Sequence record: PZ402303.1
Strand: one strand, 5' to 3'
DNA from: a phage
DNA length: 39,329 nt
Shown: positions 1 to 39,329 of the stretch, piece by piece
How the letters are laid out: each line of letters starts with the position of its first letter
How positions within the stretch are numbered: position 1 is the stretch's first letter
The notes under the pieces: model-generated
What the model was told of the DNA's origin: nothing
The model's database searches: none
What the model saw: only the letters and a program-made list of their open reading frames with translations
Position numbers and translations under genes: made by a program

Positions 1-207
1 ATGTTGTCATTGGATTTTAACAACGAGGTAGTGAAGGCTGCTCCGATTGTAGGGACAGGGGTTGCCGATGGTGCTGCCAGACTGTTCTTCGGCCTGTCAC
101 TTAACGAGTGGTTCTATGTAGCCGCAATTGCCTACACAGTGGCTCAAATTGGTGCCAAGGTAGTCGATGTGATTATCAAATGGAAGAAGGAGGGTAAAGA
201 TGTCTAA
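1..207 (+). CDS. 17.5: Type II holin (T7 gp17.5-like), 68 aa
   Basis: Near-identical to recalled T7 gp17.5 (MLSLDFNNE...FYVAAIAYT); RBS AGGAGG lies at the window end (39315-39320), consistent with circular permutation. Confidence 0.85.
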   Translation: MLSLDFNNEVVKAAPIVGTGVADGAARLFFGLSLNEWFYVAAIAYTVAQIGAKVVDVIIKWKKEGKDV

Positions 208-469
208 TGATAAATCTTTGATTCAATTCCTTGAGATGCTGGACACTGAGATGGCTCAACGTATGCTGAAAGACCTTCAGGATGACGAGAAGCGCACACC
301 TCAACTGTACAACGCAATCGGGAAACTATTAGAGCGCCACAAGTTCCAAGTCTCCAAGTTACAGCCAGACCGTAACATCCTTGGTGGACTGGCAGATGGA
401 CTCGAAGAGTACCAGAACATGGTAGGTGCCGACGGTCTCACTGAAGATGAGAAGTACACGCTGAACTGA
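200..469 (+). CDS. 18: Small terminase subunit / DNA maturase A (gp18-like), 89 aa
   Basis: Same size and position as T7 gp18; RBS AAGGAGGG upstream; start overlaps holin stop. Confidence 0.85.
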   Translation: MSNDKSLIQFLEMLDTEMAQRMLKDLQDDEKRTPQLYNAIGKLLERHKFQVSKLQPDRNILGGLADGLEEYQNMVGADGLTEDEKYTLN

Positions 470-473
470 TGGA

Positions 474-516
474 ATAACTCAAGGCCACTACATCTAGTGG
501 TCTTTATGATATTTCA
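474..516 (+). promoter_or_regulatory. RNase III-type processing hairpin (R18.5-like)
   Basis: Motif aactcaaggCCACTAcatcTAGTGGtctttatgat; member of a 7-copy family with the shared motif ctcaaggtc...ggcctttatgat. Confidence 0.55.
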
Positions 517-567
517 ACACAACTCACGGTGACGCTACGTGAAATCTGAAAATACGGGAGGGTAGTT

Positions 568-1011
568 ATGCTCAAGAATTTAAAGAGCTACGCCATAATC
601 GCTGCGTTTGCCTTGGGTATTACCCTTGCGTATAACCACGGATATGACAAAGCTAACACTAAATGGGAACAGGAGGTGCACAATGAGTACGTTAAGAAAG
701 TTGAGGCGACTGCGGATAAACAGGCTGCTCTCAATGAAGTCTCACGACAATACCAAGAAGACCTTGCGGCGCTGGAAGGCAGCACTGATAGGGTCATTAA
801 TGATTTGCGTAACGATGGTAAGCGGCTGCGTGTCAAACTATCAGCCACCTCACGAGAACTCCAAGCTAACGGTGGATGCCTCGTTGATGGTCGAGCCGAA
901 CTTGACGAAGAGTTTAGTAAGCGTCTTATCGGAGTAACTCAAAGAGGGGATGCGTGGATTAAAGCGCTCCAAAATACAATAACTGAAATACAATCTAAGA
1001 AGGAGAAATAA
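568..1011 (+). CDS. 18.5: Rz-like inner-membrane spanin (gp18.5-like), 147 aa
   Basis: N-terminal TM helix, coiled-coil body, position after gene 18; RBS GGGAGGG. Confidence 0.85.
   Translation: MLKNLKSYAIIAAFALGITLAYNHGYDKANTKWEQEVHNEYVKKVEATADKQAALNEVSRQYQEDLAALEGSTDRVINDLRNDGKRLRVKLSATSRELQANGGCLVDGRAELDEEFSKRLIGVTQRGDAWIKALQNTITEIQSKKEK
683..937 (+). CDS. 18.7: Rz1-like outer-membrane lipoprotein spanin (gp18.7-like) embedded in +1 frame of 18.5, 84 aa
   Basis: ATG at 683 preceded by AGGAGG; lipobox-like VSGC; Pro-rich C-terminal part; embedded arrangement as in T7 Rz/Rz1. Confidence 0.8.
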   Translation: MSTLRKLRRLRINRLLSMKSHDNTKKTLRRWKAALIGSLMICVTMVSGCVSNYQPPHENSKLTVDASLMVEPNLTKSLVSVLSE

Positions 1012-1012
1012 T

Positions 1013-1570
1013 ATGGCTGCTACAAACTCAAGAACCCGCACACTCTGGACCATCAATGGTCGCTCACCAGACAGTCGTGATGTGTATGACCACAACAATA
1101 TTGGTATTCGCGTTGGGCGTATCGACATCCCAGCTTCGGAGATGGTCAAGGTAGATGGCTACTCTAAGGTTGAATACGTTGTTCAACTTAGCGATGGCAC
1201 CACTGAGCAACATGCTACGTTCGAGACCCTTATGTCCACTTGGGGTGGCTCCGTCGAGTCTAAGCCGGGAAGCGGGTTCATGACGGTGTTCCTGAATGAG
1301 CAAAGCACTGAGCGACTCGGTATGGTTCGAATCGACGTATACAAAGAGTGGACTGGTGCTGACCCTGAACCTGAAGGTGGCATGGCTTCCTTAGTTAGCG
1401 CAACGCTTTCTGCGTCTGATAGTGAATTTGGTACACAGTTCGTGGATAGCGAAGGGAAGAGCGCTTCCGTTATGTTCCAACCTAGTAACATCGACGGGGC
1501 TGTATCTAAGACCGACACTATCAAGGCTCTTGAGAAGCGCATTGATGCCTTAGAGAAATCTGCCAAGTAA
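1013..1570 (+). CDS. Hypothetical protein, 185 aa, no recognised family; mildly acidic, beta-rich with C-terminal amphipathic helix (KALEKRIDALEKSAK)
   Basis: Strong RBS AAGGAG 7 nt upstream of ATG; tightly packed between 18.5 stop (1011) and gene 19 RBS; no counterpart at this locus in T7 as I recall it. Confidence 0.7.
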   Translation: MAATNSRTRTLWTINGRSPDSRDVYDHNNIGIRVGRIDIPASEMVKVDGYSKVEYVVQLSDGTTEQHATFETLMSTWGGSVESKPGSGFMTVFLNEQSTERLGMVRIDVYKEWTGADPEPEGGMASLVSATLSASDSEFGTQFVDSEGKSASVMFQPSNIDGAVSKTDTIKALEKRIDALEKSAK

Positions 1571-1585
1571 CAATAGGAGGCCACA

Positions 1586-3343
1586 ATGTCTACTCAAGCA
1601 AACAAGAATGCGCTCATCGTGGCGCAACTTAAGGGTGACTTCGTGGCCTTCCTGTTCGTCTTATGGAAGGCTCTGAACTTACCTAAACCAACCAAGTGTC
1701 AGATTGATATGGCACGTACACTCGCTAATGGCGACCACAAGAAGTTTATCCTACAGGCGTTCCGTGGTATCGGCAAGTCCTTTATCACCTGTGCGTTCGT
1801 CGTGTGGGTCTTATGGCGTGACCCTCAACTTAAGGTGCTCATCGTGTCTGCCTCTAAGGAACGTGCTGATGCTAACTCCATCTTCATCAAGAACATCATC
1901 GACCTCCTTCCGTTCCTCTCTGAGTTGAAACCTCGACCGGGACAGCGAGACTCCGTGATTAGCTTCGACGTTGGCTTGGCGAAACCAGACCACTCACCCT
2001 CTGTGAAGTCTGTAGGCATTACTGGTCAGTTGACTGGTAGCCGTGCTGACATTATCATCGCAGATGACGTTGAGGTTCCCGGCAACAGTTCTACAAGCTC
2101 TGCTCGTGAGAAGCTGTGGACACTGGTAACTGAGTTTGCTGCGTTACTTAAGCCGTTACCTACCTCTCGTGTTATCTACCTTGGGACACCTCAAACCGAG
2201 ATGACTCTCTATAAGGAACTTGAGGATAACAAAGGGTACAGCACGGTAATCTGGCCAGCACAGTATCCACGTAATGATGCTGAGGCTCTCTACTATGGGG
2301 ACCGCTTGGCTCCGATGCTTAAGGCTGAATACGATGAGGGCTATGAGTTACTTCGTGGTCAACCTACTGACCCTGTTCGATTCGATATGGATGACCTCCG
2401 TGAACGTGAACTCGAATATGGCAAAGCTGGCTACACTCTTCAGTTCATGCTTAACCCGAACCTTAGTGATGCCGAGAAGTACCCGCTACGGCTCCGTGAC
2501 GCTATCGTGTGCGCTGTGGACCCCGAACGTGCCCCATTGTCTTACCAGTGGTTGCCGAACCGTCAGAACCGCAATGAGGAACTCCCTAACGTTGGTCTTA
2601 AGGGTGATGACATCCATGCGTTCCATACGTGCTCTTCTCGTACCGCTGAGTATCAGTCTAAGATTCTGGTCATTGACCCAAGTGGTCGTGGTAAGGATGA
2701 GACCGGGTACGCAGTCCTCTACTCACTTAACGGTTATATCTACTTGATGGAAGTCGGTGGGTTCCGTGGTGGTTACGATGATGCTACCCTAGAGAAGCTC
2801 GCTAAGAAGGCCAAGCAGTGGAAGGTACAGACAGTCGTCCATGAGTCCAACTTCGGTGACGGTATGTTCGGTAAGATTTTCTCTCCGATTCTCCTGAAGC
2901 ACCATAAGTGTGCCTTAGAGGAAATCCGTGCTAAGGGCATGAAGGAGATGCGAATCTGCGATACTATCGAACCGTTGATGGGTGCGCACAAGCTGGTAAT
3001 TCGTGATGAGGTTATTCGTGAGGACTACCAGACTGCTCGTGACCTTGATGGGAAACATGATGTTCGCTATAGTGCGTTCTATCAGATGACCCGTATGACC
3101 CGTGAGCGAGGCGCTGTGGCACACGATGACCGACTTGATGCTATCGCATTGGGTATCGAATGGCTACGCGAGGGGATGCTTGTAGACAGCCGTGTAGGTG
3201 AAGAAGAGATGACCCTTGAGTTCCTTGAACACCACATGGAGAAACAGACCATTGGTGGCGACCAGATTCATAGCTATGATGTAGGAGGTGTGGACATCTA
3301 CTATGAGGACGATGGGGACTCTAGCAGCTTCATTGAGTGGTAA
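1586..3343 (+). CDS. 19: Large terminase subunit / DNA maturase B (gp19), 585 aa
   Basis: High similarity to recalled T7 gp19 ([30 protein letters not shown]...TSFIEW); Walker A-like GIGKS. Confidence 0.95.
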
Positions 3344-3432
3344 TATAGATAAGTATGCGGGAAAGGTGCATAGGTAAGCACTTAGTACCGCTACGTTACC
3401 GTTAAGTAACTTACTGATATACATGAAGAAAT

Positions 3433-3455
3433 TAATACGACTCACTATTGGGAAG
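3433..3455 (+). promoter_or_regulatory. Phage RNAP promoter (phiOR-like)
   Basis: TAATACGACTCACTATT-GGGAAG. Confidence 0.75.
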
Positions 3456-3611
3456 GGCACCCTAAGACAACTTAAAGACACTTAAAGACTGCATATGCAA
3501 AGTGCATACTTAGTGACTACTCTTAGAGACCCTTACAGTGTGGGATGATAGTAATTGTAATTACATCCCTACTATCAGTGTAACCATCAAGTATAACAAG
3601 GAGGACGCTCT

Positions 3612-3767
3612 ATGCGCTTACTATCCGTGCTCAAGACACTGGCAACGCATCGAGTGACCTACAAATTTCTCGCTGTACTTGCTGCTTCCATCGGTCTCGC
3701 ATCTAGTGTTGAACACATCGGTGAACTGGAGACTCTGCTTTGTTCTCTACTCACTTGTGTTCCTTAG
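3612..3767 (+). CDS. Small protein, 51 aa (positional gp19.5 analogue)
   Basis: Strong RBS AAGGAGG 7 nt upstream; downstream of phiOR as gene 19.5 is in T7; not on ORF track because under 60 aa. Confidence 0.5.
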   Translation: MRLLSVLKTLATHRVTYKFLAVLAASIGLASSVEHIGELETLLCSLLTCVP

Positions 3768-3998
3768 ACTGCTCGTTGGCGCTTAACGCGCTCTTAGTGA
3801 TTATGGTCGATATACATCTTCCCTATAATCACTGTAAGAAGTCAACTCTAAGAGGTAGCCTTATGTATTCCTTAACGGTCTACAGGGTCTCTTAGGGTCT
3901 CTCACGTGGTCTAACCTTATGATAGCCACTCCAAGGATAACCTTATGAGAGACTTGATGTACCCCTTTAAGAATCCTACAGAAAAATCTGAGTGGGTA

Positions 3999-4175
3999 TC
4001 TCATAGTTCATACCAAGTGGTTTCCCCCCTGTAGGTAACTCTGTGGATAACCTGAGGATAACTCTGTGGATAACTTGTGGATAACTCTAGGTTAGAGGCT
4101 GTGTGGATAACTTTGGGTGAGACTGTTAGTAACTCTGTGGATAACTCTGTGTCTCTGTGTCCCTATCTGTAAGTG
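3999..4175. repeat. Probable terminal repeat of the linear virion genome (concatemer junction copy), boundaries approximate
   Basis: Begins TCTCATAG...TTTCCCCCCTGTAGG and ends GTGTCTCTGTGTCCCTATCTGT, resembling recalled T7 TR start and end; internal (a)actctgtggataac direct repeats; flanked by ccttatg-type short-repeat arrays (about 3860-3950 and 4185-4250). Confidence 0.45.
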
Positions 4176-4323
4176 ACCTTTGAGTTATCACCTTATGTTA
4201 TCACCTTATGACCCTTTAAGTATCACCTTATGGCTGGTTATCCTTATGTTAACCTTCAGTCGGTGCCTTCAGTCCATAGACCTATCGTTGCCACTCTTAG
4301 ACCAGCCTTAAATACCATACAGC

Positions 4324-4346
4324 TAATATGACTCACTATTGAGGAA
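4324..4346 (+). promoter_or_regulatory. Phage RNAP promoter (phiOL-like, degenerate)
   Basis: TAATATGACTCACTATT-GAGGAA. Confidence 0.6.
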
Positions 4347-4429
4347 TAGCTAATACTGGTCATCTTCCTTATAGGGATAACTTAAAGACTACTAAAAGAG
4401 ATACTTTGAGAATTCTTTAAGATTGAGTA

Positions 4430-4458
4430 TTGACATTGATAATAGCTTATGAGACTAT
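4430..4458 (+). promoter_or_regulatory. Host sigma70 early promoter candidate (A1-like)
   Basis: -35 TTGACA at 4430-4435; weak -10 (GACTAT) at about 17 nt spacing. Confidence 0.4.
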
Positions 4459-4564
4459 AGCAACCGTTGAGAGACACAACGCTACCAACCACTAGACAAG
4501 ACCGAGAGTTATCTAGTGAGGCTGAAGAGTCTCAAGTAGTCATCAACCAGACACACGAAAGTGG

Positions 4565-4593
4565 TTGACTCAACGAAAGCAATAACGTAGTAT
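4565..4593 (+). promoter_or_regulatory. Host sigma70 promoter candidate
   Basis: -35 TTGACT (4565-4570), 17-nt spacer, -10 TAGTAT (4588-4593). Confidence 0.45.
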
Positions 4594-4654
4594 AGCAGTC
4601 GTCAACAACTGGTCGCCCTCTGAAACAACATGAGGTGTCACGGTGAGAAAGGTG

Positions 4655-4684
4655 TTGACAAGCAGTAAAGATAAGATGTAAGAT
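4655..4684 (+). promoter_or_regulatory. Host sigma70 early promoter (A2-like)
   Basis: -35 TTGACA, 18-nt spacer, -10 TAAGAT; same architecture as recalled T7 A2. Confidence 0.6.
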
Positions 4685-4814
4685 GTACGACATGCAATAA
4701 GAGAGAACGGATAGGAACTGCGAAACCTGCCGGATACTCGCCAAGGATGAGGCACTGCTTATTGGAGTATGCAGACACGATAAGCACCACGTTATCTTCT
4801 AGTCAAATTAAGTG

Positions 4815-4843
4815 TTGACACGGTAACGAAAGCACGATAAGAT
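4815..4843 (+). promoter_or_regulatory. Host sigma70 early promoter (A3-like)
   Basis: -35 TTGACA, 17-nt spacer, -10 TAAGAT; downstream cagtgagtcaccacactgaaaggtgatgcggtctaacgaaacctgacc matches recalled T7 early leader. Confidence 0.6.
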
Positions 4844-4965
4844 GTACCACGAAATGACGGAACAGTGAGTCACCACACTGAAAGGTGATGCGGTCTAACG
4901 AAACCTGACCAAAGACGCTCTTTAACAATCTGGATAATAGCTCTTGAGTGTACCGTATAAGCGAA

Positions 4966-5008
4966 TAACTCAAGGTCGCACTGAAAGCGTGGCCTTTATG
5001 ATATTCAC
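4966..5008 (+). promoter_or_regulatory. RNase III-type processing hairpin (R0.3-like)
   Basis: aactcaaggtcgcactgaaagcgtggcctttatgatattcac. Confidence 0.6.
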
Positions 5009-5036
5009 TTAACGAACTAACATGAGGTAACACCTA

Positions 5037-5495
5037 ATGATTTTCACTAAAGAGCCTGCTAATGTCTTCTATGTACTGGTGTCAGCTTTCCGTTCCAACC
5101 TCGACGATGAGGTGAATATGAGTCGTCACCGCCACATGGTAAGCACTTTACGTGCCGCACCGGGTCTTTATGGCTCCGTTGAGTCAACCGATTTGACCGG
5201 GTGCTATCGTGAGGCAATCGCAAGCGCACCGACTGAGGAAAAAACGGTTCGTGTACGCTGCAAGGACAAGGCGCAGGCACTCAATGTTGCACGCTTAGCT
5301 TGCAATGAGTGGGAGCAAGATTGCGTACTGGTATACAAATCACAGACTCACACGGCTGGTCTGGTGTACGCTAAAGGAATCGACGGTTACAAGGCTGAAC
5401 GTCTGCCGGGTAGCTTCCAAGAAGTGCCTAAAGGCGCACCGCTTCAAGGTTGCTTTACGATTGATGAGTTCGGTCGCCGCTGGCAAGTACAGTAA
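5037..5495 (+). CDS. 0.3: S-adenosyl-L-methionine-cleaving anti-restriction protein (T3-type gene 0.3 SAMase / SAM lyase), 152 aa
   Basis: Near-identical over full length to recalled T3 SAMase (MIFTKEPANVFYVLVSAFRSNL...GRRWQVQ); first early gene after A promoters; RBS GAGGT. Confidence 0.9.
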   Translation: MIFTKEPANVFYVLVSAFRSNLDDEVNMSRHRHMVSTLRAAPGLYGSVESTDLTGCYREAIASAPTEEKTVRVRCKDKAQALNVARLACNEWEQDCVLVYKSQTHTAGLVYAKGIDGYKAERLPGSFQEVPKGAPLQGCFTIDEFGRRWQVQ

Positions 5496-5500
5496 GTGAT

Positions 5501-5565
5501 AAACTCAAGGTCGCTCAATATGAGTGGCCTTTCATGATTATCAGAGTGGCCTTTCATGATTATCA
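5501..5565 (+). promoter_or_regulatory. RNase III-type hairpin (R0.5-like) with a 22-bp tandem duplication of its 3' arm
   Basis: aaactcaaggtcgctcaatat then gagtggcctttcatgattatca twice (5522-5543 and 5544-5565). Confidence 0.5.
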
Positions 5566-5593
5566 CTTTGAAACAACGCACGGGATTAATATC

Positions 5594-5731
5594 ATGCTGA
5601 AACATTACGTCATGCCTATCCACACCAAGAACGGCGCTACAGTTTGCACACCTGATGGCTTCGCAATGAAACAACGAATCGAACGCCTTAAGCGTGAACT
5701 GCGCACAAATCGCAAGATCAACAATATCTAA
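5594..5731 (+). CDS. Small basic early protein, 45 aa
   Basis: ATG at 5594 within track ORF 5534..5731; weak SD (GGGA); occupies the 0.4-0.6 slot; basic C-terminus RIERLKRELRTNRK. Confidence 0.35.
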   Translation: MLKHYVMPIHTKNGATVCTPDGFAMKQRIERLKRELRTNRKINNI

Positions 5732-5836
5732 ATCTAATTACATTTGACACTGGATAATGCACGAAGTGAGCGCTAGCGACATCATGGGCGCTCTCTCTCC
5801 CTCTTAAAGTAAACTAACTAAATAGGACACAATCTA

Positions 5837-6934
5837 ATGAACTACACCGACATTCAGGCACGTCTGGCAATCATCAAGTCTCTCCCGATTAGTGAACTGG
5901 ACAAGCGCCAGCCTCTTTTGGTTGCACTGGCTGCTGACATCGTGAACGGTGAAACATGCGATGGTGACGATACAAACGGGTCGCAGTGTCTTGAGTATCA
6001 GGACTGGTGGAACACCTTGGGCGCTCTCATGCGTGATGCAGGTTTTCGTATGTTGGGTAATGGTCATTTTAGTGCGGCCTACTCGCATGAACTGTTACCG
6101 GGTCGAGTCGTCAAGGTTGGCTTTAAGAAAGAGGATTCAGGCGCTGCGTACACTGCGTTCTGTAGGATGCACCAAGGCCGAGCGGGTATCCCTAACGTCT
6201 ATCACGTAGCACGTCATGCAGGTTGCTATACGGTCGTACTGGACCACTTAAAAAGCTGTGACGACGATAATTATGACCATGAGGCATACGCTGACCTCGC
6301 ACGTTACTTTGTGGAGTCGGATTGCCATGACGCAAGCGACTTTGCACCGGGTGACTACGAGTTCATCGAGACTTGCAAAATGATTCGTGAGTTCTTCAAA
6401 GGGATTGCATCTTTCGACATGCATCGCGGGAACATTATGTTCGACGATAACGATGTTCCGTACATCACTGACCCGGTTAGTTTCTCACATGACCGTGAAC
6501 GTGAGGGCGGTTTGCCTCTGGACCCTGAAGAACTGCTGGCTGAGGTCGAGGCTGTAGCGCAAGAACGCATGATTGAACGTTGCCGCAACCGCAAGGCCAA
6601 GTGTGACCCTAACGGCTCCTTTCAGGTTAACCGCAAGGCCGCAATGAAACGCCGCAAGCGTAACCGTAAGTTACGTGCTAAACATGCAGCGGAAGGAATG
6701 CACCAGTTTGTCAAAGGGCGGCTTGAGCGTAGAGCTATTGACCGAAATGAACGCCGTGCTGAGATGTTTATGGGGTCTGCATGGCATTACGCATGGTTGC
6801 ATAATGGTAACGCAACGTTCCGCAAGGTTGAACAAGTGAACGGCCTCAAGTGGCAACTAGGGGACCACCTAGCAATCCAAGCGGGTCTCCCTTTGAACAT
6901 CGACAAGTTACTTGACGCACAACTGAAAGGCTGA
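5837..6934 (+). CDS. 0.7: Ser/Thr protein kinase with host-shutoff C-terminal domain (gp0.7), 365 aa
   Basis: Strong similarity to recalled T7 gp0.7 (...ELDKRQ...GFKMLGNGHFSAAYSH...KVGFKKEDSGAAYTAFCRM...IPNVY...HAGCYTVVLD...). Confidence 0.9.
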   Translation: MNYTDIQARLAIIKSLPISELDKRQPLLVALAADIVNGETCDGDDTNGSQCLEYQDWWNTLGALMRDAGFRMLGNGHFSAAYSHELLPGRVVKVGFKKEDSGAAYTAFCRMHQGRAGIPNVYHVARHAGCYTVVLDHLKSCDDDNYDHEAYADLARYFVESDCHDASDFAPGDYEFIETCKMIREFFKGIASFDMHRGNIMFDDNDVPYITDPVSFSHDREREGGLPLDPEELLAEVEAVAQERMIERCRNRKAKCDPNGSFQVNRKAAMKRRKRNRKLRAKHAAEGMHQFVKGRLERRAIDRNERRAEMFMGSAWHYAWLHNGNATFRKVEQVNGLKWQLGDHLAIQAGLPLNIDKLLDAQLKG

Positions 6935-6943
6935 TAAGGTGTA

Positions 6944-6984
6944 TCTTCAAGGTCGGCACTGACTGCTGGCCTTTATAGATAAAC
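6944..6984 (+). promoter_or_regulatory. RNase III-type hairpin (R1-like)
   Basis: tcttcaaggtcggcactgactgctggcctttatagataaac. Confidence 0.55.
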
Positions 6985-7007
6985 TTTCTTAACAACGTGA
7001 GGCAACA

Positions 7008-9659
7008 ATGACTAACGTAATCAACGCACCAAAGAACGACTTCTCTGACATCGCTAACGCAATCATGCCGTACAACATTCTGGCTGACCATTACGGTGCA
7101 CAGCTTGCAGCTACGCAGTTACAGCTTGAGCACGAAGCGCACACTGAGGGTGAGAAGCGTTTTCTTAAGGCAATGGAACGTCAAATCAAAGCGGGTGAGT
7201 TCGGTGATAACGCAGTGGCTAAACCGCTCCTGTCATCTCTCGCACCGAAGTTTATCGAGGCGTGGAACACTTGGTTCACTGAAGTGGAAGCGAAGCGTGG
7301 CAAGCGTCCAGTGGCTTACAATCTGGTACAGAAGGTTGCACCTGAAGCTGCTGCATTCATCACACTGAAGGTCACGCTGGCTTGCTTGACGAAAGAAGAG
7401 TTCACCAACCTGCAATCGGTCGCTACTAAGATTGGTCGTAGCATTGAAGATGAACTGCGTTTTGGTCGCATCCGTGACGAAGAAGCGAAGCACTTTAAGA
7501 ACCACGTACAGGAGGCACTGAACAAGCGCGTTGGCATCGTCTACAAGAAAGCATTCATGCAAGCCGTAGAGGGTAAGATGCTTGATGCTGGTCAACTGCA
7601 AACCAAGTGGACTACATGGACACCTGAAGAATCAATTCACGTTGGTGTGCGCATGTTGGAACTGCTCATCGGGTCTACTGGTCTCGTTGAGTTACACCGC
7701 CCGTTCGCTGGGAACATCGAGAAGGATGGCGAGTACATCCAGTTAACAGAACAATATGTAGACCTGCTGTCTAAACGTGCTGGTGCACTGGCTGCAATCG
7801 CTCCGATGTATCAGCCTTGCGTGGTCCCTCCGAAGCCTTGGACTTCTCCGGTTGGTGGTGGCTATTGGGCGGCTGGTCGCAAGCCTCTCTCTCTGGTTCG
7901 TACTGGTAGCAAGAAGGGACTGGAACGTTACAACGATGTGTACATGCCTGAAGTTTACAAGGCGGTGAACATCGCACAGAATACTCCTTGGAAGATTAAC
8001 AAGAAGGTTCTGGCAGTGGTCAACGAGATTGTGAACTGGAAGCATTGCCCGGTTGAAGATGTACCTGCTCTCGAACGTGGTGAACTGCCTGTCAAACCTG
8101 AAGACATCGACACGAACGAAGCGGCTCTGAAAGCGTGGAAGAAAGCGGCCTCCGCAATCTATCGCAAAGAGAAAGCACGAGTTTCTCGCCGCATGAGCAT
8201 GGAGTTCATGTTAGGTCAGGCCAATAAGTTCGCACAGTTCAAAGCTATCTGGTTCCCAATGAACATGGACTGGCGCGGTCGTGTGTATGCTGTGCCGATG
8301 TTTAACCCGCAAGGCAACGACATGACCAAAGGCTTGTTGACGCTCGCTAAAGGTAAACCAATCGGTGTCGATGGGTACTACTGGCTGAAGATTCACGGTG
8401 CTAACACTGCTGGCGTGGACAAGGTGGACTTTGCAGAACGCATCAAGTTCATTGATGACAACCATGAGAACATCATGAGCGTAGCTGCTGACCCGATTGC
8501 TAACACTTGGTGGGCCGAGCAAGACTCTCCGTTCTGCTTCCTCGCGTTCTGCTTCGAGTATGCAGGAGTCCAGCACCACGGGATGAACTACAACTGCTCT
8601 CTTCCGCTGGCGTTTGATGGTAGCTGCTCCGGTATTCAGCACTTCTCCGCAATGCTTCGTGATGAAATTGGTGGTCGCGCTGTTAACTTACTGCCGAGCA
8701 AGGAAGTCCAAGACATCTACCGCATCGTAGCGGAACGTGTCAACGAGATTCTGAACCAAGATGTTATCAACGGGACCGACAACGAAGTAGAGACCGTGAC
8801 CAACAAGGACACAGGGGAAATCACTGAGAAGCTCAAGCTGGGTACTAAAGAACTAGCTGGTCAGTGGCTGGCCTACGGTGTGACCCGCAAGGTCACTAAG
8901 CGTTCGGTTATGACGTTGGCTTACGGTTCCAAAGAGTACGGATTCCGTGACCAAGTTCTTGAGGATACCATTCAGCCAGCTATCGACGATGGCAAGGGCT
9001 TGATGTTCACTCAACCGAACCAAGCGGCTGGCTATATGGCTAAACTGATTTGGAACGCGGTAACGGTGACAGTGGTCGCAGCGGTTGAAGCAATGAACTG
9101 GCTGAAGTCTGCGGCTAAACTTCTAGCTGCTGAAGTCAAGGACAAGAAGACCAAAGAGGTTCTCCGCAAGCGCTGCGCGGTACATTGGGTTACTCCTGAT
9201 GGCTTCCCGGTCTGGCAGGAATACAAGAAGCCAGTACAGACCCGCTTGAACCTGATGTTCTTAGGCCAGATTCGTCTACAGCCTACCGTGAACACCAACA
9301 AGGATAGCGGAATTGATGCTCGTAAGCAGGAGTCAGGCATCGCACCTAACTTTGTCCACTCAATGGATGGAAGCCACCTGCGCATGACTGTGGTCCGCTC
9401 CAATGAGGTCTACGGTGTGGAATCGTTCGCACTGATTCACGACTCCTTTGGTACTATCCCTGCTGATGCTGGCAACCTGTTTAAAGCAGTGCGCGAAACG
9501 ATGGTCAACACTTACGAAGAGAACGATGTACTAGCAGACTTCTATGAGCAATTTGCTGACCAGTTACATGAATCACAGCTTGACAAGATGCCTGAGATGC
9601 CAGCTAAAGGTTCTCTGGACCTGCAAGAAATCCTTAAGTCAGACTTTGCGTTTGCCTAA
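7008..9659 (+). CDS. 1: Single-subunit DNA-directed RNA polymerase (gp1), 883 aa
   Basis: Same length as T7 RNAP; conserved blocks PCVVPPKPW, WFPYNMDWRGRVYAV-like, DGSCSGIQHFSAMLRDE, HDSFGT, C-terminal FAFA. Confidence 0.97.
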   Translation: MTNVINAPKNDFSDIANAIMPYNILADHYGAQLAATQLQLEHEAHTEGEKRFLKAMERQIKAGEFGDNAVAKPLLSSLAPKFIEAWNTWFTEVEAKRGKRPVAYNLVQKVAPEAAAFITLKVTLACLTKEEFTNLQSVATKIGRSIEDELRFGRIRDEEAKHFKNHVQEALNKRVGIVYKKAFMQAVEGKMLDAGQLQTKWTTWTPEESIHVGVRMLELLIGSTGLVELHRPFAGNIEKDGEYIQLTEQYVDLLSKRAGALAAIAPMYQPCVVPPKPWTSPVGGGYWAAGRKPLSLVRTGSKKGLERYNDVYMPEVYKAVNIAQNTPWKINKKVLAVVNEIVNWKHCPVEDVPALERGELPVKPEDIDTNEAALKAWKKAASAIYRKEKARVSRRMSMEFMLGQANKFAQFKAIWFPMNMDWRGRVYAVPMFNPQGNDMTKGLLTLAKGKPIGVDGYYWLKIHGANTAGVDKVDFAERIKFIDDNHENIMSVAADPIANTWWAEQDSPFCFLAFCFEYAGVQHHGMNYNCSLPLAFDGSCSGIQHFSAMLRDEIGGRAVNLLPSKEVQDIYRIVAERVNEILNQDVINGTDNEVETVTNKDTGEITEKLKLGTKELAGQWLAYGVTRKVTKRSVMTLAYGSKEYGFRDQVLEDTIQPAIDDGKGLMFTQPNQAAGYMAKLIWNAVTVTVVAAVEAMNWLKSAAKLLAAEVKDKKTKEVLRKRCAVHWVTPDGFPVWQEYKKPVQTRLNLMFLGQIRLQPTVNTNKDSGIDARKQESGIAPNFVHSMDGSHLRMTVVRSNEVYGVESFALIHDSFGTIPADAGNLFKAVRETMVNTYEENDVLADFYEQFADQLHESQLDKMPEMPAKGSLDLQEILKSDFAFA

Positions 9660-9666
9660 CGGAATC

Positions 9667-9689
9667 TAATACGACTCACTATTGGGAGA
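9667..9689 (+). promoter_or_regulatory. Phage RNAP promoter (phi1.05/phi1.1A-like)
   Basis: TAATACGACTCACTATT-GGGAGA followed by 5' hairpin GGGAGACCC..GGGTTTCCC. Confidence 0.8.
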
Positions 9690-9750
9690 CCCTTGGGGGT
9701 TTCCCTACTTTAAGATAACTTTAAGTTTAACTTTAAGAGGAAACATAATC

Positions 9751-10308
9751 ATGTTTACTTTCATCACTTCAGTAGGCGCTCTCGTAGCAACCATTCTTGC
9801 AGCAACATACTACAACCGTTCAAAGGTATTTCTCACCAAGCTAATCAAAGAAGAGAAGAACTCTCACGCACTCAAAGAGAGACTTGAAGATGGGTGGCTA
9901 GAGAGGCAGGAACTAGCTGGTCGAATCCGTACTTTAGAGTTCGAACAACAATATGACATGTCGAACCAACGAGAACTCATTGAGCGTCTACGCGCTGAGG
10001 CAATGGAGTACCGCAAGGAACTTAAAGAGGCAAAGAGTACCATCCGTGAGTACACATACAGTGACATCACGTCTATCAAGTTTACTGCTCACATCCCGGA
10101 TGCTGGATGGAAGCGCACTGAGTTCAAGCTAGGCATAGGGTCTTGCGGCAAAGAGGTTACGTGTTTGCACTGGAAAGAACAGTCGGACCGCTACCTGCTG
10201 ACACAGACGTGCACTGATGGTGAGCGCAAAGAGTTCACCTATTATAAGAAAGACGTAGCTGGTCGCATTGAGATTGCACGTAAGGTTGCAGACAATACGA
10301 CTCACTAA
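9751..10308 (+). CDS. Hypothetical membrane-anchored coiled-coil protein, 185 aa (positional analogue of T3-lineage gene 1.05)
   Basis: ATG at 9751 with RBS AAGAGG; N-terminal hydrophobic helix (FTFITSVGALVATILAATYY), charged coiled-coil segment, C-terminal domain with 3 Cys; the track ORF start at 9682 is a TTG inside the promoter. Confidence 0.7.
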   Translation: MFTFITSVGALVATILAATYYNRSKVFLTKLIKEEKNSHALKERLEDGWLERQELAGRIRTLEFEQQYDMSNQRELIERLRAEAMEYRKELKEAKSTIREYTYSDITSIKFTAHIPDAGWKRTEFKLGIGSCGKEVTCLHWKEQSDRYLLTQTCTDGERKEFTYYKKDVAGRIEIARKVADNTTH

Positions 10309-10315
10309 TGGGAAA
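10293..10315 (+). promoter_or_regulatory. Phage RNAP promoter (phi1.1B-like)
   Basis: CAATACGACTCACTAAT-GGGAAA; overlaps the last codons of the preceding CDS. Confidence 0.75.
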
Positions 10316-10324
10316 CACTGAAAG

Positions 10325-10366
10325 TTAAACTCAAGGTCATCTACATGGTGGCCTTCATGATTAACT
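10325..10366 (+). promoter_or_regulatory. RNase III-type hairpin (R1.1-like)
   Basis: aaactcaaggtcatctacatggtggccttcatgattaac. Confidence 0.55.
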
Positions 10367-10397
10367 GTCAACGATACTACCAAGAGGAAATAACATT

Positions 10398-10547
10398 ATG
10401 CGTACCAACTTTGAACCAACCACTAAGCGCAACAACATCATCAATGAACATGGTGCTGAATGGCAGGAACGTAAAGACCGCATGAAGAAACGTCACAAGA
10501 CACAACGTGGCAACTCTGAGAAACGCAACTGGAAGGAGGCACTCTAA
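10398..10547 (+). CDS. 1.1: Small basic protein gp1.1-like, 49 aa
   Basis: RBS AAGAGGAAA; MRTNFEPTTKRNN...; stop overlaps gene 1.2 start (TAATG); under track threshold. Confidence 0.6.
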   Translation: MRTNFEPTTKRNNIINEHGAEWQERKDRMKKRHKTQRGNSEKRNWKEAL

Positions 10548-10819
10548 TGGGTCGCTTATACAGTGGTAACTTAATAGCATACAAAGACGCTATCGAACGG
10601 CTTAAAGAAGACCACGATGCAAATGTGGTCGTTGAGACTTATCGCTATGAGGACTTCACACAGCGACGGATGGTCGCCGGAGAGACACTTCGAGTGGTCT
10701 TACGGGATGGCTTAATGCTGACCGCTAAGTGTTTCGAACAGGACGACGAAGACGTTCGTTGCAATGCACAGACTGAATGGCTTCGTAAGGTACACAACGA
10801 CCTGAAGCACTGGAAGTAA
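10547..10819 (+). CDS. 1.2: gp1.2-like protein (host dGTPase inhibitor family), 90 aa
   Basis: N-terminus MGRLYSGNL and C-terminus L.DWK-like as in recalled T7 gp1.2; RBS GGAAGGAGG. Confidence 0.8.
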   Translation: MGRLYSGNLIAYKDAIERLKEDHDANVVVETYRYEDFTQRRMVAGETLRVVLRDGLMLTAKCFEQDDEDVRCNAQTEWLRKVHNDLKHWK

Positions 10820-10839
10820 TACGACTCACTATTGCGAGA
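10817..10839 (+). promoter_or_regulatory. Phage RNAP promoter (phi1.3-like)
   Basis: TAATACGACTCACTATT-GCGAGA. Confidence 0.75.
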
Positions 10840-10842
10840 GGT

Positions 10843-10882
10843 AAACTAAAGGTCATCTACACGGTGGCCTTTGTGATTAACT
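10843..10882 (+). promoter_or_regulatory. RNase III-type hairpin (R1.3-like)
   Basis: aaactaaaggtcatctacacggtggcctttgtgattaac. Confidence 0.55.
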
Positions 10883-10924
10883 TTTGCTTAAACATTAACC
10901 AATACACACTAAAGGAGTTCCATT

Positions 10925-11956
10925 ATGGAAATCACATTCAAGACTAACCCATTCAAAGCAGTATCCTACGTTGAGTCTGCCATTAAGAAAGCACTCGACA
11001 AGGCTGGCTACCTGATTGCTGACACTAAGCATGATGGTGTACGTGGTAACATCGTGGTTGACAATACGGCTGACTGCCTGTGGCTGTCCCGTGTCTCCAA
11101 GACCATCCCCGCGCTTGAGCACCTTAATGGGTTCGACCAACGCTGGGCTAATGTTCTCAAAGATGACCGCTGGATTTTCCCTGATGGCTTCATGCTTGAT
11201 GGTGAACTGATGGTCAAAGGTGTTGACTTCAACACAGGGTCTGGCCTACTGCGTACCAAGTGGCTCAAGAAGACGAACTGTGGATTTGATATTGGTGGAG
11301 TAGAGCCTCTCAAGGGGAGTAAAGTAGACTTCTGCTTAGACCCTAAGAAACTTAAGGTTGTCCTGTATGCCGCTATGCCGTATCACGATATGGTAGAAGG
11401 CAAAGAGTATGGCGTTATGTCCCTCCTGATGCAAGAGCATGTGCGTTCCCTCATTCCGGTTCTTAGTGAACACTTCCCGGAAATCACTTGGGAACTCTCT
11501 GAGGCCAAAGAAGTCTACGACATGGTAGAACTTCAGGAACTCTACGAGAAAGCCCGTGCCGATGGTCATGAAGGTCTGGTCGTCAAAGACCCGCTTGAAG
11601 TCTACAAGCGTGGCAAGAAGTCTGGCTGGTGGAAGATGAAGCCTGAGAATGAAGCTGATGGTATTATCGTTGGCCTCAATTGGGGTACTCCGGGTCTGGC
11701 TAATGAAGGTAAAGTGATTGGCTTCGAGGTTCTCTTGGAGTCCGGTCGTGTAGTCTCTGCCAACAACATTAGCCAAGCGTTGATGGATGAGTTCACTGCT
11801 GCCGTCAAACATGCTGAGTCTGTGGGTATGGGTATGCCGTACACTGGCTTCGCCTGTCAGGTTGCCTACATGGAGGAAACTCCAGACGGTTCTCTGCGTC
11901 ACCCATCGTTCGTTATGTTCCGTGGAACTGAGGATAACCCAAAGGAGAAAATGTAA
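10925..11956 (+). CDS. 1.3: ATP-dependent DNA ligase (gp1.3), 343 aa
   Basis: Adenylation motif K-H-D-G (TKHDGVRGN); high similarity to recalled T7 ligase including C-terminal YMEETPDGSLRHPSFVMFRGTEDNP. Confidence 0.95.
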   Translation: MEITFKTNPFKAVSYVESAIKKALDKAGYLIADTKHDGVRGNIVVDNTADCLWLSRVSKTIPALEHLNGFDQRWANVLKDDRWIFPDGFMLDGELMVKGVDFNTGSGLLRTKWLKKTNCGFDIGGVEPLKGSKVDFCLDPKKLKVVLYAAMPYHDMVEGKEYGVMSLLMQEHVRSLIPVLSEHFPEITWELSEAKEVYDMVELQELYEKARADGHEGLVVKDPLEVYKRGKKSGWWKMKPENEADGIIVGLNWGTPGLANEGKVIGFEVLLESGRVVSANNISQALMDEFTAAVKHAESVGMGMPYTGFACQVAYMEETPDGSLRHPSFVMFRGTEDNPKEKM

Positions 11957-12138
11957 TGCTTATCTTTGACGAGAACGGTTGGAGAGTGTATCAACACCCA
12001 CACCTGATGATATTCCACATATCAAAGTGGATGGAAGGAGATGACCGGAGAAGCTACGGGAGAACTTGGGACTACTTTACTGTCCATGAGTGCCATAGTA
12101 TTAAGGAAGTCAAAGAGTACCTACGAAACAATATGTAA
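11956..12138 (+). CDS. Hypothetical small early protein, 60 aa
   Basis: ATG overlaps ligase stop (TAATG); RBS AAAGGAG at 8-nt spacing. Confidence 0.55.
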   Translation: MLIFDENGWRVYQHPHLMIFHISKWMEGDDRRSYGRTWDYFTVHECHSIKEVKEYLRNNM

Positions 12139-12146
12139 AGACAAAT

Positions 12147-12180
12147 GGTCAGTCCTTAACGGGCTGGCCTTTTTGTGTTT
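12147..12180 (+). terminator. Rho-independent early terminator (TE-like)
   Basis: Stem GGTCAGTCC / GGGCTGGCC with loop TTAAC followed by TTTTTGTGTTT. Confidence 0.6.
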
Positions 12181-12202
12181 CTATACGACTCACTATGGAG
12201 GA
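12180..12202 (+). promoter_or_regulatory. Phage RNAP promoter (phi1.5-like, variant)
   Basis: TCTATACGACTCACTAT-GGAGGA; the initiating region doubles as RBS. Confidence 0.6.
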
Positions 12203-12210
12203 ACTACCTC

Positions 12211-12291
12211 ATGCTATTTCTAATTGCTGCTGCTATCTTTGCCACGTTTGCCTTCGTTATCATTGACGACAACTGCTGGCCGGATTGCTAA
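12211..12291 (+). CDS. Hydrophobic micro-protein, 26 aa (MLFLIAAAIFATFAFVIIDDNCWPDC)
   Basis: RBS GGAGGA 8 nt upstream; single TM-like segment; sits between two phage promoters. Confidence 0.45.
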   Translation: MLFLIAAAIFATFAFVIIDDNCWPDC

Positions 12292-12311
12292 TACGACTCA
12301 CCTATGGAGGA
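12289..12311 (+). promoter_or_regulatory. Phage RNAP promoter (phi1.6-like, variant)
   Basis: TAATACGACTCACCTAT-GGAGGA. Confidence 0.6.
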
Positions 12312-12318
12312 CACAACT

Positions 12319-12582
12319 ATGTTAAGACTTCACTTCAACAAATCTAATGGCATCTTCTCTGCGCGTGGCGCTGACCGCTCTACGGTTCTGGCCTCTGAGA
12401 AACACGCAGTCATCCCTAAAGTGCTTGGCTCGACCATTGAGTTAGCACCTCGTGTTCACGCTGTAATCACCACTGGCTTATATAAAGAAGCGACCACTGG
12501 CTCCCGGCCTTTCATTCCGGTTCTCGTCACCCGTTTTCCTAAAGTCCGTCTGGTAATTGCGCGTATCAAGGAGGTGTTCTAA
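12319..12582 (+). CDS. 1.6: gp1.6-like protein, 87 aa
   Basis: MLRLHFNKSNGIF...RIKEVF resembles recalled T7 gp1.6; RBS GGAGGA; track start 12304 lies inside the promoter. Confidence 0.75.
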   Translation: MLRLHFNKSNGIFSARGADRSTVLASEKHAVIPKVLGSTIELAPRVHAVITTGLYKEATTGSRPFIPVLVTRFPKVRLVIARIKEVF

Positions 12583-12893
12583 TGGTCTGCATGGCATGTT
12601 TAGAGAATGATGACCGCTACCCTCACACCTGTGAACCTGTAGCTAAACCACAAGATATAGAGGGTGTTCGCAAGCCGAGCCACTATATGTTGTTTGATGA
12701 CATTGAGGCTATCGAGGTGATTGCCCGTTCGATGACCCGTGAACAGTTCAAAGGGTACTGCTTAGGGAATATCCTTAAGTACCGCCTCCGTGCTGGTAAG
12801 AAATCCGAACTGGCATTCTTAGAGAAGGACATGGCGAAAGCTGGGTTCTACGGTGAACTGTACGAGAAACATAAAGGTAAATGCCATGCTTAA
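12582..12893 (+). CDS. 1.7: Short gp1.7-like nucleotide kinase homologue, 103 aa
   Basis: CLENDDRYPHTC and KPSHYMLFDDIEAIEVIARSMT.EQFKGYC.GNILKYRLRAGKKSELA.LEKD match the recalled N-terminal motif and C-terminal half of T7 gp1.7 (196 aa). Confidence 0.8.
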   Translation: MVCMACLENDDRYPHTCEPVAKPQDIEGVRKPSHYMLFDDIEAIEVIARSMTREQFKGYCLGNILKYRLRAGKKSELAFLEKDMAKAGFYGELYEKHKGKCHA

Positions 12894-12984
12894 ACCTAGC
12901 GAATGGTGTGAGCGTATGTTTGAAAAGACAGGTAACACCGACTACCTTGAATTATATAATCACTGGAAGGAGAGAGGACAATGA
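12886..12984 (+). CDS. Small protein, 32 aa (positional gp1.8 analogue)
   Basis: ATG at 12886 overlaps 1.7 end; stop overlaps gene 2 start (ATGA); weak SD. Confidence 0.4.
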
Positions 12985-13172
12985 GCACTCTGAATAAAGG
13001 GTCACTGGTAAACGGTGACAAGAAGTTCTTCGCTACGGTAGAAGGCCAAGGCCAATCGTTCGAAGTACCTGTGTTCGCTACGTCTCTTGAAGAGGCCAAT
13101 GAGTTAGCTGAGTGGCAATACGTCCCTGCTGGCTTCGCTGTAACACGCATCCGTCCAGACCGTAAGGTTTAA
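12981..13172 (+). CDS. 2: Inhibitor of host RNA polymerase (gp2), 63 aa
   Basis: Strong similarity to recalled T7 gp2 (...[25 protein letters not shown]); RBS GGAAGGAGAGAGG. Confidence 0.9.
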
Positions 13173-13192
13173 TAGGACTCACTAATGGGAGA
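13170..13192 (+). promoter_or_regulatory. Phage RNAP promoter (phi2.5-like)
   Basis: TAATAGGACTCACTAAT-GGGAGA with 5' hairpin GGGAGACACTAACGTTTCCCC. Confidence 0.75.
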
Positions 13193-13242
13193 CACTAACG
13201 TTTCCCCACTTTAACTTTCAGAAACTTTAAAGGAGAATCATT

Positions 13243-13947
13243 ATGGCATTCGCAAAACGTAAAGTATTCACTTCCGCTCGTGGTGTTGCTGAACCTTACT
13301 GCTATCTGGCAAAGCCGGACTTCGGTAGTGGCGACTTCAAGAACGAACGTGGTGTCTACAAGGTGTCACTTACTGTATCCAACAACGACCCTCGCTGTCA
13401 GAAAATGATTGACGAGATTGTCGAAGCCCATGAAGCGGACTATGCTGCTCGTCTTGAAGAGTACGAAGCGAACCCGCCGAAAGTTGTCAAGGGTAAGAAA
13501 CCGCTGAAGCCGTATGTTGGCGACATGCCTTTCATGGATAACGAAGACGGAACCACTACGTTCAACTTCAAGTGCTACGGCTCGTTCACTGACAAGAAGA
13601 CTGGTGAGAACAAACCAATCGACTTGGCTATTGTGGACTCCAAAGGTAAGCGCATCCGTGGCGAGCGTCCAGCTATCTCTGGTGGCTCTGAACTGAAGAT
13701 TAAATACACTCTGTTCCCTTATGGTTGGTCTGCTGTGGCAGGTGCTTCCGTTAAGCTGCAACTGGATTCCGTGATGCTGATTAAGCTGGTCGAGTTCGGT
13801 GGTGGTGATGACGATTGGGGTGATGAAATCGAAGAAGATGGCTACGAAGCTGATGAAAGCCAGACCAGTCAACGTCCTAAAAATGATTCTGGTTGGAACG
13901 AAGAACCGGAAGATGAAGGCGACGAAGATGAAGATGGCGACTTCTAA
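13243..13947 (+). CDS. 2.5: Single-stranded DNA-binding protein (gp2.5), 234 aa
   Basis: High similarity to recalled T7 gp2.5; acidic C-terminal tail ending DEDGDF. Confidence 0.95.
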   Translation: MAFAKRKVFTSARGVAEPYCYLAKPDFGSGDFKNERGVYKVSLTVSNNDPRCQKMIDEIVEAHEADYAARLEEYEANPPKVVKGKKPLKPYVGDMPFMDNEDGTTTFNFKCYGSFTDKKTGENKPIDLAIVDSKGKRIRGERPAISGGSELKIKYTLFPYGWSAVAGASVKLQLDSVMLIKLVEFGGGDDDWGDEIEEDGYEADESQTSQRPKNDSGWNEEPEDEGDEDEDGDF

Positions 13948-14393
13948 TGGCTAAGGGATATGCAGGTCGAGGCACTCGTGTGGGTGCCTTTCGCTCTGGC
14001 TTGGAGGATAAGGTAAGCAAACAGCTTGAGTCAAAGAACATTAAGTTCGACTATGAGCGCTGGCGTGTACCATATGTTGTCCCTGCAAGCAACCATACCT
14101 ATTGCCCGGACTTCCTGTTACCTAATGGCATCTTTGTGGAAACCAAAGGTCTGTGGGACAGTGATGACCGCAAGAAACACTTACTGATTCGTGAACAGTA
14201 TCCTGAACTTGATGTGCGCATCGTGTTCTCTTCAAGCCGCTCCAAGCTGTACAAAGGGTCTCCGACCAGCTACGGTGAGTGGTGCGAGAAGCATGGCATT
14301 CTGTTTGCTGATAAATTAATTCCAGTTGATTGGCTGAAAGAGCCTTCTAAGGATGTTCCATTCGATAAATTTAAAGAGGTGAAGAAGAAATGA
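13947..14393 (+). CDS. 3: Endonuclease I, Holliday-junction resolvase (gp3), 148 aa
   Basis: High similarity to recalled T7 gp3 (VGAFRSGLEDKVSKQLESK.IKF.YE.W.VPYV.PASNHTY.PDFLLPNGIFVETKGLW). Confidence 0.95.
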   Translation: MAKGYAGRGTRVGAFRSGLEDKVSKQLESKNIKFDYERWRVPYVVPASNHTYCPDFLLPNGIFVETKGLWDSDDRKKHLLIREQYPELDVRIVFSSSRSKLYKGSPTSYGEWCEKHGILFADKLIPVDWLKEPSKDVPFDKFKEVKKK

Positions 14394-14845
14394 GTAAGGT
14401 ACAATTCAAACCACGCGCTGTGACAGAAGCAATCTTTGTCCACTGTAGCGCAACCAAGGCGTCCATGAATGTTGGACTGCGTGAAATCCGTCAGTGGCAT
14501 AAAGAACAGGGCTGGCTTGATGTAGGCTACCACTTCATTATTCGCCGTGATGGTACAATCGAAGAAGGCCGTCCGGTCGGAGTCGTTGGGTCTCACGTTA
14601 AGGACTGGAACAGTAAGTCGGTCGGTGTGTGCCTCGTTGGTGGTATCGACGATAAGGGCAAACACGAAGCTAACTTTACGCCAGCACAGATGCACTCTCT
14701 TAAAGAGAAACTCGCAGACCTGCTGGACATGTATCCAGATGCAGAAGTAAAAGCGCACCACGATGTGGCACCTAAAGCGTGTCCGTCATTCAACTTGAGC
14801 CGCTGGCTGAAGACTGGTGAATTAGTAACTAGTGATTGGGGTTAA
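14390..14845 (+). CDS. 3.5: N-acetylmuramoyl-L-alanine amidase / lysozyme, RNAP inhibitor (gp3.5), 151 aa
   Basis: High similarity to recalled T7 gp3.5 (AIFVHCSATK...EIRQWHKEQGWLDVGYHFII.RDG...KACPSF). Confidence 0.95.
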   Translation: MSKVQFKPRAVTEAIFVHCSATKASMNVGLREIRQWHKEQGWLDVGYHFIIRRDGTIEEGRPVGVVGSHVKDWNSKSVGVCLVGGIDDKGKHEANFTPAQMHSLKEKLADLLDMYPDAEVKAHHDVAPKACPSFNLSRWLKTGELVTSDWG

Positions 14846-14849
14846 TATT

Positions 14850-14942
14850 ATGATGGTTATCCACGAGATGGGTCTGTACGATTTGATTTATCGCCTCGCG
14901 TTCATGCTGGCAATGGTCTACATTCTTACCCGCAAGGATTAA
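14850..14942 (+). CDS. Small protein, 30 aa (occupies the 3.7/3.8 slot)
   Basis: ATG-ATG at 14850; weak SD (GGGG); no HNH motifs, unlike T7 gp3.8. Confidence 0.3.
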   Translation: MMVIHEMGLYDLIYRLAFMLAMVYILTRKD

Positions 14943-14961
14943 TAGAACTCACTATGGGAGA
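14939..14961 (+). promoter_or_regulatory. Phage RNAP promoter (phi3.8-like, variant)
   Basis: TTAATAGAACTCACTAT-GGGAGA with hairpin GGGAGAGCCgaaaGGTTTCTCCC. Confidence 0.6.
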
Positions 14962-15012
14962 GCCGAAAGGTTTCTCCCTTTGTTCGCTAAAATTGTATAA
15001 GGAGTAATCACT

Positions 15013-16964
<1,952 letters not shown>

Positions 16965-16966
16965 AT

Positions 16967-16989
16967 CAATACAACTCACTAATGGGACA
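16967..16989 (+). promoter_or_regulatory. Phage RNAP promoter (phi4.3-like)
   Basis: CAATACAACTCACTAAT-GGGACA with hairpin GGGACAGACACTCTGTTCCC. Confidence 0.7.
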
Positions 16990-17032
16990 GACACTCTGTT
17001 CCCATTTATCAATCCGCTTAAGGAGAATCACA

Positions 17033-17245
17033 ATGTTTAAATTCATCAATACTCTTGGTAAGCTGTTAGTTAAAATGTACTTCCGTGAAGCTAAACGTCT
17101 GAACGACAAGGCACGTAAGGACGCTGAACAGGCTCAACGCTTGGCGAAGCAGGCACGTCTACTGTCTGAAGATGCAAGTGCTGGCGTTACGTCTGCTGCT
17201 AAGATTGCAGCGAAAGCAACCGACCTCAACAAGTTCTTCCTGTAA
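17033..17245 (+). CDS. 4.3: gp4.3-like protein, 70 aa
   Basis: MFKFINTLGKLLVKMY.REAKRLND.ARK resembles recalled T7 gp4.3; RBS AAGGAG. Confidence 0.8.
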   Translation: MFKFINTLGKLLVKMYFREAKRLNDKARKDAEQAQRLAKQARLLSEDASAGVTSAAKIAAKATDLNKFFL

Positions 17246-17424
17246 TGGTTACGATAACCCTTGTGCTCACTCTGATAACTGTGAGCGGACAAACAATAAG
17301 TCAAGTCCCTATCACGGCACCGAAGGCTGAGGCATACGAAATATGCGAACAGCAAGGGCGCTCATGGTCTAAGGACTTGATGAAGAACGGCAGGGTTTTC
17401 ACTGCCAACTACAACTGTATCTAA
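17245..17424 (+). CDS. Small protein with signal-peptide-like N-terminus, 59 aa
   Basis: ATG overlaps 4.3 stop (TAATG, coupling); hydrophobic N-terminus MVTITLVLTLITVSG then polar region with 2 Cys. Confidence 0.4.
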   Translation: MVTITLVLTLITVSGQTISQVPITAPKAEAYEICEQQGRSWSKDLMKNGRVFTANYNCI

Positions 17425-17438
17425 TAGGAGTACACAAC

Positions 17439-17741
17439 ATGGCTATTAAATTCCCCGGTAACACTATCCGTCTGTCCGACACCATCGACCAGTATGCTCG
17501 TCGGGTGCACATCAACGTCCGTAATGGCAAGGTCACTTTGGTCTACCGCTGGAAGGACCATAAGTCCACCAAGGCGCACACACAGCGTGTGACTCTGGAT
17601 GACACACAGGCAGGTCGTCTGCTGGCTTCCGTTGCTGTAGCCGCTACTGTGGCTGTAGGTGAAGACAATGTGCGTCAGGTTCTGCTGGGTAAGACCGTGG
17701 AGTCTGAGGGCAACATGCTTGCTGACAAGTGTGAAGAGTAA
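17439..17741 (+). CDS. Hypothetical protein, 100 aa (positional gp4.5 analogue)
   Basis: RBS TAGGAG; clean ORF followed by RNase III-type hairpin. Confidence 0.7.
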   Translation: MAIKFPGNTIRLSDTIDQYARRVHINVRNGKVTLVYRWKDHKSTKAHTQRVTLDDTQAGRLLASVAVAATVAVGEDNVRQVLLGKTVESEGNMLADKCEE

Positions 17742-17744
17742 GAG

Positions 17745-17786
17745 TTAAACTAAAGGTCATCTTAACGGGTGGCCTTCGTGATTAAC
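17745..17786 (+). promoter_or_regulatory. RNase III-type hairpin (R4.7-like)
   Basis: aaactaaaggtcatcttaacgggtggccttcgtgattaac. Confidence 0.5.
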
Positions 17787-17789
17787 TTT

Positions 17790-17812
17790 TGTATGAAATC
17801 TATTCAACTCAC
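17790..17812 (+). promoter_or_regulatory. Phage RNAP promoter (phi4.7-like)
   Basis: CTATTCAACTCACTAAT-GGGAGA. Confidence 0.7.
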
Positions 17813-17830
17813 TAATGGGAGAACAACAAT

Positions 17831-18229
17831 ATGCGTAATCGTAATGTAATCGAAGCTGAAATCTCTAAGCTGCAAGCTGAACTGGCTGATGTCAAAGAGT
17901 ATGAATGTGCTCGTGACTCTGCGGTACACATCCTGAAGAACTTAGGGTGGACTCGCTCCCGTGGTCAATGGGTGAAACCTGCCAAGGCAAACACCAAGCT
18001 GTTCGATAAGGACACCATGACCCACATTAAGGCTGGTGACTTCTGCGCATCAACTGAGACATCATCTCTATGGTACGTGCGCACGGTCGATGGCAACATC
18101 TGCTGGTGCTCACGAGTGTCCCGCATTACTCCTAACGGAACCTTAGTGACCAGCAACAACGTTGGAATCAAAGCTGAGAACCTGAAGGTAATCAACGTGA
18201 AAGACTATATGGGATACACCCATCGTTAA
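17831..18229 (+). CDS. Hypothetical protein, 132 aa (positional gp4.7 analogue)
   Basis: Initiating GGGAGA region serves as SD; N-terminal coiled-coil-like segment, Cys-containing C-terminal half. Confidence 0.7.
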   Translation: MRNRNVIEAEISKLQAELADVKEYECARDSAVHILKNLGWTRSRGQWVKPAKANTKLFDKDTMTHIKAGDFCASTETSSLWYVRTVDGNICWCSRVSRITPNGTLVTSNNVGIKAENLKVINVKDYMGYTHR

Positions 18230-18248
18230 ACTTTAAGGAGTAAACACA

Positions 18249-20363
18249 ATGTTACTATCCGACATCGAAACAAACGGGTTGCTGCACAACGTTAGTCAAT
18301 TTCACTGTGCGGTGACTTACGACTACACAACTGACCAGTACATCCGTTACCGACCTGATGACTTTGGGGCGTACATTGATGCACTCGAAGCCGAGGTTGC
18401 TCGTGGTGGTCTCATTGTGTTCCACAACGGTCACAAGTATGACGTTCCTGTTATCGAGAAGCTGGCGAAGCTGATTCTGAATCGTGACGTTAAGTTCCCG
18501 AAAGAGAACGTCTTGGACACCTTAGTGATGTCCCGACTGATTTACTCTAACATCAAAGACACTGATGCTGGTCTGCTGCGTTCTGGCAAGCTGCCAGGTA
18601 AACGCTTTGGCTCTCACGCTCTTGAGGCGTGGGGCTACCGCTTAGGCGAAATGAAGGGTGAGTACAAGGACGACTTTAAGAAGTCACTGGAAGAGTCTGG
18701 TGATGAATACGAAGACGGGATGGAGTGGCTGTTCTTCAACGAAGACATGATGGAATATAACGTTCAAGACGTTGTAGTCACCAAGGCACTCTTTGAGAAA
18801 CTGTGTAGCAACACTTTCTATTTCCCGAACGAGACACCCGCTGGAAGCACAGAAGCAGAACGTTTCTGGAACGGTAGCCTTGAGGCTGTCAAGCTGGAAC
18901 ATGATGCTGCATGGTTGTTAGCTAAGATGGAGCGTAACGGTTTTCCTATTGACATTAAGTCTCTTGAGAACCTGTACGCAGAACTCGCTGGTAGACGTGG
19001 TGAGCTACTCGTAGAGTTAACCAATACGTTTGGCTCATGGTACTCCGCTAAGGGCGGTACTGAAGCATTCAGGCATCCTCGTACCGGAAAGCCGCTCACC
19101 AAGTATCCTCGTGTGAAGTACCCGAAACAGGGTGGTATATTTAAGAAGCCTAAGAACAAGAAGCAACGTGAAGGCTTAGAGCCATGTGAGTTGGATACCC
19201 GCGATTACGTTGAGGGTGCTCCGTATACTCCGGTTGAGCACGTTGTGTTTAACCCTTCGAGCCGAGACCACATCACTCGTGTTCTCACCAAGGCTGGTTG
19301 GGTTCCCGTTGAGTTCACCCCAAGTGGTGCACCAAAGGTAGACGATGAGGTCTTAGAGCACGTTAAGGTAGACGACCCTGATGCACAGCGTTGCATTGAG
19401 TTGATTAAAGAATACCTTATGATTCAGAAACGTATCGGTCAGGTTGCTGAGGGTGATAACGGCTGGCTCCGAATGATTGGAGAAGATGGTCGTATTCACG
19501 GAAGCGTTAACCCTAACGGTGCGGTAACTGGACGTGCAACCCATAGTTTCCCTAACGTGGCACAGGTGCCTTCTATCCGTGCTGCTTATGGCGAACCTTG
19601 CCGTGCTGCTTTCGGTGCCGAGCACAACATGAAAGACGGTAAGCCAGACCCTTGGATTCAAGTTGGTGTGGATGCGTCCGGCCTTGAGCTACGTTGCTTG
19701 GGCCACTTCATGTATCGTTATGATGAGGGTGAGTACGTTGAGACTATCCTCACTGGTGACATCCATACGAAGAACCAATTGGCTGCGGGCCTACCAACTC
19801 GTGACAACGCTAAGACATTTATCTATGGGTTCCTCTATGGTGCTGGCGCTGCGAAGATAGGACAGATTGTTGGTGGTACTGCCGAAGACGGTAAGCGACT
19901 CATAAAGAACTTCCTTGAGCAAACCCCTGCTATCGCTGCATTACGTGAAGCAATCACAGGGACACTCGTCAAGGACTCTAAGTGGGTTGGTGGTGAACAG
20001 AAAGTAACTTGGAAGCGCCGTTGGGTTCGAGGCTTGGATGGTCGTAAAGTACACGTCCGTAGTCCTCACGCTGCGTTGAACACCTTGTTGCAATCTGCTG
20101 GTGCTCTGATTTGTAAACTGTGGATTGTAGAGACTGAGCGTCTGTTACTGGAAGCTGGCCTGAAGCATGGCTGGGATGGTGACTTTGCGTATATGGCTTG
20201 GGTACACGATGAGATTCAGGTAGCTGCACGTACTCAAGAGATTGCCGATAAGATTGTAGAGTTGGCACAGCAAGCAATGCGTAATGTGGGAGACCACTTT
20301 AACTTTAGATGTCAGTTAGATACCGAAGGTAAGACTGGCGCAAACTGGAAAGATTGTCACTAA
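18249..20363 (+). CDS. 5: DNA polymerase (gp5, family A) with 3'-5' exonuclease domain, 704 aa
   Basis: Same length as T7 gp5; exo motif DIE(T/A)N, FHNGHKYD, pol motifs ...KTFIYGFLYGAG and WVHDEIQ. Confidence 0.97.
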   Translation: MLLSDIETNGLLHNVSQFHCAVTYDYTTDQYIRYRPDDFGAYIDALEAEVARGGLIVFHNGHKYDVPVIEKLAKLILNRDVKFPKENVLDTLVMSRLIYSNIKDTDAGLLRSGKLPGKRFGSHALEAWGYRLGEMKGEYKDDFKKSLEESGDEYEDGMEWLFFNEDMMEYNVQDVVVTKALFEKLCSNTFYFPNETPAGSTEAERFWNGSLEAVKLEHDAAWLLAKMERNGFPIDIKSLENLYAELAGRRGELLVELTNTFGSWYSAKGGTEAFRHPRTGKPLTKYPRVKYPKQGGIFKKPKNKKQREGLEPCELDTRDYVEGAPYTPVEHVVFNPSSRDHITRVLTKAGWVPVEFTPSGAPKVDDEVLEHVKVDDPDAQRCIELIKEYLMIQKRIGQVAEGDNGWLRMIGEDGRIHGSVNPNGAVTGRATHSFPNVAQVPSIRAAYGEPCRAAFGAEHNMKDGKPDPWIQVGVDASGLELRCLGHFMYRYDEGEYVETILTGDIHTKNQLAAGLPTRDNAKTFIYGFLYGAGAAKIGQIVGGTAEDGKRLIKNFLEQTPAIAALREAITGTLVKDSKWVGGEQKVTWKRRWVRGLDGRKVHVRSPHAALNTLLQSAGALICKLWIVETERLLLEAGLKHGWDGDFAYMAWVHDEIQVAARTQEIADKIVELAQQAMRNVGDHFNFRCQLDTEGKTGANWKDCH

Positions 20364-20378
20364 TAGGAGACACATATC

Positions 20379-20681
20379 ATGGCTATTACTAAACGTTTTA
20401 AAGTATCATTCGAAGTCACCGCTGTAATTGATAGCGAGTCTGAGAACAACCTGAATGATTTACTCGTAGACATCGCTAAGAAAGCTGCCACTGGTGAGGA
20501 ACTTAACCCGTTTAAACGTGAGTTGCTAGTTCAAGGTCTAACCTATGGACCAGAAGGTGCTGCCGCATTCTGTATCAAGCAGGGTCTTCGCAATTTTATT
20601 CGTGAGGGCCACGGCGAACTGAGTTCAACCGAGCGAAAGCTCATGCGATTCTCTCCAGCTACTATTCGTGAGGTGAAGTAA
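20379..20681 (+). CDS. 5.5: gp5.5-like protein (H-NS-binding family in T7), 100 aa
   Basis: N-terminus MA.TK.FKVSF.VTA resembles recalled T7 gp5.5; RBS TAGGAG. Confidence 0.7.
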   Translation: MAITKRFKVSFEVTAVIDSESENNLNDLLVDIAKKAATGEELNPFKRELLVQGLTYGPEGAAAFCIKQGLRNFIREGHGELSSTERKLMRFSPATIREVK

Positions 20682-20890
20682 TGGGTGATTATCTACGTGT
20701 ACTGGCGGCTATCAAAAGCTGCCCCAAGACCTTTCAGTCGAACTATGTGCGCAACAATGCGTCACTGGTGGCTGAGGCTGCGAGTCGTGGTCATATCTCT
20801 TGCCTATCAGTCGATGGGCGTAATGCTGGCGCTTGGGAAGTAACAGGCGCTGGTGTCCGATTCCTGAAGAAGATGGGAGGTTGCGTATGA
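20681..20890 (+). CDS. 5.7: gp5.7-like protein, 69 aa
   Basis: Near-identical to recalled T7 gp5.7 (AIKSCPKTFQSNYVRNNASLVAEAASRGHISCLS...RFLK.MGGCV). Confidence 0.85.
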   Translation: MGDYLRVLAAIKSCPKTFQSNYVRNNASLVAEAASRGHISCLSVDGRNAGAWEVTGAGVRFLKKMGGCV

Positions 20891-21801
20891 GCGCAATTAC
20901 ACTGAAGGAGTTCTACGAGTTACGCCAAGGGAAATCCGATAAGGGTGTTCTCGTAATGGATGGTGACTGGCTGGTATTCCAAGCGATGGCAGCAAGCGAA
21001 GTCGAGACCGATTGGGGTGACGATGTGTGGACCTTAGAGTGTGACCACGGGAAAGCGTGGAACATTCTGGTTGACTCTATCAAGTCCTATGCGAGTCGTA
21101 AGAAGGCTTGGCGTGATGCACCTATCGTACTGGCCTTCACGGACGCTGTGAACTGGCGTAAGGAACTAGTGGACCCAACCTATAAGGAGAACCGTAAGGC
21201 ATCCCGTAAGCCTGTAGGATACCGTGCGTTCGTCGAGCGTGTTCAAGCATGTGAGGACTGGATGTCTATCCTTGAAGACCGACTTGAGGGTGATGACGTA
21301 ATGGGAATCATTGGGTCTGGTGCTAAACATTTTGGTTTCAAGAAGGCTGTACTGGTCTCCTGTGATAAGGACTTTAAGACCATCCCTGATTGTGACTTCT
21401 TGTGGTGCACGACTGGTAACATCTTGACTCAAGACCAGACTACTGCTGACTACTGGCACATCTATCAGACCATTAAAGGTGACTTGACGGATGGTTATGG
21501 TGGCATTCCGGGCTGGGGCGAGACTACCGCTGAGTGGCTGGAGAACCCGTATGCCTTTGAACAGGTTGAGAAAACTTTCAAGTCTGGTGCCCGTAAGGGA
21601 CAGACAGTTCTCGAATGGAAAAAGGTTGACATGGGTGAGCGAACCCTATGGGAAGCCATTGTGACACTTGGTGCAAAAGCTGGGATGACCGAAGAGGAAA
21701 TCATTAAGCAAGGCCAGATGGCTCGTATACTTCGATTCGAAGAGTACAACTTTATCGACAAGGAGATTTACCTATGGTCGCCGGAACAGTTGCGTTCGTA
21801 A
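20887..21801 (+). CDS. 6: 5'-3' exonuclease (gp6), 304 aa
   Basis: ATG at 20887 (ATGA overlap with 5.7 stop) preceded by GGGAGG; strong similarity to recalled T7 gp6; track ORF 20833 extends upstream. Confidence 0.95.
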   Translation: MSAITLKEFYELRQGKSDKGVLVMDGDWLVFQAMAASEVETDWGDDVWTLECDHGKAWNILVDSIKSYASRKKAWRDAPIVLAFTDAVNWRKELVDPTYKENRKASRKPVGYRAFVERVQACEDWMSILEDRLEGDDVMGIIGSGAKHFGFKKAVLVSCDKDFKTIPDCDFLWCTTGNILTQDQTTADYWHIYQTIKGDLTDGYGGIPGWGETTAEWLENPYAFEQVEKTFKSGARKGQTVLEWKKVDMGERTLWEAIVTLGAKAGMTEEEIIKQGQMARILRFEEYNFIDKEIYLWSPEQLRS

Positions 21802-21860
21802 TGTTCGCAATCGTAGCCTTCGCTATGGTGTGGGCTGCATTTATAGCTAAGAGTGTGTAA
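21774..21860 (+). CDS. Hydrophobic micro-protein, 28 aa (positional gp6.3 analogue)
   Basis: RBS AAGGAG at 9-nt spacing; overlaps gene 6 end in another frame; MVAGTVAFVMFAIVAFAMVWAAFIAKSV. Confidence 0.45.
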   Translation: MVAGTVAFVMFAIVAFAMVWAAFIAKSV

Positions 21861-21888
21861 CTCTAGGCATTCTTCTCGACAGTGAAAT

Positions 21889-21911
21889 CAATACGACTCA
21901 CTATTGAGAGG
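21889..21911 (+). promoter_or_regulatory. Phage RNAP promoter (phi6.5-like)
   Basis: CAATACGACTCACTATT-GAGAGG. Confidence 0.75.
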
Positions 21912-21962
21912 GGTGCCTATATGATACCTACTTTAAGTTTAACTTTAAGGAGAACATTAATT

Positions 21963-22208
21963 ATGTTAACCCCTATCAAGAAGTATATGGAGAACCCACA
22001 AGATATTCCTAACGTTCCTCGTGCAACTATGGAGTACCTACAGGTTCAATACAATGCTGGATATGCTATTCAGTCAGGACTAATCAACCGATTGAAACAG
22101 GCTGGATGGTCTGAAAGCTACATCGCTGGGTTCCTCGCGGGTCTCAACTATGCGTCTCAAACTCTGGACGACATGGAGGCAATCCGTAAGGAACAGGCTG
22201 AGTCGTAA
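21963..22208 (+). CDS. 6.5: gp6.5-like protein, 81 aa
   Basis: MLTPI...NP.DIP.VPRAT.EYLQV resembles recalled T7 gp6.5; RBS TAAGGAG; track start 21882 lies upstream. Confidence 0.8.
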   Translation: MLTPIKKYMENPQDIPNVPRATMEYLQVQYNAGYAIQSGLINRLKQAGWSESYIAGFLAGLNYASQTLDDMEAIRKEQAES

Positions 22209-22217
22209 GGAGGTCTT

Positions 22218-22493
22218 ATGTGCTTTTCGCCAAAGATTAAGACACCTAAAGTAAAGACTGAATCCATCCGAGCTATCGACCCTGCGCCACTGACGGAAGA
22301 ACCGAAAGGTATTCTCTTTGGTGGCGAAGAGGACAATGATAGCGGGACCTCTTCTGAGGTGCCAACGGGTGGCAAGAAGTCCCTGAAGGTGAAACTGGAT
22401 GACTCCGTTGAGAAGTCCAAGAAGGCAGACTCCGATGCTGCCAAGAAGAAGTCTAAATCTGGTATCCGTACCAGTATCTTTAAGAAGAAATAA
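22218..22493 (+). CDS. 6.7: Virion protein gp6.7-like, 91 aa
   Basis: MCFSPKIKTPK...IRA..PAPLT as in recalled T7 gp6.7; RBS AAGGAGG. Confidence 0.85.
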   Translation: MCFSPKIKTPKVKTESIRAIDPAPLTEEPKGILFGGEEDNDSGTSSEVPTGGKKSLKVKLDDSVEKSKKADSDAAKKKSKSGIRTSIFKKK

Positions 22494-22507
22494 ATAGGAG
22501 GTCTATC

Positions 22508-22876
22508 ATGGGTTGGGGTAAAAAGATTCGCAAATCAGTTAAGAAGGCTGTCAAGAAAGTAACCAAGCCTATCGAGAAGGTAGTCAAGGAAACTGGTAAG
22601 GCAGTTGAGAAGGTCGGTAAGGAAGCTGGTAAGGTCGTTGGTGGCGTTGCTGGTGCACTTGCTGGTGGTGGTAAGCCTGATGTACAGGTGGTTGAACAAG
22701 CTGCTCCTGTAGCTGCTCCGGCCCCGGCTGCTGCACAGATTATTGAGCCACCGAGTAAAGACGATGTGGATACCGATGATGATGCACAGACCGAATCTGG
22801 CAAGAAGAAAGCCCGTGCTGGCGGTAAGAAATCTCTGAGTGTCGCTCGCAGTTCTGGCGGTGGTCTGAATATCTAA
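22508..22876 (+). CDS. 7.3: Tail/host-range protein gp7.3-like, 122 aa
   Basis: Lys-rich N-terminus MGWGKKIRKSVKKAVKKV, Ala/Pro-rich middle; RBS TAGGAGG; no gene 7 between 6.7 and 7.3. Confidence 0.85.
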   Translation: MGWGKKIRKSVKKAVKKVTKPIEKVVKETGKAVEKVGKEAGKVVGGVAGALAGGGKPDVQVVEQAAPVAAPAPAAAQIIEPPSKDDVDTDDDAQTESGKKKARAGGKKSLSVARSSGGGLNI

Positions 22877-22889
22877 TTAAGGAGGCACT

Positions 22890-24497
22890 ATGGCAAGCTC
22901 ACAGAAACGTGAAGGCTTCGCGGAGAATGGTGCCAAGGCGGTGTATGACGCATTGAAGAACGACCGGAACTCCTATGAGACCCGTGCGGAAAACTGTGCG
23001 AAGTACACCATCCCTTCGTTGTTCCCTAAAGACTCCGACAACGCCTCTACTGACTACACCACTCCGTGGCAAGCAGTTGGCGCTCGTGGCTTGAACAACT
23101 TGGCCTCTAAGCTCATGCTCGCTCTGTTCCCTATGCAGACGTGGATGAAGCTGACCATCTCTGAGTTCGAAGCGAAACAATTGGTTGCACAGCCAGCCGA
23201 ACTAGCGAAGGTCGAAGAAGGTCTCTCAATGGTCGAGCGAATCTTGATGAACTACATCGAGTCCAACTCGTACCGTGTGACACTCTTTGAGACCCTCAAG
23301 CAGTTGGTCGTTGCAGGTAACGCTCTGCTCTACATTCCTGAACCTGAAGGTGCTTACAATCCGATGAAGCTATACCGACTGTCTTCTTATGTTGTCCAAC
23401 GAGACGCATTCGGCACGGTGCTACAGATTGTAACCTTAGATAAGACTGCCTATGCAGCACTTCCAGAAGACGTTCGAAACTCTATGGACTCCGGTCAGGA
23501 ACATAAAGGCGACGAAATGATTGATGTGTACACTCACATTTATCTTGACGAAGAATCTGGTGAGTACCTCAAGTACGAAGAGATTGATGGTGTTGAAGTC
23601 GATGGTACAGATGCTTCTTATCCGGTGGACGCTTGTCCTTATATCCCGGTTCGCATGGTACGCATTGATGGAGAATCATATGGTCGTTCTTACTGTGAGG
23701 AATACTTAGGTGACTTACGGTCCCTTGAGAACCTCCAAGAAGCTATCGTTAAGATGTCAATGATTAGTGCTAAAGTTATTGGCTTGGTTAACCCGGCTGG
23801 TATCACACAGGTTCGTCGTTTGACCAAAGCACAGACTGGTGACTTCGTGTCTGGTCGTCCAGAAGACATCTCGTTCCTTCAGCTTGAAAAGGCCGCAGAC
23901 TTCTCTGTAGCGAAAGCTGTGAGTGAACAGATTGAGGGCCGACTGTCCTATGCCTTTATGTTGAACTCCGCTGTGCAACGCACTGGTGAGCGTGTGACTG
24001 CCGAAGAGATTCGATATGTTGCATCTGAACTCGAAGATACCCTTGGTGGTGTCTATTCGATTCTCTCACAGGAACTTCAGTTGCCAATGGTTCGTGTCCT
24101 GCTGAAGCAACTTCAAGCGACCAATCAGATTCCTGAGCTACCGAAAGAGGCCGTTGAGCCTACTATCAGTACCGGGATGGAAGCATTGGGTCGTGGTCAA
24201 GACCTCGATAAGCTGGAGCGTTGTATTGCTGCTTGGTCTGCTCTTGCTCCTATGCAGAATGACCCGGACATCAACATTGCGACCATTAAGTTGCGCATTG
24301 CGAACGCTATCGGCATCGACACTTCTGGTATCCTCAAGACACCTGAAGAGAAACAACAGGAGATGGCTGAGGCTGCTCAAGGAACTGCACTGGAGAACGC
24401 TGCTGCATCTGCTGGTGCTGGTGCTGGTGCACTTGCTACTGCAAGCCCTGAGAACATGCAAGCGGCTGCTGAACAGGCTGGAATGGTTCCAAATTAA
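22890..24497 (+). CDS. 8: Portal / head-tail connector protein (gp8), 535 aa
   Basis: Size and position as T7 gp8; RBS AAGGAGG. Confidence 0.97.
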   Translation: MASSQKREGFAENGAKAVYDALKNDRNSYETRAENCAKYTIPSLFPKDSDNASTDYTTPWQAVGARGLNNLASKLMLALFPMQTWMKLTISEFEAKQLVAQPAELAKVEEGLSMVERILMNYIESNSYRVTLFETLKQLVVAGNALLYIPEPEGAYNPMKLYRLSSYVVQRDAFGTVLQIVTLDKTAYAALPEDVRNSMDSGQEHKGDEMIDVYTHIYLDEESGEYLKYEEIDGVEVDGTDASYPVDACPYIPVRMVRIDGESYGRSYCEEYLGDLRSLENLQEAIVKMSMISAKVIGLVNPAGITQVRRLTKAQTGDFVSGRPEDISFLQLEKAADFSVAKAVSEQIEGRLSYAFMLNSAVQRTGERVTAEEIRYVASELEDTLGGVYSILSQELQLPMVRVLLKQLQATNQIPELPKEAVEPTISTGMEALGRGQDLDKLERCIAAWSALAPMQNDPDINIATIKLRIANAIGIDTSGILKTPEEKQQEMAEAAQGTALENAAASAGAGAGALATASPENMQAAAEQAGMVPN

Positions 24498-24517
24498 TAC
24501 GACTCACTAATGGGAGA
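24495..24517 (+). promoter_or_regulatory. Phage RNAP promoter (phi9-like)
   Basis: TAATACGACTCACTAAT-GGGAGA with hairpin GGGAGAGACAATACGTCCTCCC. Confidence 0.8.
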
Positions 24518-24573
24518 GACAATACGTCCTCCCTTTGAGTTCAACTTTATGAAATCTAAAGGAGATAACAATT

Positions 24574-25485
24574 ATGGCTGGTGAATCTAACGCTGACGTA
24601 TACGCATCTTTTGGTGTGAACTCTGCGGTTGTCGGTGGGTCTACTCCTACTGACCACGAACAGGCTATGCTTGAACTCGACGTTGCTGCCCGTGATGGTG
24701 ATGACGCAATTGAGTTAGTAAGTAACGATGACCCGTATGGTAATCCAGACCCGTTCGGTGAAGAAGACGAAGACCGCACTGAGATTCGTATCTCCACTGA
24801 TGGTGAACCTGAAGTAACCGAAGAAGGTGAAATCGACTATGAAGGAACCGAAGATGAAGGCTCCGAAGAGTTTGAACCAGTTGGTGACGTTCCAGATGAA
24901 CTGAACGAAGCCTCAAGTCAACTCGAAGAGCACGAAGCTGGTTTCGAAGAGATGGTCAATCAGGCTGCTGAACGTGGTCTGTCTGAAGAAACCATCGTGC
25001 GTATCCAACAGGAATACGGAGAGGACGGTCTGTCTGAAGAGTCTTACGAAGAGTTAGCCAAAGCTGGTTACTCCAAGTCGTTTGTTGACTCCTACATCCG
25101 TGGTCAGGAAGCACTGGTAGAACAGTATGTTCAGTCCGTTATGGAGTACGCTGGCGGTGGAGCACAGTTCCAAGCAATCTACAATCACCTCGAAGTGTCC
25201 AACCCGGATGCTGCCGAGTCTCTGATTAGTGCCTTGGAGAATCGTGACCTCGCAACAGTTAAGGCTATCGTTAATCTCGCTGGTGCAAGCCGTGAGAAGA
25301 CTTTCGGTAAACCTGCTGCCCGTAGCATTTCTAAACGTGCCGTACCTGCTGCACCTGTACGAGCCAAACAGTCTGGCTTTGAGTCACAGGCTGAGATGAT
25401 TGCTGCAATGTCCGACCCTCGCTACCGTTCGGACTCTAAGTTCCGTGCTGAAGTTGAGCGTAAGATGATGTACAGTAACTTCTAA
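24574..25485 (+). CDS. 9: Capsid assembly scaffolding protein (gp9), 303 aa
   Basis: Highly acidic, position between portal and capsid genes; RBS AAAGGAG. Confidence 0.9.
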   Translation: MAGESNADVYASFGVNSAVVGGSTPTDHEQAMLELDVAARDGDDAIELVSNDDPYGNPDPFGEEDEDRTEIRISTDGEPEVTEEGEIDYEGTEDEGSEEFEPVGDVPDELNEASSQLEEHEAGFEEMVNQAAERGLSEETIVRIQQEYGEDGLSEESYEELAKAGYSKSFVDSYIRGQEALVEQYVQSVMEYAGGGAQFQAIYNHLEVSNPDAAESLISALENRDLATVKAIVNLAGASREKTFGKPAARSISKRAVPAAPVRAKQSGFESQAEMIAAMSDPRYRSDSKFRAEVERKMMYSNF

Positions 25486-25488
25486 AAT

Positions 25489-25511
25489 TAATACGACTCA
25501 CTATTGGGAGA
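25489..25511 (+). promoter_or_regulatory. Phage RNAP promoter (phi10-like, exact consensus)
   Basis: TAATACGACTCACTATT-GGGAGA. Confidence 0.85.
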
Positions 25512-25596
25512 GAGATGGAATCCCACGATTGGAGGTCACACAGACCATTAAGTTGCTGTGACATCTGGCTTCCGGGCTTGTCGTGGGAATGCTCCC
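25506..25596 (+). promoter_or_regulatory. Extended structured element in the gene 10 5' leader
   Basis: Nested complementarity: GGGAG(25506-10)/CTCCC(25592-96); TCCCACGA(25521-28)/TCGTGGGA(25581-88); GTCACA(25535-40)/TGTGAC(25557-62); leader is 175 nt. Confidence 0.35.
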
Positions 25597-25680
25597 TTTG
25601 AGTGATACACAATGAGAACCAACTCGTTTCAAGTAGTACCTCACACATTTAAACTTTAAATTAACAGAAGGAGATTCAAC

Positions 25681-26724
25681 ATGGCTAAGATGAATGGTGG
25701 TCAGCAAATTGGTAAAGACCAAGGTAAAGGTATGTCTGCTGGTGATAAACTGGCTCTGTTCCTGAAAGTGTTCGGTGGTGAAGTTCTGACAGCGTTTACT
25801 CGTACCTCTGTTACCATGAACAAACACCTCGTGCGTTCCATTCAGTCCGGTAAGTCCGCGCAGTTCCCTGTGCTGGGTCGTACCAAAGCTGCTTACCTGC
25901 AACCGGGTGAGAACCTCGATGACAAACGTAAAGACATGAAGCACACTGAGCGTACCATTAACATTGATGGTCTGCTGACTGCTGACGTTCTGATTTACGA
26001 CATCGAAGACGCAATGAACCACTATGACGTGCGCTCCGAGTATACCGCACAGTTGGGTGAATCTCTTGCGATGGCTGCTGATGGCGCGGTTCTGGCTGAA
26101 ATGGCTAAACTGTGTAACCTGCCGTCTGCGTCTGATGAGAACATCGCTGGTCTCGGTAAGGCTCATGTACTGGAAGTTGGCAAGCAGTCTGAGCTTCGGG
26201 GAGACCAAGTTAAGCTGGGTCAGGCTATCATCGCACAGTTAACTCTGGCTCGTGCCAAGCTGACTGGCAACTATGTTCCGGCTGCTGACCGTGTGTTCTA
26301 CACCACTCCAGACAACTACTCTGCTATTCTGGCTGCTCTGATGCCTAACGCTGCAAACTATCAGGCTCTGATTGACCCGTCTACTGGCTCTATCCGCAAC
26401 GTTATGGGCTTCGAAGTTATTGAGGTTCCGCATCTGACTGCTGGTGGTGCTGGCGAAGACCGTCCAGAAGAGGGTGCAAATCCGACTGGTCAGAAACATG
26501 CGTTCCCTGAGACTTCCTCTGGTGACACCCGTGTTGCTCTGGACAACGTTGTCGGTCTGTTCAATCACCGCTCTGCCGTTGGTACTGTTAAGCTGAAAGA
26601 TATGGCACTGGAACGTGCTCGTCGAGCTAACTTCCAAGCAGACCAGATTATCGCTAAGTACGCTATGGGTCACGGTGGTCTGCGCCCTGAAGCATGTGGT
26701 GCGCTGGTTTTCAACAAGTCTTAA
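25681..26724 (+). CDS. 10A: Major capsid protein (gp10A), 347 aa
   Basis: High similarity to recalled T7 gp10A (GDKLALFLKVFGGEVLTAF.RTSVT...HMVRSI.SGKSAQFPVLGRT.AAYL.PGENLDDKRKD); RBS AAGGAG. Confidence 0.97.
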   Translation: MAKMNGGQQIGKDQGKGMSAGDKLALFLKVFGGEVLTAFTRTSVTMNKHLVRSIQSGKSAQFPVLGRTKAAYLQPGENLDDKRKDMKHTERTINIDGLLTADVLIYDIEDAMNHYDVRSEYTAQLGESLAMAADGAVLAEMAKLCNLPSASDENIAGLGKAHVLEVGKQSELRGDQVKLGQAIIAQLTLARAKLTGNYVPAADRVFYTTPDNYSAILAALMPNAANYQALIDPSTGSIRNVMGFEVIEVPHLTAGGAGEDRPEEGANPTGQKHAFPETSSGDTRVALDNVVGLFNHRSAVGTVKLKDMALERARRANFQADQIIAKYAMGHGGLRPEACGALVFNKS

Positions 26725-26858
26725 CTTCTCGCAAACTCGTAGGGGACACTGAGTCCCTTACTGAAGTTGAGCAAGAGCTAACGCCACAACAGAAAGCTGC
26801 CCGTACCCGTGCGGCAAACAAGGCTCGAAAGGAAGCTGAGCTAGCTGCTACTGAATGA
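25681..26858 (+). CDS. 10B: Minor capsid protein gp10B by programmed -1 ribosomal frameshift at G_GTT_TTC (26706-26712)
   Basis: Slippery heptamer 4 codons before the 10A stop; -1 frame stays open for 48 more codons to TGA at 26856-26858, just upstream of T-phi. Confidence 0.6.
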
Positions 26859-26868
26859 TAACTATATG

Positions 26869-26910
26869 AAACCCCTTGGGTGCCTTCACGGGTGCTTGAG
26901 GGGTTTTTTC
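26869..26910 (+). terminator. Late transcription terminator (T-phi-like)
   Basis: AACCCCTTGGGTGCCTTCACGGGTGCTTGAGGGGTTTTTTC, closely resembling recalled T7 T-phi. Confidence 0.8.
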
Positions 26911-26929
26911 GCTACAAGGAGACACACTT

Positions 26930-27520
26930 ATGCGTTCCTATGAAACAACCCTAGAGACAGGTGAAGAGTTGGCTGCTGTCAATGACATCTTGGCCTCTAT
27001 CGGTGAACCACCAGTATCTACTCTGGAGGGTGACTCTAACGCCGATGTTGCCAACGCCCGTCGAGTTCTCAATAAGATTAACCGACAGATTCAGTCTAAG
27101 GGCTGGACGTTCAACATTGAGGAAGGTCAACAGTTGGTCCCCGATGTGTTCAACGGTCTGATTCCATATATGTCAGACTACCTGTCTGTGCTCTCTCAAG
27201 GTGGTGCGACTGCTTACGTCAACCGTGGTGGTTACGTCTTTGACAGGACCACTGGCACCGATGTGTTCCAGAACCCTATCACAGTGACCATCATCAAACT
27301 GAGAGAGTTCTATGAGATGCCTGAATGCTTCCGCTACTGGATTGTCACCAAGGCCGCTCGACAGTTCAACAACCGATTCTTTGGTGCACCTGAGATTGAT
27401 GCTGTGCTGGCTGAAGAAGAACAAGAAGCGAAGATGCAGTGTCATGAGTACGAACTGGACTTCGGTAACTTCAACATGCTTGATGGTGATGCCTTCACTG
27501 GTGGTCTACTGTCTCGTTAA
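26930..27520 (+). CDS. 11: Tail tubular protein A (gp11), 196 aa
   Basis: Same length and position as T7 gp11; RBS AAGGAG. Confidence 0.95.
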
Positions 27521-27539
27521 TAACTTAAGGAGGTCTCTA

Positions 27540-29918
27540 ATGGCTCTTATTTCACAATCCGTCAAGAACCTGAAGGGCGGTATCAGTCAACAGCCGAACA
27601 TCTTAAGGTTCCCCGAACAGGGTTCCGAACAGATTAACGGTTGGTCTTCGGAGACCGAGGGCTTACAGAAGCGTCCACCTTTTGTCTTCACTAAGACCAT
27701 TGGAGACCAGAATGCCCTTGGTGCCAAGCCTCTCGTTCACCTCATCAACCGTGATAGTGTCGAACAGTATTACGTTGTGTTCACCGGACAGGGAGTACGA
27801 GTGTTTGACTTGAATGGCAAAGAGTACGCTGTGAAAGGTGACTTGTCGTATGTCAAAGTGGGAAACCCTCGTGATGACTTGAGGATGGTCACGGTAGCTG
27901 ACTATACGTTTATCGTAAACCGTAACATGGTTGTCCGTGCTGATACGGCCCCGCTGTATACACTCAAGGAGAATGGCGACTGTCTGATTAACGTTCGCGG
28001 TGGTCAGTATGGTCGAACCTTAGCATTCACCATTAATGGCGTAAGGATTGCATATGAGATTGCCCGTGGTGATAAACCTGAGCACGTAAACGAAACTGAC
28101 GCACAGTGGCTAGTTAAGAAACTTGCTGGCCTAGCTCGTGCACATGGTTCCTTTAAGGACTGGAAGTTCAACGAAGGGCCGGGGTTCATCCATGTTATTG
28201 CTCCGGGTAACAGCCAGATTAACTCACTGTCCACTGAAGATGGTTACGCCAACCAGTTGATGAACGCAGTAATGCACACCAGCCAGTCATTCAGTAAGTT
28301 GCCTCTTGAGGCTCCTAATGGATACACGGTGAAGATTGTTGGGGACACCTCTAAGACTTCTGATATGTTCTACGTTCAATATGACAACGTGAAGAAGGTG
28401 TGGAAAGAGGTTGCTGGATGGGGAGTACAGAAGGGACTCAATGGAGGCACTATGCCACACGCATTGGTTCGCCAGTCTGATGGTTCCTTCCAGATGCAGG
28501 TGCTACCGTGGGCGCAACGAACTTGTGGTGACATGGATACTAACCCGACTCCATCCATCGTTGACCAGAAGATTAACGATGTGTTCTTCTTCCGTAACCG
28601 CTTAGGGTTCCTAGCTGGTGAGAACATTGTGATGTCTCGTACCTCCAAGTATTTCTCACTGTTCCCTGCGTCAGTGGCTAACCTGTCAGATGATGACCCG
28701 ATTGATGTGGCTGTATCTCACAACCGTATCTCAATCCTGAAGTATGCCGTACCGTTCTCCGAAGAGTTGCTGCTATGGTCTGACCAAGCACAGTTCGTCC
28801 TGTCTGCTTCTGGCATCCTCTCACCGAAGTCTGTAGAGTTGAACCTTACGACTGAGTTCGACGTGTCCGACCGTGCGCGCCCTTATGGTGTTGGTCGGGG
28901 CGTGTACTTTGCGTCACCCCGTGCTTCCTATACGTCACTCAACCGATACTATGCAGTACAGGACGTTAGCTCCGTTAAGTCCGCTGAAGATATGAGTGCT
29001 CACGTTCCAAGTTACATCCCCAATGGTGTGTTCTCTATCCGTGGCTCAGGTACTGAGAACTTCATCTCCGTGCTATCTGCCAACGCTCCTAGTAAAATCT
29101 TCCTCTACAAGTTCCTCTACTTGAACGAAGAGATTGCTCAACAGTCATGGTCCCATTGGGAACTCGGAAGTAACGTAACGGTTCTGGCTTGTGACTCTAT
29201 CGGCTCAACGATGTACCTTGTGTTGCGCAATCAGTCACACACTTGGATGTGCCGAGCACACTTTACGAAGAACAGCATTGACTTCCCTGATGAGCCTTAT
29301 CGTCTGTACATTGACAACAAGGTCAAGCATGTGATTCCTAAAGGTGCGTACAACGATGACACCTACACGACCACTATCAAGCCTGTGGACATCTACGGTA
29401 TGAAGTATTGGACTGGTAGGTTCTACATTGTGTCCTCTGATGGTCTGGTCTCGTGGTTCGACCCTCCGCGTGGTGGTTGGCCTAATGGCGTTCCTGTGCT
29501 GTCAATGAGTGGGAACCGAGAAGGCGAGACTATCTATATCGGAATGGCAATCAACTTCCGCTATGTGTTCTCTAAGTTCCTCATCAAGAAGACCGCCGAC
29601 GATGGCTCTACAGCTACCGAGGATATTGGTCGCTTGCAGCTTCGCCGTGCATGGGTTAACTATGAGGATTCTGGTGCATTCGTTGTGGAAGTTGAGAACA
29701 CGTCACGTCTGTTCAGCTACGATATGGCAGGTGCCCGTTTGGGTTCCAATGCTCTACGTGCTGGTGGACTTAACGTTGGCACAGGCCAGTTCCGCTTCCC
29801 GGTCGTTGGCAACGCACAGTTGAATGAAGTCCGTATTATCTCTGACCACACCACACCACTGAACGTTATTGGTTGTGGATGGGAGGGTAACTACCTTCGT
29901 CGTTCTTCTGGTATCTAA
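27540..29918 (+). CDS. 12: Tail tubular protein B (gp12), 792 aa
   Basis: MALISQS.KNLKGGISQQP.IL...GWSSETEGLQKRPP matches recalled T7 gp12 start; RBS AAGGAGG; track ORF 27312 starts upstream. Confidence 0.95.
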   Translation: MALISQSVKNLKGGISQQPNILRFPEQGSEQINGWSSETEGLQKRPPFVFTKTIGDQNALGAKPLVHLINRDSVEQYYVVFTGQGVRVFDLNGKEYAVKGDLSYVKVGNPRDDLRMVTVADYTFIVNRNMVVRADTAPLYTLKENGDCLINVRGGQYGRTLAFTINGVRIAYEIARGDKPEHVNETDAQWLVKKLAGLARAHGSFKDWKFNEGPGFIHVIAPGNSQINSLSTEDGYANQLMNAVMHTSQSFSKLPLEAPNGYTVKIVGDTSKTSDMFYVQYDNVKKVWKEVAGWGVQKGLNGGTMPHALVRQSDGSFQMQVLPWAQRTCGDMDTNPTPSIVDQKINDVFFFRNRLGFLAGENIVMSRTSKYFSLFPASVANLSDDDPIDVAVSHNRISILKYAVPFSEELLLWSDQAQFVLSASGILSPKSVELNLTTEFDVSDRARPYGVGRGVYFASPRASYTSLNRYYAVQDVSSVKSAEDMSAHVPSYIPNGVFSIRGSGTENFISVLSANAPSKIFLYKFLYLNEEIAQQSWSHWELGSNVTVLACDSIGSTMYLVLRNQSHTWMCRAHFTKNSIDFPDEPYRLYIDNKVKHVIPKGAYNDDTYTTTIKPVDIYGMKYWTGRFYIVSSDGLVSWFDPPRGGWPNGVPVLSMSGNREGETIYIGMAINFRYVFSKFLIKKTADDGSTATEDIGRLQLRRAWVNYEDSGAFVVEVENTSRLFSYDMAGARLGSNALRAGGLNVGTGQFRFPVVGNAQLNEVRIISDHTTPLNVIGCGWEGNYLRRSSGI

Positions 29919-29948
29919 AATTAGAAACACCCCGACTCAATAAGTGAA

Positions 29949-29971
29949 CAATACGACTCACTATTGGGAAG
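29949..29971 (+). promoter_or_regulatory. Phage RNAP promoter (phi13-like)
   Basis: CAATACGACTCACTATT-GGGAAG. Confidence 0.8.
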
Positions 29972-29999
29972 GGGGTTTATACTTAAAGGGAGAAACTCT

Positions 30000-30413
30000 A
30001 TGTTAATAATCAGACCTACCAAAGAATCCGACTTCGATAGATTCACTCCGTCACCTGAAGACATCGCTGAGGCTCACGCTTATGGTATTGAACCAGCATT
30101 TCCACCAGCCAATGAGTGCGTCACTATGTCACTTCATGGTATGCCAGTGGCTATCGGTGGCAACTGTGGGGACCAAGTGTGGTTCGTAACGTCCGCTCGT
30201 GTGTGGAAACTAAGTATGAAGACCCGAAGAGAGTTCCGAAAGCTCATTCTGGAATATCGTGATACCATGCTCAAACAGTATCCGATTATCTGGAACTACG
30301 TTTGGGTCGGCAACAAGTCCCACATTAGGTTCTTGAAGTCTATCGGTGCGGTGTTCCATAATGAGTTTACTGGTGACAGTAATCAATTCCAACTATTCAC
30401 AATAGGAGGTTAA
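30000..30413 (+). CDS. 13: Internal virion protein A (gp13-like), 137 aa
   Basis: ATG at 30000 preceded by AAAGGGAGA; position between phi13 and gene 14; track start 29964 is a TTG inside the promoter. Confidence 0.8.
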   Translation: MLIIRPTKESDFDRFTPSPEDIAEAHAYGIEPAFPPANECVTMSLHGMPVAIGGNCGDQVWFVTSARVWKLSMKTRREFRKLILEYRDTMLKQYPIIWNYVWVGNKSHIRFLKSIGAVFHNEFTGDSNQFQLFTIGG

Positions 30414-30415
30414 CT

Positions 30416-31021
30416 ATGTGCTGGATGGCTGCAATCCCTATCGCTATGCAAGGCGCTTCCATGATTATGGGAGGTATGCAGGGTGAACAGGCAAAGGCCG
30501 CACAGATTGACCAAGGTCGTCGCCAAAGTTGGCAGATGGTAAAGGAGATGAATTATAACGATGCTAATCTCAAGTTAGAATCGCGTGACCTCATTGACTC
30601 CACTGTACAGGAGATGACCCAAGCGAATATGAACCGTGTGAGAAACATGGGGACTATCCGAGCGGCAATCGGTGAAGGGATGCTTGAGGGTAACTCTATG
30701 GACCGCGTACAGCGCGTGACCGAGGGTGACTTCCTTCGAGAGTCTCAAGGTCTCACTGAGAACTACCAACGTGACTACAGTGTCATCTTAGGGAAGCGTT
30801 TAGCTAACCACGAGAACACAGTAAGTCAGATTAAAGAAATCAACAACTCTGAGCCACGGCTTAAAGGCAAGCTGGAACAAATTATCGACCCATTAGGCTT
30901 AGGCTTAACGAAGCTGGTTGATGTTGCAACCGCTGGTAGTCCTCTAACCAATAAGTTAGGTAAGAAGGCCGCTGCTAAGGTCAAGGCTTCAGATGCCAAG
31001 TCAACAGGCCAAGGTAAATAA
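30416..31021 (+). CDS. 14: Internal virion protein B (gp14), 201 aa
   Basis: Size and position as T7 gp14; RBS AGGAGG. Confidence 0.9.
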   Translation: MCWMAAIPIAMQGASMIMGGMQGEQAKAAQIDQGRRQSWQMVKEMNYNDANLKLESRDLIDSTVQEMTQANMNRVRNMGTIRAAIGEGMLEGNSMDRVQRVTEGDFLRESQGLTENYQRDYSVILGKRLANHENTVSQIKEINNSEPRLKGKLEQIIDPLGLGLTKLVDVATAGSPLTNKLGKKAAAKVKASDAKSTGQGK

Positions 31022-31035
31022 AGGAGGTACAGTTT

Positions 31036-33315
31036 ATGAGTAAGTTAGCTCAAGCATTGGGTAACATGAACGCTCCGGCTACCAGTCGTCTGCGTGGCAC
31101 TGGTCGTATGGAAGTTAAGGCCGCAACAGTATACGAAGACCCTAAGTATGCCGAGAAGTCAAAGCTGATTGGCACTGTAGGTAAACTTGCTGAGATGGGC
31201 GCAGATGCTTACATGAAGTATGACCAGTATCAGAAGGATAAAGCAGACGAACGCTCAAACGAGATTATTCGTAAGCTGACTCCTGAACAACGCCGAGAGG
31301 CCATTAAGAATGGAACCCTATTATATCAGGATGACCCATATGCGATGGAAGCTCTTAAGATTAAGACTGGTCGTAACGCTGCGTATCTCGTAGATGACGA
31401 AGTGGCACAGAAGGTGAAGAACGGTGAGTTCCGTACTCGTCAAGAGTTGGAAGAGTTCCGTCACAGCCGACTGCAAGAAGCCGCTAAGAACTATGCGGAA
31501 CAGTTCGGTATCGACGAGACTGATGAGCACTATCAGAAAGGTTTCAACTCCGACATCACTGAACGTAACATCGCCCTCTATGGTGCTCATGATAACTTCC
31601 TGAGTGACCAAGCTAAGAAGGGCGCTGTCATCAACAGCCGAGTAGAGTTGAACTCTGTGTTGAACGACCCGGACACTCTGCGTTCTCCCTATGCTGGAGA
31701 GTTCTTTGAGAACTACTTCAGTGCCGGATTGACTACAGGAAGTATCCCTAGTGATGACCAAGCGTTCACCATGATTAGCCAAGGTCTGTCTGACGTGGTT
31801 AACCGTGAAGGTGGTGGTCAGTTCCTGAAACAGATTGAGAACCGTAAGGTGAAACTCCACGGAAAAGAGACTACCTTCAAGGAACTGATGGGTTCCGAAC
31901 AGTGGAACAATCTGATGGTTAAGGCTCAACATAATGAGTTCCAGTTGAATGCTAAGAAGACCGAGGCGTTCCAACTTAATGTGAACTCTGCGTTGAACCA
32001 AGAGAACGTGAACACTGGCTGGGAACAGTTGCAGTCCATCAAGGCTGAACTGGACACACTGCAACCGGGCGAAGAGATGACACCTGAACGTCAGGCGTTA
32101 ATCAATGCACAGACGCAGATGCAGGACAGGATGAAGCGGGAGACCGCTGAGTTAGCCAAGCAGATGGACAAGCAACAGAAGTCGATGAACAAGATGAACG
32201 TCATTGACGCACAGTTCCAGAAGCGGCTCAATGGTCAGTATGTGTCTACTGCGTATGGCGATATGCCTACCAACGAGAACACTGGTGAGTTCACCCATAG
32301 TGACATGGTTAACTATGCGAACAAGAAGCTGGCTGACATTGACGCTATGGACATCCCTGATGCACAGAAGGACCGCATGAAGTTGGACTACCTCAAAGCT
32401 GACTCCGAGAAGGGTGCTTTCCGTACTGCGGTTGGTGAACTGATTGGTGACGCTGAGAAGGAATGGACGTCTGCTGTGATTAACGGGAAGATGCCCGAAG
32501 ATGGTGGAGTGGCACTTAATGCTCTTCGTCGTGTTCGTAATGCTGACCCTGAGTTATTCGCTGCACTCTATCCTGATAAAGCCGAGATGTTCCTCACGAT
32601 GGACATGATGGACAACCAAGGGATTGACCCGCAAATCCTGCTGGATGCAGATAAGGCTCGACAGTCTCTTACCAAAGAGATGCAGTACGAGGATGACAAG
32701 GCTTGGGCTTCGCTGAAGAACAACTCCGAGTCTCCCGAACTGTCCCGTATGCCAGCCACCTTGGACGCTGGTGCTCGTAAGATTTATGACTCTGTGAAGT
32801 ACCGTACTGGCAATGCTGATATGGCGATGCAACAGGTCGATAAGTATCTCAAAGAGAACACAACGACTCTCACTGGTGATGGTGTTGATGGTGATACCAT
32901 TGGTGTCTTAACGAGAAACTCCCTGCGTGTGACCGATGACCCGGACTCTTGGAAACAAGGTAAGGACATTATCGACACAGCCGCTAAGAAACTCGCTGAG
33001 ACGAACAAGTGGATTACCAACAAGCAACTTACTGTGTTTGAGCGCGGTGGCTCTATCTACCTGATGGACACGACCGGACAGGTAAACATTCGGTATGACA
33101 AGCAGTTGCTCTCTAAGATGTATCAAGAGAACCAAGCGAAGCTGGATGAGGAAGCCCGTAATAAGGCACTCAAAGATGCCAACAAGCGAACCCTACATAC
33201 ACGAGCTATGAACCGCAAGCGTGAACGTGAAGCTAAGAAGCCTAAACGCTCTGGCAGCATGTACGATAGCGTAAGTGGCAAAGGTATTCTGGATACGCTG
33301 ACTGGTAAAGACTAA
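31036..33315 (+). CDS. 15: Internal virion (core) protein C (gp15), 759 aa
   Basis: Size and position as T7 gp15; RBS AAGGAGG. Confidence 0.95.
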   Translation: MSKLAQALGNMNAPATSRLRGTGRMEVKAATVYEDPKYAEKSKLIGTVGKLAEMGADAYMKYDQYQKDKADERSNEIIRKLTPEQRREAIKNGTLLYQDDPYAMEALKIKTGRNAAYLVDDEVAQKVKNGEFRTRQELEEFRHSRLQEAAKNYAEQFGIDETDEHYQKGFNSDITERNIALYGAHDNFLSDQAKKGAVINSRVELNSVLNDPDTLRSPYAGEFFENYFSAGLTTGSIPSDDQAFTMISQGLSDVVNREGGGQFLKQIENRKVKLHGKETTFKELMGSEQWNNLMVKAQHNEFQLNAKKTEAFQLNVNSALNQENVNTGWEQLQSIKAELDTLQPGEEMTPERQALINAQTQMQDRMKRETAELAKQMDKQQKSMNKMNVIDAQFQKRLNGQYVSTAYGDMPTNENTGEFTHSDMVNYANKKLADIDAMDIPDAQKDRMKLDYLKADSEKGAFRTAVGELIGDAEKEWTSAVINGKMPEDGGVALNALRRVRNADPELFAALYPDKAEMFLTMDMMDNQGIDPQILLDADKARQSLTKEMQYEDDKAWASLKNNSESPELSRMPATLDAGARKIYDSVKYRTGNADMAMQQVDKYLKENTTTLTGDGVDGDTIGVLTRNSLRVTDDPDSWKQGKDIIDTAAKKLAETNKWITNKQLTVFERGGSIYLMDTTGQVNIRYDKQLLSKMYQENQAKLDEEARNKALKDANKRTLHTRAMNRKREREAKKPKRSGSMYDSVSGKGILDTLTGKD

Positions 33316-33338
33316 CAGACCACGATAGGAGGTTCCAA

Positions 33339-36300
33339 GTGGATAAGTATAACCCGAACGAACCGCATGAATATGATGCGTTATTTCAACAAGCTGCTGA
33401 CACACATGGAGTCTCCTATGGCCTTCTTCGGAAGGTCGGTTGGGTAGAGTCCCGCTTTAAACCTACGGCTCAATCACCAACAGGGCCGAGAGGTGTCATG
33501 CAGTTCACTAAGGCAACTGGTCAGGCTTATGGTCTCCAGAACGATGAGGACTTCACTGACCCGGCTAAGTCCATTGATGCAGGTGCTCGTTACCTCGCAG
33601 ACCTCGTTAAGAAGTACGATGGCGATGAACTTAAAGCTGCCCTAGCGTACAACCAAGGTGAAGGGCGTAATGGTAAGCCACAACTGGAAGCCTACGATTC
33701 TGGTAACTTTGCTGGCATCGGTGATGAAGGTCGTAACTATCTGCGTTCACTTCTGGATGTCGCTAAGTCTCCTAAGAGTGGGGACATTGAGTCATTCGGA
33801 GGTATCACCCCAAAGGCTAAAGGGATTCCGTTTGATGCTGCGATGAGTGGTATCGGGAAGAAAGGAAAGGTAACAACTGAACTCCCTGAGTCTCACGAAA
33901 TGTCCTTTCAAGGTAAAGAACAGGCCGCTCCCAATCAGCCGTTCGGAAAAGATTATTGGGAAGCCAAAGGTACAACTCTTGACGAAGCAAACGAGCGTTC
34001 AACCTTCTTCGGATTTGGTAATGCTGCCGAAGCAGAACTCTCTAACTCAACCTTGGGTGTTGCCTTCCGTGCTGGTAAGCGTGACAATGGTTTCGATGTT
34101 CTTACTGACGTACTTCAGCCGACACGGTTTAATAGCCACATTTGGTCGCCTGAAGAACTCGAAAAGATTCGCAACGAAGTGAAGAACCCTGCGTACATGA
34201 ACGTTGTACTTGGTGGTTCCGCTGAGAACCTTGACGAGCTAATCAAGTTAGCCAATGAGAACTTCGAGTTGGACTCTAAGGCCGCTGATGCTGGACTTGG
34301 TGCAAAACTATCTGCTGGGATTATTGGTGCTGGTGTGGACCCTCTGACCTACGTTCCAATCGCTGGGTCTGCGGCTAAGGGATTCAAACTGGTGAACAAG
34401 GCGTTGATGGTGGGTGCTCAAGCTGGTGCACTTAACGTTGCCTCCGAGGGTCTGCGTACATCCGTTGCTGGTGGTGATGCTCACTATGCGGAAGCTGCTC
34501 TTGCTGGTATGCTGCTTGCTGGGGGACTCACTGCGGTTGCTGATGGTGTTGCTGCTGGTCTCCGTAAGTCTGGTGCTGAACAGATTGAGAACCCGTTTGC
34601 TGCTGCGCAGATGCGTTTTGAGGCTCGTGAGACTGCCCGTAACACTGGTGGATATGATGCAAGTCGTATGCCTCCGAGTGAAGACCGAGTGTTCTCACAG
34701 CACAACGGCGTTGAGTATGCACCTCTCGAAACTGAACCGGGTGCGGTAGTTCTGAAGGACGGCTCAATCATTAGTGATACCAACTTGGCTAACCCAATGA
34801 CTGCCAAAGAGTTTGCCGAAGTAGACCCTGAACGTGCTGCATGGGGCTTGCCTATGCGTGGCCTGAGTGAAATCGGTTTGAGAACTCTACGTTCTGAACA
34901 TGCAGAAATCCGTGGACTAGCTAAGGACTTAGTGCGCTCACCTACAGGTATGGAGTCTGGCTCACATGGTAAGTTTGGGGCTACCGCCTCAGACATCAAA
35001 GAGCGCCTACACAGTAACAACCAGCGAACCTACAATGACCTCTATGGTGCAATGAAGGAAGCTATGGCTGACCCTGAGTGGTCTGTGGGTATGTTCAAGC
35101 AGGGTGCCCAAGGTGCTCGTCAGGAAATCTATCGTCGTGTTGCAATCGCTATTGAGCGTCCAGAACTTCAGGCCAACTTAACGAAGGCTGAACGTAAGGT
35201 AATGGACATCATGAAGGAACATTTCGACCTCAAGCGTGAGATGATGGAGAACCCGTCGATGTTCGGCAACAAGGCAACTTCCATCTTCCCTAACAGTCGT
35301 CACAAAGGGACTTACGTTCCTCATGTGTACTCACGGGAAGCCAAGCAGTTGTACTCACAGGCTCTCGGTGGCTCTGATGGTTTACAGGAAGCAATCGCTG
35401 CAAGCTGGATGACCTCTTACCGTTCACGTCCAGAAGTTAAGACTCGTGTGGATGAGCATTTAGCGGAGACATTAGGTATCGACCCTAAAGCTGTTACCGA
35501 AGAGATGGTGATGAAACATGCCAGCGACAAGGCTTATGGTATTGCGAAGACAGATGAGTTCAACTCTTCAAGTGTCATCGACGATAACATTGAGGGTCTG
35601 GTAGGGATTGAGAATAACTCGTTCCTTGAAGCCCGTAACCTGTTCGATTCTGACATGCCAGTCACGCTCCCGAATGGACAACAGTTCTCTGTGAATGACC
35701 TCCGAGACTTCGATATGAAGCATGTGATGCCAGCATATGACCGCCGTGTTGACGGTGATATTGCTATCATGGGTGGTACAGGAAAGACGACTGCTGAACT
35801 CAAGGATTACATTATGGCTCTCGATAAGAAGTCTGAAGGTAAAGGCACAATGAAAGGTGAAGTGGAAGCACTCAAGGATACCGTTAAGATTCTCACAGGC
35901 CGTGCTCGACGCAATCAGGATACTATGGGTGACACTATGGTCCGCGCTATGTCCGATATGTCCTTCTTTACGAAGAACGCATATATGGGCTTGCAGAACC
36001 TAACTGAAATCTCTGGTCTCTTGGCGAAAGGTAACACCCGTGCGATGCTTCATGGCATTCCCGCTCTGCGTGACCTAGCATTCCGCAACAAGCCAGTGTC
36101 CGGTAAGGAACTTAAGGAACTACACTCTATGGTGTTCGGTAAAGAGTTCGATGACTTAATTAGACCGACCCGTCAGGACATCATTCAGCGACTCCGTGAA
36201 TCTACGGATACACCTGATGTTGCCGCTAAGGTTGTTGGTACGGTTAAGCACACCACTCAAGAGTTGGCTGCTCGCTCTCCGTTCACTAAGTTCCTCAATG

Positions 36301-37286
36301 GTACTTCCAACTACATTCTGGACATGGCCCGTCAAGGTGTCATGGGAGATGTGGTAACTCATGCCATTACTGGTAAGGGTGCCAACAAGTGGATTAAAGG
36401 AGACATGCTGAAATCTGCGAGTATCTCTAAGGAACAATGGGAAGGCATTCAGAACCTCATCCGCGAGAACGTCACTCAAGGCGCTGACGGCAAGTACACC
36501 TTCAAGGACAAGCGCAAGCTGGCTAATGACCCTCGTGCTATGGACTTGTGGCGCTTAGCTGATAAGGTTGCCGATGAGACAATGCTGAGACCTCACAAGG
36601 TTTCACTTCAGGATTCCCATGCGTTTGGTGCTGCTGCCAAGCTGGTGCTTCAGTTTAAGTCGTTTGTCATCAAGTCGATGAACTCTAAGTTTATCCGCTC
36701 TGGTCACGAGGCTATGAAGAATCACCGAGCTATGGACATGGCGCTGACCTACGCAATCTCTGGAGGTATCGCTGGTTCCTACTACGTGGCACAGGCCCAC
36801 TTGAAGGCTGCTGGTCTACCTAAAGAGCAACAGAAGGACTACTTGAAGAAAGCTCTGGACCCTAAGATGATTGCCTATGCTGCTGCGTCCCGAAGTTCAC
36901 ACTTAGGTTCCCCGTTGAGTATCGCAAACTTCGCTATGGGTGCTGCTGGTTACGACCAAGGTCTCATGGTCCGCTCTACTATTCTCCCGAAAGGTGAGGA
37001 CAAGCGGGAACGGAATAAGGCGGTAACTTCCCGTGACATGAGTGAATCCATTATGGGTGCTATTGGTGAACAGGTTCCTGCTCTTGGCTTCGCGGGTGCT
37101 GCTCTAGCTACTGGTCGAAATGCTTATGGTGTCCTTACGGCTCCAAACAAAGTGACCGAGCGTGAGATGATGACTGGCTTAATGAACGCCCACCGAGAGA
37201 TGATTCCTAACGACCCAATCTCTCAACAGATGCTCATTAAGTTCTATGAGGCCAACGGTGTTCACATTAAGGCTGACAAGAAGTAA
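33339..37286 (+). CDS. 16: Internal virion (core) protein D with N-terminal lytic transglycosylase domain (gp16), 1315 aa
   Basis: GTG start with RBS TAGGAGG; N-terminus MDKY... and SLT-like motif ES.F.PTA.S.TGP.G.MQFTKAT as in recalled T7 gp16. Confidence 0.97.
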   Translation: MDKYNPNEPHEYDALFQQAADTHGVSYGLLRKVGWVESRFKPTAQSPTGPRGVMQFTKATGQAYGLQNDEDFTDPAKSIDAGARYLADLVKKYDGDELKAALAYNQGEGRNGKPQLEAYDSGNFAGIGDEGRNYLRSLLDVAKSPKSGDIESFGGITPKAKGIPFDAAMSGIGKKGKVTTELPESHEMSFQGKEQAAPNQPFGKDYWEAKGTTLDEANERSTFFGFGNAAEAELSNSTLGVAFRAGKRDNGFDVLTDVLQPTRFNSHIWSPEELEKIRNEVKNPAYMNVVLGGSAENLDELIKLANENFELDSKAADAGLGAKLSAGIIGAGVDPLTYVPIAGSAAKGFKLVNKALMVGAQAGALNVASEGLRTSVAGGDAHYAEAALAGMLLAGGLTAVADGVAAGLRKSGAEQIENPFAAAQMRFEARETARNTGGYDASRMPPSEDRVFSQHNGVEYAPLETEPGAVVLKDGSIISDTNLANPMTAKEFAEVDPERAAWGLPMRGLSEIGLRTLRSEHAEIRGLAKDLVRSPTGMESGSHGKFGATASDIKERLHSNNQRTYNDLYGAMKEAMADPEWSVGMFKQGAQGARQEIYRRVAIAIERPELQANLTKAERKVMDIMKEHFDLKREMMENPSMFGNKATSIFPNSRHKGTYVPHVYSREAKQLYSQALGGSDGLQEAIAASWMTSYRSRPEVKTRVDEHLAETLGIDPKAVTEEMVMKHASDKAYGIAKTDEFNSSSVIDDNIEGLVGIENNSFLEARNLFDSDMPVTLPNGQQFSVNDLRDFDMKHVMPAYDRRVDGDIAIMGGTGKTTAELKDYIMALDKKSEGKGTMKGEVEALKDTVKILTGRARRNQDTMGDTMVRAMSDMSFFTKNAYMGLQNLTEISGLLAKGNTRAMLHGIPALRDLAFRNKPVSGKELKELHSMVFGKEFDDLIRPTRQDIIQRLRESTDTPDVAAKVVGTVKHTTQELAARSPFTKFLNGTSNYILDMARQGVMGDVVTHAITGKGANKWIKGDMLKSASISKEQWEGIQNLIRENVTQGADGKYTFKDKRKLANDPRAMDLWRLADKVADETMLRPHKVSLQDSHAFGAAAKLVLQFKSFVIKSMNSKFIRSGHEAMKNHRAMDMALTYAISGGIAGSYYVAQAHLKAAGLPKEQQKDYLKKALDPKMIAYAAASRSSHLGSPLSIANFAMGAAGYDQGLMVRSTILPKGEDKRERNKAVTSRDMSESIMGAIGEQVPALGFAGAALATGRNAYGVLTAPNKVTEREMMTGLMNAHREMIPNDPISQQMLIKFYEANGVHIKADKK

Positions 37287-37287
37287 A

Positions 37288-37310
37288 CAATACGACTCAC
37301 TATTGGGAAG
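37288..37310 (+). promoter_or_regulatory. Phage RNAP promoter (phi17-like)
   Basis: CAATACGACTCACTATT-GGGAAG with hairpin GGGAAGGCTCACATAGCTTCCC. Confidence 0.8.
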
Positions 37311-37356
37311 GCTCACATAGCTTCCCTCTATTTACCTAACCGAAAGGAGGCTACAG

Positions 37357-39285
37357 ATGGCTAACAAAATTTCCACTGTGCGTACTTACCCACTTAATGG
37401 TGCCGTGAACTTCACAATCACCTTTGAGTATCTGGCCCGTAAGTTCGTGCAAGTAACCCTAATTGGTAAAGACCGTAAGGAACTGGTTCTCAATCAGGAC
37501 TACCGCTTTACCTCTAAGACGCAAATCACAACATCTCGTACTTGGACTGCCGCAGATGGCTACCAGATGATTGAGATTCGTCGATTCACTTCAGCTACTG
37601 ACCGTCTGGTTGACTTTGCTGATGGCTCTATTCTTCGTGCGTATGACCTGAACATCTCACAGATTCAGACGCTGCACGTTGCTGAGGAAGCACGAGACCT
37701 CACTGCTGATACTATTGGTGTCAACAACGATGGTCACTTAGATGCCCGTGGTCGTAAGATTGTGAACCTTGCGTTCGCTACCAATGACTATGATGCGGTC
37801 CCTCTGAAGCAGATTAAAGAGCGTGAGTCCTCTGCGTGGAGTGCTGTTACTAAGGCAAACGAACATGCTGACCGTTCTAATCGAGAGGCTAATCGTTCTC
37901 GTGATGAGGCTAACCGTGCTCAACGTGAAGCTGACCGTTCAACTCAACAGGCAGGTATCTCTACGGCACAAGCGGTTGAGTCCAAGAAGCAAGCTGACCG
38001 TTCCAACTCTGAGGCTAACCGTGCTAAAGGTTATGCTGATAGTATGACCGCAAGTGTCGCTGAGGCCAAGAAGCAAGCTGACCGTTCCAACTCTGAGGCC
38101 AATCGTGCCCGTGATGAGGCCAATCGTGCTGCCGGAGAAGTGACTAAAGCTGCTGCTGAGGTTGCCAAGGCTGCTGCACATGTGGCTACAGCTAAGGGAC
38201 ATGCTGACCGAGCCAACACTGAGGCCAACCGCTCCAAGAGTGAAGCCGACCGTGCAAAGACCGAGGCCGATAAGTTGGGGAACATGAATGACCTAGCAGG
38301 GACCATTGAGAGCATTGGAAGTAATGGTAAGGACATTAACTTCAAGGGAGGCGTTAATGGTAACACAATTCTTGCTAAGAACTCTGTACACGCTGGGGTT
38401 CAACCAAACACTGCGTTCTTCAGTGATAACACACTACGTCTTCGCAACCGTGACCACAAGGAACGCGCTTGGGACATCTTTGTTTGGGGTAATGATTCTG
38501 GACGGGGCAACGTACTGGAGTTCGGAACTAACTACGGTAAAGGGTATGGGATGTACTTGCAGTTTGCTAATGGTGACTCACAAGATTCCCAACTTCAGGT
38601 TAATGGTGCAATTGCAGCTAAGACAGATATTTATGGACGGGGCATCACAGCAAATGGGGAATTAATTACCCGATCACAAAACCTTAAGCTGATTAACTCT
38701 GCTCGTCGACATATTCAGTTCATGACTGCCAATAACTACACCGATGGTTATCTCTATAAAGACCCCGGTGCTGGTGCGTGGAGACTTAACTTTGGTCAGG
38801 CAGCTAACATGGAGTATACGTTTGCTTCAAACGGTCACTTGACATCTAACTCAGGGTGGAACATCCCACCAGATGGTAACCTATATATCAAGAAGTACGG
38901 AATGTACATTGATGCTTGGGTCAACAAGCGTCTGTCCGAACATGCCTACAACAAGGGTGAAGTTAACAACTTGGTCAACGGTCGCCTCACTGCTGGTCAA
39001 GGTGATGGTCGCTATGTCCGCAAGAACGCTGGGTGGGCTGAGGTCTGGAAAGGCTCTGCTGGTGGTGGTGTCTCTGTAGGTCTCTCTCAAGATGTCCGCT
39101 GGAGAACCATCTGGATTCAAACACAAGGTCGTTGGAACCCTGTTCAAATTGGGGACAATGGGGCTTACTATATCTCGTCTATGGGTGGGTGGTTGCAGTT
39201 CACCATCTCTAATAACGGTAGGACGTTCCGTAACGATGCAGACAGAGCTTCTGTTCCTACGAGAATCTTGGTTCAAACCCAATAA
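37357..39285 (+). CDS. 17: Tail fibre protein (gp17), 642 aa
   Basis: Conserved N-terminal tail-attachment domain (MANKISTVRTYPLNGAVNFTITFEYLARKFVQVTL...); long repetitive coiled-coil shaft; divergent C-terminal tip; RBS AAAGGAGG. Confidence 0.95.
   Translation: MANKISTVRTYPLNGAVNFTITFEYLARKFVQVTLIGKDRKELVLNQDYRFTSKTQITTSRTWTAADGYQMIEIRRFTSATDRLVDFADGSILRAYDLNISQIQTLHVAEEARDLTADTIGVNNDGHLDARGRKIVNLAFATNDYDAVPLKQIKERESSAWSAVTKANEHADRSNREANRSRDEANRAQREADRSTQQAGISTAQAVESKKQADRSNSEANRAKGYADSMTASVAEAKKQADRSNSEANRARDEANRAAGEVTKAAAEVAKAAAHVATAKGHADRANTEANRSKSEADRAKTEADKLGNMNDLAGTIESIGSNGKDINFKGGVNGNTILAKNSVHAGVQPNTAFFSDNTLRLRNRDHKERAWDIFVWGNDSGRGNVLEFGTNYGKGYGMYLQFANGDSQDSQLQVNGAIAAKTDIYGRGITANGELITRSQNLKLINSARRHIQFMTANNYTDGYLYKDPGAGAWRLNFGQAANMEYTFASNGHLTSNSGWNIPPDGNLYIKKYGMYIDAWVNKRLSEHAYNKGEVNNLVNGRLTAGQGDGRYVRKNAGWAEVWKGSAGGGVSVGLSQDVRWRTIWIQTQGRWNPVQIGDNGAYYISSMGGWLQFTISNNGRTFRNDADRASVPTRILVQTQ
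37984..38108 (+). repeat. In-frame direct repeat inside the tail-fibre shaft (two 41-bp copies, 39/41 identical)
   Basis: aagaagcaagctgaccgttccaactctgagg(c/t)(t/c)aa(c/t)cgtgc at 37984-38024 and 38068-38108, encoding KKQADRSNSEANRA; further degenerate ADRSN.EANR units flank it. Confidence 0.6.
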
Positions 39286-39329
39286 TGGAATACAACGAGG
39301 CCACGGATGGCTGACACTAGGAGGACATA

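Follow-up and report, generated by a model that had tools for sequence, protein, structure and literature searches.

A modular protein family encoded between the spanin and large terminase genes of T7-like phages, possibly an accessory fibre of the virion

Few viruses are understood as well as the T7-type phages, and several relatives of the phage studied here are under evaluation for therapy, diagnosis or biocontrol. The particle of the T7 group is generally taken to carry only six gp17 fibres. Here we ask what is encoded by a 185-residue gene situated between the spanin genes and the large terminase gene in a stretch of phage DNA of 39,329 nucleotides (sequence record PZ402303.1), referred to throughout as the window. 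This stretch is a circularly permuted form of the Escherichia phage nasanit (PV245933), with 100% identity over 3.4 kb, and the gene product is identical to a 'hypothetical protein' of that phage. Nasanit is T7-like, and its closest relatives in our search (BA14, 285P, FE44 and BSP161) all belong to the genus Berlinvirus. Unnamed GenBank copies of the gene date back to the deposits of Berlin (2006 accession) and BA14 (2008 accession), and the question has stood for as long. We refer to it as gene 18.9, after the annotation 'gp18.9' in Erwinia phage vB_EamP-L1, which is used here as a label for the slot.

Gene 18.9 (1013..1570, plus strand; phrog_20446) was taken from the list of open reading frames and comprises 185 codons plus a stop, with an ATG start. 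A Shine-Dalgarno sequence, AAGGAG, can be read at 1000..1005 on the plus strand, within the last codons of gene 18.5, and is spaced 7 nt from the ATG. The stop codon of gene 18.5 occupies 1009–1011, with the ATG of gene 18.9 positioned 2 nt downstream. The stop codon of gene 18.9 is at 1568–1570, followed by 15 nt and then by the start of gene 19 at 1586. The upstream neighbour is the i-spanin gene 18.5 (568..1011, plus strand; PF03245, E = 4.9e-7; phrog_1327, E = 5.8e-61), in which the o-spanin gene 18.7 (683–937, plus strand) is embedded according to the BA14 annotation of 18.5 and 18.7. The downstream neighbour, gene 19 (1586..3343, plus strand), is listed as an open reading frame for the 585-residue large terminase and is annotated as terL in all relatives. 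Further upstream lie the holin (PF10746) and small terminase (PF11123) genes, both of T7 type. A search for a sigma-70-type promoter or a terminator belonging to gene 18.9 gave no signal beyond chance in the region, and its GC content of 0.49–0.53 is the same as that of the flanks, as the initial annotation had suggested in calling the composition phage-like. These findings make gene 18.9 an ordinary gene of the late operon. The same GC values led us to reject a horizontally acquired island of odd composition.

Selection on the gene was measured by pairwise Nei-Gojobori comparison of 10 orthologues from BA14-like phages. The dN/dS ratio of the whole gene is 0.136, comparable to that of the terminase genes terL (gene 19; 0.106) and terS (gene 18; 0.118). 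In the same phages, the holin (gene 17.5) gave 0.074 and the i-spanin (gene 18.5) 0.339. Because its ratio is terminase-like, gene 18.9 is genuine, beyond a chance open reading frame, and it is constrained by purifying selection where it is retained. The spacing of the ribosome-binding site, the start and the downstream gap, on which the gene had been called well supported, were all confirmed, and the dN/dS ratio adds to them. When the gene is divided, residues 1–121 have a ratio of 0.106 and residues 122–185 a ratio of 0.247.

Two further candidates for this locus were considered and rejected. An antisense open reading frame at 1183–1584 is contradicted by the relatives' annotated genes in this region, which are all on the plus strand, and by a substitution pattern that fits the plus frame. 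A homing or selfish cassette was dismissed, as neither a nuclease motif nor a family match is present. The start codon of the gene has been placed differently in two relatives: the annotated start of the ETEP21B orthologue (L015, 1970–2458) is 23 codons too late, and that of Berlin ORF40 (L005, 2441–3097) is 20 codons too early, inside gene 18.5.

The product has a mass of 20.1 kDa and a pI of 4.82, and it contains no cysteine. No transmembrane segment was detected (the maximum Kyte-Doolittle value over a 19-residue window is 0.47), and there is neither a signal peptide nor a lipobox, in keeping with the mildly acidic protein without a transmembrane segment described initially. The 'two transmembrane domains' annotated for ETEP21B were rejected, since the window orthologue, which is 92% identical, has no hydrophobic stretch. 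Without a signal peptide or transmembrane segment, the protein is expected to be in the cytoplasm, which is the site of virion assembly.

Searches with the product returned no family from Pfam (E <= 1) or NCBIfam, and no lysis family was found among the Pfam and PHROG matches. The initial annotation had recognised neither a family nor a catalytic motif, and the lack of Pfam and NCBIfam matches agrees with this. PADLOC (E <= 1), which holds defence-system proteins and leaves anti-defence families outside, gave no match for the window protein, for the homologue P0007 or for L1 gp18.9. Neither the protein nor a 28-sequence profile retrieved any sequence from the Protein Data Bank. In structure prediction followed by Foldseek, as proposed in the initial annotation, the model matched only uncharacterised phage proteins in BFVD, and nothing in the Protein Data Bank at E <= 1e-3. 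In the accessible literature, we found no functional, proteomic, EM, structural or genetic data on gene 18.9, and the term 'gp18.9' matched no phage paper in a literature search.

The product matches phrog_20446 over its full length (E = 2.3e-126; residues 1–185 against positions 1–185 of the 185 in the profile), and residues 4–124 match phrog_27102 (E = 1.1e-46). Both families, as well as phrog_5004 discussed below, are of unknown function in PHROGs. By tblastn, the protein is present in 58 of 50,697 phage records, and the records whose taxonomy was read are all Berlinvirus except Helsettvirus YpEc11. The family is small: an HMM search of 1.8 billion representative proteins gave 31 matches, about 20 of which carry the N-terminal domain; these proteins are 188–300 residues long and come from T7-like contigs wherever the context is readable. 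An IMG/VR scan for the gene returned known isolates only. In the readable contexts, including those of the most divergent metagenomic members, the gene always abuts or overlaps the end of an Rz-like spanin gene and precedes terL. Every GenBank relative is annotated as 'hypothetical' or 'unknown product'. The initial annotation had named homologues of assigned function at this locus as the finding that would speak against something undescribed; homologues are indeed routine here in relatives, but no function has been assigned to any of them.

The slot between genes 18.5 and 19 is occupied in the window, BA14, Berlin and other Berlinviruses, and also in L1, Sibilus, JA10, Bubbas, pEp_SNUABM_04 and metagenomic contigs. 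Erwinia phage L1, Ningirsuvirus and related Erwinia and Pantoea phages encode slot proteins of 204–226 residues. Thus L1 gp18.9 and its Ningirsuvirus counterparts (Sibilus gp5 and JA10_048; phrog_5004) share with the window protein the same slot and a similar size, at 205–226 residues. The N-terminal domains of the two types align end to end (residues 1–119 of the window protein against residues 1–117, 24% identity), with an hhalign E-value of 0.042 that is not significant alone, and in Foldseek the window model matches the Sibilus protein with an E-value of 1.8e-5. Gene 18.9 belongs to a wider positional 'gp18.9' slot family of the Studiervirinae (phrog_20446, phrog_27102 and phrog_5004), which the initial annotation had missed. 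We found no prior recognition of this wider family, or of the modular, fibre-like build described below, in the sources searched.

Gene 18.9 is missing from T7, T3, Kvp1, A7 and pO103. Megablast similarity to T3 starts only at ~1575, just before the start of gene 19, and T3 has no counterpart of the open reading frame. Gene 18.5 adjoins gene 19 in Kvp1 and in Shigella phage A7, both of them close relatives. The earlier statement that 18.5 and 19 are directly joined in T7-type phages is therefore upheld, and the comparison of the junction, with the gene present in Berlinviruses and absent from T7 and T3, agrees with the earlier view of a late gene that is accessory in an otherwise conserved module. 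In A7 (L021, about 735–750), the start of gene 19 overlaps the stop of gene 18.5 (TAATG), and gene 19 uses the same AAGGAG as its ribosome-binding site. The A7 gene 19 has a divergent N terminus, and its junction is T7-style. In Kvp1 (L020, about 720–745), the gene is gone but the downstream intergenic sequence CAATAGGAGGCCACAATG is retained; the break lies at an ACAAT repeat, suggesting that the gene was precisely removed there by a secondary deletion. Phage Carena has an in-frame deletion of 330 bp between GCTTC repeats, which removes residues 43–152. The remnant (L004, 1013–1240) encodes 75 residues, in which residues 1–42 are joined to residues 153–185, and it is still annotated as a gene. 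Because it is internally deleted in Carena and cleanly lost in Kvp1, gene 18.9 is dispensable for plaque formation. Since A7 and Kvp1 both lack the gene, their published virion proteomes say nothing about the 18.9 product.

Alignments divide the protein into three parts: an N-terminal domain (residues 1–116), an acidic, proline-rich hinge with the sequence DPEPE, and a variable C-terminal part. The conserved N-terminal region, including the hinge at residues 117–121, is encoded at 1013..1375 (plus strand). The near-invariant residues are located in the N-terminal domain and at the start of the hinge, and comprise Thr-10, Trp-12, Arg-17, Asp-20, Ser-21, Asp-26, Gly-31, Gly-35, Gly-49, Tyr-50, Gly-62, Gly-103, Lys-111, Asp-117 and Pro-118. 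An AlphaFold2 model built with 28 sequences has a mean pLDDT of 79.9. In this model, the N-terminal domain is mostly β with one helix (pLDDT 75–92). The variable middle (residues 127–155; 1391..1477, plus strand) is predicted as a three-stranded β meander, with strands at 127–134, 139–145 and 150–155 and a pLDDT of only 57–72; in relatives, this place is taken by other modules, of tail-fibre type. It is followed by two predicted C-terminal helices, residues 157–165 and 168–184 (1481..1564, plus strand). The β-rich N-terminal portion and amphipathic C-terminal helix of the initial annotation are both reproduced in the model.

The last helix contains an amphipathic heptad pattern, Ile-170, Leu-173, Ile-177 and Leu-180, which is kept in many family members. 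Among 16 homologues, Ile-170 and Ala-179 are invariant, and Leu-173, Arg-176, Leu-180 and Glu-181 nearly so. The helix, which spans only about two heptads, is a candidate oligomerization element. In the metagenomic homologue P0004 (208 residues), the C-terminal unit is tandemly duplicated, as SNNIDGAVARTNTIKALEKRLDALEE and then PSNIDGAVSKTNTIKALEKRIAALEK. This suggests that the helix unit can be repeated, which would lengthen the distal part.

Across the proteins analysed, the N-terminal domain is joined to at least five different C-terminal parts, several of which have recognizable relatives. In the metagenomic protein P0010, residues 114–165 align with residues 139–190 of gp17 from the same contig (E = 1e-4), and the alignment, which covers the hinge and shaft, begins exactly at the end of the gp17 tail-attachment domain. 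The segment after the hinge matches positions 140–245 of phrog_4242, 'tail fiber' (E = 5.5e-9), and P0010 also aligns with the gp17 of the window at residues 144–220. In P0007, the form found in a Yersinia pestis phage (256 residues), residues 123–218 share 32% identity (E = 4e-12) with a domain of a prophage tail fibre, a protein that carries phage_tail_N, gp37_trimer and Phage_tail_C_2 (Pfam, PHROG). A third case is the metagenomic chimera P0027, which combines an N-terminal domain of the Berlinvirus type (phrog_27102, E = 1.4e-14) with a C-terminal domain of the L1 type (phrog_5004, E = 5.3e-15). This chimera ties the N-terminal domain of the window protein to the L1-type, head-fibre-like module.

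The L1-type C-terminal domain contains a YTKAEVD-type motif, which we take to be common in phage fibre proteins. A profile of six L1/Ningirsuvirus-type gp18.9 sequences matched a single sequence in the Protein Data Bank, crAss001 gp21 (7qof_l, residues 57–87; E = 4.3e-4), with the L1-type motif LASGADLATVISKVNEVISTL aligned to LATGAELATVVTKVNAILSAL of gp21. This link to head fibres is a motif of ~30 residues in the paralogous L1-type module, and it is absent from the window protein, which lacks the L1-type C-terminal domain with both its YTKAEVD motif and its head-fibre-like motif. The distal part of the window protein (residues 122–185) matched no fibre family; its sole outside match, phrog_1857, is insignificant at E = 0.08, and a search with the C-terminal 68 residues alone retrieved the Carena remnant only. 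Judged by these alignments, the 18.9 family is modular, with fibre-type modules in relatives, and the C-terminal half of the window protein is one of several interchangeable modules, a point missed in the initial annotation.

How closely does such a protein resemble known virion appendages? Phi29 head fibres are dispensable in the laboratory. In crAss001, gp21 is a trimeric head fibre of 97 residues. Its residues 1–38 are reported to bind the hexon pocket, and homology to the phi29 head fibre gp8.5 is reported for its C-terminal domain (PMC10172136). Both crAss001 gp21 (PDB 7QOF) and phi29 gp8.5 are small, non-essential fibres that bind the capsid through their N-terminal part and have a distal C-terminal domain. 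We took as the mark of a head fibre a C-terminal domain homologous to residues 226–280 of gp8.5 or residues 42–97 of gp21. The L1-type slot proteins share the ~30-residue motif with the C-terminal domain of gp21, but neither the window protein nor the family profile A2 has detectable similarity to gp21 or gp8.5 in the Protein Data Bank sequence search. The N-terminal domain of 18.9, with 120 residues, is also far larger than, and unrelated to, the 38-residue capsid-binding segment of gp21.

The T7-type tail fibre gp17 has its parts in the same order as 18.9, an anchor domain followed by an acidic or proline-rich hinge and a distal part, and P0010 has a hinge and shaft like those of gp17. In contrast, the N-terminal domain of 18.9 does not match PF03906, and BLASTP against the gp17 of the window gives an E-value of 3.5 at best. 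The 18.9 protein is one-third of the length of gp17, and it is conserved where gp17 tips vary. T4 fibritin (Wac) and phage L Dec are accessory proteins too; both are trimeric and dispensable, bind the virion through their N-terminal part and project from it with their C-terminal part. Their likeness to 18.9 is in layout only, as no sequence or fold similarity was detected. Nor was fold similarity detected to a solved capsid decoration protein (lambda gpD, L Dec, T4 Soc and Hoc).

Taken together, we tentatively favour the reading that 18.9 is a dispensable accessory fibre of the virion, whether on the head or as an auxiliary appendage of the tail, anchored by a new type of N-terminal domain. 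The reading draws on the combination of a conserved N-terminal domain with variable C-terminal parts, which is the usual layout of phage fibres, and on the three independent types of C-terminal module in relatives that are homologous to fibre proteins. Late synthesis in the cytoplasm and dispensability both fit an accessory fibre. Against it stand the short distal part of the window protein, which matches no fibre family, its helix of about two heptads, the small size and paralogous location of the head-fibre motif, and the near-constancy of the protein in the BA14 group. The N-terminal domain (residues 1–116), whose fold has no recognized relative, would dock on a conserved surface of the particle, on the capsid or the tail, and is accordingly named here as the putative virion anchor. 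From the DPEPE hinge, a short distal part consisting of the β meander and the amphipathic helix would oligomerize and project outward, and in other members of the slot it would be replaced by modules taken over from tail or head fibres. Such a fibre would probably confer a weak adherence that is not strain-specific, or a stabilization of the particle, in natural settings; this fits a gene that is under purifying selection and yet is lost without killing the phage. We infer the virion association, the anchoring role, the oligomerization and the adherence from sequence and predicted structure. Of the roles listed in the initial annotation, that of a virion accessory or decoration protein is the one favoured by the head- and tail-fibre modules of relatives, and no support emerged for lysis, packaging or anti-defence. 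More tentative still is the extension to the whole slot, namely that Berlinvirus, Helsettvirus, Elunavirus and Ningirsuvirus carry an unrecognized accessory fibre between genes 18.5 and 19, with an anchor of ~120 residues and exchangeable distal modules of head- or tail-fibre origin.

A fibre-like build could also serve a protein that is not retained in the particle. By analogy with T4 fibritin and tail-fibre assembly proteins, 18.9 might be a non-structural late helper, a chaperone or scaffold for gp17 attachment or folding or for tail assembly, acting through its fibre-like C-terminal part. Expression late, beside gene 17 and the packaging genes, would suit this, as would a gene that is dispensable but constrained, and the hinge and shaft that P0010 shares with the gp17 of its own contig could allow the two to co-assemble. 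We nevertheless regard such a helper as unlikely. No match to tail-fibre assembly families was found in Pfam or PHROGs, and JA10 keeps the slot gene even though a separate gene for tail-fibre assembly is annotated next to its fibre gene. Moreover, in the BA14 group the 18.9 protein is 91–98% identical but the gp17 tip only 55–94%, and a helper specific for the tip would not be expected to stay so constant while tips fall to 55%. The same contrast bears on the proposal that 18.9 is a strict host-range determinant, a second receptor-binding protein whose distal part recognizes a specific host receptor. The protein is 91–98% identical in phages whose isolation hosts are E. coli, Salmonella, Enterobacter and Erwinia and whose gp17 tips are very different, so that 18.9 does not behave like a strain-specific receptor-binding protein, and an external ligand, if there is one, would be conserved and not strain-specific. 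With a distal part of only about 60 residues in the window, and with Carena and Kvp1 viable despite their natural deletions, a second receptor-binding protein appears very unlikely.

The position of the gene could instead point to a late intracellular effector, which would modulate lysis timing or the spanins, modulate the terminase, or act in anti-defence or superinfection exclusion. In every readable context the gene abuts or overlaps the 3' end of the i-spanin gene, with terL following, and its polymorphism for presence and absence, together with allele replacement, is often seen in counter-defence genes. In phages without the gene, however, the same ribosome-binding site and junction are used for gene 19, and the coupling is therefore a property of the site rather than of the gene. 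The protein has no transmembrane segment, signal peptide or lipobox and no PADLOC, Pfam or NCBIfam match, and late expression is ill-suited to blocking defences that act early. Nor would one expect fibre-type modules, such as the YTKAEVD motif, gp17 hinge and head-fibre motif, in a cytoplasmic regulator. An effector of this kind is in our judgement improbable.

If 18.9 is an accessory fibre, no head or auxiliary fibre would have been described in the T7 group before it, and the accepted parts list of the T7-type particle would change. Adsorption, retention on surfaces or in mucus, particle stability or immune recognition could be affected, and foreign modules could be displayed on the fibre as a natural site where they are tolerated. 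Should the protein be absent from the particle, it would still be a constrained late gene with a new domain.

Several minor features of the window were also observed. In gp17 (gene 17, 37357–39285), the last ~270 residues are 55–94% identical among BA14-like phages (L001 and L009–L015), and in the same phages the products of terL and gene 18.9 are 91–99% identical. This indicates that the gp17 tip probably undergoes mosaic exchange independent of the flanking genes. The reading frame of gene 18.7 is +1 relative to that of gene 18.5, and gene 18.7 has its own AGGAGG at 671–676 and a lipobox-like MVSGC. The 98-nt gap between genes 18 and 18.5 contains a 10-bp stem-loop, AAGGCCACTACATCTAGTGGTCTT, at 481–504, with a T-rich run behind it. 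In phage ETEP21B the equivalent site bears the annotation 'terminator', and in T7 the RNase III processing site R18.5 occupies this position. Downstream of terL, the window has no open reading frame of at least 100 residues between 3482 and 5036. Some relatives carry a gene for an HNH homing endonuclease directly 3' of terL (ETEP21B, L015, 4264–4355; L033, 8551–8997).

Follow-up and report, generated by a model that had tools for sequence, protein, structure and literature searches.

A BA14-like Berlinvirus genome with T7-type promoters bearing T at -1 and a T3-type SAM lyase gene

Covariation and experiment indicate that T7-like RNA polymerases (RNAPs) owe their promoter specificity mainly to three residues of the specificity loop and to five bases of the promoter (PMC11880802). 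The promoters of T7 carry A at position -1 in 15 of 16 cases, and T7 phi2.5 is a natural promoter with T at this position. The 2008 GenBank record of phage BA14 (EU734171) annotates 16 promoters with the consensus TAATACGACTCACTA(T/A)T-GGGAGA, where the hyphen before G, here and below, stands between -1 and +1. BA14 also has its own S-adenosylmethionine (SAM)-cleaving enzyme (SAMase) encoded by gene 0.3 (152 amino acids), while T7 has Ocr instead. In 1982, cross-transcription experiments compared the BA14 RNAP/promoter system with those of T7 and T3; according to a secondary source, it differs functionally from both (PMC13600099).

Identity of the phage and its relatives

The window analyzed here is the whole 39,329-nucleotide stretch of record PZ402303.1. 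Genome comparison showed 99.98% nucleotide identity to Escherichia phage nasanit (PV245933.1, Berlinvirus). BA14 was 91.7% identical over 96.1% of the window, or roughly 88% overall, and Carena was 91.8% identical over 94.8%, while T7, T3, and phiYeO3-12 each gave about 72% identity over about 70%. The ICTV places phages in one genus when nucleotide identity across the whole genome to genus members is at least 70%. The overall identity to BA14 lies above this value, and PV245933 is assigned to Berlinvirus. A collinear T7-like gene order with a single-subunit RNAP was evident from tblastn comparison of each gene with BA14, T7, and T3, from the annotation of PV245933, and from the Pfam RNA_pol and RPOL_N domains of gp1. 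On these sequence comparisons, we identify the phage as Escherichia phage nasanit, an already deposited, BA14-like T7 relative of the genus Berlinvirus, subfamily Studiervirinae. Its assembly in the window is circularly permuted and begins with gene 17.5.

Nasanit and the window agree in their promoters, RNAP, gene 0.3, and the order of their genes. Absent from the window are 297 bp (record 5587-5883) containing a homologue of phiYeO3-12 gene 0.45; the window also has one additional C at 4024 and five substitutions, and begins its circular permutation 44 bases later. The BA14 tail fiber gp17 and gp4.7 are 72% and 63% identical in amino acid sequence to their counterparts in the window. The nasanit record contains an 868-amino-acid "tail protein," and a disruption of gene 11 or its fusion to gene 12 was considered. 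This was rejected, as an intact gene 11 of 196 amino acids, nearly identical to BA14 gp11, is present at 26930-27520; the 868-amino-acid protein is an over-extended annotation of gene 12. Scanning all of the window with Rfam returned nothing above threshold.

The initial annotation had described the phage as neither T7 nor T3, which agrees with a backbone about equally distant from both. However, a nearly identical genome, that of nasanit, had been deposited, and the same promoters were annotated in BA14, at 92% identity. This is essentially the outcome that the initial annotation had named as refuting its reading. What the initial annotation observed is largely real but ordinary and already known. 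The discovery value is correspondingly small: the genome is deposited, the promoters are annotated in the BA14 GenBank record, and the SAMase differs very little from the T3 enzyme of solved structure.

Gene 0.3 and the transferred cassette

Gene 0.3 (5037 to 5495, plus strand) encodes a 152-amino-acid SAM lyase, identified by Pfam, PDB, and phage protein comparison. The product matched Pfam PF23780 (S-AdoMet_lyase; E = 2.5e-42; score 144.4 bits, cut-off 28) over profile positions 1 to 132 of 133, and 150 of its 152 residues are identical to the T3 SAMase in PDB entries 7OCK (E = 8e-101) and 8BB1, where the chain is named SAM hydrolase or S-adenosylmethionine lyase. It is 100% identical to gp0.3 of phiYeO3-12, 99% identical to that of T3, and 89% identical in amino acid sequence to the BA14 allele. 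A tblastn search of the window with T7 Ocr (gp0.3) gave no match at E values up to 10. The window, which differs from T7 in encoding a SAMase and no Ocr, thus has the T3-type gene that had been proposed for it. The 99 to 100% identity to the T3 and phiYeO3-12 proteins suggests that the product cleaves SAM and has an anti-restriction effect.

High-scoring segment boundaries delimit a Teetrevirus-type cassette at 4838 to 5543 (plus strand), which comprises a leader with an RNase III-like site, gene 0.3, and a downstream RNase III-like stem-loop. The SAMase genes of T3 and phiYeO3-12 are flanked by a leader and RNase III-like stem-loops of the same type. Positions 4838-5543 are 95.2% identical to phiYeO3-12 positions 839-1540, compared to about 72% genome-wide, and positions 4801-5543 are 90.5% identical to T3. 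Identity to phiYeO3-12 reaches 98.0% in the bin 5001-5500, versus 62 to 81% in the other bins, while identity to BA14 falls to 79% in this bin; the 0.3 region of BA14 is about 79% identical in nucleotide sequence to that of the window, and a wider alignment with BA14 (4152-5473) is 78.9% identical. Among 50,697 phage records, the whole cassette arrangement was found only in nasanit and Carena. The gene 0.3 allele is common in T3/phiYeO3-12-like records and occurs in two Berlinviruses only. This distribution points to transfer from a Teetrevirus to the Berlinvirus lineage of nasanit and Carena, in which a block of about 0.7 kb from a T3/phiYeO3-12-type phage would have replaced a BA14-type allele.

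Exchange of early anti-restriction genes is a familiar pattern among T7-like phages. The block of about 0.7 kb with gene 0.3 is the only real recombinant element, so that the earlier suggestion of recombinant early functions holds for positions 4838-5543 and is narrower than was claimed. Its modest value is that of a clean case in which a 0.7-kb anti-restriction cassette has seemingly passed from Teetrevirus to Berlinvirus with RNase III-type stem-loops at its bounds. A small early open reading frame (5594 to 5731, plus strand) is 84% identical in nucleotide sequence to T7 gene 0.6A (T7 positions 1636-1769), and nothing in BA14 or T3 matched it at the nucleotide level; the gene 0.6A of BA14 differs from that of the window. 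A T7-like gene 0.6 adjoins the acquired block.

A SAMase of T3 type next to promoters with the core of T7 could suggest a previously undescribed hybrid in which a T3 early module was joined to the T7 transcription system. Whole-genome comparison refutes this reading, which we consider extremely improbable. The backbone is as distant from T7 as from T3, the RNAP is 76% identical to that of T7 and 75% to that of T3, and the genome as a whole aligns with BA14 and nasanit. In addition, BA14 already pairs its own SAMase with the same 16 promoters, so the combination of a SAMase and T7-type promoters, which the initial annotation took for mosaicism, is no sign of it. The combination is better described as a SAMase in a Berlinvirus backbone whose RNAP is predicted to recognize promoters of T7 type and not of T3 type.

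Promoters and other transcription signals

A search with TAATACGACTCACTA allowing up to 2 mismatches found 15 matches on the plus strand, compared to 0.06 expected by chance. A looser scan that required the CTCAC core added a 16th promoter at 17800, and the same core scan of the minus strand of the window found none. No T3-type promoter (AATTAACCCTCACTAAA) was found in the window at up to 3 mismatches. All 16 promoters for the phage RNAP are on the plus strand, and the outermost, at 3433 and 37288-37310, bound the region to which the initial annotation referred. The same 16 are annotated at orthologous places in BA14. Their start sites and use are predicted from homology with T7 and BA14.

Four promoters have TAATACGACTCACTATT before the start site: phiOR, which follows gene 19 and is orthologous to the annotated BA14 phiOR (3433-3455, then GGGAAG), phi1.05 (9667-9689, GGGAGA), phi1.3 (10817-10839, GCGAGA), and phi10 (25489-25511, GGGAGA). 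CAATACGACTCACTATT is found at phi6.5 (21889-21911, GAGAGG), phi13 (29949-29971, GGGAAG), and phi17 (37288-37310, GGGAAG). The others are phiOL, placed as in BA14 (4324-4346, TAATATGACTCACTATT-GAGGAA), phi1.1 (10293-10315, CAATACGACTCACTAAT-GGGAAA), phi1.5 (12181-12203, CTATACGACTCACTATG-GAGGAA), phi1.6 (12289-12311, TAATACGACTCACCTAT-GGAGGA), phi2.5 (13170-13192, TAATAGGACTCACTAAT-GGGAGA), phi3.8 (14940-14962, TAATAGAACTCACTATG-GGAGAG), phi4.3 (16967-16989, CAATACAACTCACTAAT-GGGACA), phi4.7, which has 4 mismatches to the 15-mer and is identical in sequence to the phi4.7 annotated in BA14 (17800-17822, CTATTCAACTCACTAAT-GGGAGA), and phi9 (24495-24517, TAATACGACTCACTAAT-GGGAGA).

The consensus is TAATACGACTCAC-TA(T/A)T-GGGAGA. 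CTCAC is invariant in all 16 promoters, while the exact 15-mer occurs in only 5, the rest differing from it at 1 to 4 positions. The proposal of 16 promoters with a T7-type and not a T3-type core is therefore correct in number and class, but the full core is not present throughout. Similarly, T at -1, which had been ascribed to all 16, is found in 14; phi1.5 and phi3.8 have G (both CACTATG-G), although phi3.8 can also be read as having a spacing shorter by one base. The G of phi1.5 is kept in all five Berlinviruses scanned. The sequence around the start of phi1.6 is CACCTAT-G.

Promoters with T at -1 make up 14 of 16 in BA14 and in CarlSpitteler, 12 of 15 in Carena, and 12 of 15 hits in Berlin, the Berlin count including one hit, at 1713, that is seemingly spurious. 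At orthologous promoters (phiOL, phi1.3, phi2.5, and phi17), -2 alternates between A and T while -1 remains T. In the five genomes scanned, T at -1, which lies in the melted initiation region, appears to be a fixed trait of Berlinvirus and is not peculiar to this phage. The "slightly shifted" consensus is thus a systematic difference from T7 at -1 that is normal for the genus. A full-text literature search for the promoter sequence as an exact string retrieved no paper, and the Berlinvirus papers found by the literature search do not describe the consensus, so the GenBank record of BA14 constitutes the prior description of this promoter set.

Three sigma-70-like early host promoters, equivalent to A1 to A3, were located by consensus scan upstream of gene 0.3 (4565-4593, 4655-4684, and 4815-4843, plus strand), and host RNAP promoters are annotated at the same relative place in BA14. 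A protein kinase gene 0.7 of Berlinvirus type follows at 5837 to 6934 (plus strand). A hairpin resembling the early terminator TE, followed by a T run, lies just upstream of phi1.5 (12147 to 12169, plus strand), and a consensus scan found a Tphi-like terminator hairpin after gene 10 (26883 to 26902, plus strand). BA14 has TE and a terminator annotated at the same relative places.

The RNA polymerase and the base at -1

Gene 1 (7008 to 9659, plus strand) encodes a single-subunit RNAP of 883 amino acids with Pfam RNA_pol and RPOL_N domains. Its product is 99.0% identical to the BA14 RNAP, and identities within Berlinvirus are 97.5 to 99.3%. At 76.4% identity to the T7 enzyme and 75.1% to the T3 enzyme, it differs from both, as the initial annotation had noted, and is further from T7 RNAP than T3 RNAP is (82%). 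All of the T7 base-reading residues checked (R96, K98, R746, N748, R756, and Q758) are nevertheless retained, as is W422. In the specificity loop, the window enzyme and the RNAPs of four other Berlinviruses share R746, N748, R756, and Q758 with T7, in contrast to the D at 748 of T3 and phiYeO3-12. We take N748, R756, and Q758 to be equivalent to the three published specificity residues and the five published bases to be those at about -12 to -8. On the promoter side, TAATACGACTCAC contains the CGACT at -12 to -8 and the AT-rich -17 to -13 of the T7 class, and the T7 promoters agree with those of the window in consensus from -17 to -3, in number, and in placement. The initiation region departs from the TATA-GGG of the T7 class, with its A at -1.

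Since every T7 base-reading residue checked is kept, the window RNAP is, by published rules, predicted to be an enzyme of T7 specificity in a more divergent protein. Since -1 is T or G and never A, the pair is best described as combining T7-like binding with a BA14/Berlinvirus promoter subtype. This gives the RNAP a modest interest: it appears to retain the T7 promoter-binding code with a different base fixed at -1, although it is more divergent from T7 RNAP than the T3 enzyme. In a published assay, T7 RNAP activity on TAATACGACTCACTATTGG, the A-1T promoter, was 73.3 compared to 169 ± 19 for the wild type, or about 43%, a value obtained in vitro with one barcode (PMC5937735, S2 file). With specificity residues and bases equal to those of T7 and this much activity of T7 RNAP on A-1T, the relevance to orthogonal expression that had been suggested is weak.

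The best explanation as a whole, and a highly probable one, is that this is a nasanit-type Berlinvirus with a standard T7-type program, T at -1 as in the rest of the genus, and one gene 0.3 block of Teetrevirus origin. By homology and gene order, host RNA polymerase would transcribe the early genes from the sigma-70 promoters (about 4565-4843) to the terminator at 12147-12169. Among these, gene 0.3 would, by analogy with T3 SAMase, provide a SAM lyase that destroys S-adenosylmethionine and blunts SAM-dependent restriction, and gene 1 would provide the phage RNAP, which would then transcribe from the 16 promoters. Promoter positions -17 to -5 would be bound as in T7, with R96 and K98 in the AT-rich loop and R746, N748, R756, and Q758 in the specificity loop.

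Why T became fixed at -1 can be read in two further ways. It may be a neutral variant, spread from promoter to promoter in the ancestor of Berlinvirus through gene conversion or concerted evolution, a possibility that we regard as rather unlikely. The initiation region is tolerant, as T7 RNAP retains about 80 to 95% of wild-type activity on a T-2A promoter in addition to its partial activity on A-1T (PMC5937735), and T7 phi2.5 shows that T at -1 occurs naturally. However, -2 varies independently among orthologous promoters, which suggests that homogenization is not strong, and T at -1 is kept in 12 to 14 promoters per genome though the genomes have diverged elsewhere.

The fixation of -1 while -2 is free to vary in five Berlinvirus genomes, with A fixed in T7, suggests selection on -1. 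The window RNAP differs from T7 RNAP by E222G, which is genus-wide, by V237I, and in the intercalating hairpin, which is PFAGNIEKDG in place of QNAGVVGQDS. E222 lies in the auxiliary helix, and in evolved T7 RNAPs the substitution E222K changes how promoters are used (PMC8874028). T at -1 and the genus-specific changes (E222G and the hairpin PFAGN(V/I)EKDG) could thus form a co-adapted specificity element that makes the pair distinct from, and partly orthogonal to, that of T7, but we judge this unlikely. T7 RNAP does lose about half of its activity on A-1T, but a twofold effect, measured with one barcode in vitro, is far short of orthogonality. T7 has the same base-reading residues and the same five key bases in its promoters, and the initiation region is not among the key positions of the large covariation study (PMC11880802). 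The functional difference between BA14 and T7 or T3 that the secondary source reports for the 1982 cross-transcription is hard to reconcile with a specificity of T7 type alone (PMC13600099). A co-evolved initiation-region element, through which BA14-type RNAPs would prefer TAWT-G over TATA-G, is likewise improbable in our estimate. If true, it would explain that reported difference despite identical upstream recognition and would constitute a new axis of initiation-region selectivity, missed by covariation studies.

Separately from the standard T7-type program favored here, an exact 23-mer scan of IMG/VR found the form with T at -1 in 18 stretches and the T7 form in 51, on T7-like contigs of about 38 to 41 kb.

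Genome identity and close relatives

A whole-genome comparison, proposed in the initial annotation, placed the phage within a known genus. In a megablast search with window 1-25000 as the query against 50,697 phage records, the sole match at 100% coverage and a rounded identity of 100.0% was Escherichia phage nasanit (PV245933.1), classified as Autotranscriptaviridae; Studiervirinae; Berlinvirus. Full comparison gave 99.98% identity: five substitutions separate the two, and the window has one extra C at 4024 and lacks the 297-bp record segment 5587-5883. The sequences are circularly permuted, with the window starting at gene 17.5 and the first 44 bases of the record forming its last 44. The next relatives in the megablast search were Carena, CarlSpitteler, P483/P694, 285P, and BA14. 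Binned whole-genome comparison gave 91.7% identity over 96% of the length for BA14, 91.8% over 95% for Carena, and only ∼72% over ∼70% for T7, T3, and phiYeO3-12.

The extra C falls within the C run TTTCCCCCCTG in noncoding DNA at the genome end; a difference in homopolymer length or a sequencing error is its probable cause. The nasanit record omits gene 11 and contains an 868-aa “tail protein” (window 27312-29918). Because the window keeps an intact gene 11 (26930-27520, 196 aa, nearly identical to BA14 gp11), this protein was rejected as an over-extended gene 12 call.

Phage promoters and the base at -1

Promoters were sought with TAATACGACTCACTA at up to 2 mismatches and with a looser scan demanding the invariant CTCAC core. 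The first search yielded 15 sites, all of them + strand matches, where 0.06 would be expected by chance, and the looser scan added a 16th at 17800 and found no promoter on the minus strand of the window. No T3-type promoters were found in the window at up to 3 mismatches. The 16 promoters (3433, 4324, 9667, 10293, 10817, 12181, 12289, 13170, 14940, 16967, 17800, 21889, 24495, 25489, 29949, and 37288; all +) agree in number and position with the initial annotation. When numbered by alignment to the -17 to +6 frame of T7, all 16 carry G at +1, 10 carry T and 6 carry A at -2, and 14 carry T at -1, the other two (12181 and 14940, both CACTATG-G) carrying G. The statement that all have a T7-type core with T at -1 was therefore slightly overstated, and the exact 15-mer is present at only 5 of the 16 sites. 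The CACTATG-G form of phi1.5 (12181-12203) and phi3.8 (14940-14962) occurs in all five Berlinviruses scanned and is a conserved weak-promoter variant, in which -1 may be G or the spacing may be shorter by one base.

The GenBank entry of BA14 (EU734171) annotates 16 promoters (phiOL, 1.05, 1.1, 1.3, 1.5, 1.6, 2.5, “3.8,” 4.3, 4.7, 6.5, 9, 10, 13, 17, and phiOR) with sequences the same or nearly the same as those of the window; the two sets share TAATACGACTCACTATTGGGAGA, CACTAAT-G variants, two CACTATG-G sites, and a CACCTAT-G site. The promoter consensus is already on record in this entry. The phage had been presented as a relative that is neither T7 nor T3, with a slightly shifted promoter consensus, but it is essentially identical to one deposited phage and its consensus is annotated in BA14, so these features were already known.

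The same scan found T at -1 in 14/16 promoters of BA14, 14/16 of CarlSpitteler, 12/15 of Carena, and 12/15 hits in Yersinia phage Berlin, where the hit at 1713 looks spurious. In contrast, T7 has A at -1 in 15/16 promoters, the single T being that of phi2.5. Among orthologous promoters, A and T interchange at -2 (phiOL, phi1.3, phi2.5, and phi17), while -1 is constantly T. We therefore conclude that T at -1 is a conserved trait shared across the genus rather than a peculiarity of this phage, and that some selection probably acts on it.

RNA polymerase and promoter use

Gene 1 (7008-9659, +) encodes the phage RNA polymerase gp1 (883 aa; Pfam RNA_pol and RPOL_N). It is 99.0% identical to BA14 gp1, 97.5 to 99.3% identical to other Berlinvirus polymerases, and, as initially noted, distinct from those of both T7 (76.4%) and T3 (75.1%), which are 82% identical to each other. 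In T7 RNA polymerase, N748 reads -10/-11, R756 reads -9, and Q758 reads -8 within the specificity loop, residues 739 to 770 (PMC5937735). Alignment with the T7, T3, and phiYeO3-12 enzymes, after the initial proposal to align this loop, showed that gp1 retains N748, R756, Q758, and R746, along with R96 and K98 of the AT-rich loop, while the T3 and phiYeO3-12 enzymes have D748, K96, and R98. Changes from T7 in the specificity loop are conservative only (I743V, F755I, I761V, and E768G). Genome mining, covariation, and experiments assigned the specificity of most T7-like polymerases mainly to three loop residues and five promoter bases (PMC11880802, 2025). We take these to be the equivalents of N748, R756, and Q758 and bases at about -12 to -8, so by this rule gp1 would fall on the T7 node.

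Two features that set the genus apart from T7, E222G and the intercalating hairpin, lie outside the base-reading residues. All Berlinvirus polymerases examined have G at the T7 E222 position in the auxiliary helix, and E222K in evolved T7 polymerases changes promoter usage (PMC8874028). The hairpin (residues 232 to 241) reads PFAGN(V/I)EKDG in Berlinvirus versus QNAGVVGQDS in T7. As clues to specificity, both are leads only. At residue 237, the window and Berlin have I, and BA14, Carena, and CarlSpitteler have V.

In a barcoded promoter library scored as RNA/DNA (PMC5937735, text and S2 file), T7 RNA polymerase gave 73.3 on the A-1T promoter TAATACGACTCACTATTGG in a single measurement, ∼43% of the wild type (169 ± 19), and 138 to 161 on T-2A. 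This indicates that the strongest of the phage promoters would be active with T7 RNA polymerase. The suggested relevance to orthogonal expression is thus unpromising in the direction of T7 polymerase on phage promoters. A 2026 paper (PMC13600099) cites Mertens and Hausmann (1982) for cross-transcription results by which BA14 “differs functionally” in its polymerase-promoter system from both T7 and T3. It is unlikely that T at -1 reflects polymerase co-adaptation.

By homology with T7, T3, and BA14, three sigma-70-like promoters (4565-4843) would drive early genes 0.3 to 1.3 as far as a hairpin and T-run terminator (12147-12169), all located by sequence scan, and the gene 0.3 SAM lyase would remove the cofactor of SAM-dependent restriction. 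The 16 promoters would then serve gp1 for the middle and late genes, and a Tphi-like terminator, also located by sequence scan, follows gene 10 (26883-26902). The polymerase would bind -17 to -5 as T7 RNA polymerase does, melt the segment from -4 to -1, which consists of A and T only (TATT or TAAT), and start at the +1 G.

Gene 0.3 and early-region exchange

Gene 0.3 (5037-5495, +) is a 152-aa open reading frame matching Pfam S-AdoMet_lyase (E = 2.5e-42). Its product is identical to T3 SAMase (PDB 7OCK/8BB1) at 150/152 residues, 100% identical to gp0.3 of phiYeO3-12 and Carena, and 89% identical to that of BA14. No homologue of Ocr, the T7 DNA mimic, was found in the window, and the initial assignment to the T3 type stands. 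The pairing of SAMase with T7-type promoters had been read as a sign of mosaicism. Because BA14 and CarlSpitteler also carry SAMase, this pairing is the normal Berlinvirus state and is no evidence for hybrid origin. The observation is real and nonrandom, but the features concerned are known ones of a Berlinvirus already deposited.

The claim of recombinant early functions holds in a narrower, unsurprising form, that of a gene 0.3 cassette (4838-5543). This segment is 95.2% identical in nucleotides to phiYeO3-12 839-1540, and window 4801-5543 is 90.5% identical to T3, whereas the gene 0.3 region is only ∼79% identical to BA14. In the binned profile, bin 5001-5500 reaches 98.0% to phiYeO3-12 and 94.2% to T3, against ∼62 to 81% in other fully aligned bins, and identity to BA14 falls to 79%. 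A total of 51 phage records carry the allele at 95 to 99% identity, and many of these are from phages of Klebsiella, Serratia, Citrobacter, Shigella, or Yersinia. Only nasanit and Carena have the full arrangement of this 0.3, the 0.6 that follows it, and a Berlinvirus 0.7. On the basis of this similarity and distribution, we conclude that a Teetrevirus-type cassette displaced the resident allele in the nasanit/Carena sublineage, with the direction taken from the distribution.

The segment directly downstream, 5594-5727, shares 84% identity with T7 gene 0.6A and lacks any nucleotide match in BA14. Yersinia phage Berlin lacks gene 0.3; vB_ShiP-A7, P694, and AV103 have both SAMase and an Ocr-like antirestriction gene annotated in the early region, where P151 has only the Ocr-like gene annotated. 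This differing content indicates that the early region is an exchange hot spot in Berlinvirus, with an antirestriction module that varies greatly among members of the genus; such exchange is familiar in T7-like phages.

The 297 bp absent at 5543/5544 (nasanit 5587-5883) hold a 66-aa open reading frame homologous to phiYeO3-12 gene 0.45. At the junction, GAGTGGCCTTTCATGATTATCA, which forms the 3′ half of an RNase III-type stem-loop, is duplicated in tandem. The homologue is also missing from Carena and thus seems to be gained or lost as a unit flanked by repeated stem-loops.

Most other window proteins are 94 to 100% identical to those of BA14, but the tail fibre (gene 17, 37357-39285) and gp4.7 (17831-18229) share only 72% and 63% amino acid identity, respectively. 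These two genes are further local replacements, probably linked to host range.

What the first reader, a model, noticed from the sequence alone, without database searches (positions are those of the whole stretch)
9667..10315. Membrane-anchored coiled-coil early protein between two phage promoters downstream of gene 1
In T7 the two promoters after gene 1 (phi1.1A/B) are about 75 bp apart and form the primary replication origin, as I recall. Here the equivalent promoters (+1 at 9684 and 10310) are 626 bp apart and enclose a 185-aa gene. Its product has one N-terminal TM helix, a charged coiled-coil stretch (RQELAGRIRTLEFEQQ...ELIERLRAEAMEYRKELKEAK) and a C-terminal domain with three Cys. T3-lineage phages carry an uncharacterised gene 1.05 in this slot, from memory. 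An early, membrane-targeted protein is a plausible superinfection-exclusion, host-envelope or anti-defence factor, and its position inside the putative origin suggests transcription-coupled replication initiation passes through it.
Basis: partly seen in the sequence, partly recalled or inferred. Interest (0 to 1): 0.6.

Follow-up and report, generated by a model that had tools for sequence, protein, structure and literature searches.

The report
Phage gene 1.05, membrane-anchored, function unknown
This is a real, already annotated accessory gene (gene 1.05) of a T7-like Berlinvirus phage. It encodes a membrane-anchored helical stalk carrying a small conserved beta-barrel whose function nobody has determined, so the finding is correct but ordinary.

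Summary
Two phage-RNA-polymerase promoters (9667-9689, +1 at 9684; 10293-10315, +1 at 10310) flank a 185-aa ORF (9751-10308). The window is a Berlinvirus genome, 99.9% identical to Escherichia phage nasanit over the 821 bases compared. The ORF is "gene 1.05", already annotated in BA14, Kvp1 and 285P, with promoters named phi1.05 and phi1.1.

Residues 106-176 match Pfam PF25755 (Phage_T3_1_05, E 1e-29). This domain occurs in 587 phage records and about 200 representative clusters. All annotated carriers are Autographiviridae and all are uncharacterised.

dN/dS is 0.05-0.13 in the barrel at dS 0.55-0.84, so the protein is translated and selected. The N-terminal half is a recombining cassette. 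The gene is dispensable, because T7 and Yersinia phage Berlin lack it.

The AT-rich element that matches the annotated T3 origin is the gene's 5' leader, not the gene body. T7 carries the two promoter modules in the opposite order.

Function is unknown. My best guess is a multimeric, membrane-tethered binder of a conserved cytoplasmic partner. It is already known as a family, and interest is low to moderate.

The parts
9667..9689 (+). Phage RNA polymerase promoter phi1.05 (TAATACGACTCACTATTGGGAGA), +1 at 9684. It is identical to the copy at 25489-25511.
   Evidence: The homologous site is annotated 'promoter phi1.05' in BA14 and Kvp1 and in T3.
9684..9705 (+). 5' stem-loop of the phi1.05 transcript (9-bp stem, tetraloop).
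   Evidence: RNA fold of 9684-9770: MFE -23.8 kcal/mol, z -2.89, 0 of 200 shuffles as stable. Conserved with compensating changes in PP74, BP12A, PYPS50 and Berlin.
9690..9750 (+). AT-rich leader (GC 0.32-0.33) with three ACTTTAAG repeats at 9707, 9718 and 9730, spaced 11-12 bp apart. It aligns with the annotated T3 primary origin and with T7's AT-rich region after phi1.1B. It also carries the Shine-Dalgarno AAGAGGA (about 9736-9742).
   Evidence: The T3 rep_origin annotation directly follows phi1.05. Origin activity here is inferred, not tested.
9751..10308 (+). Gene 1.05 CDS, 185 aa plus stop.
   Evidence: Annotated as gene 1.05 in BA14, Kvp1 and 285P. dN/dS 0.05-0.19.
9751..9813 (+). Residues 1-21, hydrophobic N-terminal membrane anchor. 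No charged residue precedes it and 4 K/R lie in the next 15 residues. Predicted N-out/C-in.
   Evidence: Kyte-Doolittle 19-residue mean 1.88. A hydrophobic N-terminus scoring at least 1.6 is present in 30 of the 33 close homologues despite sequence divergence.
9814..10056 (+). Residues 22-102, long charged helix (17 K/R and 17 D/E in the 79 residues 24-102) with a heptad-like hydrophobic period. Presumed coiled-coil stalk. It is a recombining cassette.
   Evidence: AlphaFold2 helix 2-102 with pLDDT 90-95. Periodicity z 2.2 here and up to 6.6 in homologues. Nucleotide identity is 26-52% to Carena, BP12A and PP74 while the flanks are mostly 84-100%.
10060..10281 (+). Residues 104-177, PF25755 (Phage_T3_1_05) six-stranded small beta-barrel. 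Family signature: F-x-L-G-x-G-x-C-G-K-x-V ... Q ... D-G ... K-x-F-x-Y ... G-R-I-E.
   Evidence: Pfam E 1.1e-29, 102.6 bits against a cutoff of 27. Domain model pLDDT 87, pTM 0.71. Invariant residues. dN/dS 0.05-0.13.
10293..10315 (+). Phage promoter phi1.1 (CAATACGACTCACTAATGGGAAA), +1 at 10310. It overlaps the last four codons (N-T-T-H) and the stop codon of gene 1.05.
   Evidence: Annotated phi1.1 in BA14, Kvp1 and T3.
10319..10370 (+). Hairpin homologous to the RNase III processing site R1.1 of T7 and T3.
   Evidence: Fold (z only -1.67). An invariant block AAACT-AAGGTCAT...GTGGCCTT--TGATT-AC is shared with T7 and with the annotated T3 R1.1 stem-loop.
10398..10819 (+). Context: genes 1.1 (10398-10547) and 1.2 (10547-10819, dGTPase-inhibitor family), followed by promoter phi1.3 (10817-10839) and the ligase gene (10925-11956).

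Best explanation
The feature is gene 1.05 of a Berlinvirus (T7-like, Studiervirinae) phage. It is an accessory protein-coding gene sitting between promoter phi1.05 and promoter phi1.1.

Shown here:
- The gene is real and under purifying selection.
- It has a consensus promoter, a 5' stabilising stem-loop, an AT-rich CTTTAAG-repeat leader and a Shine-Dalgarno sequence.
- Its 3' end is embedded in phi1.1, and the conserved R1.1 hairpin follows.
- The product has three modules: a hydrophobic N-terminal anchor, a helix of about 80 residues with heptad character, and a conserved C-terminal small beta-barrel of about 73 residues (PF25755).
- The beta-barrel is the conserved unit. The anchor-plus-stalk is an exchangeable cassette that other family members lack.

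Inferred:
- Topology is N-out/C-in, so the stalk and barrel are cytoplasmic.
- The stalk multimerises the protein.
- Several barrels are held at the inner face of the cytoplasmic membrane. There they bind, and thereby sequester or relocalise, a partner conserved across Proteobacteria or across the phages themselves. The partner could be a protein, a nucleic acid or a nucleotide.
- The gene improves fitness on some hosts but is not needed for the core cycle.
For: Identity:
- 99.9% nucleotide identity to phage nasanit. The gene is annotated as gene 1.05 / 'fusion protein with gene 1.05' in BA14, Kvp1 and 285P.
- PF25755 match, E 1e-29. PHROG 8103 and 6440, both of unknown function.

Real protein:
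- Barrel dN/dS is 0.05-0.13 at dS 0.55-0.84. The N-terminal half gives 0.13-0.19 where the cassette is shared.

Architecture:
- AlphaFold2 models, hydropathy and flanking charges, heptad periodicity.

Cytoplasmic domain:
- 62 of 178 representatives are the bare domain with no signal sequence, T3 gp1.05 among them.
- Every TM-bearing member has no K/R before the anchor and nearly all have K/R after it. The phage's own N-in/C-out spanin gp18.5 has two Lys before its TM segment.

Modularity:
- The N-terminal half is unalignable between phages whose flanks are about 84-100% identical.
- Coiled-coil-only and bare forms exist.

Dispensability:
- The gene is absent from T7 and from Yersinia phage Berlin.

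Conserved target:
- The domain occurs in 587 phage records infecting Klebsiella, Escherichia, Salmonella, Yersinia, Pectobacterium, Pseudomonas, Aeromonas and Ralstonia.

Fold class:
Against: - There is no experimental or homology-based evidence for any partner.
- Topology rests on the positive-inside rule and on comparison with bare-domain relatives, not on a dedicated predictor or an experiment.
- Heptad periodicity in this particular protein is modest (z 2.2; 22 of 500 shuffles reach it).
- The anchor is only moderately hydrophobic and is rich in Thr and Ser.
- Metagenomic variants that keep the anchor and stalk but lack the barrel could mean the N-terminal module has a function of its own. 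They could also simply be gene decay.
Confidence: 0.5

Rival explanations
1. Anti-defence factor. The barrel binds an immune signalling nucleotide or a defence protein, and the membrane anchor brings it to membrane-located effectors.
For: The gene is accessory, early or middle, and patchily distributed. The N-terminal cassette is swapped by recombination. A small oligomerising beta module is compatible with a sponge-like binder. WYL-type barrels, which sense nucleic-acid ligands in defence regulators, are among the fold matches.
Against: The barrel is unusually conserved (dN/dS 0.05-0.13), unlike typical arms-race proteins. PADLOC gives no match. No paper reports an anti-defence role. Fold similarity is weak.
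Confidence: 0.15
2. Replication-linked factor. The barrel binds DNA or RNA at the adjacent origin, and the anchor tethers the origin or replisome to the membrane. The gene's position next to the origin would then be functional.
For: The leader aligns with the annotated T3 primary origin and with T7's AT-rich origin region. Homologues always flank the RNA polymerase gene. Sm/WYL-like barrels often bind single-stranded nucleic acid.
Against: T7 and Berlin replicate without the gene, and Berlin keeps the leader. The domain is close to neutral in charge (14 K/R against 12 D/E). In Pseudomonas phage G11 the homologue lies upstream of the polymerase gene, away from this element. Bare-domain and TM-less forms are common.
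Confidence: 0.1
3. Superinfection-exclusion or envelope factor. The C-terminal domain would be exposed in the periplasm (N-in/C-out) or would block incoming phage DNA at the membrane.
For: Early expression and a membrane anchor. The architecture superficially resembles Rz-type TM plus coiled-coil proteins.
Against: No positive charge precedes the anchor in any TM-bearing homologue. The domain also exists as a bare cytoplasmic protein with no signal sequence. There is no sequence similarity to the phage's i-spanin.
Confidence: 0.1
4. The ORF is not a functional gene. It would be an open frame or a decaying remnant within a regulatory or origin region.
For: The gene is missing from T7 and Berlin. 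Truncated variants exist in metagenomes.
Against: There is strong purifying selection with saturating synonymous change. The start codon and Shine-Dalgarno are conserved. The family spans 587 phage records. AlphaFold2 gives a confident fold. GC content of the coding region is normal.
Confidence: 0.02

Closest known systems
Gene 1.05 'fusion' proteins of Berlinvirus and Przondovirus phages (BA14 ACF15732, Kvp1 ACJ14549, 285P gp1.05, KP32 'fusion protein')
   Same: Same slot between gene 1 and gene 1.1. Same length (185 aa in BA14 and Kvp1). Same three-module architecture and same flanking promoters. The region is 92-96% identical at the nucleotide level.
   Different: Essentially nothing. The window gene is an allele of this annotated but uncharacterised gene.
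Bacteriophage T3 gene 1.05 protein (CAC86265, 90 aa; founder of Pfam PF25755)
   Same: Homologous beta-barrel, about 47% identical over 69 residues. Same position after phi1.05 and the origin-like leader. The stop codon lies inside phi1.1, followed by R1.1.
   Different: T3 has only a 17-residue N-terminal extension, with no TM anchor and no long helix. The annotated T3 origin overlaps its first codons.
T7 primary replication origin region (phi1.1A, R1.1, phi1.1B, AT-rich segment)
   Same: All sequence modules are recognisable in the window: promoter plus R1.1-type hairpin, and promoter plus CTTAAG-rich AT-rich segment.
   Different: The module order is reversed in T7, and T7 has no coding sequence between the promoters. 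Berlin has only the promoter plus AT-rich module.
Small beta-barrels of the Sm/SH3-like class (Hfq, Gemin6/7, WYL domains of BrxR/DriD/CapW, SspB, ribosomal L19)
   Different: No sequence relationship. Scores are below what would indicate homology. The family's G-x-G-x-C-G-K loop has no counterpart I could identify.
Rz-type i-spanins (the phage's own gp18.5, 568-1011)
   Same: N-terminal TM segment followed by a charged helical region.
   Different: No sequence similarity. The spanin has Lys residues before its TM segment (N-in/C-out) and lies in the lysis cassette. Gene 1.05 is in the early/class II region, has no o-spanin partner, and has a predicted cytoplasmic C-terminus.

Membership tests
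Pfam PF25755 Phage_T3_1_05 | HMM score above the curated gathering threshold | tested here: met
   102.6 bits against a cutoff of 27, E 1.1e-29, residues 106-176 covering profile positions 2-72 of 73. All 44 members of alignment A3 match only this family.
Pfam PF25755 Phage_T3_1_05 | Family-invariant residues (F125, G128, C132, Q152, F162, Y164, G171, R172) | tested here: met
   All are present in the window protein (alignment A3).
Gene 1.05 of T3-like/Berlinvirus phages (positional orthologue) | Located between the RNA polymerase gene and gene 1.1, preceded by promoter phi1.05 and overlapped at its 3' end by promoter phi1.1 | tested here: met
T7-group phage RNA polymerase promoter | 23-bp conserved sequence from -17 to +6, on the + strand, upstream of a gene | tested here: met
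   9667-9689 has 1 mismatch to the T7 consensus and is identical to another copy in the window. 10293-10315 carries the exact core. There are 13 core copies against 0.96 expected.
T7-group phage RNA polymerase promoter | Transcription initiation in vivo or in vitro | not testable with these tools
   Needs 5'-end mapping or run-off transcription.
T7/T3 primary origin of replication | Phage promoter followed by an AT-rich segment, homologous to a mapped origin | tested here: met
   The leader has GC 0.32-0.33. It aligns with the annotated T3 rep_origin and with T7's phi1.1B AT-rich segment.
T7/T3 primary origin of replication | Replication initiates there | not testable with these tools
   Requires replication-intermediate mapping.
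RNase III site R1.1 | Conserved irregular hairpin downstream of the promoter before gene 1.1 | tested here: met
   An invariant sequence block is shared with T7 and with the annotated T3 R1.1. A hairpin is predicted at 10319-10370 (z only -1.67). Cleavage itself was not tested.
Single-pass membrane protein | Hydrophobic segment of about 19-21 residues above the TM threshold | tested here: met
   Kyte-Doolittle 19-residue mean 1.88 against a usual threshold of about 1.6. Conserved as a property in 30 of 33 close homologues. No dedicated TM predictor was available.
Coiled coil | Heptad (3.5-residue) hydrophobic periodicity in a long helix | tested here: inconclusive
   Window protein: z 2.24, with 22 of 500 shuffles reaching it and best period 4.45. 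In 9 of 15 family members tested the best period is 3.45-3.55, with z up to 6.6. The oligomeric state was not modelled.
Rz-type i-spanin | N-in/C-out TM segment, periplasmic coiled coil, partner o-spanin, location in the lysis cassette | tested here: not met
   No similarity to gp18.5. The flanking charges are opposite. The gene is in the early/class II region and no embedded or adjacent lipoprotein gene is present.
Sm-like / Hfq / WYL small beta-barrels | Significant structural or sequence similarity | tested here: inconclusive
P-loop NTPase (Walker A, GxxxxGK[ST]) | The motif sits in a strand-loop-helix of an alpha/beta fold | tested here: not met
   G128-x4-G133-K134 is present, but it is followed by E/D/T/S/K and lies in a beta-hairpin of an all-beta domain.
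Known anti-phage defence / anti-defence catalogues | Match to a PADLOC model | tested here: not met
   0 families.

The most novel reading that the evidence does not exclude
PF25755 may be a previously unrecognised class of phage early effector. In this reading it is a small Sm-like barrel that captures a conserved host factor or a nucleic-acid or nucleotide ligand. Its potency or site of action would be tuned by exchangeable N-terminal modules (none, coiled coil, or membrane anchor plus coiled coil). The membrane-tethered form in this phage would sequester its target at the inner membrane.
Probability: 0.15. Interest if true: 0.6.

Novelty: already known. Interest (0 to 1): 0.25.

Why it matters
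Gene 1.05 belongs to a domain family present in hundreds of T7-like phages, including therapeutic Klebsiella phages and the model phage T3. No function has been assigned in the roughly 40 years since I recall it being named. If the barrel proves to bind a conserved host target or an immune signal, that would add a host-takeover or anti-defence module to the best-studied phage family. It would also explain why the localisation module is swapped so freely.

For this window specifically, nothing new is revealed. The gene, its promoters and its 'fusion' nature are already in public annotations.

One useful by-product is a clearer map of the region. The origin-like AT-rich element is the gene's leader. 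T7, T3/Berlinvirus-with-1.05 and phage Berlin represent three arrangements of the same promoter modules.

Tried and rejected
1. Sequence search of the full protein and of a 44-member domain profile against PDB found nothing below E 0.4.
3. PADLOC and NCBIfam gave no meaningful hit.
4. Literature searches for gp1.05, 'gene 1.05', PF25755, the phage name and generic terms returned only genome-annotation tables and one remark that Kvp1 and Berlin differ at gene 1.05.
5. I tested whether TM-less family members carry an amphipathic membrane-binding N-terminal helix. The hydrophobic moments are not above shuffles, so I rejected the idea.
6. I tested whether the barrel's conservation reflects a DNA-level (origin) constraint. 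It does not, because synonymous sites are as diverged as in neighbouring genes.
7. I considered a zinc or metal site formed by the three Cys. I rejected it because only one Cys is family-invariant.
8. Spanin-like identity was rejected.
9. I looked by eye for an internal start that would produce the barrel alone and found no convincing Shine-Dalgarno plus ATG.
10. In one search the control segment from the end of gene 1 was cut out of frame by my own error. Those rows should be ignored. Genes 1.1 and 1.2 serve as the controls.
11. A search with the N-terminal half alone returned only one protein, P0180, and for unclear reasons did not re-find the full-length relatives. It says little about the distribution of the module.

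Full report
**What is there**

The window is an almost complete, circularly permuted genome of a T7-like phage of the genus Berlinvirus. Region 9600-10420 is 99.9% identical to Escherichia phage nasanit and 92-98% identical to ErnstBeyeler, PhiV-1, P483, 285P, BA14 and Kvp1. The RNA polymerase gene occupies 7008-9659.

Downstream of it, the sequence reads in this order:
- a 23-bp phage promoter at 9667-9689 (TAATACGACTCACTATTGGGAGA, +1 at 9684)
- an AT-rich leader
- an ATG at 9751 preceded by AAGAGGAAAC
- an open frame of 185 codons ending with TAA at 10306-10308
- a second promoter at 10293-10315 (CAATACGACTCACTAATGGGAAA, +1 at 10310)

The promoter core ACGACTCACTA occurs 13 times in the window, always on the + strand. 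Shuffled sequence gives 0.96 on average.

**Already annotated**

The BA14 record names the promoters phi1.05 and phi1.1 and calls the CDS gene 1.05, 'fusion protein with gene 1.05'. Kvp1 calls it gene 1.05, 'similar to C-terminus of gene 1.05 protein [T3]'. 285P calls it gp1.05. The Kvp1 genome paper lists gene 1.05 among the regions that differ from phage Berlin (PMC2579914).

I found no functional study. Searches for gp1.05, 'gene 1.05' and PF25755 returned only annotation tables.

**The protein**

Pfam places residues 106-176 in PF25755, Phage_T3_1_05 (E 1.1e-29, 102.6 bits against a cutoff of 27). PHROGs gives families 8103 and 6440, both of unknown function.

AlphaFold2 on a 34-sequence alignment gives one continuous helix (residues 2-102) and a six-stranded beta domain (106-177), with mean pLDDT 88.7. 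A domain-only model from a 44-sequence alignment has pLDDT 87 and pTM 0.71.

- **Anchor.** The first 19 residues have a Kyte-Doolittle mean of 1.88. No charged residue precedes the segment and 4 of the next 15 residues are K/R. The same pattern (hydrophobic N-terminus, no K/R before it, K/R after it in nearly all) holds in 30 of the 33 close homologues, although their sequences differ widely.
- **Helix.** Residues 24-102 are 43% charged (17 K/R, 17 D/E). The 3.5-residue hydrophobic periodicity is modest in this protein (z 2.2). It is strong in most relatives, with z up to 6.6 and best period 3.45-3.55 in 9 of 15 tested.
- **Cysteines.** Only C132 is invariant across the family, so a metal-binding cluster is unlikely.

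**It is a real, selected protein**

I compared the window with five other Berlinviruses.
- In the barrel, dS is 0.55-0.84 and dN is 0.03-0.10, giving omega 0.05-0.13.
- In the N-terminal half, where the same cassette is present (BA14, Kvp1, PYPS50), omega is 0.13-0.19.
- Synonymous divergence in the barrel is as high as in genes 1.1 and 1.2, or higher. The conservation therefore acts on the protein, not on the DNA.

The coding region has ordinary GC content (0.42-0.57). Only the leader falls to 0.32-0.33.

**A modular, accessory gene**

A sliding comparison shows that 9800-10050 (the anchor and stalk) is unalignable (26-52% identity) in Carena, BP12A and PP74. Both flanks are mostly 84-100% identical in the same phages. 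This is a cassette exchanged by recombination.

A profile of the barrel searched against 1.84 billion representative proteins finds 203 clusters. Among the 178 representatives I could classify:
- 68 have an extension with a hydrophobic N-terminus
- 22 have an extension without one, mostly coiled-coil-like
- 62 are the bare domain, like the 90-aa T3 protein
- 26 did not match my simple motif

tblastn finds the domain in 587 phage records. Every carrier whose taxonomy I saw is in the Autographiviridae. Hosts include Klebsiella, Escherichia, Salmonella, Yersinia, Pectobacterium, Pseudomonas, Aeromonas and Ralstonia.

The gene normally sits beside the RNA polymerase gene. T7 and Yersinia phage Berlin lack it, so it is dispensable for the basic cycle. 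Two metagenomic variants keep the anchor and stalk but have lost the barrel (P0033 and P0180).

**Fold**

The domain is therefore a small beta-barrel of the general Sm/SH3-like shape, with no demonstrable homology to any of them. The viral structure library returns only uncharacterised family members.

The family signature is F-x-L-G-x-G-x-C-G-K-x-V ... Q ... D-G ... K-x-F-x-Y ... G-R-I-E. It superficially contains a GxxxxGK string, but this lies in a beta-hairpin and is not a Walker A motif.

**The regulatory region and the origin question**

The T3 record annotates, in order: promoter phi1.05, the 'primary origin of DNA replication' immediately after it (overlapping the first codons of gene 1.05), gene 1.05, promoter phi1.1 overlapping its stop codon, and RNase III site R1.1.

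The window has the same layout.
- **Transcript start.** The phi1.05 transcript begins with a 9-bp stem-loop (z -2.89).
- **Leader.** Three ACTTTAAG repeats follow at a spacing of 11-12 bp. This leader aligns with the T3 origin and with the AT-rich segment after T7 phi1.1B.
- **Downstream module.** The phi1.1 promoter and the hairpin at 10319-10370 align with T7 phi1.1A plus R1.1 and with T3 phi1.1 plus R1.1.

Three arrangements of the same modules therefore exist:
- T7 carries them in the order [promoter + R1.1][promoter + AT-rich].
- The window and T3 carry [promoter + AT-rich] - gene 1.05 - [promoter + R1.1].
- Berlin carries only [promoter + AT-rich], joined directly to the gene 1.1 start codon.

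The gene lies just downstream of the origin-like element rather than inside it.

Origin activity here is inferred from homology to the T3 annotation. It also rests on established knowledge that T7 initiates at a phage promoter followed by an AT-rich region. I recall this from Romano et al. 1981 and Fuller and Richardson 1985; I saw those papers only as entries in reference lists.

From memory, the TTAACTTTA-type repeats also resemble the translational enhancer of the T7 gene 10 leader. If so, the leader may serve expression as well as replication. I did not test this.

The last four codons (N-T-T-H) and the stop codon are dictated by the phi1.1 promoter sequence. This explains their conservation.

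**How it most likely works**

Shown: a strongly signalled class II gene that would also be read through from the early promoters. It encodes an anchor, a stalk and a conserved barrel.

Inferred:
- **Topology.** N-out/C-in. The bare-domain relatives have no export signal, so the domain must work in the cytoplasm. The charge distribution also agrees. By contrast, the phage's own N-in/C-out spanin has Lys residues before its TM segment.
- **Assembly.** The stalk multimerises, holding several barrels at the inner face of the membrane.
- **Partner.** The barrel is conserved across phages of many genera, while the localisation module is exchangeable and optional. I therefore think the barrel binds a partner that is itself conserved. 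It could be a host protein, a nucleic acid or a nucleotide. The anchored form would sequester or relocalise it.

I put about 0.9 on the identity and reality of the gene. I put about 0.6 on the topology and multimer picture, and about 0.25-0.3 on the sequestration mechanism.

Rivals are an anti-defence role (0.15), an origin- or replisome-tethering role (0.1), exclusion with a periplasmic domain (0.1) and a non-functional ORF (0.02). The evidence for and against each is listed in the structured fields.

**Verdict**

The feature is an already annotated member of a known but uncharacterised family. Interest is low to moderate. It is a reasonable target for someone working on T7-group accessory genes, but nothing in this window is surprising.

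Noticed in passing
window 1-7000 and 37357-39285: The window is a circular permutation of the linear phage genome. The i-spanin gp18.5 (568-1011), an unidentified 185-aa ORF (1013-1570) and the 585-aa ORF I take to be the large terminase (1586-3343) precede the early region. The 0.7 kinase is at 5837-6934 and the RNA polymerase gene at 7008-9659. The window ends with a 642-aa ORF (37357-39285), probably the tail fibre. The true genome ends and the terminal repeat should lie around 3400-4400.
   Followed up: partly
L012 (Yersinia phage Berlin NC_008694) 137-251: Berlin lacks gene 1.05, phi1.1 and R1.1 altogether. The same promoter and a leader with four ACTTTAAG repeats and one ACTCTAAG variant run directly into the gene 1.1 start codon. 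It looks like a clean ATG-to-ATG deletion, or conversely the insertion point of the 1.05 module.
   Followed up: yes
L011 (T7) 128-313 versus window 9660-9756 and 10286-10400: T7 carries the promoter plus R1.1 module before the promoter plus AT-rich module. The window and T3 have the reverse order. The region has been rearranged among T7-group genera, not merely expanded or contracted.
   Followed up: yes
P0033 (110 aa) and P0180 (84 aa; L019 685-939): These metagenomic relatives retain the membrane anchor and stalk but have lost the beta-barrel. P0033 joins the stalk directly to the last 15 residues (GRIEIARKVADNTTH). P0180 stops after the stalk and is followed by gene 1.1. This is either gene decay or a sign that the N-terminal module has a role of its own.
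   Followed up: partly
window 10150-10199 (residues about 134-150, ...KEVTCLHWKEQSDRYLL...): This is a local dip in nucleotide identity (60-70%) inside the otherwise conserved barrel, seen in five of the six compared phages. It corresponds to a variable hairpin or loop (positions 142-146) and could be a specificity surface.
   Followed up: no
window 10293-10308: The last four codons (AAT ACG ACT CAC) and the TAA stop of gene 1.05 are positions -16 to -2 of promoter phi1.1. T3 shows the same kind of overlap with its own promoter sequence. The C-terminal NTTH motif is therefore a promoter footprint, not a protein feature.
   Followed up: yes
window 9707-9738; L012 179-232: ACTTTAAG repeats are spaced about one helical turn apart in the leader, three copies here and four plus one ACTCTAAG variant in Berlin. 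From memory they resemble the TTAACTTTA translational-enhancer element of the T7 gene 10 leader. Whether they serve replication, translation or both is open.
   Followed up: partly
L017 (Pseudomonas phage vB_PaeM-G11) 3486-3773: In this distant Studiervirinae phage the PF25755 homologue (95 aa) lies immediately upstream of the RNA polymerase gene rather than downstream. The record also annotates an integrase and a 2-oxoglutarate dioxygenase in the early region.
   Followed up: no
whole window: An Rfam gathering-threshold scan of both strands found no known RNA family.
   Followed up: yes

Follow-up and report, generated by a model that had tools for sequence, protein, structure and literature searches.

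The interval between gene 4.3 and the DNA polymerase gene of Escherichia phage nasanit is very probably the standard nonessential class II block of a T7-group phage, genes 4.3, 4.5, and 4.7, with one extra small gene sitting exactly at the 4.3/4.5 junction. Two ORFs that had been treated as unknowns, of 100 and 132 aa, are clear orthologues of T7 gp4.5 and gp4.7. The only true accessory gene among the three ORFs of the interval is the 59-aa ORF. The region is mostly ordinary, and the 59-aa ORF is its single modest lead.

The window, meaning the whole stretch of DNA analyzed, is the 39,329-nucleotide phage record PZ402303.1, read on one strand from 5' to 3'. It is 100% identical over the query to nasanit, whose record is classified as Berlinvirus. 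An earlier note on this DNA had correctly placed the region in the 4.3-to-5 interval of a T7-like phage, the home of gp4.5, and its coordinates for the three plus-strand ORFs are reproduced here (Table 1).

Table 1. Coding sequences and expression signals in and around the 4.3-to-5 interval of the window
Feature	Position	Strand	Evidence
Phage RNA polymerase promoter core, counterpart of phi4.3 (T7/T3), upstream of gene 4.3	16972..16987	+	Exact CAACTCACTAATGGGA match
Gene 4.3, 70 aa, DUF5471	17033..17245	+	Pfam PF17565, E 2.5e-21, 76 bits
59-aa accessory ORF (PHROG 6794)	17245..17424	+	ORF call; phrog_6794, E 1.9e-25; no counterpart in T7 or T3
Shine-Dalgarno AGGAG of gene 4.5, at the 3' edge of the putative 59-aa cassette	17426..17430	+	Sequence reading; junction alignment
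Gene 4.5 orthologue, 100 aa	17439..17741	+	Pfam PF17574; BLASTP against T7/T3 gp4.5; named gp4.5 in 285P
RNA hairpin, homologous to RNase III site R4.7 of T3/T7	17739..17791	+	MFE -19 kcal/mol, z -3.9
Phage promoter core, counterpart of T7 phi4.7	17805..17820	+	Exact CAACTCACTAATGGGA match; aligns with the T7 phi4.7 region
Gene 4.7 orthologue, 132 aa	17831..18229	+	BLASTP against T7 gp4.7; phrog_4023; precomputed PF26857 on homologues
Gene 5 (DNA polymerase)	start 18249

A T7-type block and its two orthologues

Gene order is shared by T7, T3, phage 285P, and the window: the gp4.5 gene comes after gene 4.3 and before the R4.7/phi4.7 signals that precede gene 5, with T3 having no gene 4.7. The gene 4.3 product is 55% identical to T7 gp4.3 (E 4e-24, BLASTP). 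Phage 285P has the same genes annotated as gp4.3, unknown, gp4.5, and gp4.7, and the gp4.5 and gp4.7 labels are already found in related records including 285P and BA14. A search of four proteins against NCBIfam gave no meaningful match.

Promoter cores of the CAACTCACTAATGGGA type occur 12 times in the window, against 0.27 expected by chance, and the core ahead of gene 4.3 occupies the same relative place at which phi4.3 is annotated in both T7 and T3. The phage promoter and RNase III-type site that had been noticed before the 132-aa ORF are both borne out; the hairpin aligns with the annotated R4.7 stem-loop of T3 and with the 4.5-4.7 spacer of T7. By homology with the T7 and T3 signals, the phi4.3-type promoter would let the phage RNA polymerase produce a transcript of gene 4.3, the 59-aa ORF, and gene 4.5, the R4.7-type hairpin would be a transcript cleavage site, and the phi4.7-type promoter would provide additional transcription of gene 4.7. 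Phage T7 tolerates deletion of the 4.3-4.7 block (PMC9825161), and the PhageMaP preprint (PMC11482910) reports low essentiality for 4.2, 4.3, 4.5, and 4.7, together with weak effects of gp4.3 and gp4.5 against RADAR2.

The 100-aa protein matches the Pfam family PF17574 (Gp4.5; TA_inhibitor) at 101.1 bits (gathering cut-off 27 bits; E 3.7e-29), with residues 8-75 aligned to positions 6-73 of the 89-position profile. In BLASTP it is 67% identical to T7 gp4.5 (E 7e-32) and 66% identical to T3 gp4.5 (E 2e-37). The likeness to T7 gp4.5, the "Inhibitor of toxin/antitoxin system" of PF17574, covers the full domain and extends to the same place between gene 4.3 and the R4.7/phi4.7 signals; the nasanit protein differs in being 11 residues longer and in a C-terminal tail that is divergent after about residue 75. 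A profile search of the PDB with gp4.5 returned only designed "Cake" repeat proteins, for which no stretch passed alone, and these matches were treated as compositional.

Inhibition of Lon by T7 gp4.5 neutralizes the sanaTA system (reviews; PMC8230891). The gp4.5 of nasanit would act in the same way, binding the host Lon protease so that labile antitoxins are spared degradation, and this binding would block sanaTA-type toxin-antitoxin abortive infection; we infer Lon binding in this phage from the 67% identity only. Naming gp4.5 as an anti-defense gene here is no discovery, because the role is known by homology to the T7 protein.

The 132-aa protein is 46% identical to T7 gp4.7 over its full length (E 3e-34, BLASTP) and matches phrog_4023 across residues 1-129 (E 1.6e-56); a precomputed PF26857 assignment is present on all 116 of 116 gp4.7 homologues. 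Like the T7 gene, its gene has a dedicated phi4.7-type promoter, preceded by an R4.7-type hairpin, and sits immediately upstream of gene 5. Differences from T7 gp4.7 include a strongly diverged C-terminal barrel and the extra cysteines of its clade, in the stretch FCAS...ICWCSRV. Structure prediction, which the earlier note had proposed as a check, gives an AlphaFold2 (AF2) model with a pLDDT of 82 in which a long, conserved N-terminal helix carrying a HILKNLGW motif is followed by a variable SH3-like beta-barrel.

The gp4.7 family is uncharacterized, and its members are sometimes labeled as HNH endonucleases (PMC12798971). The predicted outline of helix and SH3-like barrel argues against that label; the beta-beta-alpha-Me fold, the catalytic His/Asn/His, and the usual Cys/His zinc ligands of an HNH endonuclease were not found in gp4.7. 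A profile search of the PDB with gp4.7 returned antibody chains only (E 0.4-0.9). The protein is probably a protein-binding adaptor.

These matches overturn the view that the 100-aa and 132-aa ORFs hold no recognizable motifs and resemble no T7 product. They also bear on the idea that the three ORFs have no relation to T7 or T3 products and are novel accessory genes, making the cluster a new anti-defense island. The 4.3-5 interval does vary between phages, as the missing 4.7 of T3 illustrates, the 59-aa ORF is carried by some close relatives and missing from others, and the C-terminal half of gp4.7 is highly variable among homologues. However, the orthology of the 100-aa and 132-aa proteins to T7 gp4.5 and gp4.7 is unambiguous, order, promoter, and RNase III signals are conserved, and a new island is extremely improbable. 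The proposal of new candidate anti-defense genes falls away for these two ORFs, which are plain orthologues; what stands is the host-interaction role of gp4.5, by homology to a known protein.

The 59-aa ORF as an accessory gene

The evidence shows that the 59-aa ORF is a genuine gene, maintained by purifying selection. Across eight family sequences from four lineages, the set used for dN/dS and conservation, the full-length frame, start, and stop are conserved at 34-58% amino-acid identity, and dN/dS, where measurable, is 0.12-0.33; between genera, dS is saturated. One might suspect a fortuitous open frame in the 4.3/4.5 spacer, given that the ORF has no Shine-Dalgarno of its own in nasanit and is left unannotated in several records. 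Yet the retention of the frame over saturated synonymous sites, together with a dedicated Shine-Dalgarno in the phages vB_EcoP_F, YSYH, and pO103, leaves a chance origin with practically no probability.

In nasanit, the stop of gene 4.3 and the start of the 59-aa ORF overlap as TAATG at 17243-17247 and no Shine-Dalgarno lies upstream, an arrangement that fits the translational coupling to 4.3 proposed earlier. Because the ORF lacks its own Shine-Dalgarno in this phage, it would most likely be translated by reinitiation at TAATG.

The protein is a full-length member of PHROG 6794, an uncharacterized 59-60-aa family of the Studiervirinae (residues 1-59 on profile positions 1-60 of 62), and shows no difference from it. 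Other members include the "unknown product" of BA14 and 285P and hypothetical proteins of Kp1, kpssk3, and vB_EcoP_F. The nasanit protein is identical to that of 285P and, over the aligned residues 14-59, to that of BA14. No Pfam or NCBIfam family matches it, a word-indexed search for homologues found three clusters only, and a full HMMER scan of 1.8 billion representatives recovered only three short proteins of matching length (59-60 aa), with no bacterial or annotated relatives; the remaining HMMER matches are low-complexity ones in giant repeat proteins. A literature search found no paper on the ORF.

The ORF is present in 77 of 50,697 phage records, from Berlinvirus, Przondovirus, Kayfunavirus, and one Citrobacter phage, or in about one-sixth as many records as carry gp4.3 (77 versus 472). 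It occurs in the BASEL phages CarlSpitteler and ErnstBeyeler and, by region search, in none of 39 Yersinia-phage records. In all four lineages examined it lies just 3' of a gp4.3-like (DUF5471-like) gene, and it adjoins that gene even where the gene has moved upstream of the primase gene. An obligate gp4.3 partner for the 59-aa protein was considered and rejected. The gp4.3 proteins of phages with and without the ORF are 98.6% identical, and in Kayfunavirus 68 nt separate the ORF from the 4.3-like gene upstream, and its ribosome-binding site is a copy of that of gene 4. The linkage is therefore positional and not demonstrably functional.

Predicted fold and location of the 59-aa protein

The preferred reading is that the 59-aa protein is a cytoplasmic mini-protein with a beta-beta-alpha-beta fold. 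The best AF2 model has a pLDDT of 92.5 and shows a compact arrangement of strands at residues 2-12, 15-25, and 51-58 with a helix at 30-47; the other four of the five models reached pLDDT 60-67, from an alignment of three sequences. BFVD models built independently for homologues with 52-55% identity superpose on it with TM scores of 0.97 and 0.89. The hydrophobic N-terminus would supply strand one of a three-stranded sheet, against which an amphipathic helix packs. Residues 30-47 are indeed amphipathic (moment 1.06 at 100 degrees versus 0.24 at 180 degrees). For residues 2-12 the corresponding beta-strand periodicity gives moments of 0.76 versus 0.62, and since both faces are hydrophobic this measure does not discriminate between models of the protein.

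The fold has no match among solved structures. Foldseek against the PDB gave no significant hit (best E 0.35), a profile search of the PDB with the family found nothing better than E 0.4 and no solved structure, and all BFVD neighbors of the model are uncharacterized small phage proteins. A likeness to T7 Gp2 was rejected, since chain 4lk0_M reached only E 2.1 with TM scores of 0.30/0.34 in Foldseek. Gp2, a 64-aa RNA polymerase inhibitor, is of similar size and is also the product of a nonessential early/middle gene, but this is an analogy of kind with no detectable relationship. Like other small class I/II proteins of the T7 group, the 59-aa protein would bind and modulate a host or defense protein and would thereby confer a conditional, host-dependent advantage.

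The family combines low overall identity (35-55%) with an invariant N-terminal pattern (T3, L6, L8, T9, L10, G15, I18, V21, and P22) and two invariant cysteines, C34 and C58. Residues 2-13 are hydrophobic (mean Kyte-Doolittle 2.1-2.5), and the first 26 residues are uncharged in seven of the eight sequences, in which the first charged residue falls at 27-30. The exception, kpssk3, has H2 and R14, and none of the eight sequences has a lysine or arginine before the hydrophobic core.

The hydrophobicity and length of this N-terminus account for its earlier description as signal-peptide-like, and both observations stand; the positively charged n-region is missing. In an export model, residues 1-15 would be a Sec signal peptide cut after S-G, leaving a mature peptide of 44 residues that would take up its fold in the periplasm, with C34 and C58 joined by a disulfide. 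Its site of action would be the envelope, where it might, for instance, mediate superinfection exclusion or inhibit a host factor of the periplasm or membrane. The uncharged hydrophobic stretch of 12-13 residues resembles the core of a bacterial type I signal peptide, and all homologues have small residues at -3 and -1 of the possible cut site ([V/A/T/G/S]13-x-G15 before Q/P16), a place at which the AF2 model has its hairpin turn, at the S-G. In the predicted topology, one invariant cysteine lies where the helix begins and the other where the final strand ends, so that the two could be adjacent, and an insertion free-energy sum of +2.9 kcal/mol for a 19-mer suits a signal-peptide core more than a membrane anchor.

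A positively charged n-region is, however, nearly universal in bacterial Sec signal peptides (von Heijne). The core of the 59-aa family is dominated not by L and A but by beta-branched residues (V, I, and T make up 5-9 of 12 positions), and conservation of the N-terminus equals or exceeds that of the remaining protein, which is atypical for a signal peptide. Both the AF2 and the BFVD models place residues 2-25 in the sheet of a compact globular fold. The absence of a basic residue before the core and the predicted beta-hairpin make a Sec signal peptide the less likely reading, and we consider export unlikely, if still the strongest of the alternatives. No lipobox (L-[AS]-[GA]-C with Cys at +1) was found in the family, which has no cysteine before residue 34.

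A second alternative is a small inner-membrane protein, inserted N-out with residues 1-25 as its transmembrane span and with a charged C-terminal part of 34 residues in the cytoplasm. The uncharged N-terminus is compatible with this, and most members have a lysine or arginine at position 27, in keeping with the positive-inside rule. Against it, only about 13 residues are strongly hydrophobic, positions 14-26 hold polar residues (S, G, Q, T, P), the invariant P22 falls midway in the putative span, and the best 19-mer gives +2.9 kcal/mol in a simple Hessa-scale sum. With a globular fold in the structure predictions as well, a membrane span is very unlikely.

Gain and loss of the 59-aa ORF

The presence or absence of the 59-aa ORF is precise, both within Berlinvirus, where a clean indel separates the window from PYPS50 and P694, and within Kayfunavirus. 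In Kp1 and vB_EcoP_F, repeats of 15-16 nt that copy the SD-ATG of the downstream gene lie on either side of the ORF. These patterns point to a gene that probably spreads by recombination at the edges of genes, with the ORF alone as the cassette.

A stronger proposal is that the ORF is a self-contained, horizontally moving one-gene cassette for a new kind of host-interaction or anti-defense mini-protein, which we regard as unlikely. The cassette could land at gene starts and duplicate the recipient's SD-ATG. In one version, the protein could work with gp4.3, for example against RADAR-type or other ATPase-based defenses, on which gp4.3 is reported to act weakly. In another, it could be an unusual exported, disulfide-bonded periplasmic factor with a noncanonical uncharged leader; we know of no such factor for any T7-group class II gene.

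For annotation, the analysis corrects a false lead: what had been proposed as a new anti-defense island is the well-known T7 4.3-4.7 block. Still uncharacterized forty years after the T7 sequence, gp4.7 gains a predicted structural outline of a HILKNLGW helix and a variable SH3-like barrel. The gains and losses of the 59-aa gene, flanked by copies of its neighbor's ribosome-binding site, provide an example of single-ORF shuffling in T7-like phages. As a selected gene that is often unannotated, and catalogued but unstudied, it is a cheap candidate for knock-out.

Identity of the interval and its T7-group orthologues

Across 16900–18300 the DNA is 100% identical over the whole query to Escherichia phage nasanit (PV245933), classified in its record as a Berlinvirus of the Studiervirinae; 285P, BSP161, FE44, BA14, and many Yersinia phages match the same stretch at 85–95% (both by megablast). 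The flagged finding is real as sequence, with the three ORFs exactly where the earlier note placed them, and public records already carry annotations for this region, which falls within known families. That note had found no recognizable motifs and no match to T7 products, which fails for two of the ORFs. The 100-aa protein scores 101 bits against Pfam PF17574, "Inhibitor of toxin/antitoxin system (Gp4.5)" (cut-off 27), and is 67% identical to T7 gp4.5 and 66% to T3 gp4.5. The 132-aa protein aligns at full length with T7 gp4.7 (46% identity, E 3e-34) and matches phrog_4023 (E 1.6e-56). The premise that the ORFs are not T7 orthologues was therefore wrong. The 70-aa protein upstream is gp4.3 (PF17565, E 2.5e-21; 55% identical to T7 gp4.3), and phage 285P (94.9% DNA identity) annotates the series gp4.2, gp4.3, "unknown," gp4.5, gp4.7, gp5. 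Given the gp4.5 and gp4.7 orthology and the 285P annotation, two of the three "accessory" genes belong to the core of the T7-group class II block.

Features of the interval and its neighbors
Feature	Position	Strand	Remark
Primase/helicase gene	15074-16822		5' neighbor of the flagged interval
140-aa ORF	16542-16964		gene 4.2 homologue
Promoter motif CAACTCACTAATGGGA	16972-16987	+	
59-aa ORF	17245-17424	+	PHROG 6794
100-aa ORF	17439-17741	+	gp4.5 orthologue
Hairpin	17739-17791		53 nt
Promoter motif CAACTCACTAATGGGA	17805-17820	+	aligns with T7 phi4.7
132-aa ORF	17831-18229	+	gp4.7 orthologue
DNA polymerase gene	18249-20363		3' neighbor of the flagged interval

Annotation varies among relatives. 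In the PYPS50 record the gp4.5 orthologue bears the name "tail tubular A-like protein." The 3' end of the primase/helicase gene is overlapped, in another frame, by the gene 4.2 homologue (PF17576/DUF5480, E 3.6e-18), of which the nasanit record shows only a 53-codon piece and 285P a full gp4.2. Compared with the canonical T7 map, the gene order is circularly permuted (568–3343 and 5037–5495): an Rz-type spanin (PF03245) comes first, together with the large terminase (PF22530), ahead of the early genes, where a T3-type S-adenosylmethionine lyase (PF23780) stands in place of the T7 Ocr-type gene 0.3.

According to reviews, T7 gp4.5 counters the sanaTA toxin–antitoxin defense by inhibiting Lon protease, so that the antitoxin is not degraded (PMC8230891). 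In a preprint on high-throughput essentiality, genes 4.2, 4.3, 4.5, and 4.7 fall into the low-essentiality group, although strains with CcdAB increase the need for gene 4.5. The same preprint describes gp4.3 and gp4.5 as acting weakly against a RADAR system (deletion plating ~70% lower) and a predicted 4.7–retron link that did not reach significance (PMC11482910). T7 can lose the whole 4.3–4.7 fragment (PMC9825161). In the present phage, gp4.5 would sequester or inhibit Lon, keeping toxin–antitoxin abortive infection from being triggered.

The function of gp4.7 was still given as unknown in January 2026 (PMC12798971). In an alignment of 44 homologues its N-terminal half is nearly invariant (MRxxKVIEAEIAKLQAEL...SAVHILKNLGWT) and its C-terminal half highly variable. 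No HNH-type catalytic pattern is conserved among them, so the occasional label "HNH endonuclease" is not supported. An AlphaFold2 model (mean pLDDT 82) predicts a helix (4–37), a small hairpin, a linker, and a beta-barrel (71–121). The protein may serve as an adaptor built of helix plus barrel, with its conserved N-terminal half in contact with a conserved partner.

Promoters and processing signals

The sequence features reported in the earlier note are all real, including a phage promoter and an RNase III-type site ahead of the 132-aa ORF. The spacer folds into a hairpin of -19 kcal/mol (z -3.9) that aligns with the annotated T3 RNase III site R4.7 and with the T7 4.5–4.7 spacer. T3 lacks the gp4.7 gene and keeps R4.7. 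Allowing up to three mismatches, 12 promoter-motif sites occur on the plus strand against 0.27 expected; they are the phage's own promoters. Phage RNA polymerase would transcribe the block from phi4.3- and phi4.7-type promoters, and the transcript would be processed at the R4.7-type site.

An identical core, CAACTCACTAATGGGA, is found in both class II promoters that flank the block. At core position two the other ten carry G instead of A; nine read CGACTCACTA[AT]TG[GCA]GA and one begins GGAC. By analogy with T7 class II versus class III, the pair may represent a subclass that differs in promoter strength.

The 59-aa ORF as a cassette-like gene

The 59-aa protein matches PHROG 6794 (E 1.9e-25) and nothing else, with Pfam and NCBIfam searches returning no match. 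It is a real gene. Start, length, and stop are the same in eight family sequences from four lineages; between-lineage identity is 34–58%, with synonymous sites saturated. Selection acts on it, with dN/dS, where dS is measurable, of 0.12 (window versus pO103), 0.33 (Kp1 versus K16PH164C3), and 0.17–0.28 in more distant pairs. The ORF is unannotated in CarlSpitteler, ErnstBeyeler, JSS1, pO103, vB_SEqdws-315, and some Klebsiella phages.

Its distribution is narrow and cassette-like. By tblastn it occurs in 77 of 50,697 phage records, a count returned by two different queries (38 Klebsiella, 29 Escherichia, 5 Salmonella, 2 Erwinia, 2 Enterobacter, and 1 Citrobacter), and in none of the 39 Yersinia-phage records matching the region; gp4.3 occurs in 472 records. 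When 1.8 billion cluster representatives were scanned with HMMER without filters, only three short proteins of fitting length (59–60 aa) came up, the rest being spurious hits in giant repeat proteins. In the Berlinviruses PYPS50 and P694, the 4.3 stop leads directly to the 4.5 Shine–Dalgarno (CTGTAAGGAGTA...ATG); between the same two points the window and 285P have the ORF and a fresh TAATAGGAGT. Przondovirus Kp1 likewise has the ORF at the 4.3/4.5 junction, with GGAGTTCTTCTAA(A)TG on both sides (Kp1 locus L004:2447-2660), and Citrobacter phage YSYH has the order 4 / 4.3 / 59-aa ORF / 4.5 / 4.7. In Kayfunavirus a gp4.3-like gene precedes gene 4. Here one clean insertion sets vB_EcoP_F apart from K1F, namely the ORF with a perfect 16-nt repeat of gene 4 TAAGGAGTGACCAATG at its flanks (vB_EcoP_F locus L005:2446-2654 versus K1F locus L013:1424-1442). 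Such direct repeats of the downstream gene's SD-ATG look like target duplication or recombination at ribosome-binding sites. The Kayfunavirus spacer after the gp4.3-like gene also holds a conserved inverted repeat, GGGATGGGACCATGAGTCCTGTCCC, seen in alignment (L005:2394-2461, L013:1372-1439). Lying immediately before gene 4, this repeat may act as an RNase III site or a terminator.

A gp4.3-like gene directly precedes the ORF in all lineages. We regard this linkage as positional and perhaps not functional, because gp4.3 is 98.6–100% identical in Berlinviruses with and without the ORF, and because the Kayfunavirus ORF lies 68 nt away and uses a copy of the gene 4 ribosome-binding site. In the window the start codon begins at an A of the 4.3 TAA stop (TAATG), with no Shine–Dalgarno in the 20 bases upstream, so the translational coupling proposed earlier is a fair reading; the protein would be made by re-initiation after 4.3. 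In pO103 the left junction is 12 nt longer, which uncouples the ORF from 4.3.

An exported or a cytoplasmic small protein

The description of the 59-aa protein as signal-peptide-like holds in part. Its N-terminus, MVTITLVLTLITVSG, is hydrophobic (mean Kyte–Doolittle 2.5 over residues 2–13) and is followed by small residues at possible -3 and -1 positions, and two cysteines, C34 and C58, are invariant in the family, all of which would suit export. Bacterial Sec signal peptides are marked by a positively charged n-region, yet in no member of the family does a basic residue precede the core, and charge first appears at residues 27–30 except in kpssk3 (R14). The core is also rich in beta-branched V, I, and T (5–9 of 12 residues), and T3, L6, L8, T9, L10, G15, I18, V21, and P22 are invariant despite low overall identity, which signal peptides rarely show. 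AlphaFold2 builds the N-terminus into a hairpin (2–12 and 15–25) that forms a sheet with 51–58 packed on an amphipathic helix (30–47); the best model has pLDDT 92.5, the other four 60–67, from an alignment of three sequences only. Two homologues, in Klebsiella phage vB_Kp168 and Escherichia phage Vec13, have independent models in BFVD that overlay the best model with TM 0.97 and 0.89. Export by an N-terminal signal peptide is thus unlikely, and no lipobox is present. A membrane anchor is less likely still, the best 19-mer giving +2.9 kcal/mol as a simple Hessa-scale sum. The protein is more likely than not a cytoplasmic globular mini-protein.

A PDB fold search with the model gave a best E of 0.35, and its BFVD neighbors are all uncharacterized 56–70-aa phage proteins with no annotated relative. 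A likeness to T7 Gp2 was discarded at TM 0.30.

As a cytoplasmic mini-protein, it may be a small binder of a host or defense protein. Its value would then depend on the host, which would explain its gain and loss. Within the interval, the small PHROG 6794 gene is a reasonable but modest candidate for knock-out.

Follow-up and report, generated by a model that had tools for sequence, protein, structure and literature searches.

Why should the mRNA of the major capsid gene in a T7-like phage begin with an unusually long and apparently structured leader? T7-like phages are among the best-studied viruses, and the leader transcribed from their phi10 promoter is present in countless expression vectors. 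The DNA analysed here, a stretch of 39,329 nt (sequence record PZ402303.1; hereafter the window), belongs to a BA14-like Berlinvirus: the 215 nt around the leader match Escherichia phage nasanit at 100% and phage BA14 (Berlinvirus, Studiervirinae) at 97.7% identity. Gene 10 is located at 25.7 kb in the window and in nasanit versus 21.9 kb in BA14, and the window is thus considered a permuted or differently started assembly of a genome of ~39-40 kb. The leader features mapped below are all on the + strand.

The scaffold gene 9 ends at position 25485, and gene 10A for the major capsid protein, an ORF that is annotated in BA14 and nasanit, extends from 25681 to 26724. The phi10 late promoter (TAATACGACTCACTATTGGGAGA, 25489-25511, -17 to +6) shows 0 mismatches to the late-promoter consensus of the window itself, which has 10 sites in the window and 0 in 100 shuffled sequences. 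Because of this match, and because the same site is annotated as phi10 in BA14, G25506 is the probable transcription start (+1); the late-mRNA start GGGAGA is present there. With the gene 10 ATG at 25681 the leader comprises 175 nt, as an earlier note on this DNA had stated, versus 63 nt in T7 (phi10 at 22904, gene 10 at 22967), and the T3 leader has 141 nt. According to the same note, the other late transcripts carry a simple hairpin of ~20 nt; this holds for the promoters at 9667, 13170, 24495 and 37288 and is less clear for the others, most other late leaders in the window opening with a plain ~20-nt hairpin of the GGGAG...CUCCC type. The hairpin of the phi9 leader (GGGAGAGACAATACGTCCTCCC, followed by TTTGAGT; 24512-24540) is very similar to the short hairpin that Berlin and YpP-G phages have at phi10, a likeness that fits shuffling of leaders between late promoters. 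Directly beside +1, the number of repeats n in the sequence GGGA(GA)n (25509-25514) is 2 for Klebsiella phages, 3 for the window and for BA14, and 5 for Pectobacterium phage PP74, which suggests slippage at this promoter-proximal sequence.

The first 91 nt of the transcript (25506-25596) constitute a closed RNA domain at the 5' end of the gene 10 mRNA, for which the name type-B leader cassette was coined here and which was delimited by minimum free energy (MFE) folding, a covariance model match and covariation. Folding of 25506-25600 with RNAfold yielded a closed and nested structure of -36.1 kcal/mol (z = -2.53, 3 of 200 shuffled sequences being as good), as the earlier note had anticipated. 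The folding of the whole 175-nt leader is not exceptional (z -1.12), and the structure is therefore confined to the first 91 nt. All three complementarities proposed before were found, and two of them are part of the MFE structure. The first, P1, pairs GGGAG (25506-25510) with CUCCC (25592-25596) and is the closing stem common to all cassette types; in silico, the 5'-terminal nucleotides are paired without a single-stranded overhang, and the pairing probability of nt 1-5 is 0.95 in leaders of the window type. The second, proposed for 25521-25528 with 25581-25588 (98.7-98.8% paired in relatives, seven pairs with compensatory changes), belongs to P2 (UCCCACGAU/GUCGUGGGA), in which 25521-25529 pairs with 25580-25588 through 9 pairs, 98.8% paired and with 7 compensatory double changes. 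The third, GTCACA/TGTGAC, had to be given up: in relatives its pairing amounts to only 61%, with three of the six base pairs disrupted in 13-15 of the 19 sequences. Its register is replaced by two helices, P3 (UGGAGGUCA/UGGCUUCCG) and P4 (CACAG/CUGUG). The 5' strand of P3 (UGGAGGUC, 25530-25537) pairs with 25567-25574 in 8 pairs, of which 5 are invariant and 1 is compensatory (100% paired), and that of the apical hairpin P4 (25539-25543) pairs with 25556-25560, compensatory changes being seen in 4 of 6 aligned pairs. Together P2, P3 and P4 amount to ~23 bp, interrupted by two 5-nt 3' bulges. The opposite strand folds less well (-28.1 kcal/mol, z -1.65, versus -36.1 kcal/mol), and the three G.U pairs kept in P3 would turn into A.C mismatches there. 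The structure is thus a property of the + strand transcript.

Homologues of the type-B cassette were found in BA14-like phages of Escherichia, Salmonella, Enterobacter, Pectobacterium and Serratia and, at ~65-75% identity, in many Klebsiella Przondovirus phages. The covariation alignment (A1) comprised 19 distinct sequences, from which RNAalifold recovered P1-P4 with compensatory changes in 13 of 26 pairs. Within P2-P4, standard pairs occupy 98.4% of the cells versus 28-52% when the partners are slid by 1-3 columns, double changes affect 12 pairs versus 1-6 in the slid controls, and the covariation score is 0.52 versus at most 0.15. Up to four pair types occur per position in P2, and, in contrast to the freely covarying P2 and P4, P3 is nearly invariant in sequence; GAUGGAA and UGC, two unpaired motifs, are likewise conserved. 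The cassette is also more conserved than the four-fold sites of the adjacent gene 10 (65-68% versus 50-58% and 86-97% versus 73-75%). A type-B covariance model matches 25508-25597 (E 5e-23) as the sole copy in the window, and in each phage genome it detects a single copy, located at phi10 throughout. The first 91 nt of the capsid mRNA are thus a real, evolutionarily conserved folded RNA. This bears out the suggestion of a small structured RNA on the most highly expressed late mRNA, the covariation showing a conserved fold on the transcribed strand.

A further helix of 4 bp may form a pseudoknot between GAUG (25514-25517), located in the 10-nt internal loop, and CAUC (25562-25565), located in the bulge between P4 and P3. 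The two segments are complementary in all 19 sequences, and in Serratia phage Pila they read GACU/AGUC, a double compensatory change that two further IMG/VR contigs share. The covariation support comes down to a single evolutionary event. A full-length conformer in which this helix is forced is 8.8 kcal/mol worse than the MFE, and only for nascent transcripts of 68-76 nt is the helix part of the MFE structure. On the basis of these folding models, GAUG/CAUC may represent a tertiary contact or a co-transcriptional folding intermediate.

Downstream of the cassette, a block that is common to Berlinvirus, Przondovirus and T3-like phages (25597-25643) marks the right boundary. It is 100% identical in Yersinia, Salmonella and Kluyvera phages without the cassette; the phages sharing it have different RNAP promoters. 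The block contains the hairpin HP2 (AAUGAG-N6-CUCGUU, a 6-bp stem of 25611-25616 and 25623-25628) with one compensatory A-U to U-A pair, which occurs in T3-type and 5OI88-type sequences, and the flanks ACAC and UUCAAGUAGUA are near-invariant. An upstream ORF of 15 codons (MRTNSFQVVPHTFKL, 25612-25659) has its AUG within HP2. Since this AUG is UUG in T3-type leaders and substitutions track base pairing, the ORF is probably not translated. The remainder of the leader is an ordinary gene 10 translation start region (25647-25680), composed of an A/U-rich tract and the Shine-Dalgarno sequence AAGGAG (25668-25673); within the tract, TAAACTTTA (25650-25658) differs by one mismatch from TTAACTTTA of T7 (compared by eye with the T7 leader in our locus set).

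These features bear on the idea, raised in the earlier note as translational regulation, that the domain controls the translation of gene 10, or else encodes a peptide itself. The predicted accessibility of the Shine-Dalgarno sequence and the AUG is 0.47 in the native leader, 0.46 with a shuffled cassette and 0.50 without a cassette, so the accessibility of the ribosome-binding site (RBS) is unchanged by it. With respect to a peptide, the GGAG at the start of the transcript is followed by an ATG at +10, and some GenBank records annotate ORFs in the cassette. However, the + strand ORF from this ATG (25515) lacks the ATG in Pila, has 3 codons in D226 and elsewhere comprises 24-47 codons with unrelated sequences, and the - strand ORF annotated as a hypothetical protein in Pila and PZJ0206 differs in start and length among relatives. 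No ORF conserved in start, frame and length was found in the cassette among relatives on either strand, and the substitutions track base pairing rather than codons. A translational regulator or a small ORF is therefore regarded as very improbable.

Searches for known families were negative throughout. The Rfam scan proposed for this element gave no family match in Rfam 15, the sole chance match being on the opposite strand (E 2.3; 11.8 bits versus a gathering score of 298), and a scan of 15 loci with other cassette types gave no relevant match, ToxI-type antitoxins included. ARAGORN called 0 tRNA genes in the window, BLAST detected no relatives of the type-B cassette in E. coli genomes and plasmids, and no sigma-70 promoter or intrinsic terminator was predicted on either strand of 25300-25800. 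Searches of viral and genome contigs with the loose pattern GAGATGGAA-N-TGGNGGT gave chance matches only among the matches listed, and a metagenome scan gave mostly chance matches and a few real contigs of ~40 kb. Neither the type-B RNA nor the cassette slot introduced below is described in Rfam or in the searchable literature, T3/T7 papers in subscription journals of the 1980s excepted.

The surroundings of the cassette were surveyed in 80 IMG/VR loci and GenBank phages, anchored on the conserved downstream leader sequence. In all surveyed loci the leader has the order promoter, GGGAG, X, CUCCC, conserved block and RBS. In Yersinia phage YpP-G and in Berlin-like phages, X is a loop of 10 nt; YpP-G has only the 22-nt hairpin GGGAGAGACATCACGTTCTCCC where the window has the 91-nt domain. 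Elsewhere X consists of unrelated inserts of up to ~90 nt. Whole cassettes range from 22 to ~100 nt, and 73 loci yielded ~15 sequence types; the leader has matches in 603 phage records, of which just 79 extend over the cassette. In the loci sampled, cassette type and genomic backbone are uncoupled. In a comparison of the flanks (500 nt from gene 9 and gene 10), only 33% of the pairs with at least 98% identical flanks shared the cassette type, and some pairs with 99.8% identical flanks have unrelated cassettes; conversely, the cassettes of Pila and the window are 92.5% identical on flanks that are 68% identical. Type B is preceded by T7-like promoters in some phages and by two variants of K11-like promoters in others. 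It is thus one allele of a hypervariable leader slot and is exchanged horizontally between phages. As cassette type is uncoupled from the backbone and type B occurs under several promoters, the simplest history would be that recombination between the flanking conserved sequences, the promoter on the left and the block 25597-25643 on the right, exchanged the cassettes.

The phi9 leader is a second slot of this kind: Klebsiella phages and T3 have a tRNA-like cassette at phi9, E. coli phage P483 has it at phi10, and the other late promoters in the loci sampled have short hairpins only. This cassette (GGGAGACACAUCCAGAUUGAGUGAGGUCUGGUCUGAAGGUUCGAGUCCUUCGUGUUUCC in the phi10 leader of P483, locus L037) is absent from the window. 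It consists of a 9-bp acceptor-like stem starting from +1, one hairpin arm and the canonical T-arm GAAGG-UUCGAGU-CCUUC, and the T3 version covaries (AAAGG-UUGGAGU-CCUUU). The Klebsiella-phage phi9 leader carrying it lies about 1.05 kb upstream of phi10. The tRNA-like cassette was detected in 276 phage records and 0 E. coli genomes and is not called by ARAGORN. Additionally, Klebsiella-phage loci (e.g. L009, L024 and L097) show another variable slot, downstream of the conserved block and ahead of the gene 10 RBS, with nested insertions of ~+41 and ~+88 nt; this slot and the 5' cassette type assort independently, and the window has the short form (25644-25667).

The inserts might be passengers, tolerated in the loop of a promoter-proximal palindrome only if they fold on themselves and let GGGAG/CUCCC close, so that the fold would be selected without a function of its own. 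This agrees with the structures of the other types, since every MFE closes on the 5' GGGAG and z is at most -2 in 11 of 16 cassette representatives; it also agrees with the freely varying lengths and with the variable (GA)n run beside +1, which suggests slippage-prone DNA. However, a passenger would not be expected to keep P3 almost invariant while P2 and P4 covary freely, to maintain the pseudoknot by a double compensatory change, to conserve the unpaired GAUGGAA and UGC or to be more conserved than neighbouring synonymous sites, and we consider this explanation improbable.

The irregular P2-P4 helix points to another possibility, namely that RNase III or another RNase cuts it, trimming the leader and releasing a small 5' RNA as at the T7 R sites; the earlier note had likewise mentioned a processing element. 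With its ~23 bp and two bulges the helix resembles the irregular hairpins of T7 RNase III sites, whose double helix spans about two turns; the likeness fits such a site without being diagnostic of it. At the coordinates that we take to be those of ten T7 RNase III sites, folding revealed AAGGUC...GGCCUU followed by (U/C)AUGA in 7 of 10. The corresponding motif AAGGTC...GGCCTT has 0 matches in 25506-25680 versus six elsewhere in the window. Moreover, T3 and BA14 have no annotated RNase III site between phi10 and gene 10, and most alternative cassettes are too short as RNase III substrates. Processing therefore appears just as improbable as a mere passenger. The six hairpins of the T7 RNase III-site type are located at 4972, 5507, 6949, 10333, 10849 and 17753, two of them directly downstream of promoters at 10293 and 10817.

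In a third view, the cassette is an accessory module, a functional non-coding RNA on the strongest late transcript that acts in trans or after release. It might be a decoy, a sponge, an inhibitor or a variant escaping a host factor or an immune sensor of abundant phage RNA, and hypervariability would then result from diversifying or frequency-dependent selection. The ~15 unrelated types in one slot, their turnover on nearly identical flanks, the similar cassettes of Pila and the window on diverged flanks, the occurrence of one type under T7-like and K11-like promoters, the shared cassette of Klebsiella-phage phi9 and P483 phi10, and the sequence-invariant P3 and pseudoknot of type B are all in line with it. 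There are also precedents for phage RNAs in immunity, namely cabRNA (PMC10686824), Racrs (PMC10651486) and pseudo-ToxI (PMC3475682). On the other hand, no partner, target or released RNA species is known, the cassette has no similarity to Rfam families (ToxI-type antitoxins included), E. coli genomes or plasmids, a 22-nt hairpin suffices for many related phages, and phage genomes are mosaic anyway, so that exchange alone is no proof of selection. An accessory RNA is accordingly possible and, in our judgement, rather unlikely. A broader form of this view is slightly more doubtful still: the phi9 and phi10 leaders of Studiervirinae would be slots for exchangeable, self-folding accessory RNAs ('RNA morons') that are very highly expressed and diverse through host conflict, and not mere stabiliser hairpins. 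Their repertoire would include the 91-nt pseudoknotted type B and the tRNA-like cassette, and they could serve, e.g., to evade or block RNA-sensing immunity or RNases.

Closest to what is known of T7 is the reading that the cassette is an expanded mRNA stabiliser that sequesters the 5' end and makes an extra contact with a putative partner. By analogy with T7 we give it about an even chance of being correct. The extra ~85 nt are a discrete self-folding RNA domain inserted in the loop of the 5'-terminal GGGAG...CUCCC stem-loop of T7-group late mRNAs. P1-P4 and the 4-bp pseudoknot would keep the 5'-triphosphate end paired, and the downstream hairpin, the enhancer and the ribosome-binding site would be left untouched. 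Acting in cis, the cassette would protect the most abundant of the late mRNAs against decay that depends on the 5' end (RppH/RNase E), in the manner of the 21-nt T7 stem-loop, and the invariant, G.U-rich P3 together with the pseudoknot would provide an additional sequence-specific contact with the putative partner. A passage in PMC2254391, citing Mertens 1996, states that the 21-nt 5' stem-loop of T7 phi10 stabilises the gene 10 mRNA against RNase E. Since pairing of the 5' GGGAG is common to every allele, with p of at least 0.9 for nt 1-5 in most cassette types, and the T7 stem-loop is reported to stabilise its mRNA, the stabiliser is the best-supported reading, its function and the existence of a partner being what we infer from this parallel and from the conserved core.

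Two results qualify the part played by the 5' end in this stabiliser. The type-B versions of Klebsiella phages have a P1 of just GGG/CCC, with a predicted 5'-end pairing probability of 0.18-0.56, so end sequestration cannot be the only selected property. When the interior of the cassette was shuffled, the 5' end was still largely paired (0.77 versus 0.85), and the test of 5'-end sequestration is therefore consistent with stabilisation and not discriminating. A pure stabiliser does not account for the near-invariant P3, the pseudoknot and the ~15 unrelated alleles that are kept and exchanged; the conserved core and the pseudoknot suggest an extra interaction beyond stabilisation.

A conserved pseudoknotted RNA of 91 nt that heads the capsid mRNA has been missed by annotation and by Rfam, and together with the hypervariable slot exchanged between genera it points to an unrecognised layer of RNA-level variation in the top-expressed phage transcripts. 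As pure mRNA stabilisers the cassettes would offer synthetic biology a natural collection of 5' stabilisers, and an action on host factors would make them a new class of phage accessory RNA.

Among known systems, the T7-group RNase III sites (e.g. R0.5, R1.1, R1.3) are likewise irregular hairpins of ~20 bp with asymmetric bulges in phage transcripts, but the window leader lacks AAGGUC...GGCCUU, which six other sites in the window have. The g10-L or epsilon translational enhancer of T7, reportedly described by Olins and Rangwala in 1989, has its counterpart in 25647-25680 of the window, where a similar A/U-rich tract with TAAACTTTA and AAGGAG is kept; the structured domain is located 50 nt further upstream, and no effect on the enhancer region is predicted. 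Like the cassette, cabRNA (PMC10686824), RNA anti-CRISPRs (PMC10651486) and pseudo-ToxI (PMC3475682) are non-coding, structured and phage-encoded, and their sequence variation matters in the conflict between phage and host (PMC10686824, PMC10651486, PMC3475682); the cassette differs from them in having no sequence or Rfam similarity and in being placed at the extreme 5' terminus of a late mRNA. The nearest counterpart is the T7 phi10 stem-loop (21 nt, 8 bp), which follows the same principle as the ompA 5' hairpin and which, like the window domain, has GGGAGA at +1 and a paired 5' end on the capsid mRNA. The window domain is a topological expansion of this stem-loop and may, by analogy, work like it. 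However, the T7-group stem-loops are simple short hairpins (~8 bp, ~21 nt), a feature that the domain does not share: it has 91 nt, four helices plus a pseudoknot and a conserved core, and it is one of many exchangeable alleles. As one of ~15 unrelated cassettes at the same spot, type B looks like more than the simple protective hairpin of T7.

Follow-up and report, generated by a model that had tools for sequence, protein, structure and literature searches.

A probable gp17 tail fibre of a Berlinvirus T7-like phage, with a repeat-rich coiled-coil shaft and an apparently exchangeable middle cassette

Described systems close to this one include T7 gp17, a 553-residue protein with structures for the N-terminus (7BOZ, 7EY9 and 8E4G) and for the pyramid and tip (4A0T and 4A0U), and the fibres of PYps50T, ETEP21B (PMC11267873) and Sxt1 (PMC11680406). 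For the latter relatives a common architecture has been published in which the first ~320 residues are conserved and the next ~180 are divergent, repeats lie close to the boundary between the two, and an extended helical linker leads to a T7-like tip; in the Berlinvirus-type fibre of Sxt1 the linker carries a 27-residue insertion (PMC11680406). For ETEP21B there are an AlphaFold2-multimer model of the fibre and tests of the phage against LPS mutants (PMC11267873). We describe here a fibre of this kind, encoded in a window of 39,329 nucleotides of phage DNA (PZ402303.1). The finding is an ordinary one and already known; GenBank lists the gene as encoding a tail fibre, and beyond correct annotation there is little to be gained. 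Feature coordinates are collected in Table 1.

Table 1. Features of gene 17 and its upstream region, in coordinates of the window.
Feature	Coordinates	Strand	Remarks and basis
phi17 phage-RNA-polymerase promoter core AATACGACTCACTAT	37289..37303	+	directly past the gp16 stop codon; read from sequence
ribosome-binding site AAGGAGG	37344..37350	+	6 nt ahead of the ATG; read from sequence
gene 17, tail fibre protein	37357..39285	+	642 aa, ATG start, TAA stop; ORF list
tail-attachment (adaptor) domain, aa 1-162	37357..37842	+	PF03906, T7 gp17 structures
coiled-coil shaft, aa 163-309	37843..38283	+	21 uninterrupted heptads; heptad statistics
direct repeat copy 1, encodes ESKKQADRSNSEANRA	37977..38024	+	repeat search, 41-mer search
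direct repeat copy 2, encodes EAKKQADRSNSEANRA	38061..38108	+	84 nt downstream of copy 1, 45/48 identical
nucleotide-diversity valley, 180 nt	37987..38166	+	holds both repeat copies; diversity scan
variable middle cassette, aa 310-499	38284..38853	+	covers the beginning of the distal half-fibre and the larger part of the pyramid-like beta region
conserved final pyramid strand GWNIPPDGNLYIKKYG plus extended helical linker, aa 500-551	38854..39009	+	alignment
receptor-binding tip, aa 552-642, T7-type beta-sandwich	39010..39282	+	4A0T, Foldseek, T7 identity

The open reading frame very probably encodes a canonical gp17 tail fibre, that of a T7-like podovirus in the genus Berlinvirus that is essentially phage nasanit. 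Positions 1-25000 of the window are 100.0% identical to Escherichia phage nasanit, and gene 17 is 99.9% identical (1927/1929 nt) to the annotated tail fibre of that Berlinvirus (PV245933.1, XRL29493.1), which is the same gene on the same backbone in a similarly permuted record; the two nucleotide differences give two residue differences, N459D and Q481H, both within the middle cassette. A literature search for 'nasanit' returned nothing on the phage. Residues 1-641 match PHROG 4242 'tail fiber protein' (E 4e-235), and four features expected of a gp17 lateral fibre are present: the PF03906 domain, the gene position, a coiled-coil rod, and a pyramid followed by a beta-sandwich tip. Upstream lies a gp16-like ORF of 1315 residues ending at 37286; downstream, as the window is circularly permuted, its first ORF (ATG, MLSLDFNNEV...) begins 45 nt past the gp17 stop codon across the join and occupies the place of holin 17.5 in relatives. 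The order of gp16, gene 17 and the 17.5 holin is that of the annotated T7, BA14, Yepe2 and ETEP21B genomes, and the annotations of BA14, Yepe2 and ETEP21B, like that of T7, place a 23-nt 'promoter phi17' at the corresponding site. Gene 16 is taken here to code for an internal virion protein that has a transglycosylase domain, and 17.5 for the holin. Between 37200 and 39329 we found no Rfam family and no sigma-70-like promoter, and the single terminator-like site is at chance level.

The N-terminal ~150 residues had been assigned in the original prediction to the conserved tail-attachment domain, and this is borne out both by PF03906 (Phage_T7_tail), which spans residues 1-154 (E 5.5e-49, 166 bits with a cut-off of 25.2), and by cryo-EM and crystal structures of the T7 gp17 N-terminus (7BOZ, 8E4G and 8DSP; E 1e-64 to 1e-94). 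The adaptor domain is 68% identical to that of T7 gp17. We considered and rejected a tailspike or depolymerase of the sort known from podoviruses of Klebsiella and Acinetobacter, where an enzymatic beta-helix or hydrolase domain follows an adaptor of T7 type: Pfam gives PF03906 alone, the depolymerases in the PDB (9M4C, 8X8M and 7XY1) match residues 4-155 only, and the C-terminus matches the T7 fibre instead.

The same prediction held that the C-terminal ~300 residues do not resemble the T7 tip and that the tip has been exchanged, and neither view survives comparison with T7. The T7 tip shares 51% identity with residues 552-642, which match its crystal structure 4A0T (E 4.9e-23), phmmer aligns residues 443-641 with T7 366-552, and Foldseek of the predicted model ranks T7 gp17 371-553 (4A0U/4A0T) first (E 3.6e-13, probability 1.00, 209-218 columns). 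The alignment with the pyramid and tip of T7 is collinear over the final ~210 residues, and only residues ~312-442 are weakly similar (hhalign E 9e-4, probability 23%). Domain order is shared with T7, as are the 'DGN..G.KWGG/KYG' strand and the conserved tip core with GSAGGGVSV, SQD.R.R.IWI and GGWL.F.I..NG. The tip is in fact the conserved part, being 84-97% identical among ten related fibres and 70% in Yepe2, and tblastn finds it in 225 phage records, T7 records among them. In the monomer AlphaFold model only the tip is well predicted (pLDDT >90), and the middle has pLDDT 40-80. Nine related fibres match the segment preceding the tip (residues 500-551) at 85-94% identity, JeanTinguely at 77% and Yepe2 at 69%; ~25-29 residues of the segment have no T7 counterpart, and the model places a helix at residues 518-532. 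Relative to T7 the shaft is 42, the middle 24 and the linker 25 residues longer.

The middle cassette behaves quite differently from the regions on either side. It is 95% identical to that of BSP161 and 78-90% identical to those of PYps50T, 285P, PZJ0206 and JeanTinguely, but only 22-27% identical to those of BA14, ETEP21B, PhiV-1, P483, Yepe2 and T7. The Berlinvirus fibres of ETEP21B and BA14, both of 655 residues, illustrate this well: they have the same four-domain architecture, with tips ~52% identical to T7, and relative to the window fibre are respectively 99% and 98% identical in the N-terminal domain, 99% and 95% in the coil, 87% and 90% in the linker, and 95% and 97% in the tip, whereas their cassettes are only 25-26% identical, homologous over the first ~118 residues (91% probability, E 1e-6 for residues 312-429 in an hhalign comparison with the BA14 type) and then unalignable. 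The fibres of BSP161, PYps49T/PYps50T/PYPS50, 285P, PZJ0206 and JeanTinguely (phages of Salmonella, Yersinia, Escherichia, Enterobacter and Escherichia, respectively) are collinear with ours at 642-643 residues and share the cassette type (78-95% amino acid identity), the 21-heptad shaft and the tip (84-93%); their recorded hosts differ, and JeanTinguely has a T7-type N-terminal domain.

Compared with those relatives, the window fibre has a 5' half resembling 285P and a middle resembling BSP161 and PYps50T. Nucleotides 1-900 of gene 17 are 97-100% identical to 285P and ETEP21B. Over nucleotides 990-1440 BSP161 and PYps50T match at 94-100%, ETEP21B at no more than 37-50%, and for the 3' end the figure is 72-94% throughout. 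The crossover lies at residues ~300-330, where a 5' half of 285P/ETEP21B type meets a middle of BSP161/PYps50T type. Carena and CarlSpitteler, the nearest relatives by backbone (93-94%), share gene 17 with the window no further than its first ~950 nt. The original prediction of module exchange thus holds insofar as part of the gene is swapped between phages, but judging from the alignments the exchanged unit is the middle cassette (residues ~312-499) and not the tip. In protein searches with residues 312-642, an exhaustive search of representatives returned 26 clusters, whereas a word-indexed search gave five proteins and missed close relatives; tblastn found the cassette type in 11 records, corresponding to eight phages, out of 50,697 records.

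A separate question is whether the cassette (residues ~312-499) is a second receptor-binding domain whose type gives its carriers a broad cross-genus host range. It is confined to eight phages with recorded hosts spread across E. coli, Salmonella Typhimurium, Yersinia pseudotuberculosis and Enterobacter cloacae, it is the recombining unit, and polyvalence has been described among its carriers: PYps49T and PYps50T lyse strains of Yersinia, E. coli, Salmonella and Shigella (PMC8762354), and 285P is called polyvalent in the title of a paper cited there. However, the case is purely correlative with eight phages, the cassette region is modelled at low confidence, and the tip loops differ among the carriers too and could explain the host differences alone, so that we regard a second receptor domain as unlikely.

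The shaft is a long coiled coil of repeated units, as had been proposed, with a heptad unit (E/Q)A(D/N)R(S/A)xx. With the rows tabulated over residues 170-316, position 2 is A or V in 20 of the 21 heptads and position 5 is A or S in 19, and the lag-7 autocorrelation is 0.55; the predicted model includes only the last portion of the coil, as a helix at residues 301-316. The length comparison with T7 is also correct (642 and 553 residues, an excess of 89), and the shaft contributes 42 residues to it, with 21 heptads compared to 15 in T7. Within the shaft, the predicted 41-bp direct repeat (37984-38024 and 38068-38108) is present and in frame, with a spacing of 84 nt that equals 28 residues or four heptads, but it is not exact, the copies agreeing at 39/41 positions; it extends to 48 nt at 94% identity, and no such match is expected by chance (100 shuffles). 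Tandem Repeats Finder reports one weak array only (21 nt x 3.1 copies, 70% match).

A configuration of this type could indicate that the repeats are a site of active expansion and contraction and that the tip is a foreign receptor-binding module, the fibre as a whole recording a recent host-range switch. We note that unequal recombination between the two copies would change the shaft by exactly four heptads, gained or lost, without disturbing frame or register, that the shaft is six heptads longer than in T7, and that over the aligned coil one distant relative, CICC 80001, lacks 21 nt, or one heptad. We looked for copy-number differences of the kind seen at a repeat-length-variable or contingency-type locus and found none in 18 other lineages representing Berlinvirus, Teseptimavirus and Teetrevirus, in which the coil (147-148 residues) aligns without gaps; coverage of the coil extends to 71 phage records, in which each full-length match listed is a single piece of equal length. 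The repeats also lie in the least variable DNA of the shaft, and the tip has the identities to T7 and to related fibres given above. What we observe is essentially a C-terminus nearly identical to those of known gp17s, with repeats whose structure does not vary between relatives, and we consider an unstable shaft with a foreign tip very improbable; as an account of natural diversity it is largely refuted by these sequence comparisons. The predicted repeat-mediated expansion or contraction finds no counterpart in the alignments, and the repeat-rich shaft instead keeps a fixed length of 21 heptads, with repeat-number change playing no visible part in host range. The near-identical repeat itself is present in 16 of 19 lineages (the window counted), matching at 41-46/48 positions in most, and PYps50T, Yepe2 and Sxt1 have a diverged block of equal length in its place; it is an allelic state without a length difference.

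The 180 nt that bear the repeats are conserved beyond what protein function alone explains. Third-position diversity is 0-0.11 at 37987-38166 and 0.17-0.44 in the flanks, and 15 lineages from three genera are 92-99% identical to the window over this segment, compared to 72-98%, and mostly 77-89%, in the flanks. A nucleic-acid-level function beyond shaft coding, whether an RNA element or an overlapping antisense gene, would account for this synonymous-site valley and for the 87-residue minus-strand ORF (37939..38202) that spans it, but is hardly credible given that the segment folds no better than shuffled sequence (z +1.13), matches no Rfam family, has no promoter-like sites, and that the relationships among lineages reshuffle on either side of it in a manner that fits recombination inside the segment. 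To our knowledge, T7-like phages have all of their genes on one strand. Antisense frames are expected to be free of stop codons in GCN/GAN/CGN-rich repeats, and we reject the antisense and alternative-frame ORFs over the repeats (37939..38202 and 38031..38366, both on the minus strand) as by-products of codon bias. The junction at the end of the coil (~38210-38290) is 76-87% identical at the nucleotide level to T7-like phages of Pseudomonas, Aeromonas, Pectobacterium, Dickeya and Erwinia. A broader proposal, which we offer as speculative and rather doubtful, is that 37987-38166 and ~38210-38290 are preferred sites of homologous recombination that reassort the attachment domain, shaft and distal cassette among the Studiervirinae, and that the rare cassette is a second receptor-binding module behind polyvalence across E. 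coli, Salmonella, Yersinia and Enterobacter.

With the preferred reading of a canonical gp17 fibre, the N-terminal adaptor would dock the fibre trimer on the tail, and the proximal rod would be a three-stranded coiled coil of 21 heptads with a small-residue (Ala/Ser) core. The distal half-fibre is expected to be beta-structured, with a 'WG...R..V.E.G...Y.Q...NG' region followed by the pyramid-like region and then the helical linker, and the outward loops of the T7-type beta-sandwich tip would contact the LPS core. The identities and order of the domains, the constant shaft length and the mosaic history of the gene are shown by the comparisons above. By analogy with work on T7 and ETEP21B (PMC8043750, PMC11267873) we infer a trimer present as six fibres per virion that binds reversibly to LPS core sugars; ETEP21B, with its closely similar tip, plates 3 logs lower on a waaC mutant (PMC11267873). 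Host-range differences most likely reflect both point changes in the tip loops equivalent to the T7 FG and HI loops (residues 609, 628, 630 and 631) and homologous exchange of the middle cassette, with crossovers that would fall in the conserved stretch of DNA where the coil ends. For host-range engineering the exchangeable unit would then be the middle cassette plus a few tip-loop residues, and not the whole tip domain. Among relatives, tip variability is highest at columns 628 (seven states), 631 (five) and 609 (four), which correspond to T7 residues A539, R542 and D520 of the HI and FG loops, positions found to be function-switching by deep mutational scanning (PMC8043750). Relative to T7, N501 is replaced by Q590, D520 by M609 and R542 by A631, with an arginine instead at position 630.

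The tail-fibre gene exists and was placed correctly, yet it is ordinary and already known. Its ORF lies where the original prediction placed it, with an ATG start, and the gp16-like ORF upstream encodes 1315 aa. By Megablast, gene 17 and the gene annotated as tail fibre in Escherichia phage nasanit (PV245933, Berlinvirus) share 99.9% identity, differing by 2 nt and 2 aa, and positions 1-25000 of the window are 100.0% identical to that record. We also note that the window is a complete phage genome that is circularly permuted, base 1 being the start codon's A in an ORF (ATG start) that occupies the holin gene 17.5 position, with 44 nt from the gp17 stop to the window end (39329); the nasanit record has a permutation much like it, its end coinciding exactly with the gp17 stop. 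A terminal direct repeat cannot be seen as such in the window.

Position of the tail-fibre gene and its signals
Feature	Coordinates	Strand	Remarks
ORF, tail fibre	37357..39285	+	642 aa, ATG start
Ribosome-binding site AAGGAGG	37344-37350	+	
Phage-polymerase promoter core AATACGACTCACTAT	37289-37303	+	directly 3' of the gp16-like ORF stop codon

The N-terminal attachment domain is well supported, with a PF03906 match at aa 1-154 (E 5.5e-49), matches to N-terminal structures of T7 gp17 (E 1e-64 to 1e-94) and 68% identity with T7. The C-terminus, in contrast to the proposal that it does not resemble the T7 tip, is T7-like rather than divergent: aa 552-642 match the T7 tip crystal structure 4A0T (E 4.9e-23; 51% identity), and phmmer aligns aa 443-641 to T7 366-552. 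In an AlphaFold2 monomer of aa 300-642, pLDDT exceeds 90 at aa ~560-642 and a helix is placed at aa 518-532. The middle scores poorly (pLDDT 40-80), which is expected when a single chain is modelled out of an intertwined trimer. Foldseek of this model against the PDB has T7 gp17 371-553 as its top hit (E 3.6e-13, probability 1.00, alignment of 209-218 columns). The tip is found by tblastn in 225 phage records, among them records of T7 (about 50%) and of T3 (about 43%).

What has truly been exchanged as a module is the middle cassette, between coil and linker, as seen when 13 fibres are aligned and compared with the window segment by segment.

Identity to the window fibre by segment (same-cassette: BSP161, 285P, PYps50T, PZJ0206, JeanTinguely; other-cassette: BA14, ETEP21B, PhiV-1, P483)
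Segment	Same-cassette	Other-cassette	Yepe2	T7
N-terminus, aa 1-163	95-99% (JeanTinguely 75%)	94-99%	93%	68%
Coil, aa 164-311	91-98%	93-99%	80%	35%
Middle, aa 312-499	78-95%	25-26%	22%	27%
Linker, aa 500-551	77-94%	85-90%	69%	32%
Tip, aa 552-642	84-93%	91-97%	70%	51%

The window's cassette type is present in only 11 records from 8 phages among 50,697 (tblastn), with recorded hosts E. coli, S. Typhimurium, Y. pseudotuberculosis and Enterobacter cloacae. The cassette variants are diverged homologues rather than unrelated inserts: hhalign relates the window and BA14 types over aa 312-429 (91% probability, E 1e-6), and similarity to T7 is weak with order kept. A motif at aa ~451-480 (38707-38796), ARRHIQF..DGYLYKDPGAGAW.LNFG, is also present in otherwise unrelated long fibres of 260-1073 aa (P0025, P0026, P0028, P0030), and seems to be a building block common to many fibres.

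Judged by sliding nucleotide identity, gene 17 is a mosaic in its own right. Over nt 1-900 it matches 285P and ETEP21B at 97-100% identity. Over nt 990-1440 it matches BSP161 and PYps50T at 94-100%, but ETEP21B at no more than 37-50%. At the 3' end, identity to every relative is 72-94%. The crossover thus falls at aa ~300-330, at the coiled-coil end. Carena and CarlSpitteler, two of the closest relatives by backbone (93-94%), share gene 17 over the first ~950 nt only. We also note that the coiled-coil end (~38210-38291, EADRAKTEADKLGNMN) has matches of 76-87% over 48-87 nt in the tail-fibre genes of T7-like phages that infect Pseudomonas, Aeromonas, Pectobacterium, Dickeya, Erwinia and Pantoea, and its position, exactly at the start of the variable cassette, makes it plausible as a shared site of crossover. 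In JeanTinguely a Berlinvirus-type shaft follows an N-terminal domain of the T7 type, which carries the one-residue insertion of T7 and has 75% identity to the window, and there is thus a second recombination junction, between attachment domain and shaft, at about aa 120-160. The 21-heptad Berlinvirus-type shaft is carried by JeanTinguely, Sxt1, Yanou, PHB20 and Ebrios, which are classed as Teseptimavirus or Teetrevirus.

The comparison of 642 aa with 553 in T7 holds, and the 89-aa excess is distributed as -1 in the N-terminus, +42 (six heptads) in the coil, +24 in the middle, +25 in the linker and -1 in the tip. The shaft (aa 163-309) is, as predicted, a repetitive coiled coil, a clean one of 21 heptads without interruption; over 21 rows tabulated at aa 170-316, position 2 is Ala/Val in 20 and position 5 Ala/Ser in 19, and lag-7 autocorrelation is 0.55. 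The direct repeat reported as 41 bp (37984-38024 and 38068-38108) is correctly placed and in frame, although the copies match at 39 of 41 positions; it extends to 48 nt (45/48 matching) with a spacing of 84 nt, or four heptads, and no such repeat is expected by chance in 100 shuffles. Repeat-driven expansion of the shaft is nevertheless contradicted by a length that is fixed in every relative examined. The coil aligns with zero gaps to 18 other lineages of Berlinvirus, Teseptimavirus (JeanTinguely, Yanou, PHB20, Ebrios) and Teetrevirus (Sxt1); the complete fibres of these lineages are 554 to 674 aa long. By blastn, 71 records cover at least 80% of the 485-nt coil, and every full-length match listed is a single ungapped piece of equal length; the only shorter match, by 21 nt, is the distant CICC 80001. 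Shaft length does not change at the repeats, and the near-identical repeat is an allelic state, kept at 37-46 of 48 positions in 16 of 19 lineages (window counted) and replaced in PYps50T, Yepe2 and Sxt1 by an equally long block that has diverged (EAAKGHADRSN...).

Within the shaft, the repeat occupies the DNA that varies least, with third-position diversity of 0-0.11 at 37987-38166 against 0.17-0.44 in the flanks. This 180-nt valley, which includes synonymous sites, coincides with both repeat copies, and 15 lineages of three genera show 92-99% identity with the window inside it and mostly 77-89% in the flanks. Lineage relationships reshuffle on either side, which fits recombination inside the stretch. 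Neither an RNA structure signal (z +1.13) nor an Rfam match was found for it.

The architecture of this fibre is already described, since comparable fibres have been published. The PYps50T fibre, 91% identical to that of BSP161, resembles that of Yep-phi over the first 320 aa and diverges over the next ~180 aa, with repeats near the transition (Hammerl et al., PMC8762354). That of ETEP21B, which has a tip 95% identical to the window's and a middle cassette of another type, was modelled with four domains, with pyramid and tip 26.6% and 52% identical to T7 and two extra short helices before the tip (PMC11267873). The Berlinvirus-type fibre of Sxt1 was described as having insertions in the pyramid, another of 27 aa in the linker, and a tip that shares 54% identity with T7 (PMC11680406).

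We infer trimerisation, stoichiometry and receptor from relatives. By homology with T7 the fibre would be a homotrimeric lateral fibre, its adaptor domain docking on the tail and its coiled coil forming the proximal rod; with the usual coiled-coil rise of ~0.148 nm per residue, the six extra heptads would lengthen the rod by ~6 nm. The beta-structured distal half and lengthened helical linker would bear the T7-type tip. ETEP21B depends on sugars of the LPS core, its plating falling by 3 logs on a waaC mutant (PMC11267873), and given its similar tip, LPS core is the predicted receptor here.

Tip positions identified as functional by deep mutational scanning of T7 (PMC8043750) map as N501 to Q590, D520 to M609, D540 to D629 and R542 to A631, with Arg at 630 instead. 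Tip columns 628, 631 and 609 vary most among 11 related fibres and lie in loops equivalent to T7 HI and FG. The PhiV-1 fibre gene (MT542512) has only two ambiguous bases (N), at gene nt 1922 and 1930. They are the middle bases of the two tip-loop codons that vary most, equivalent to window 628 and 631 (39238-39240 and 39247-39249; T7 A539 and R542), which suggests that the population in the sequenced lysate was mixed at host-range positions.
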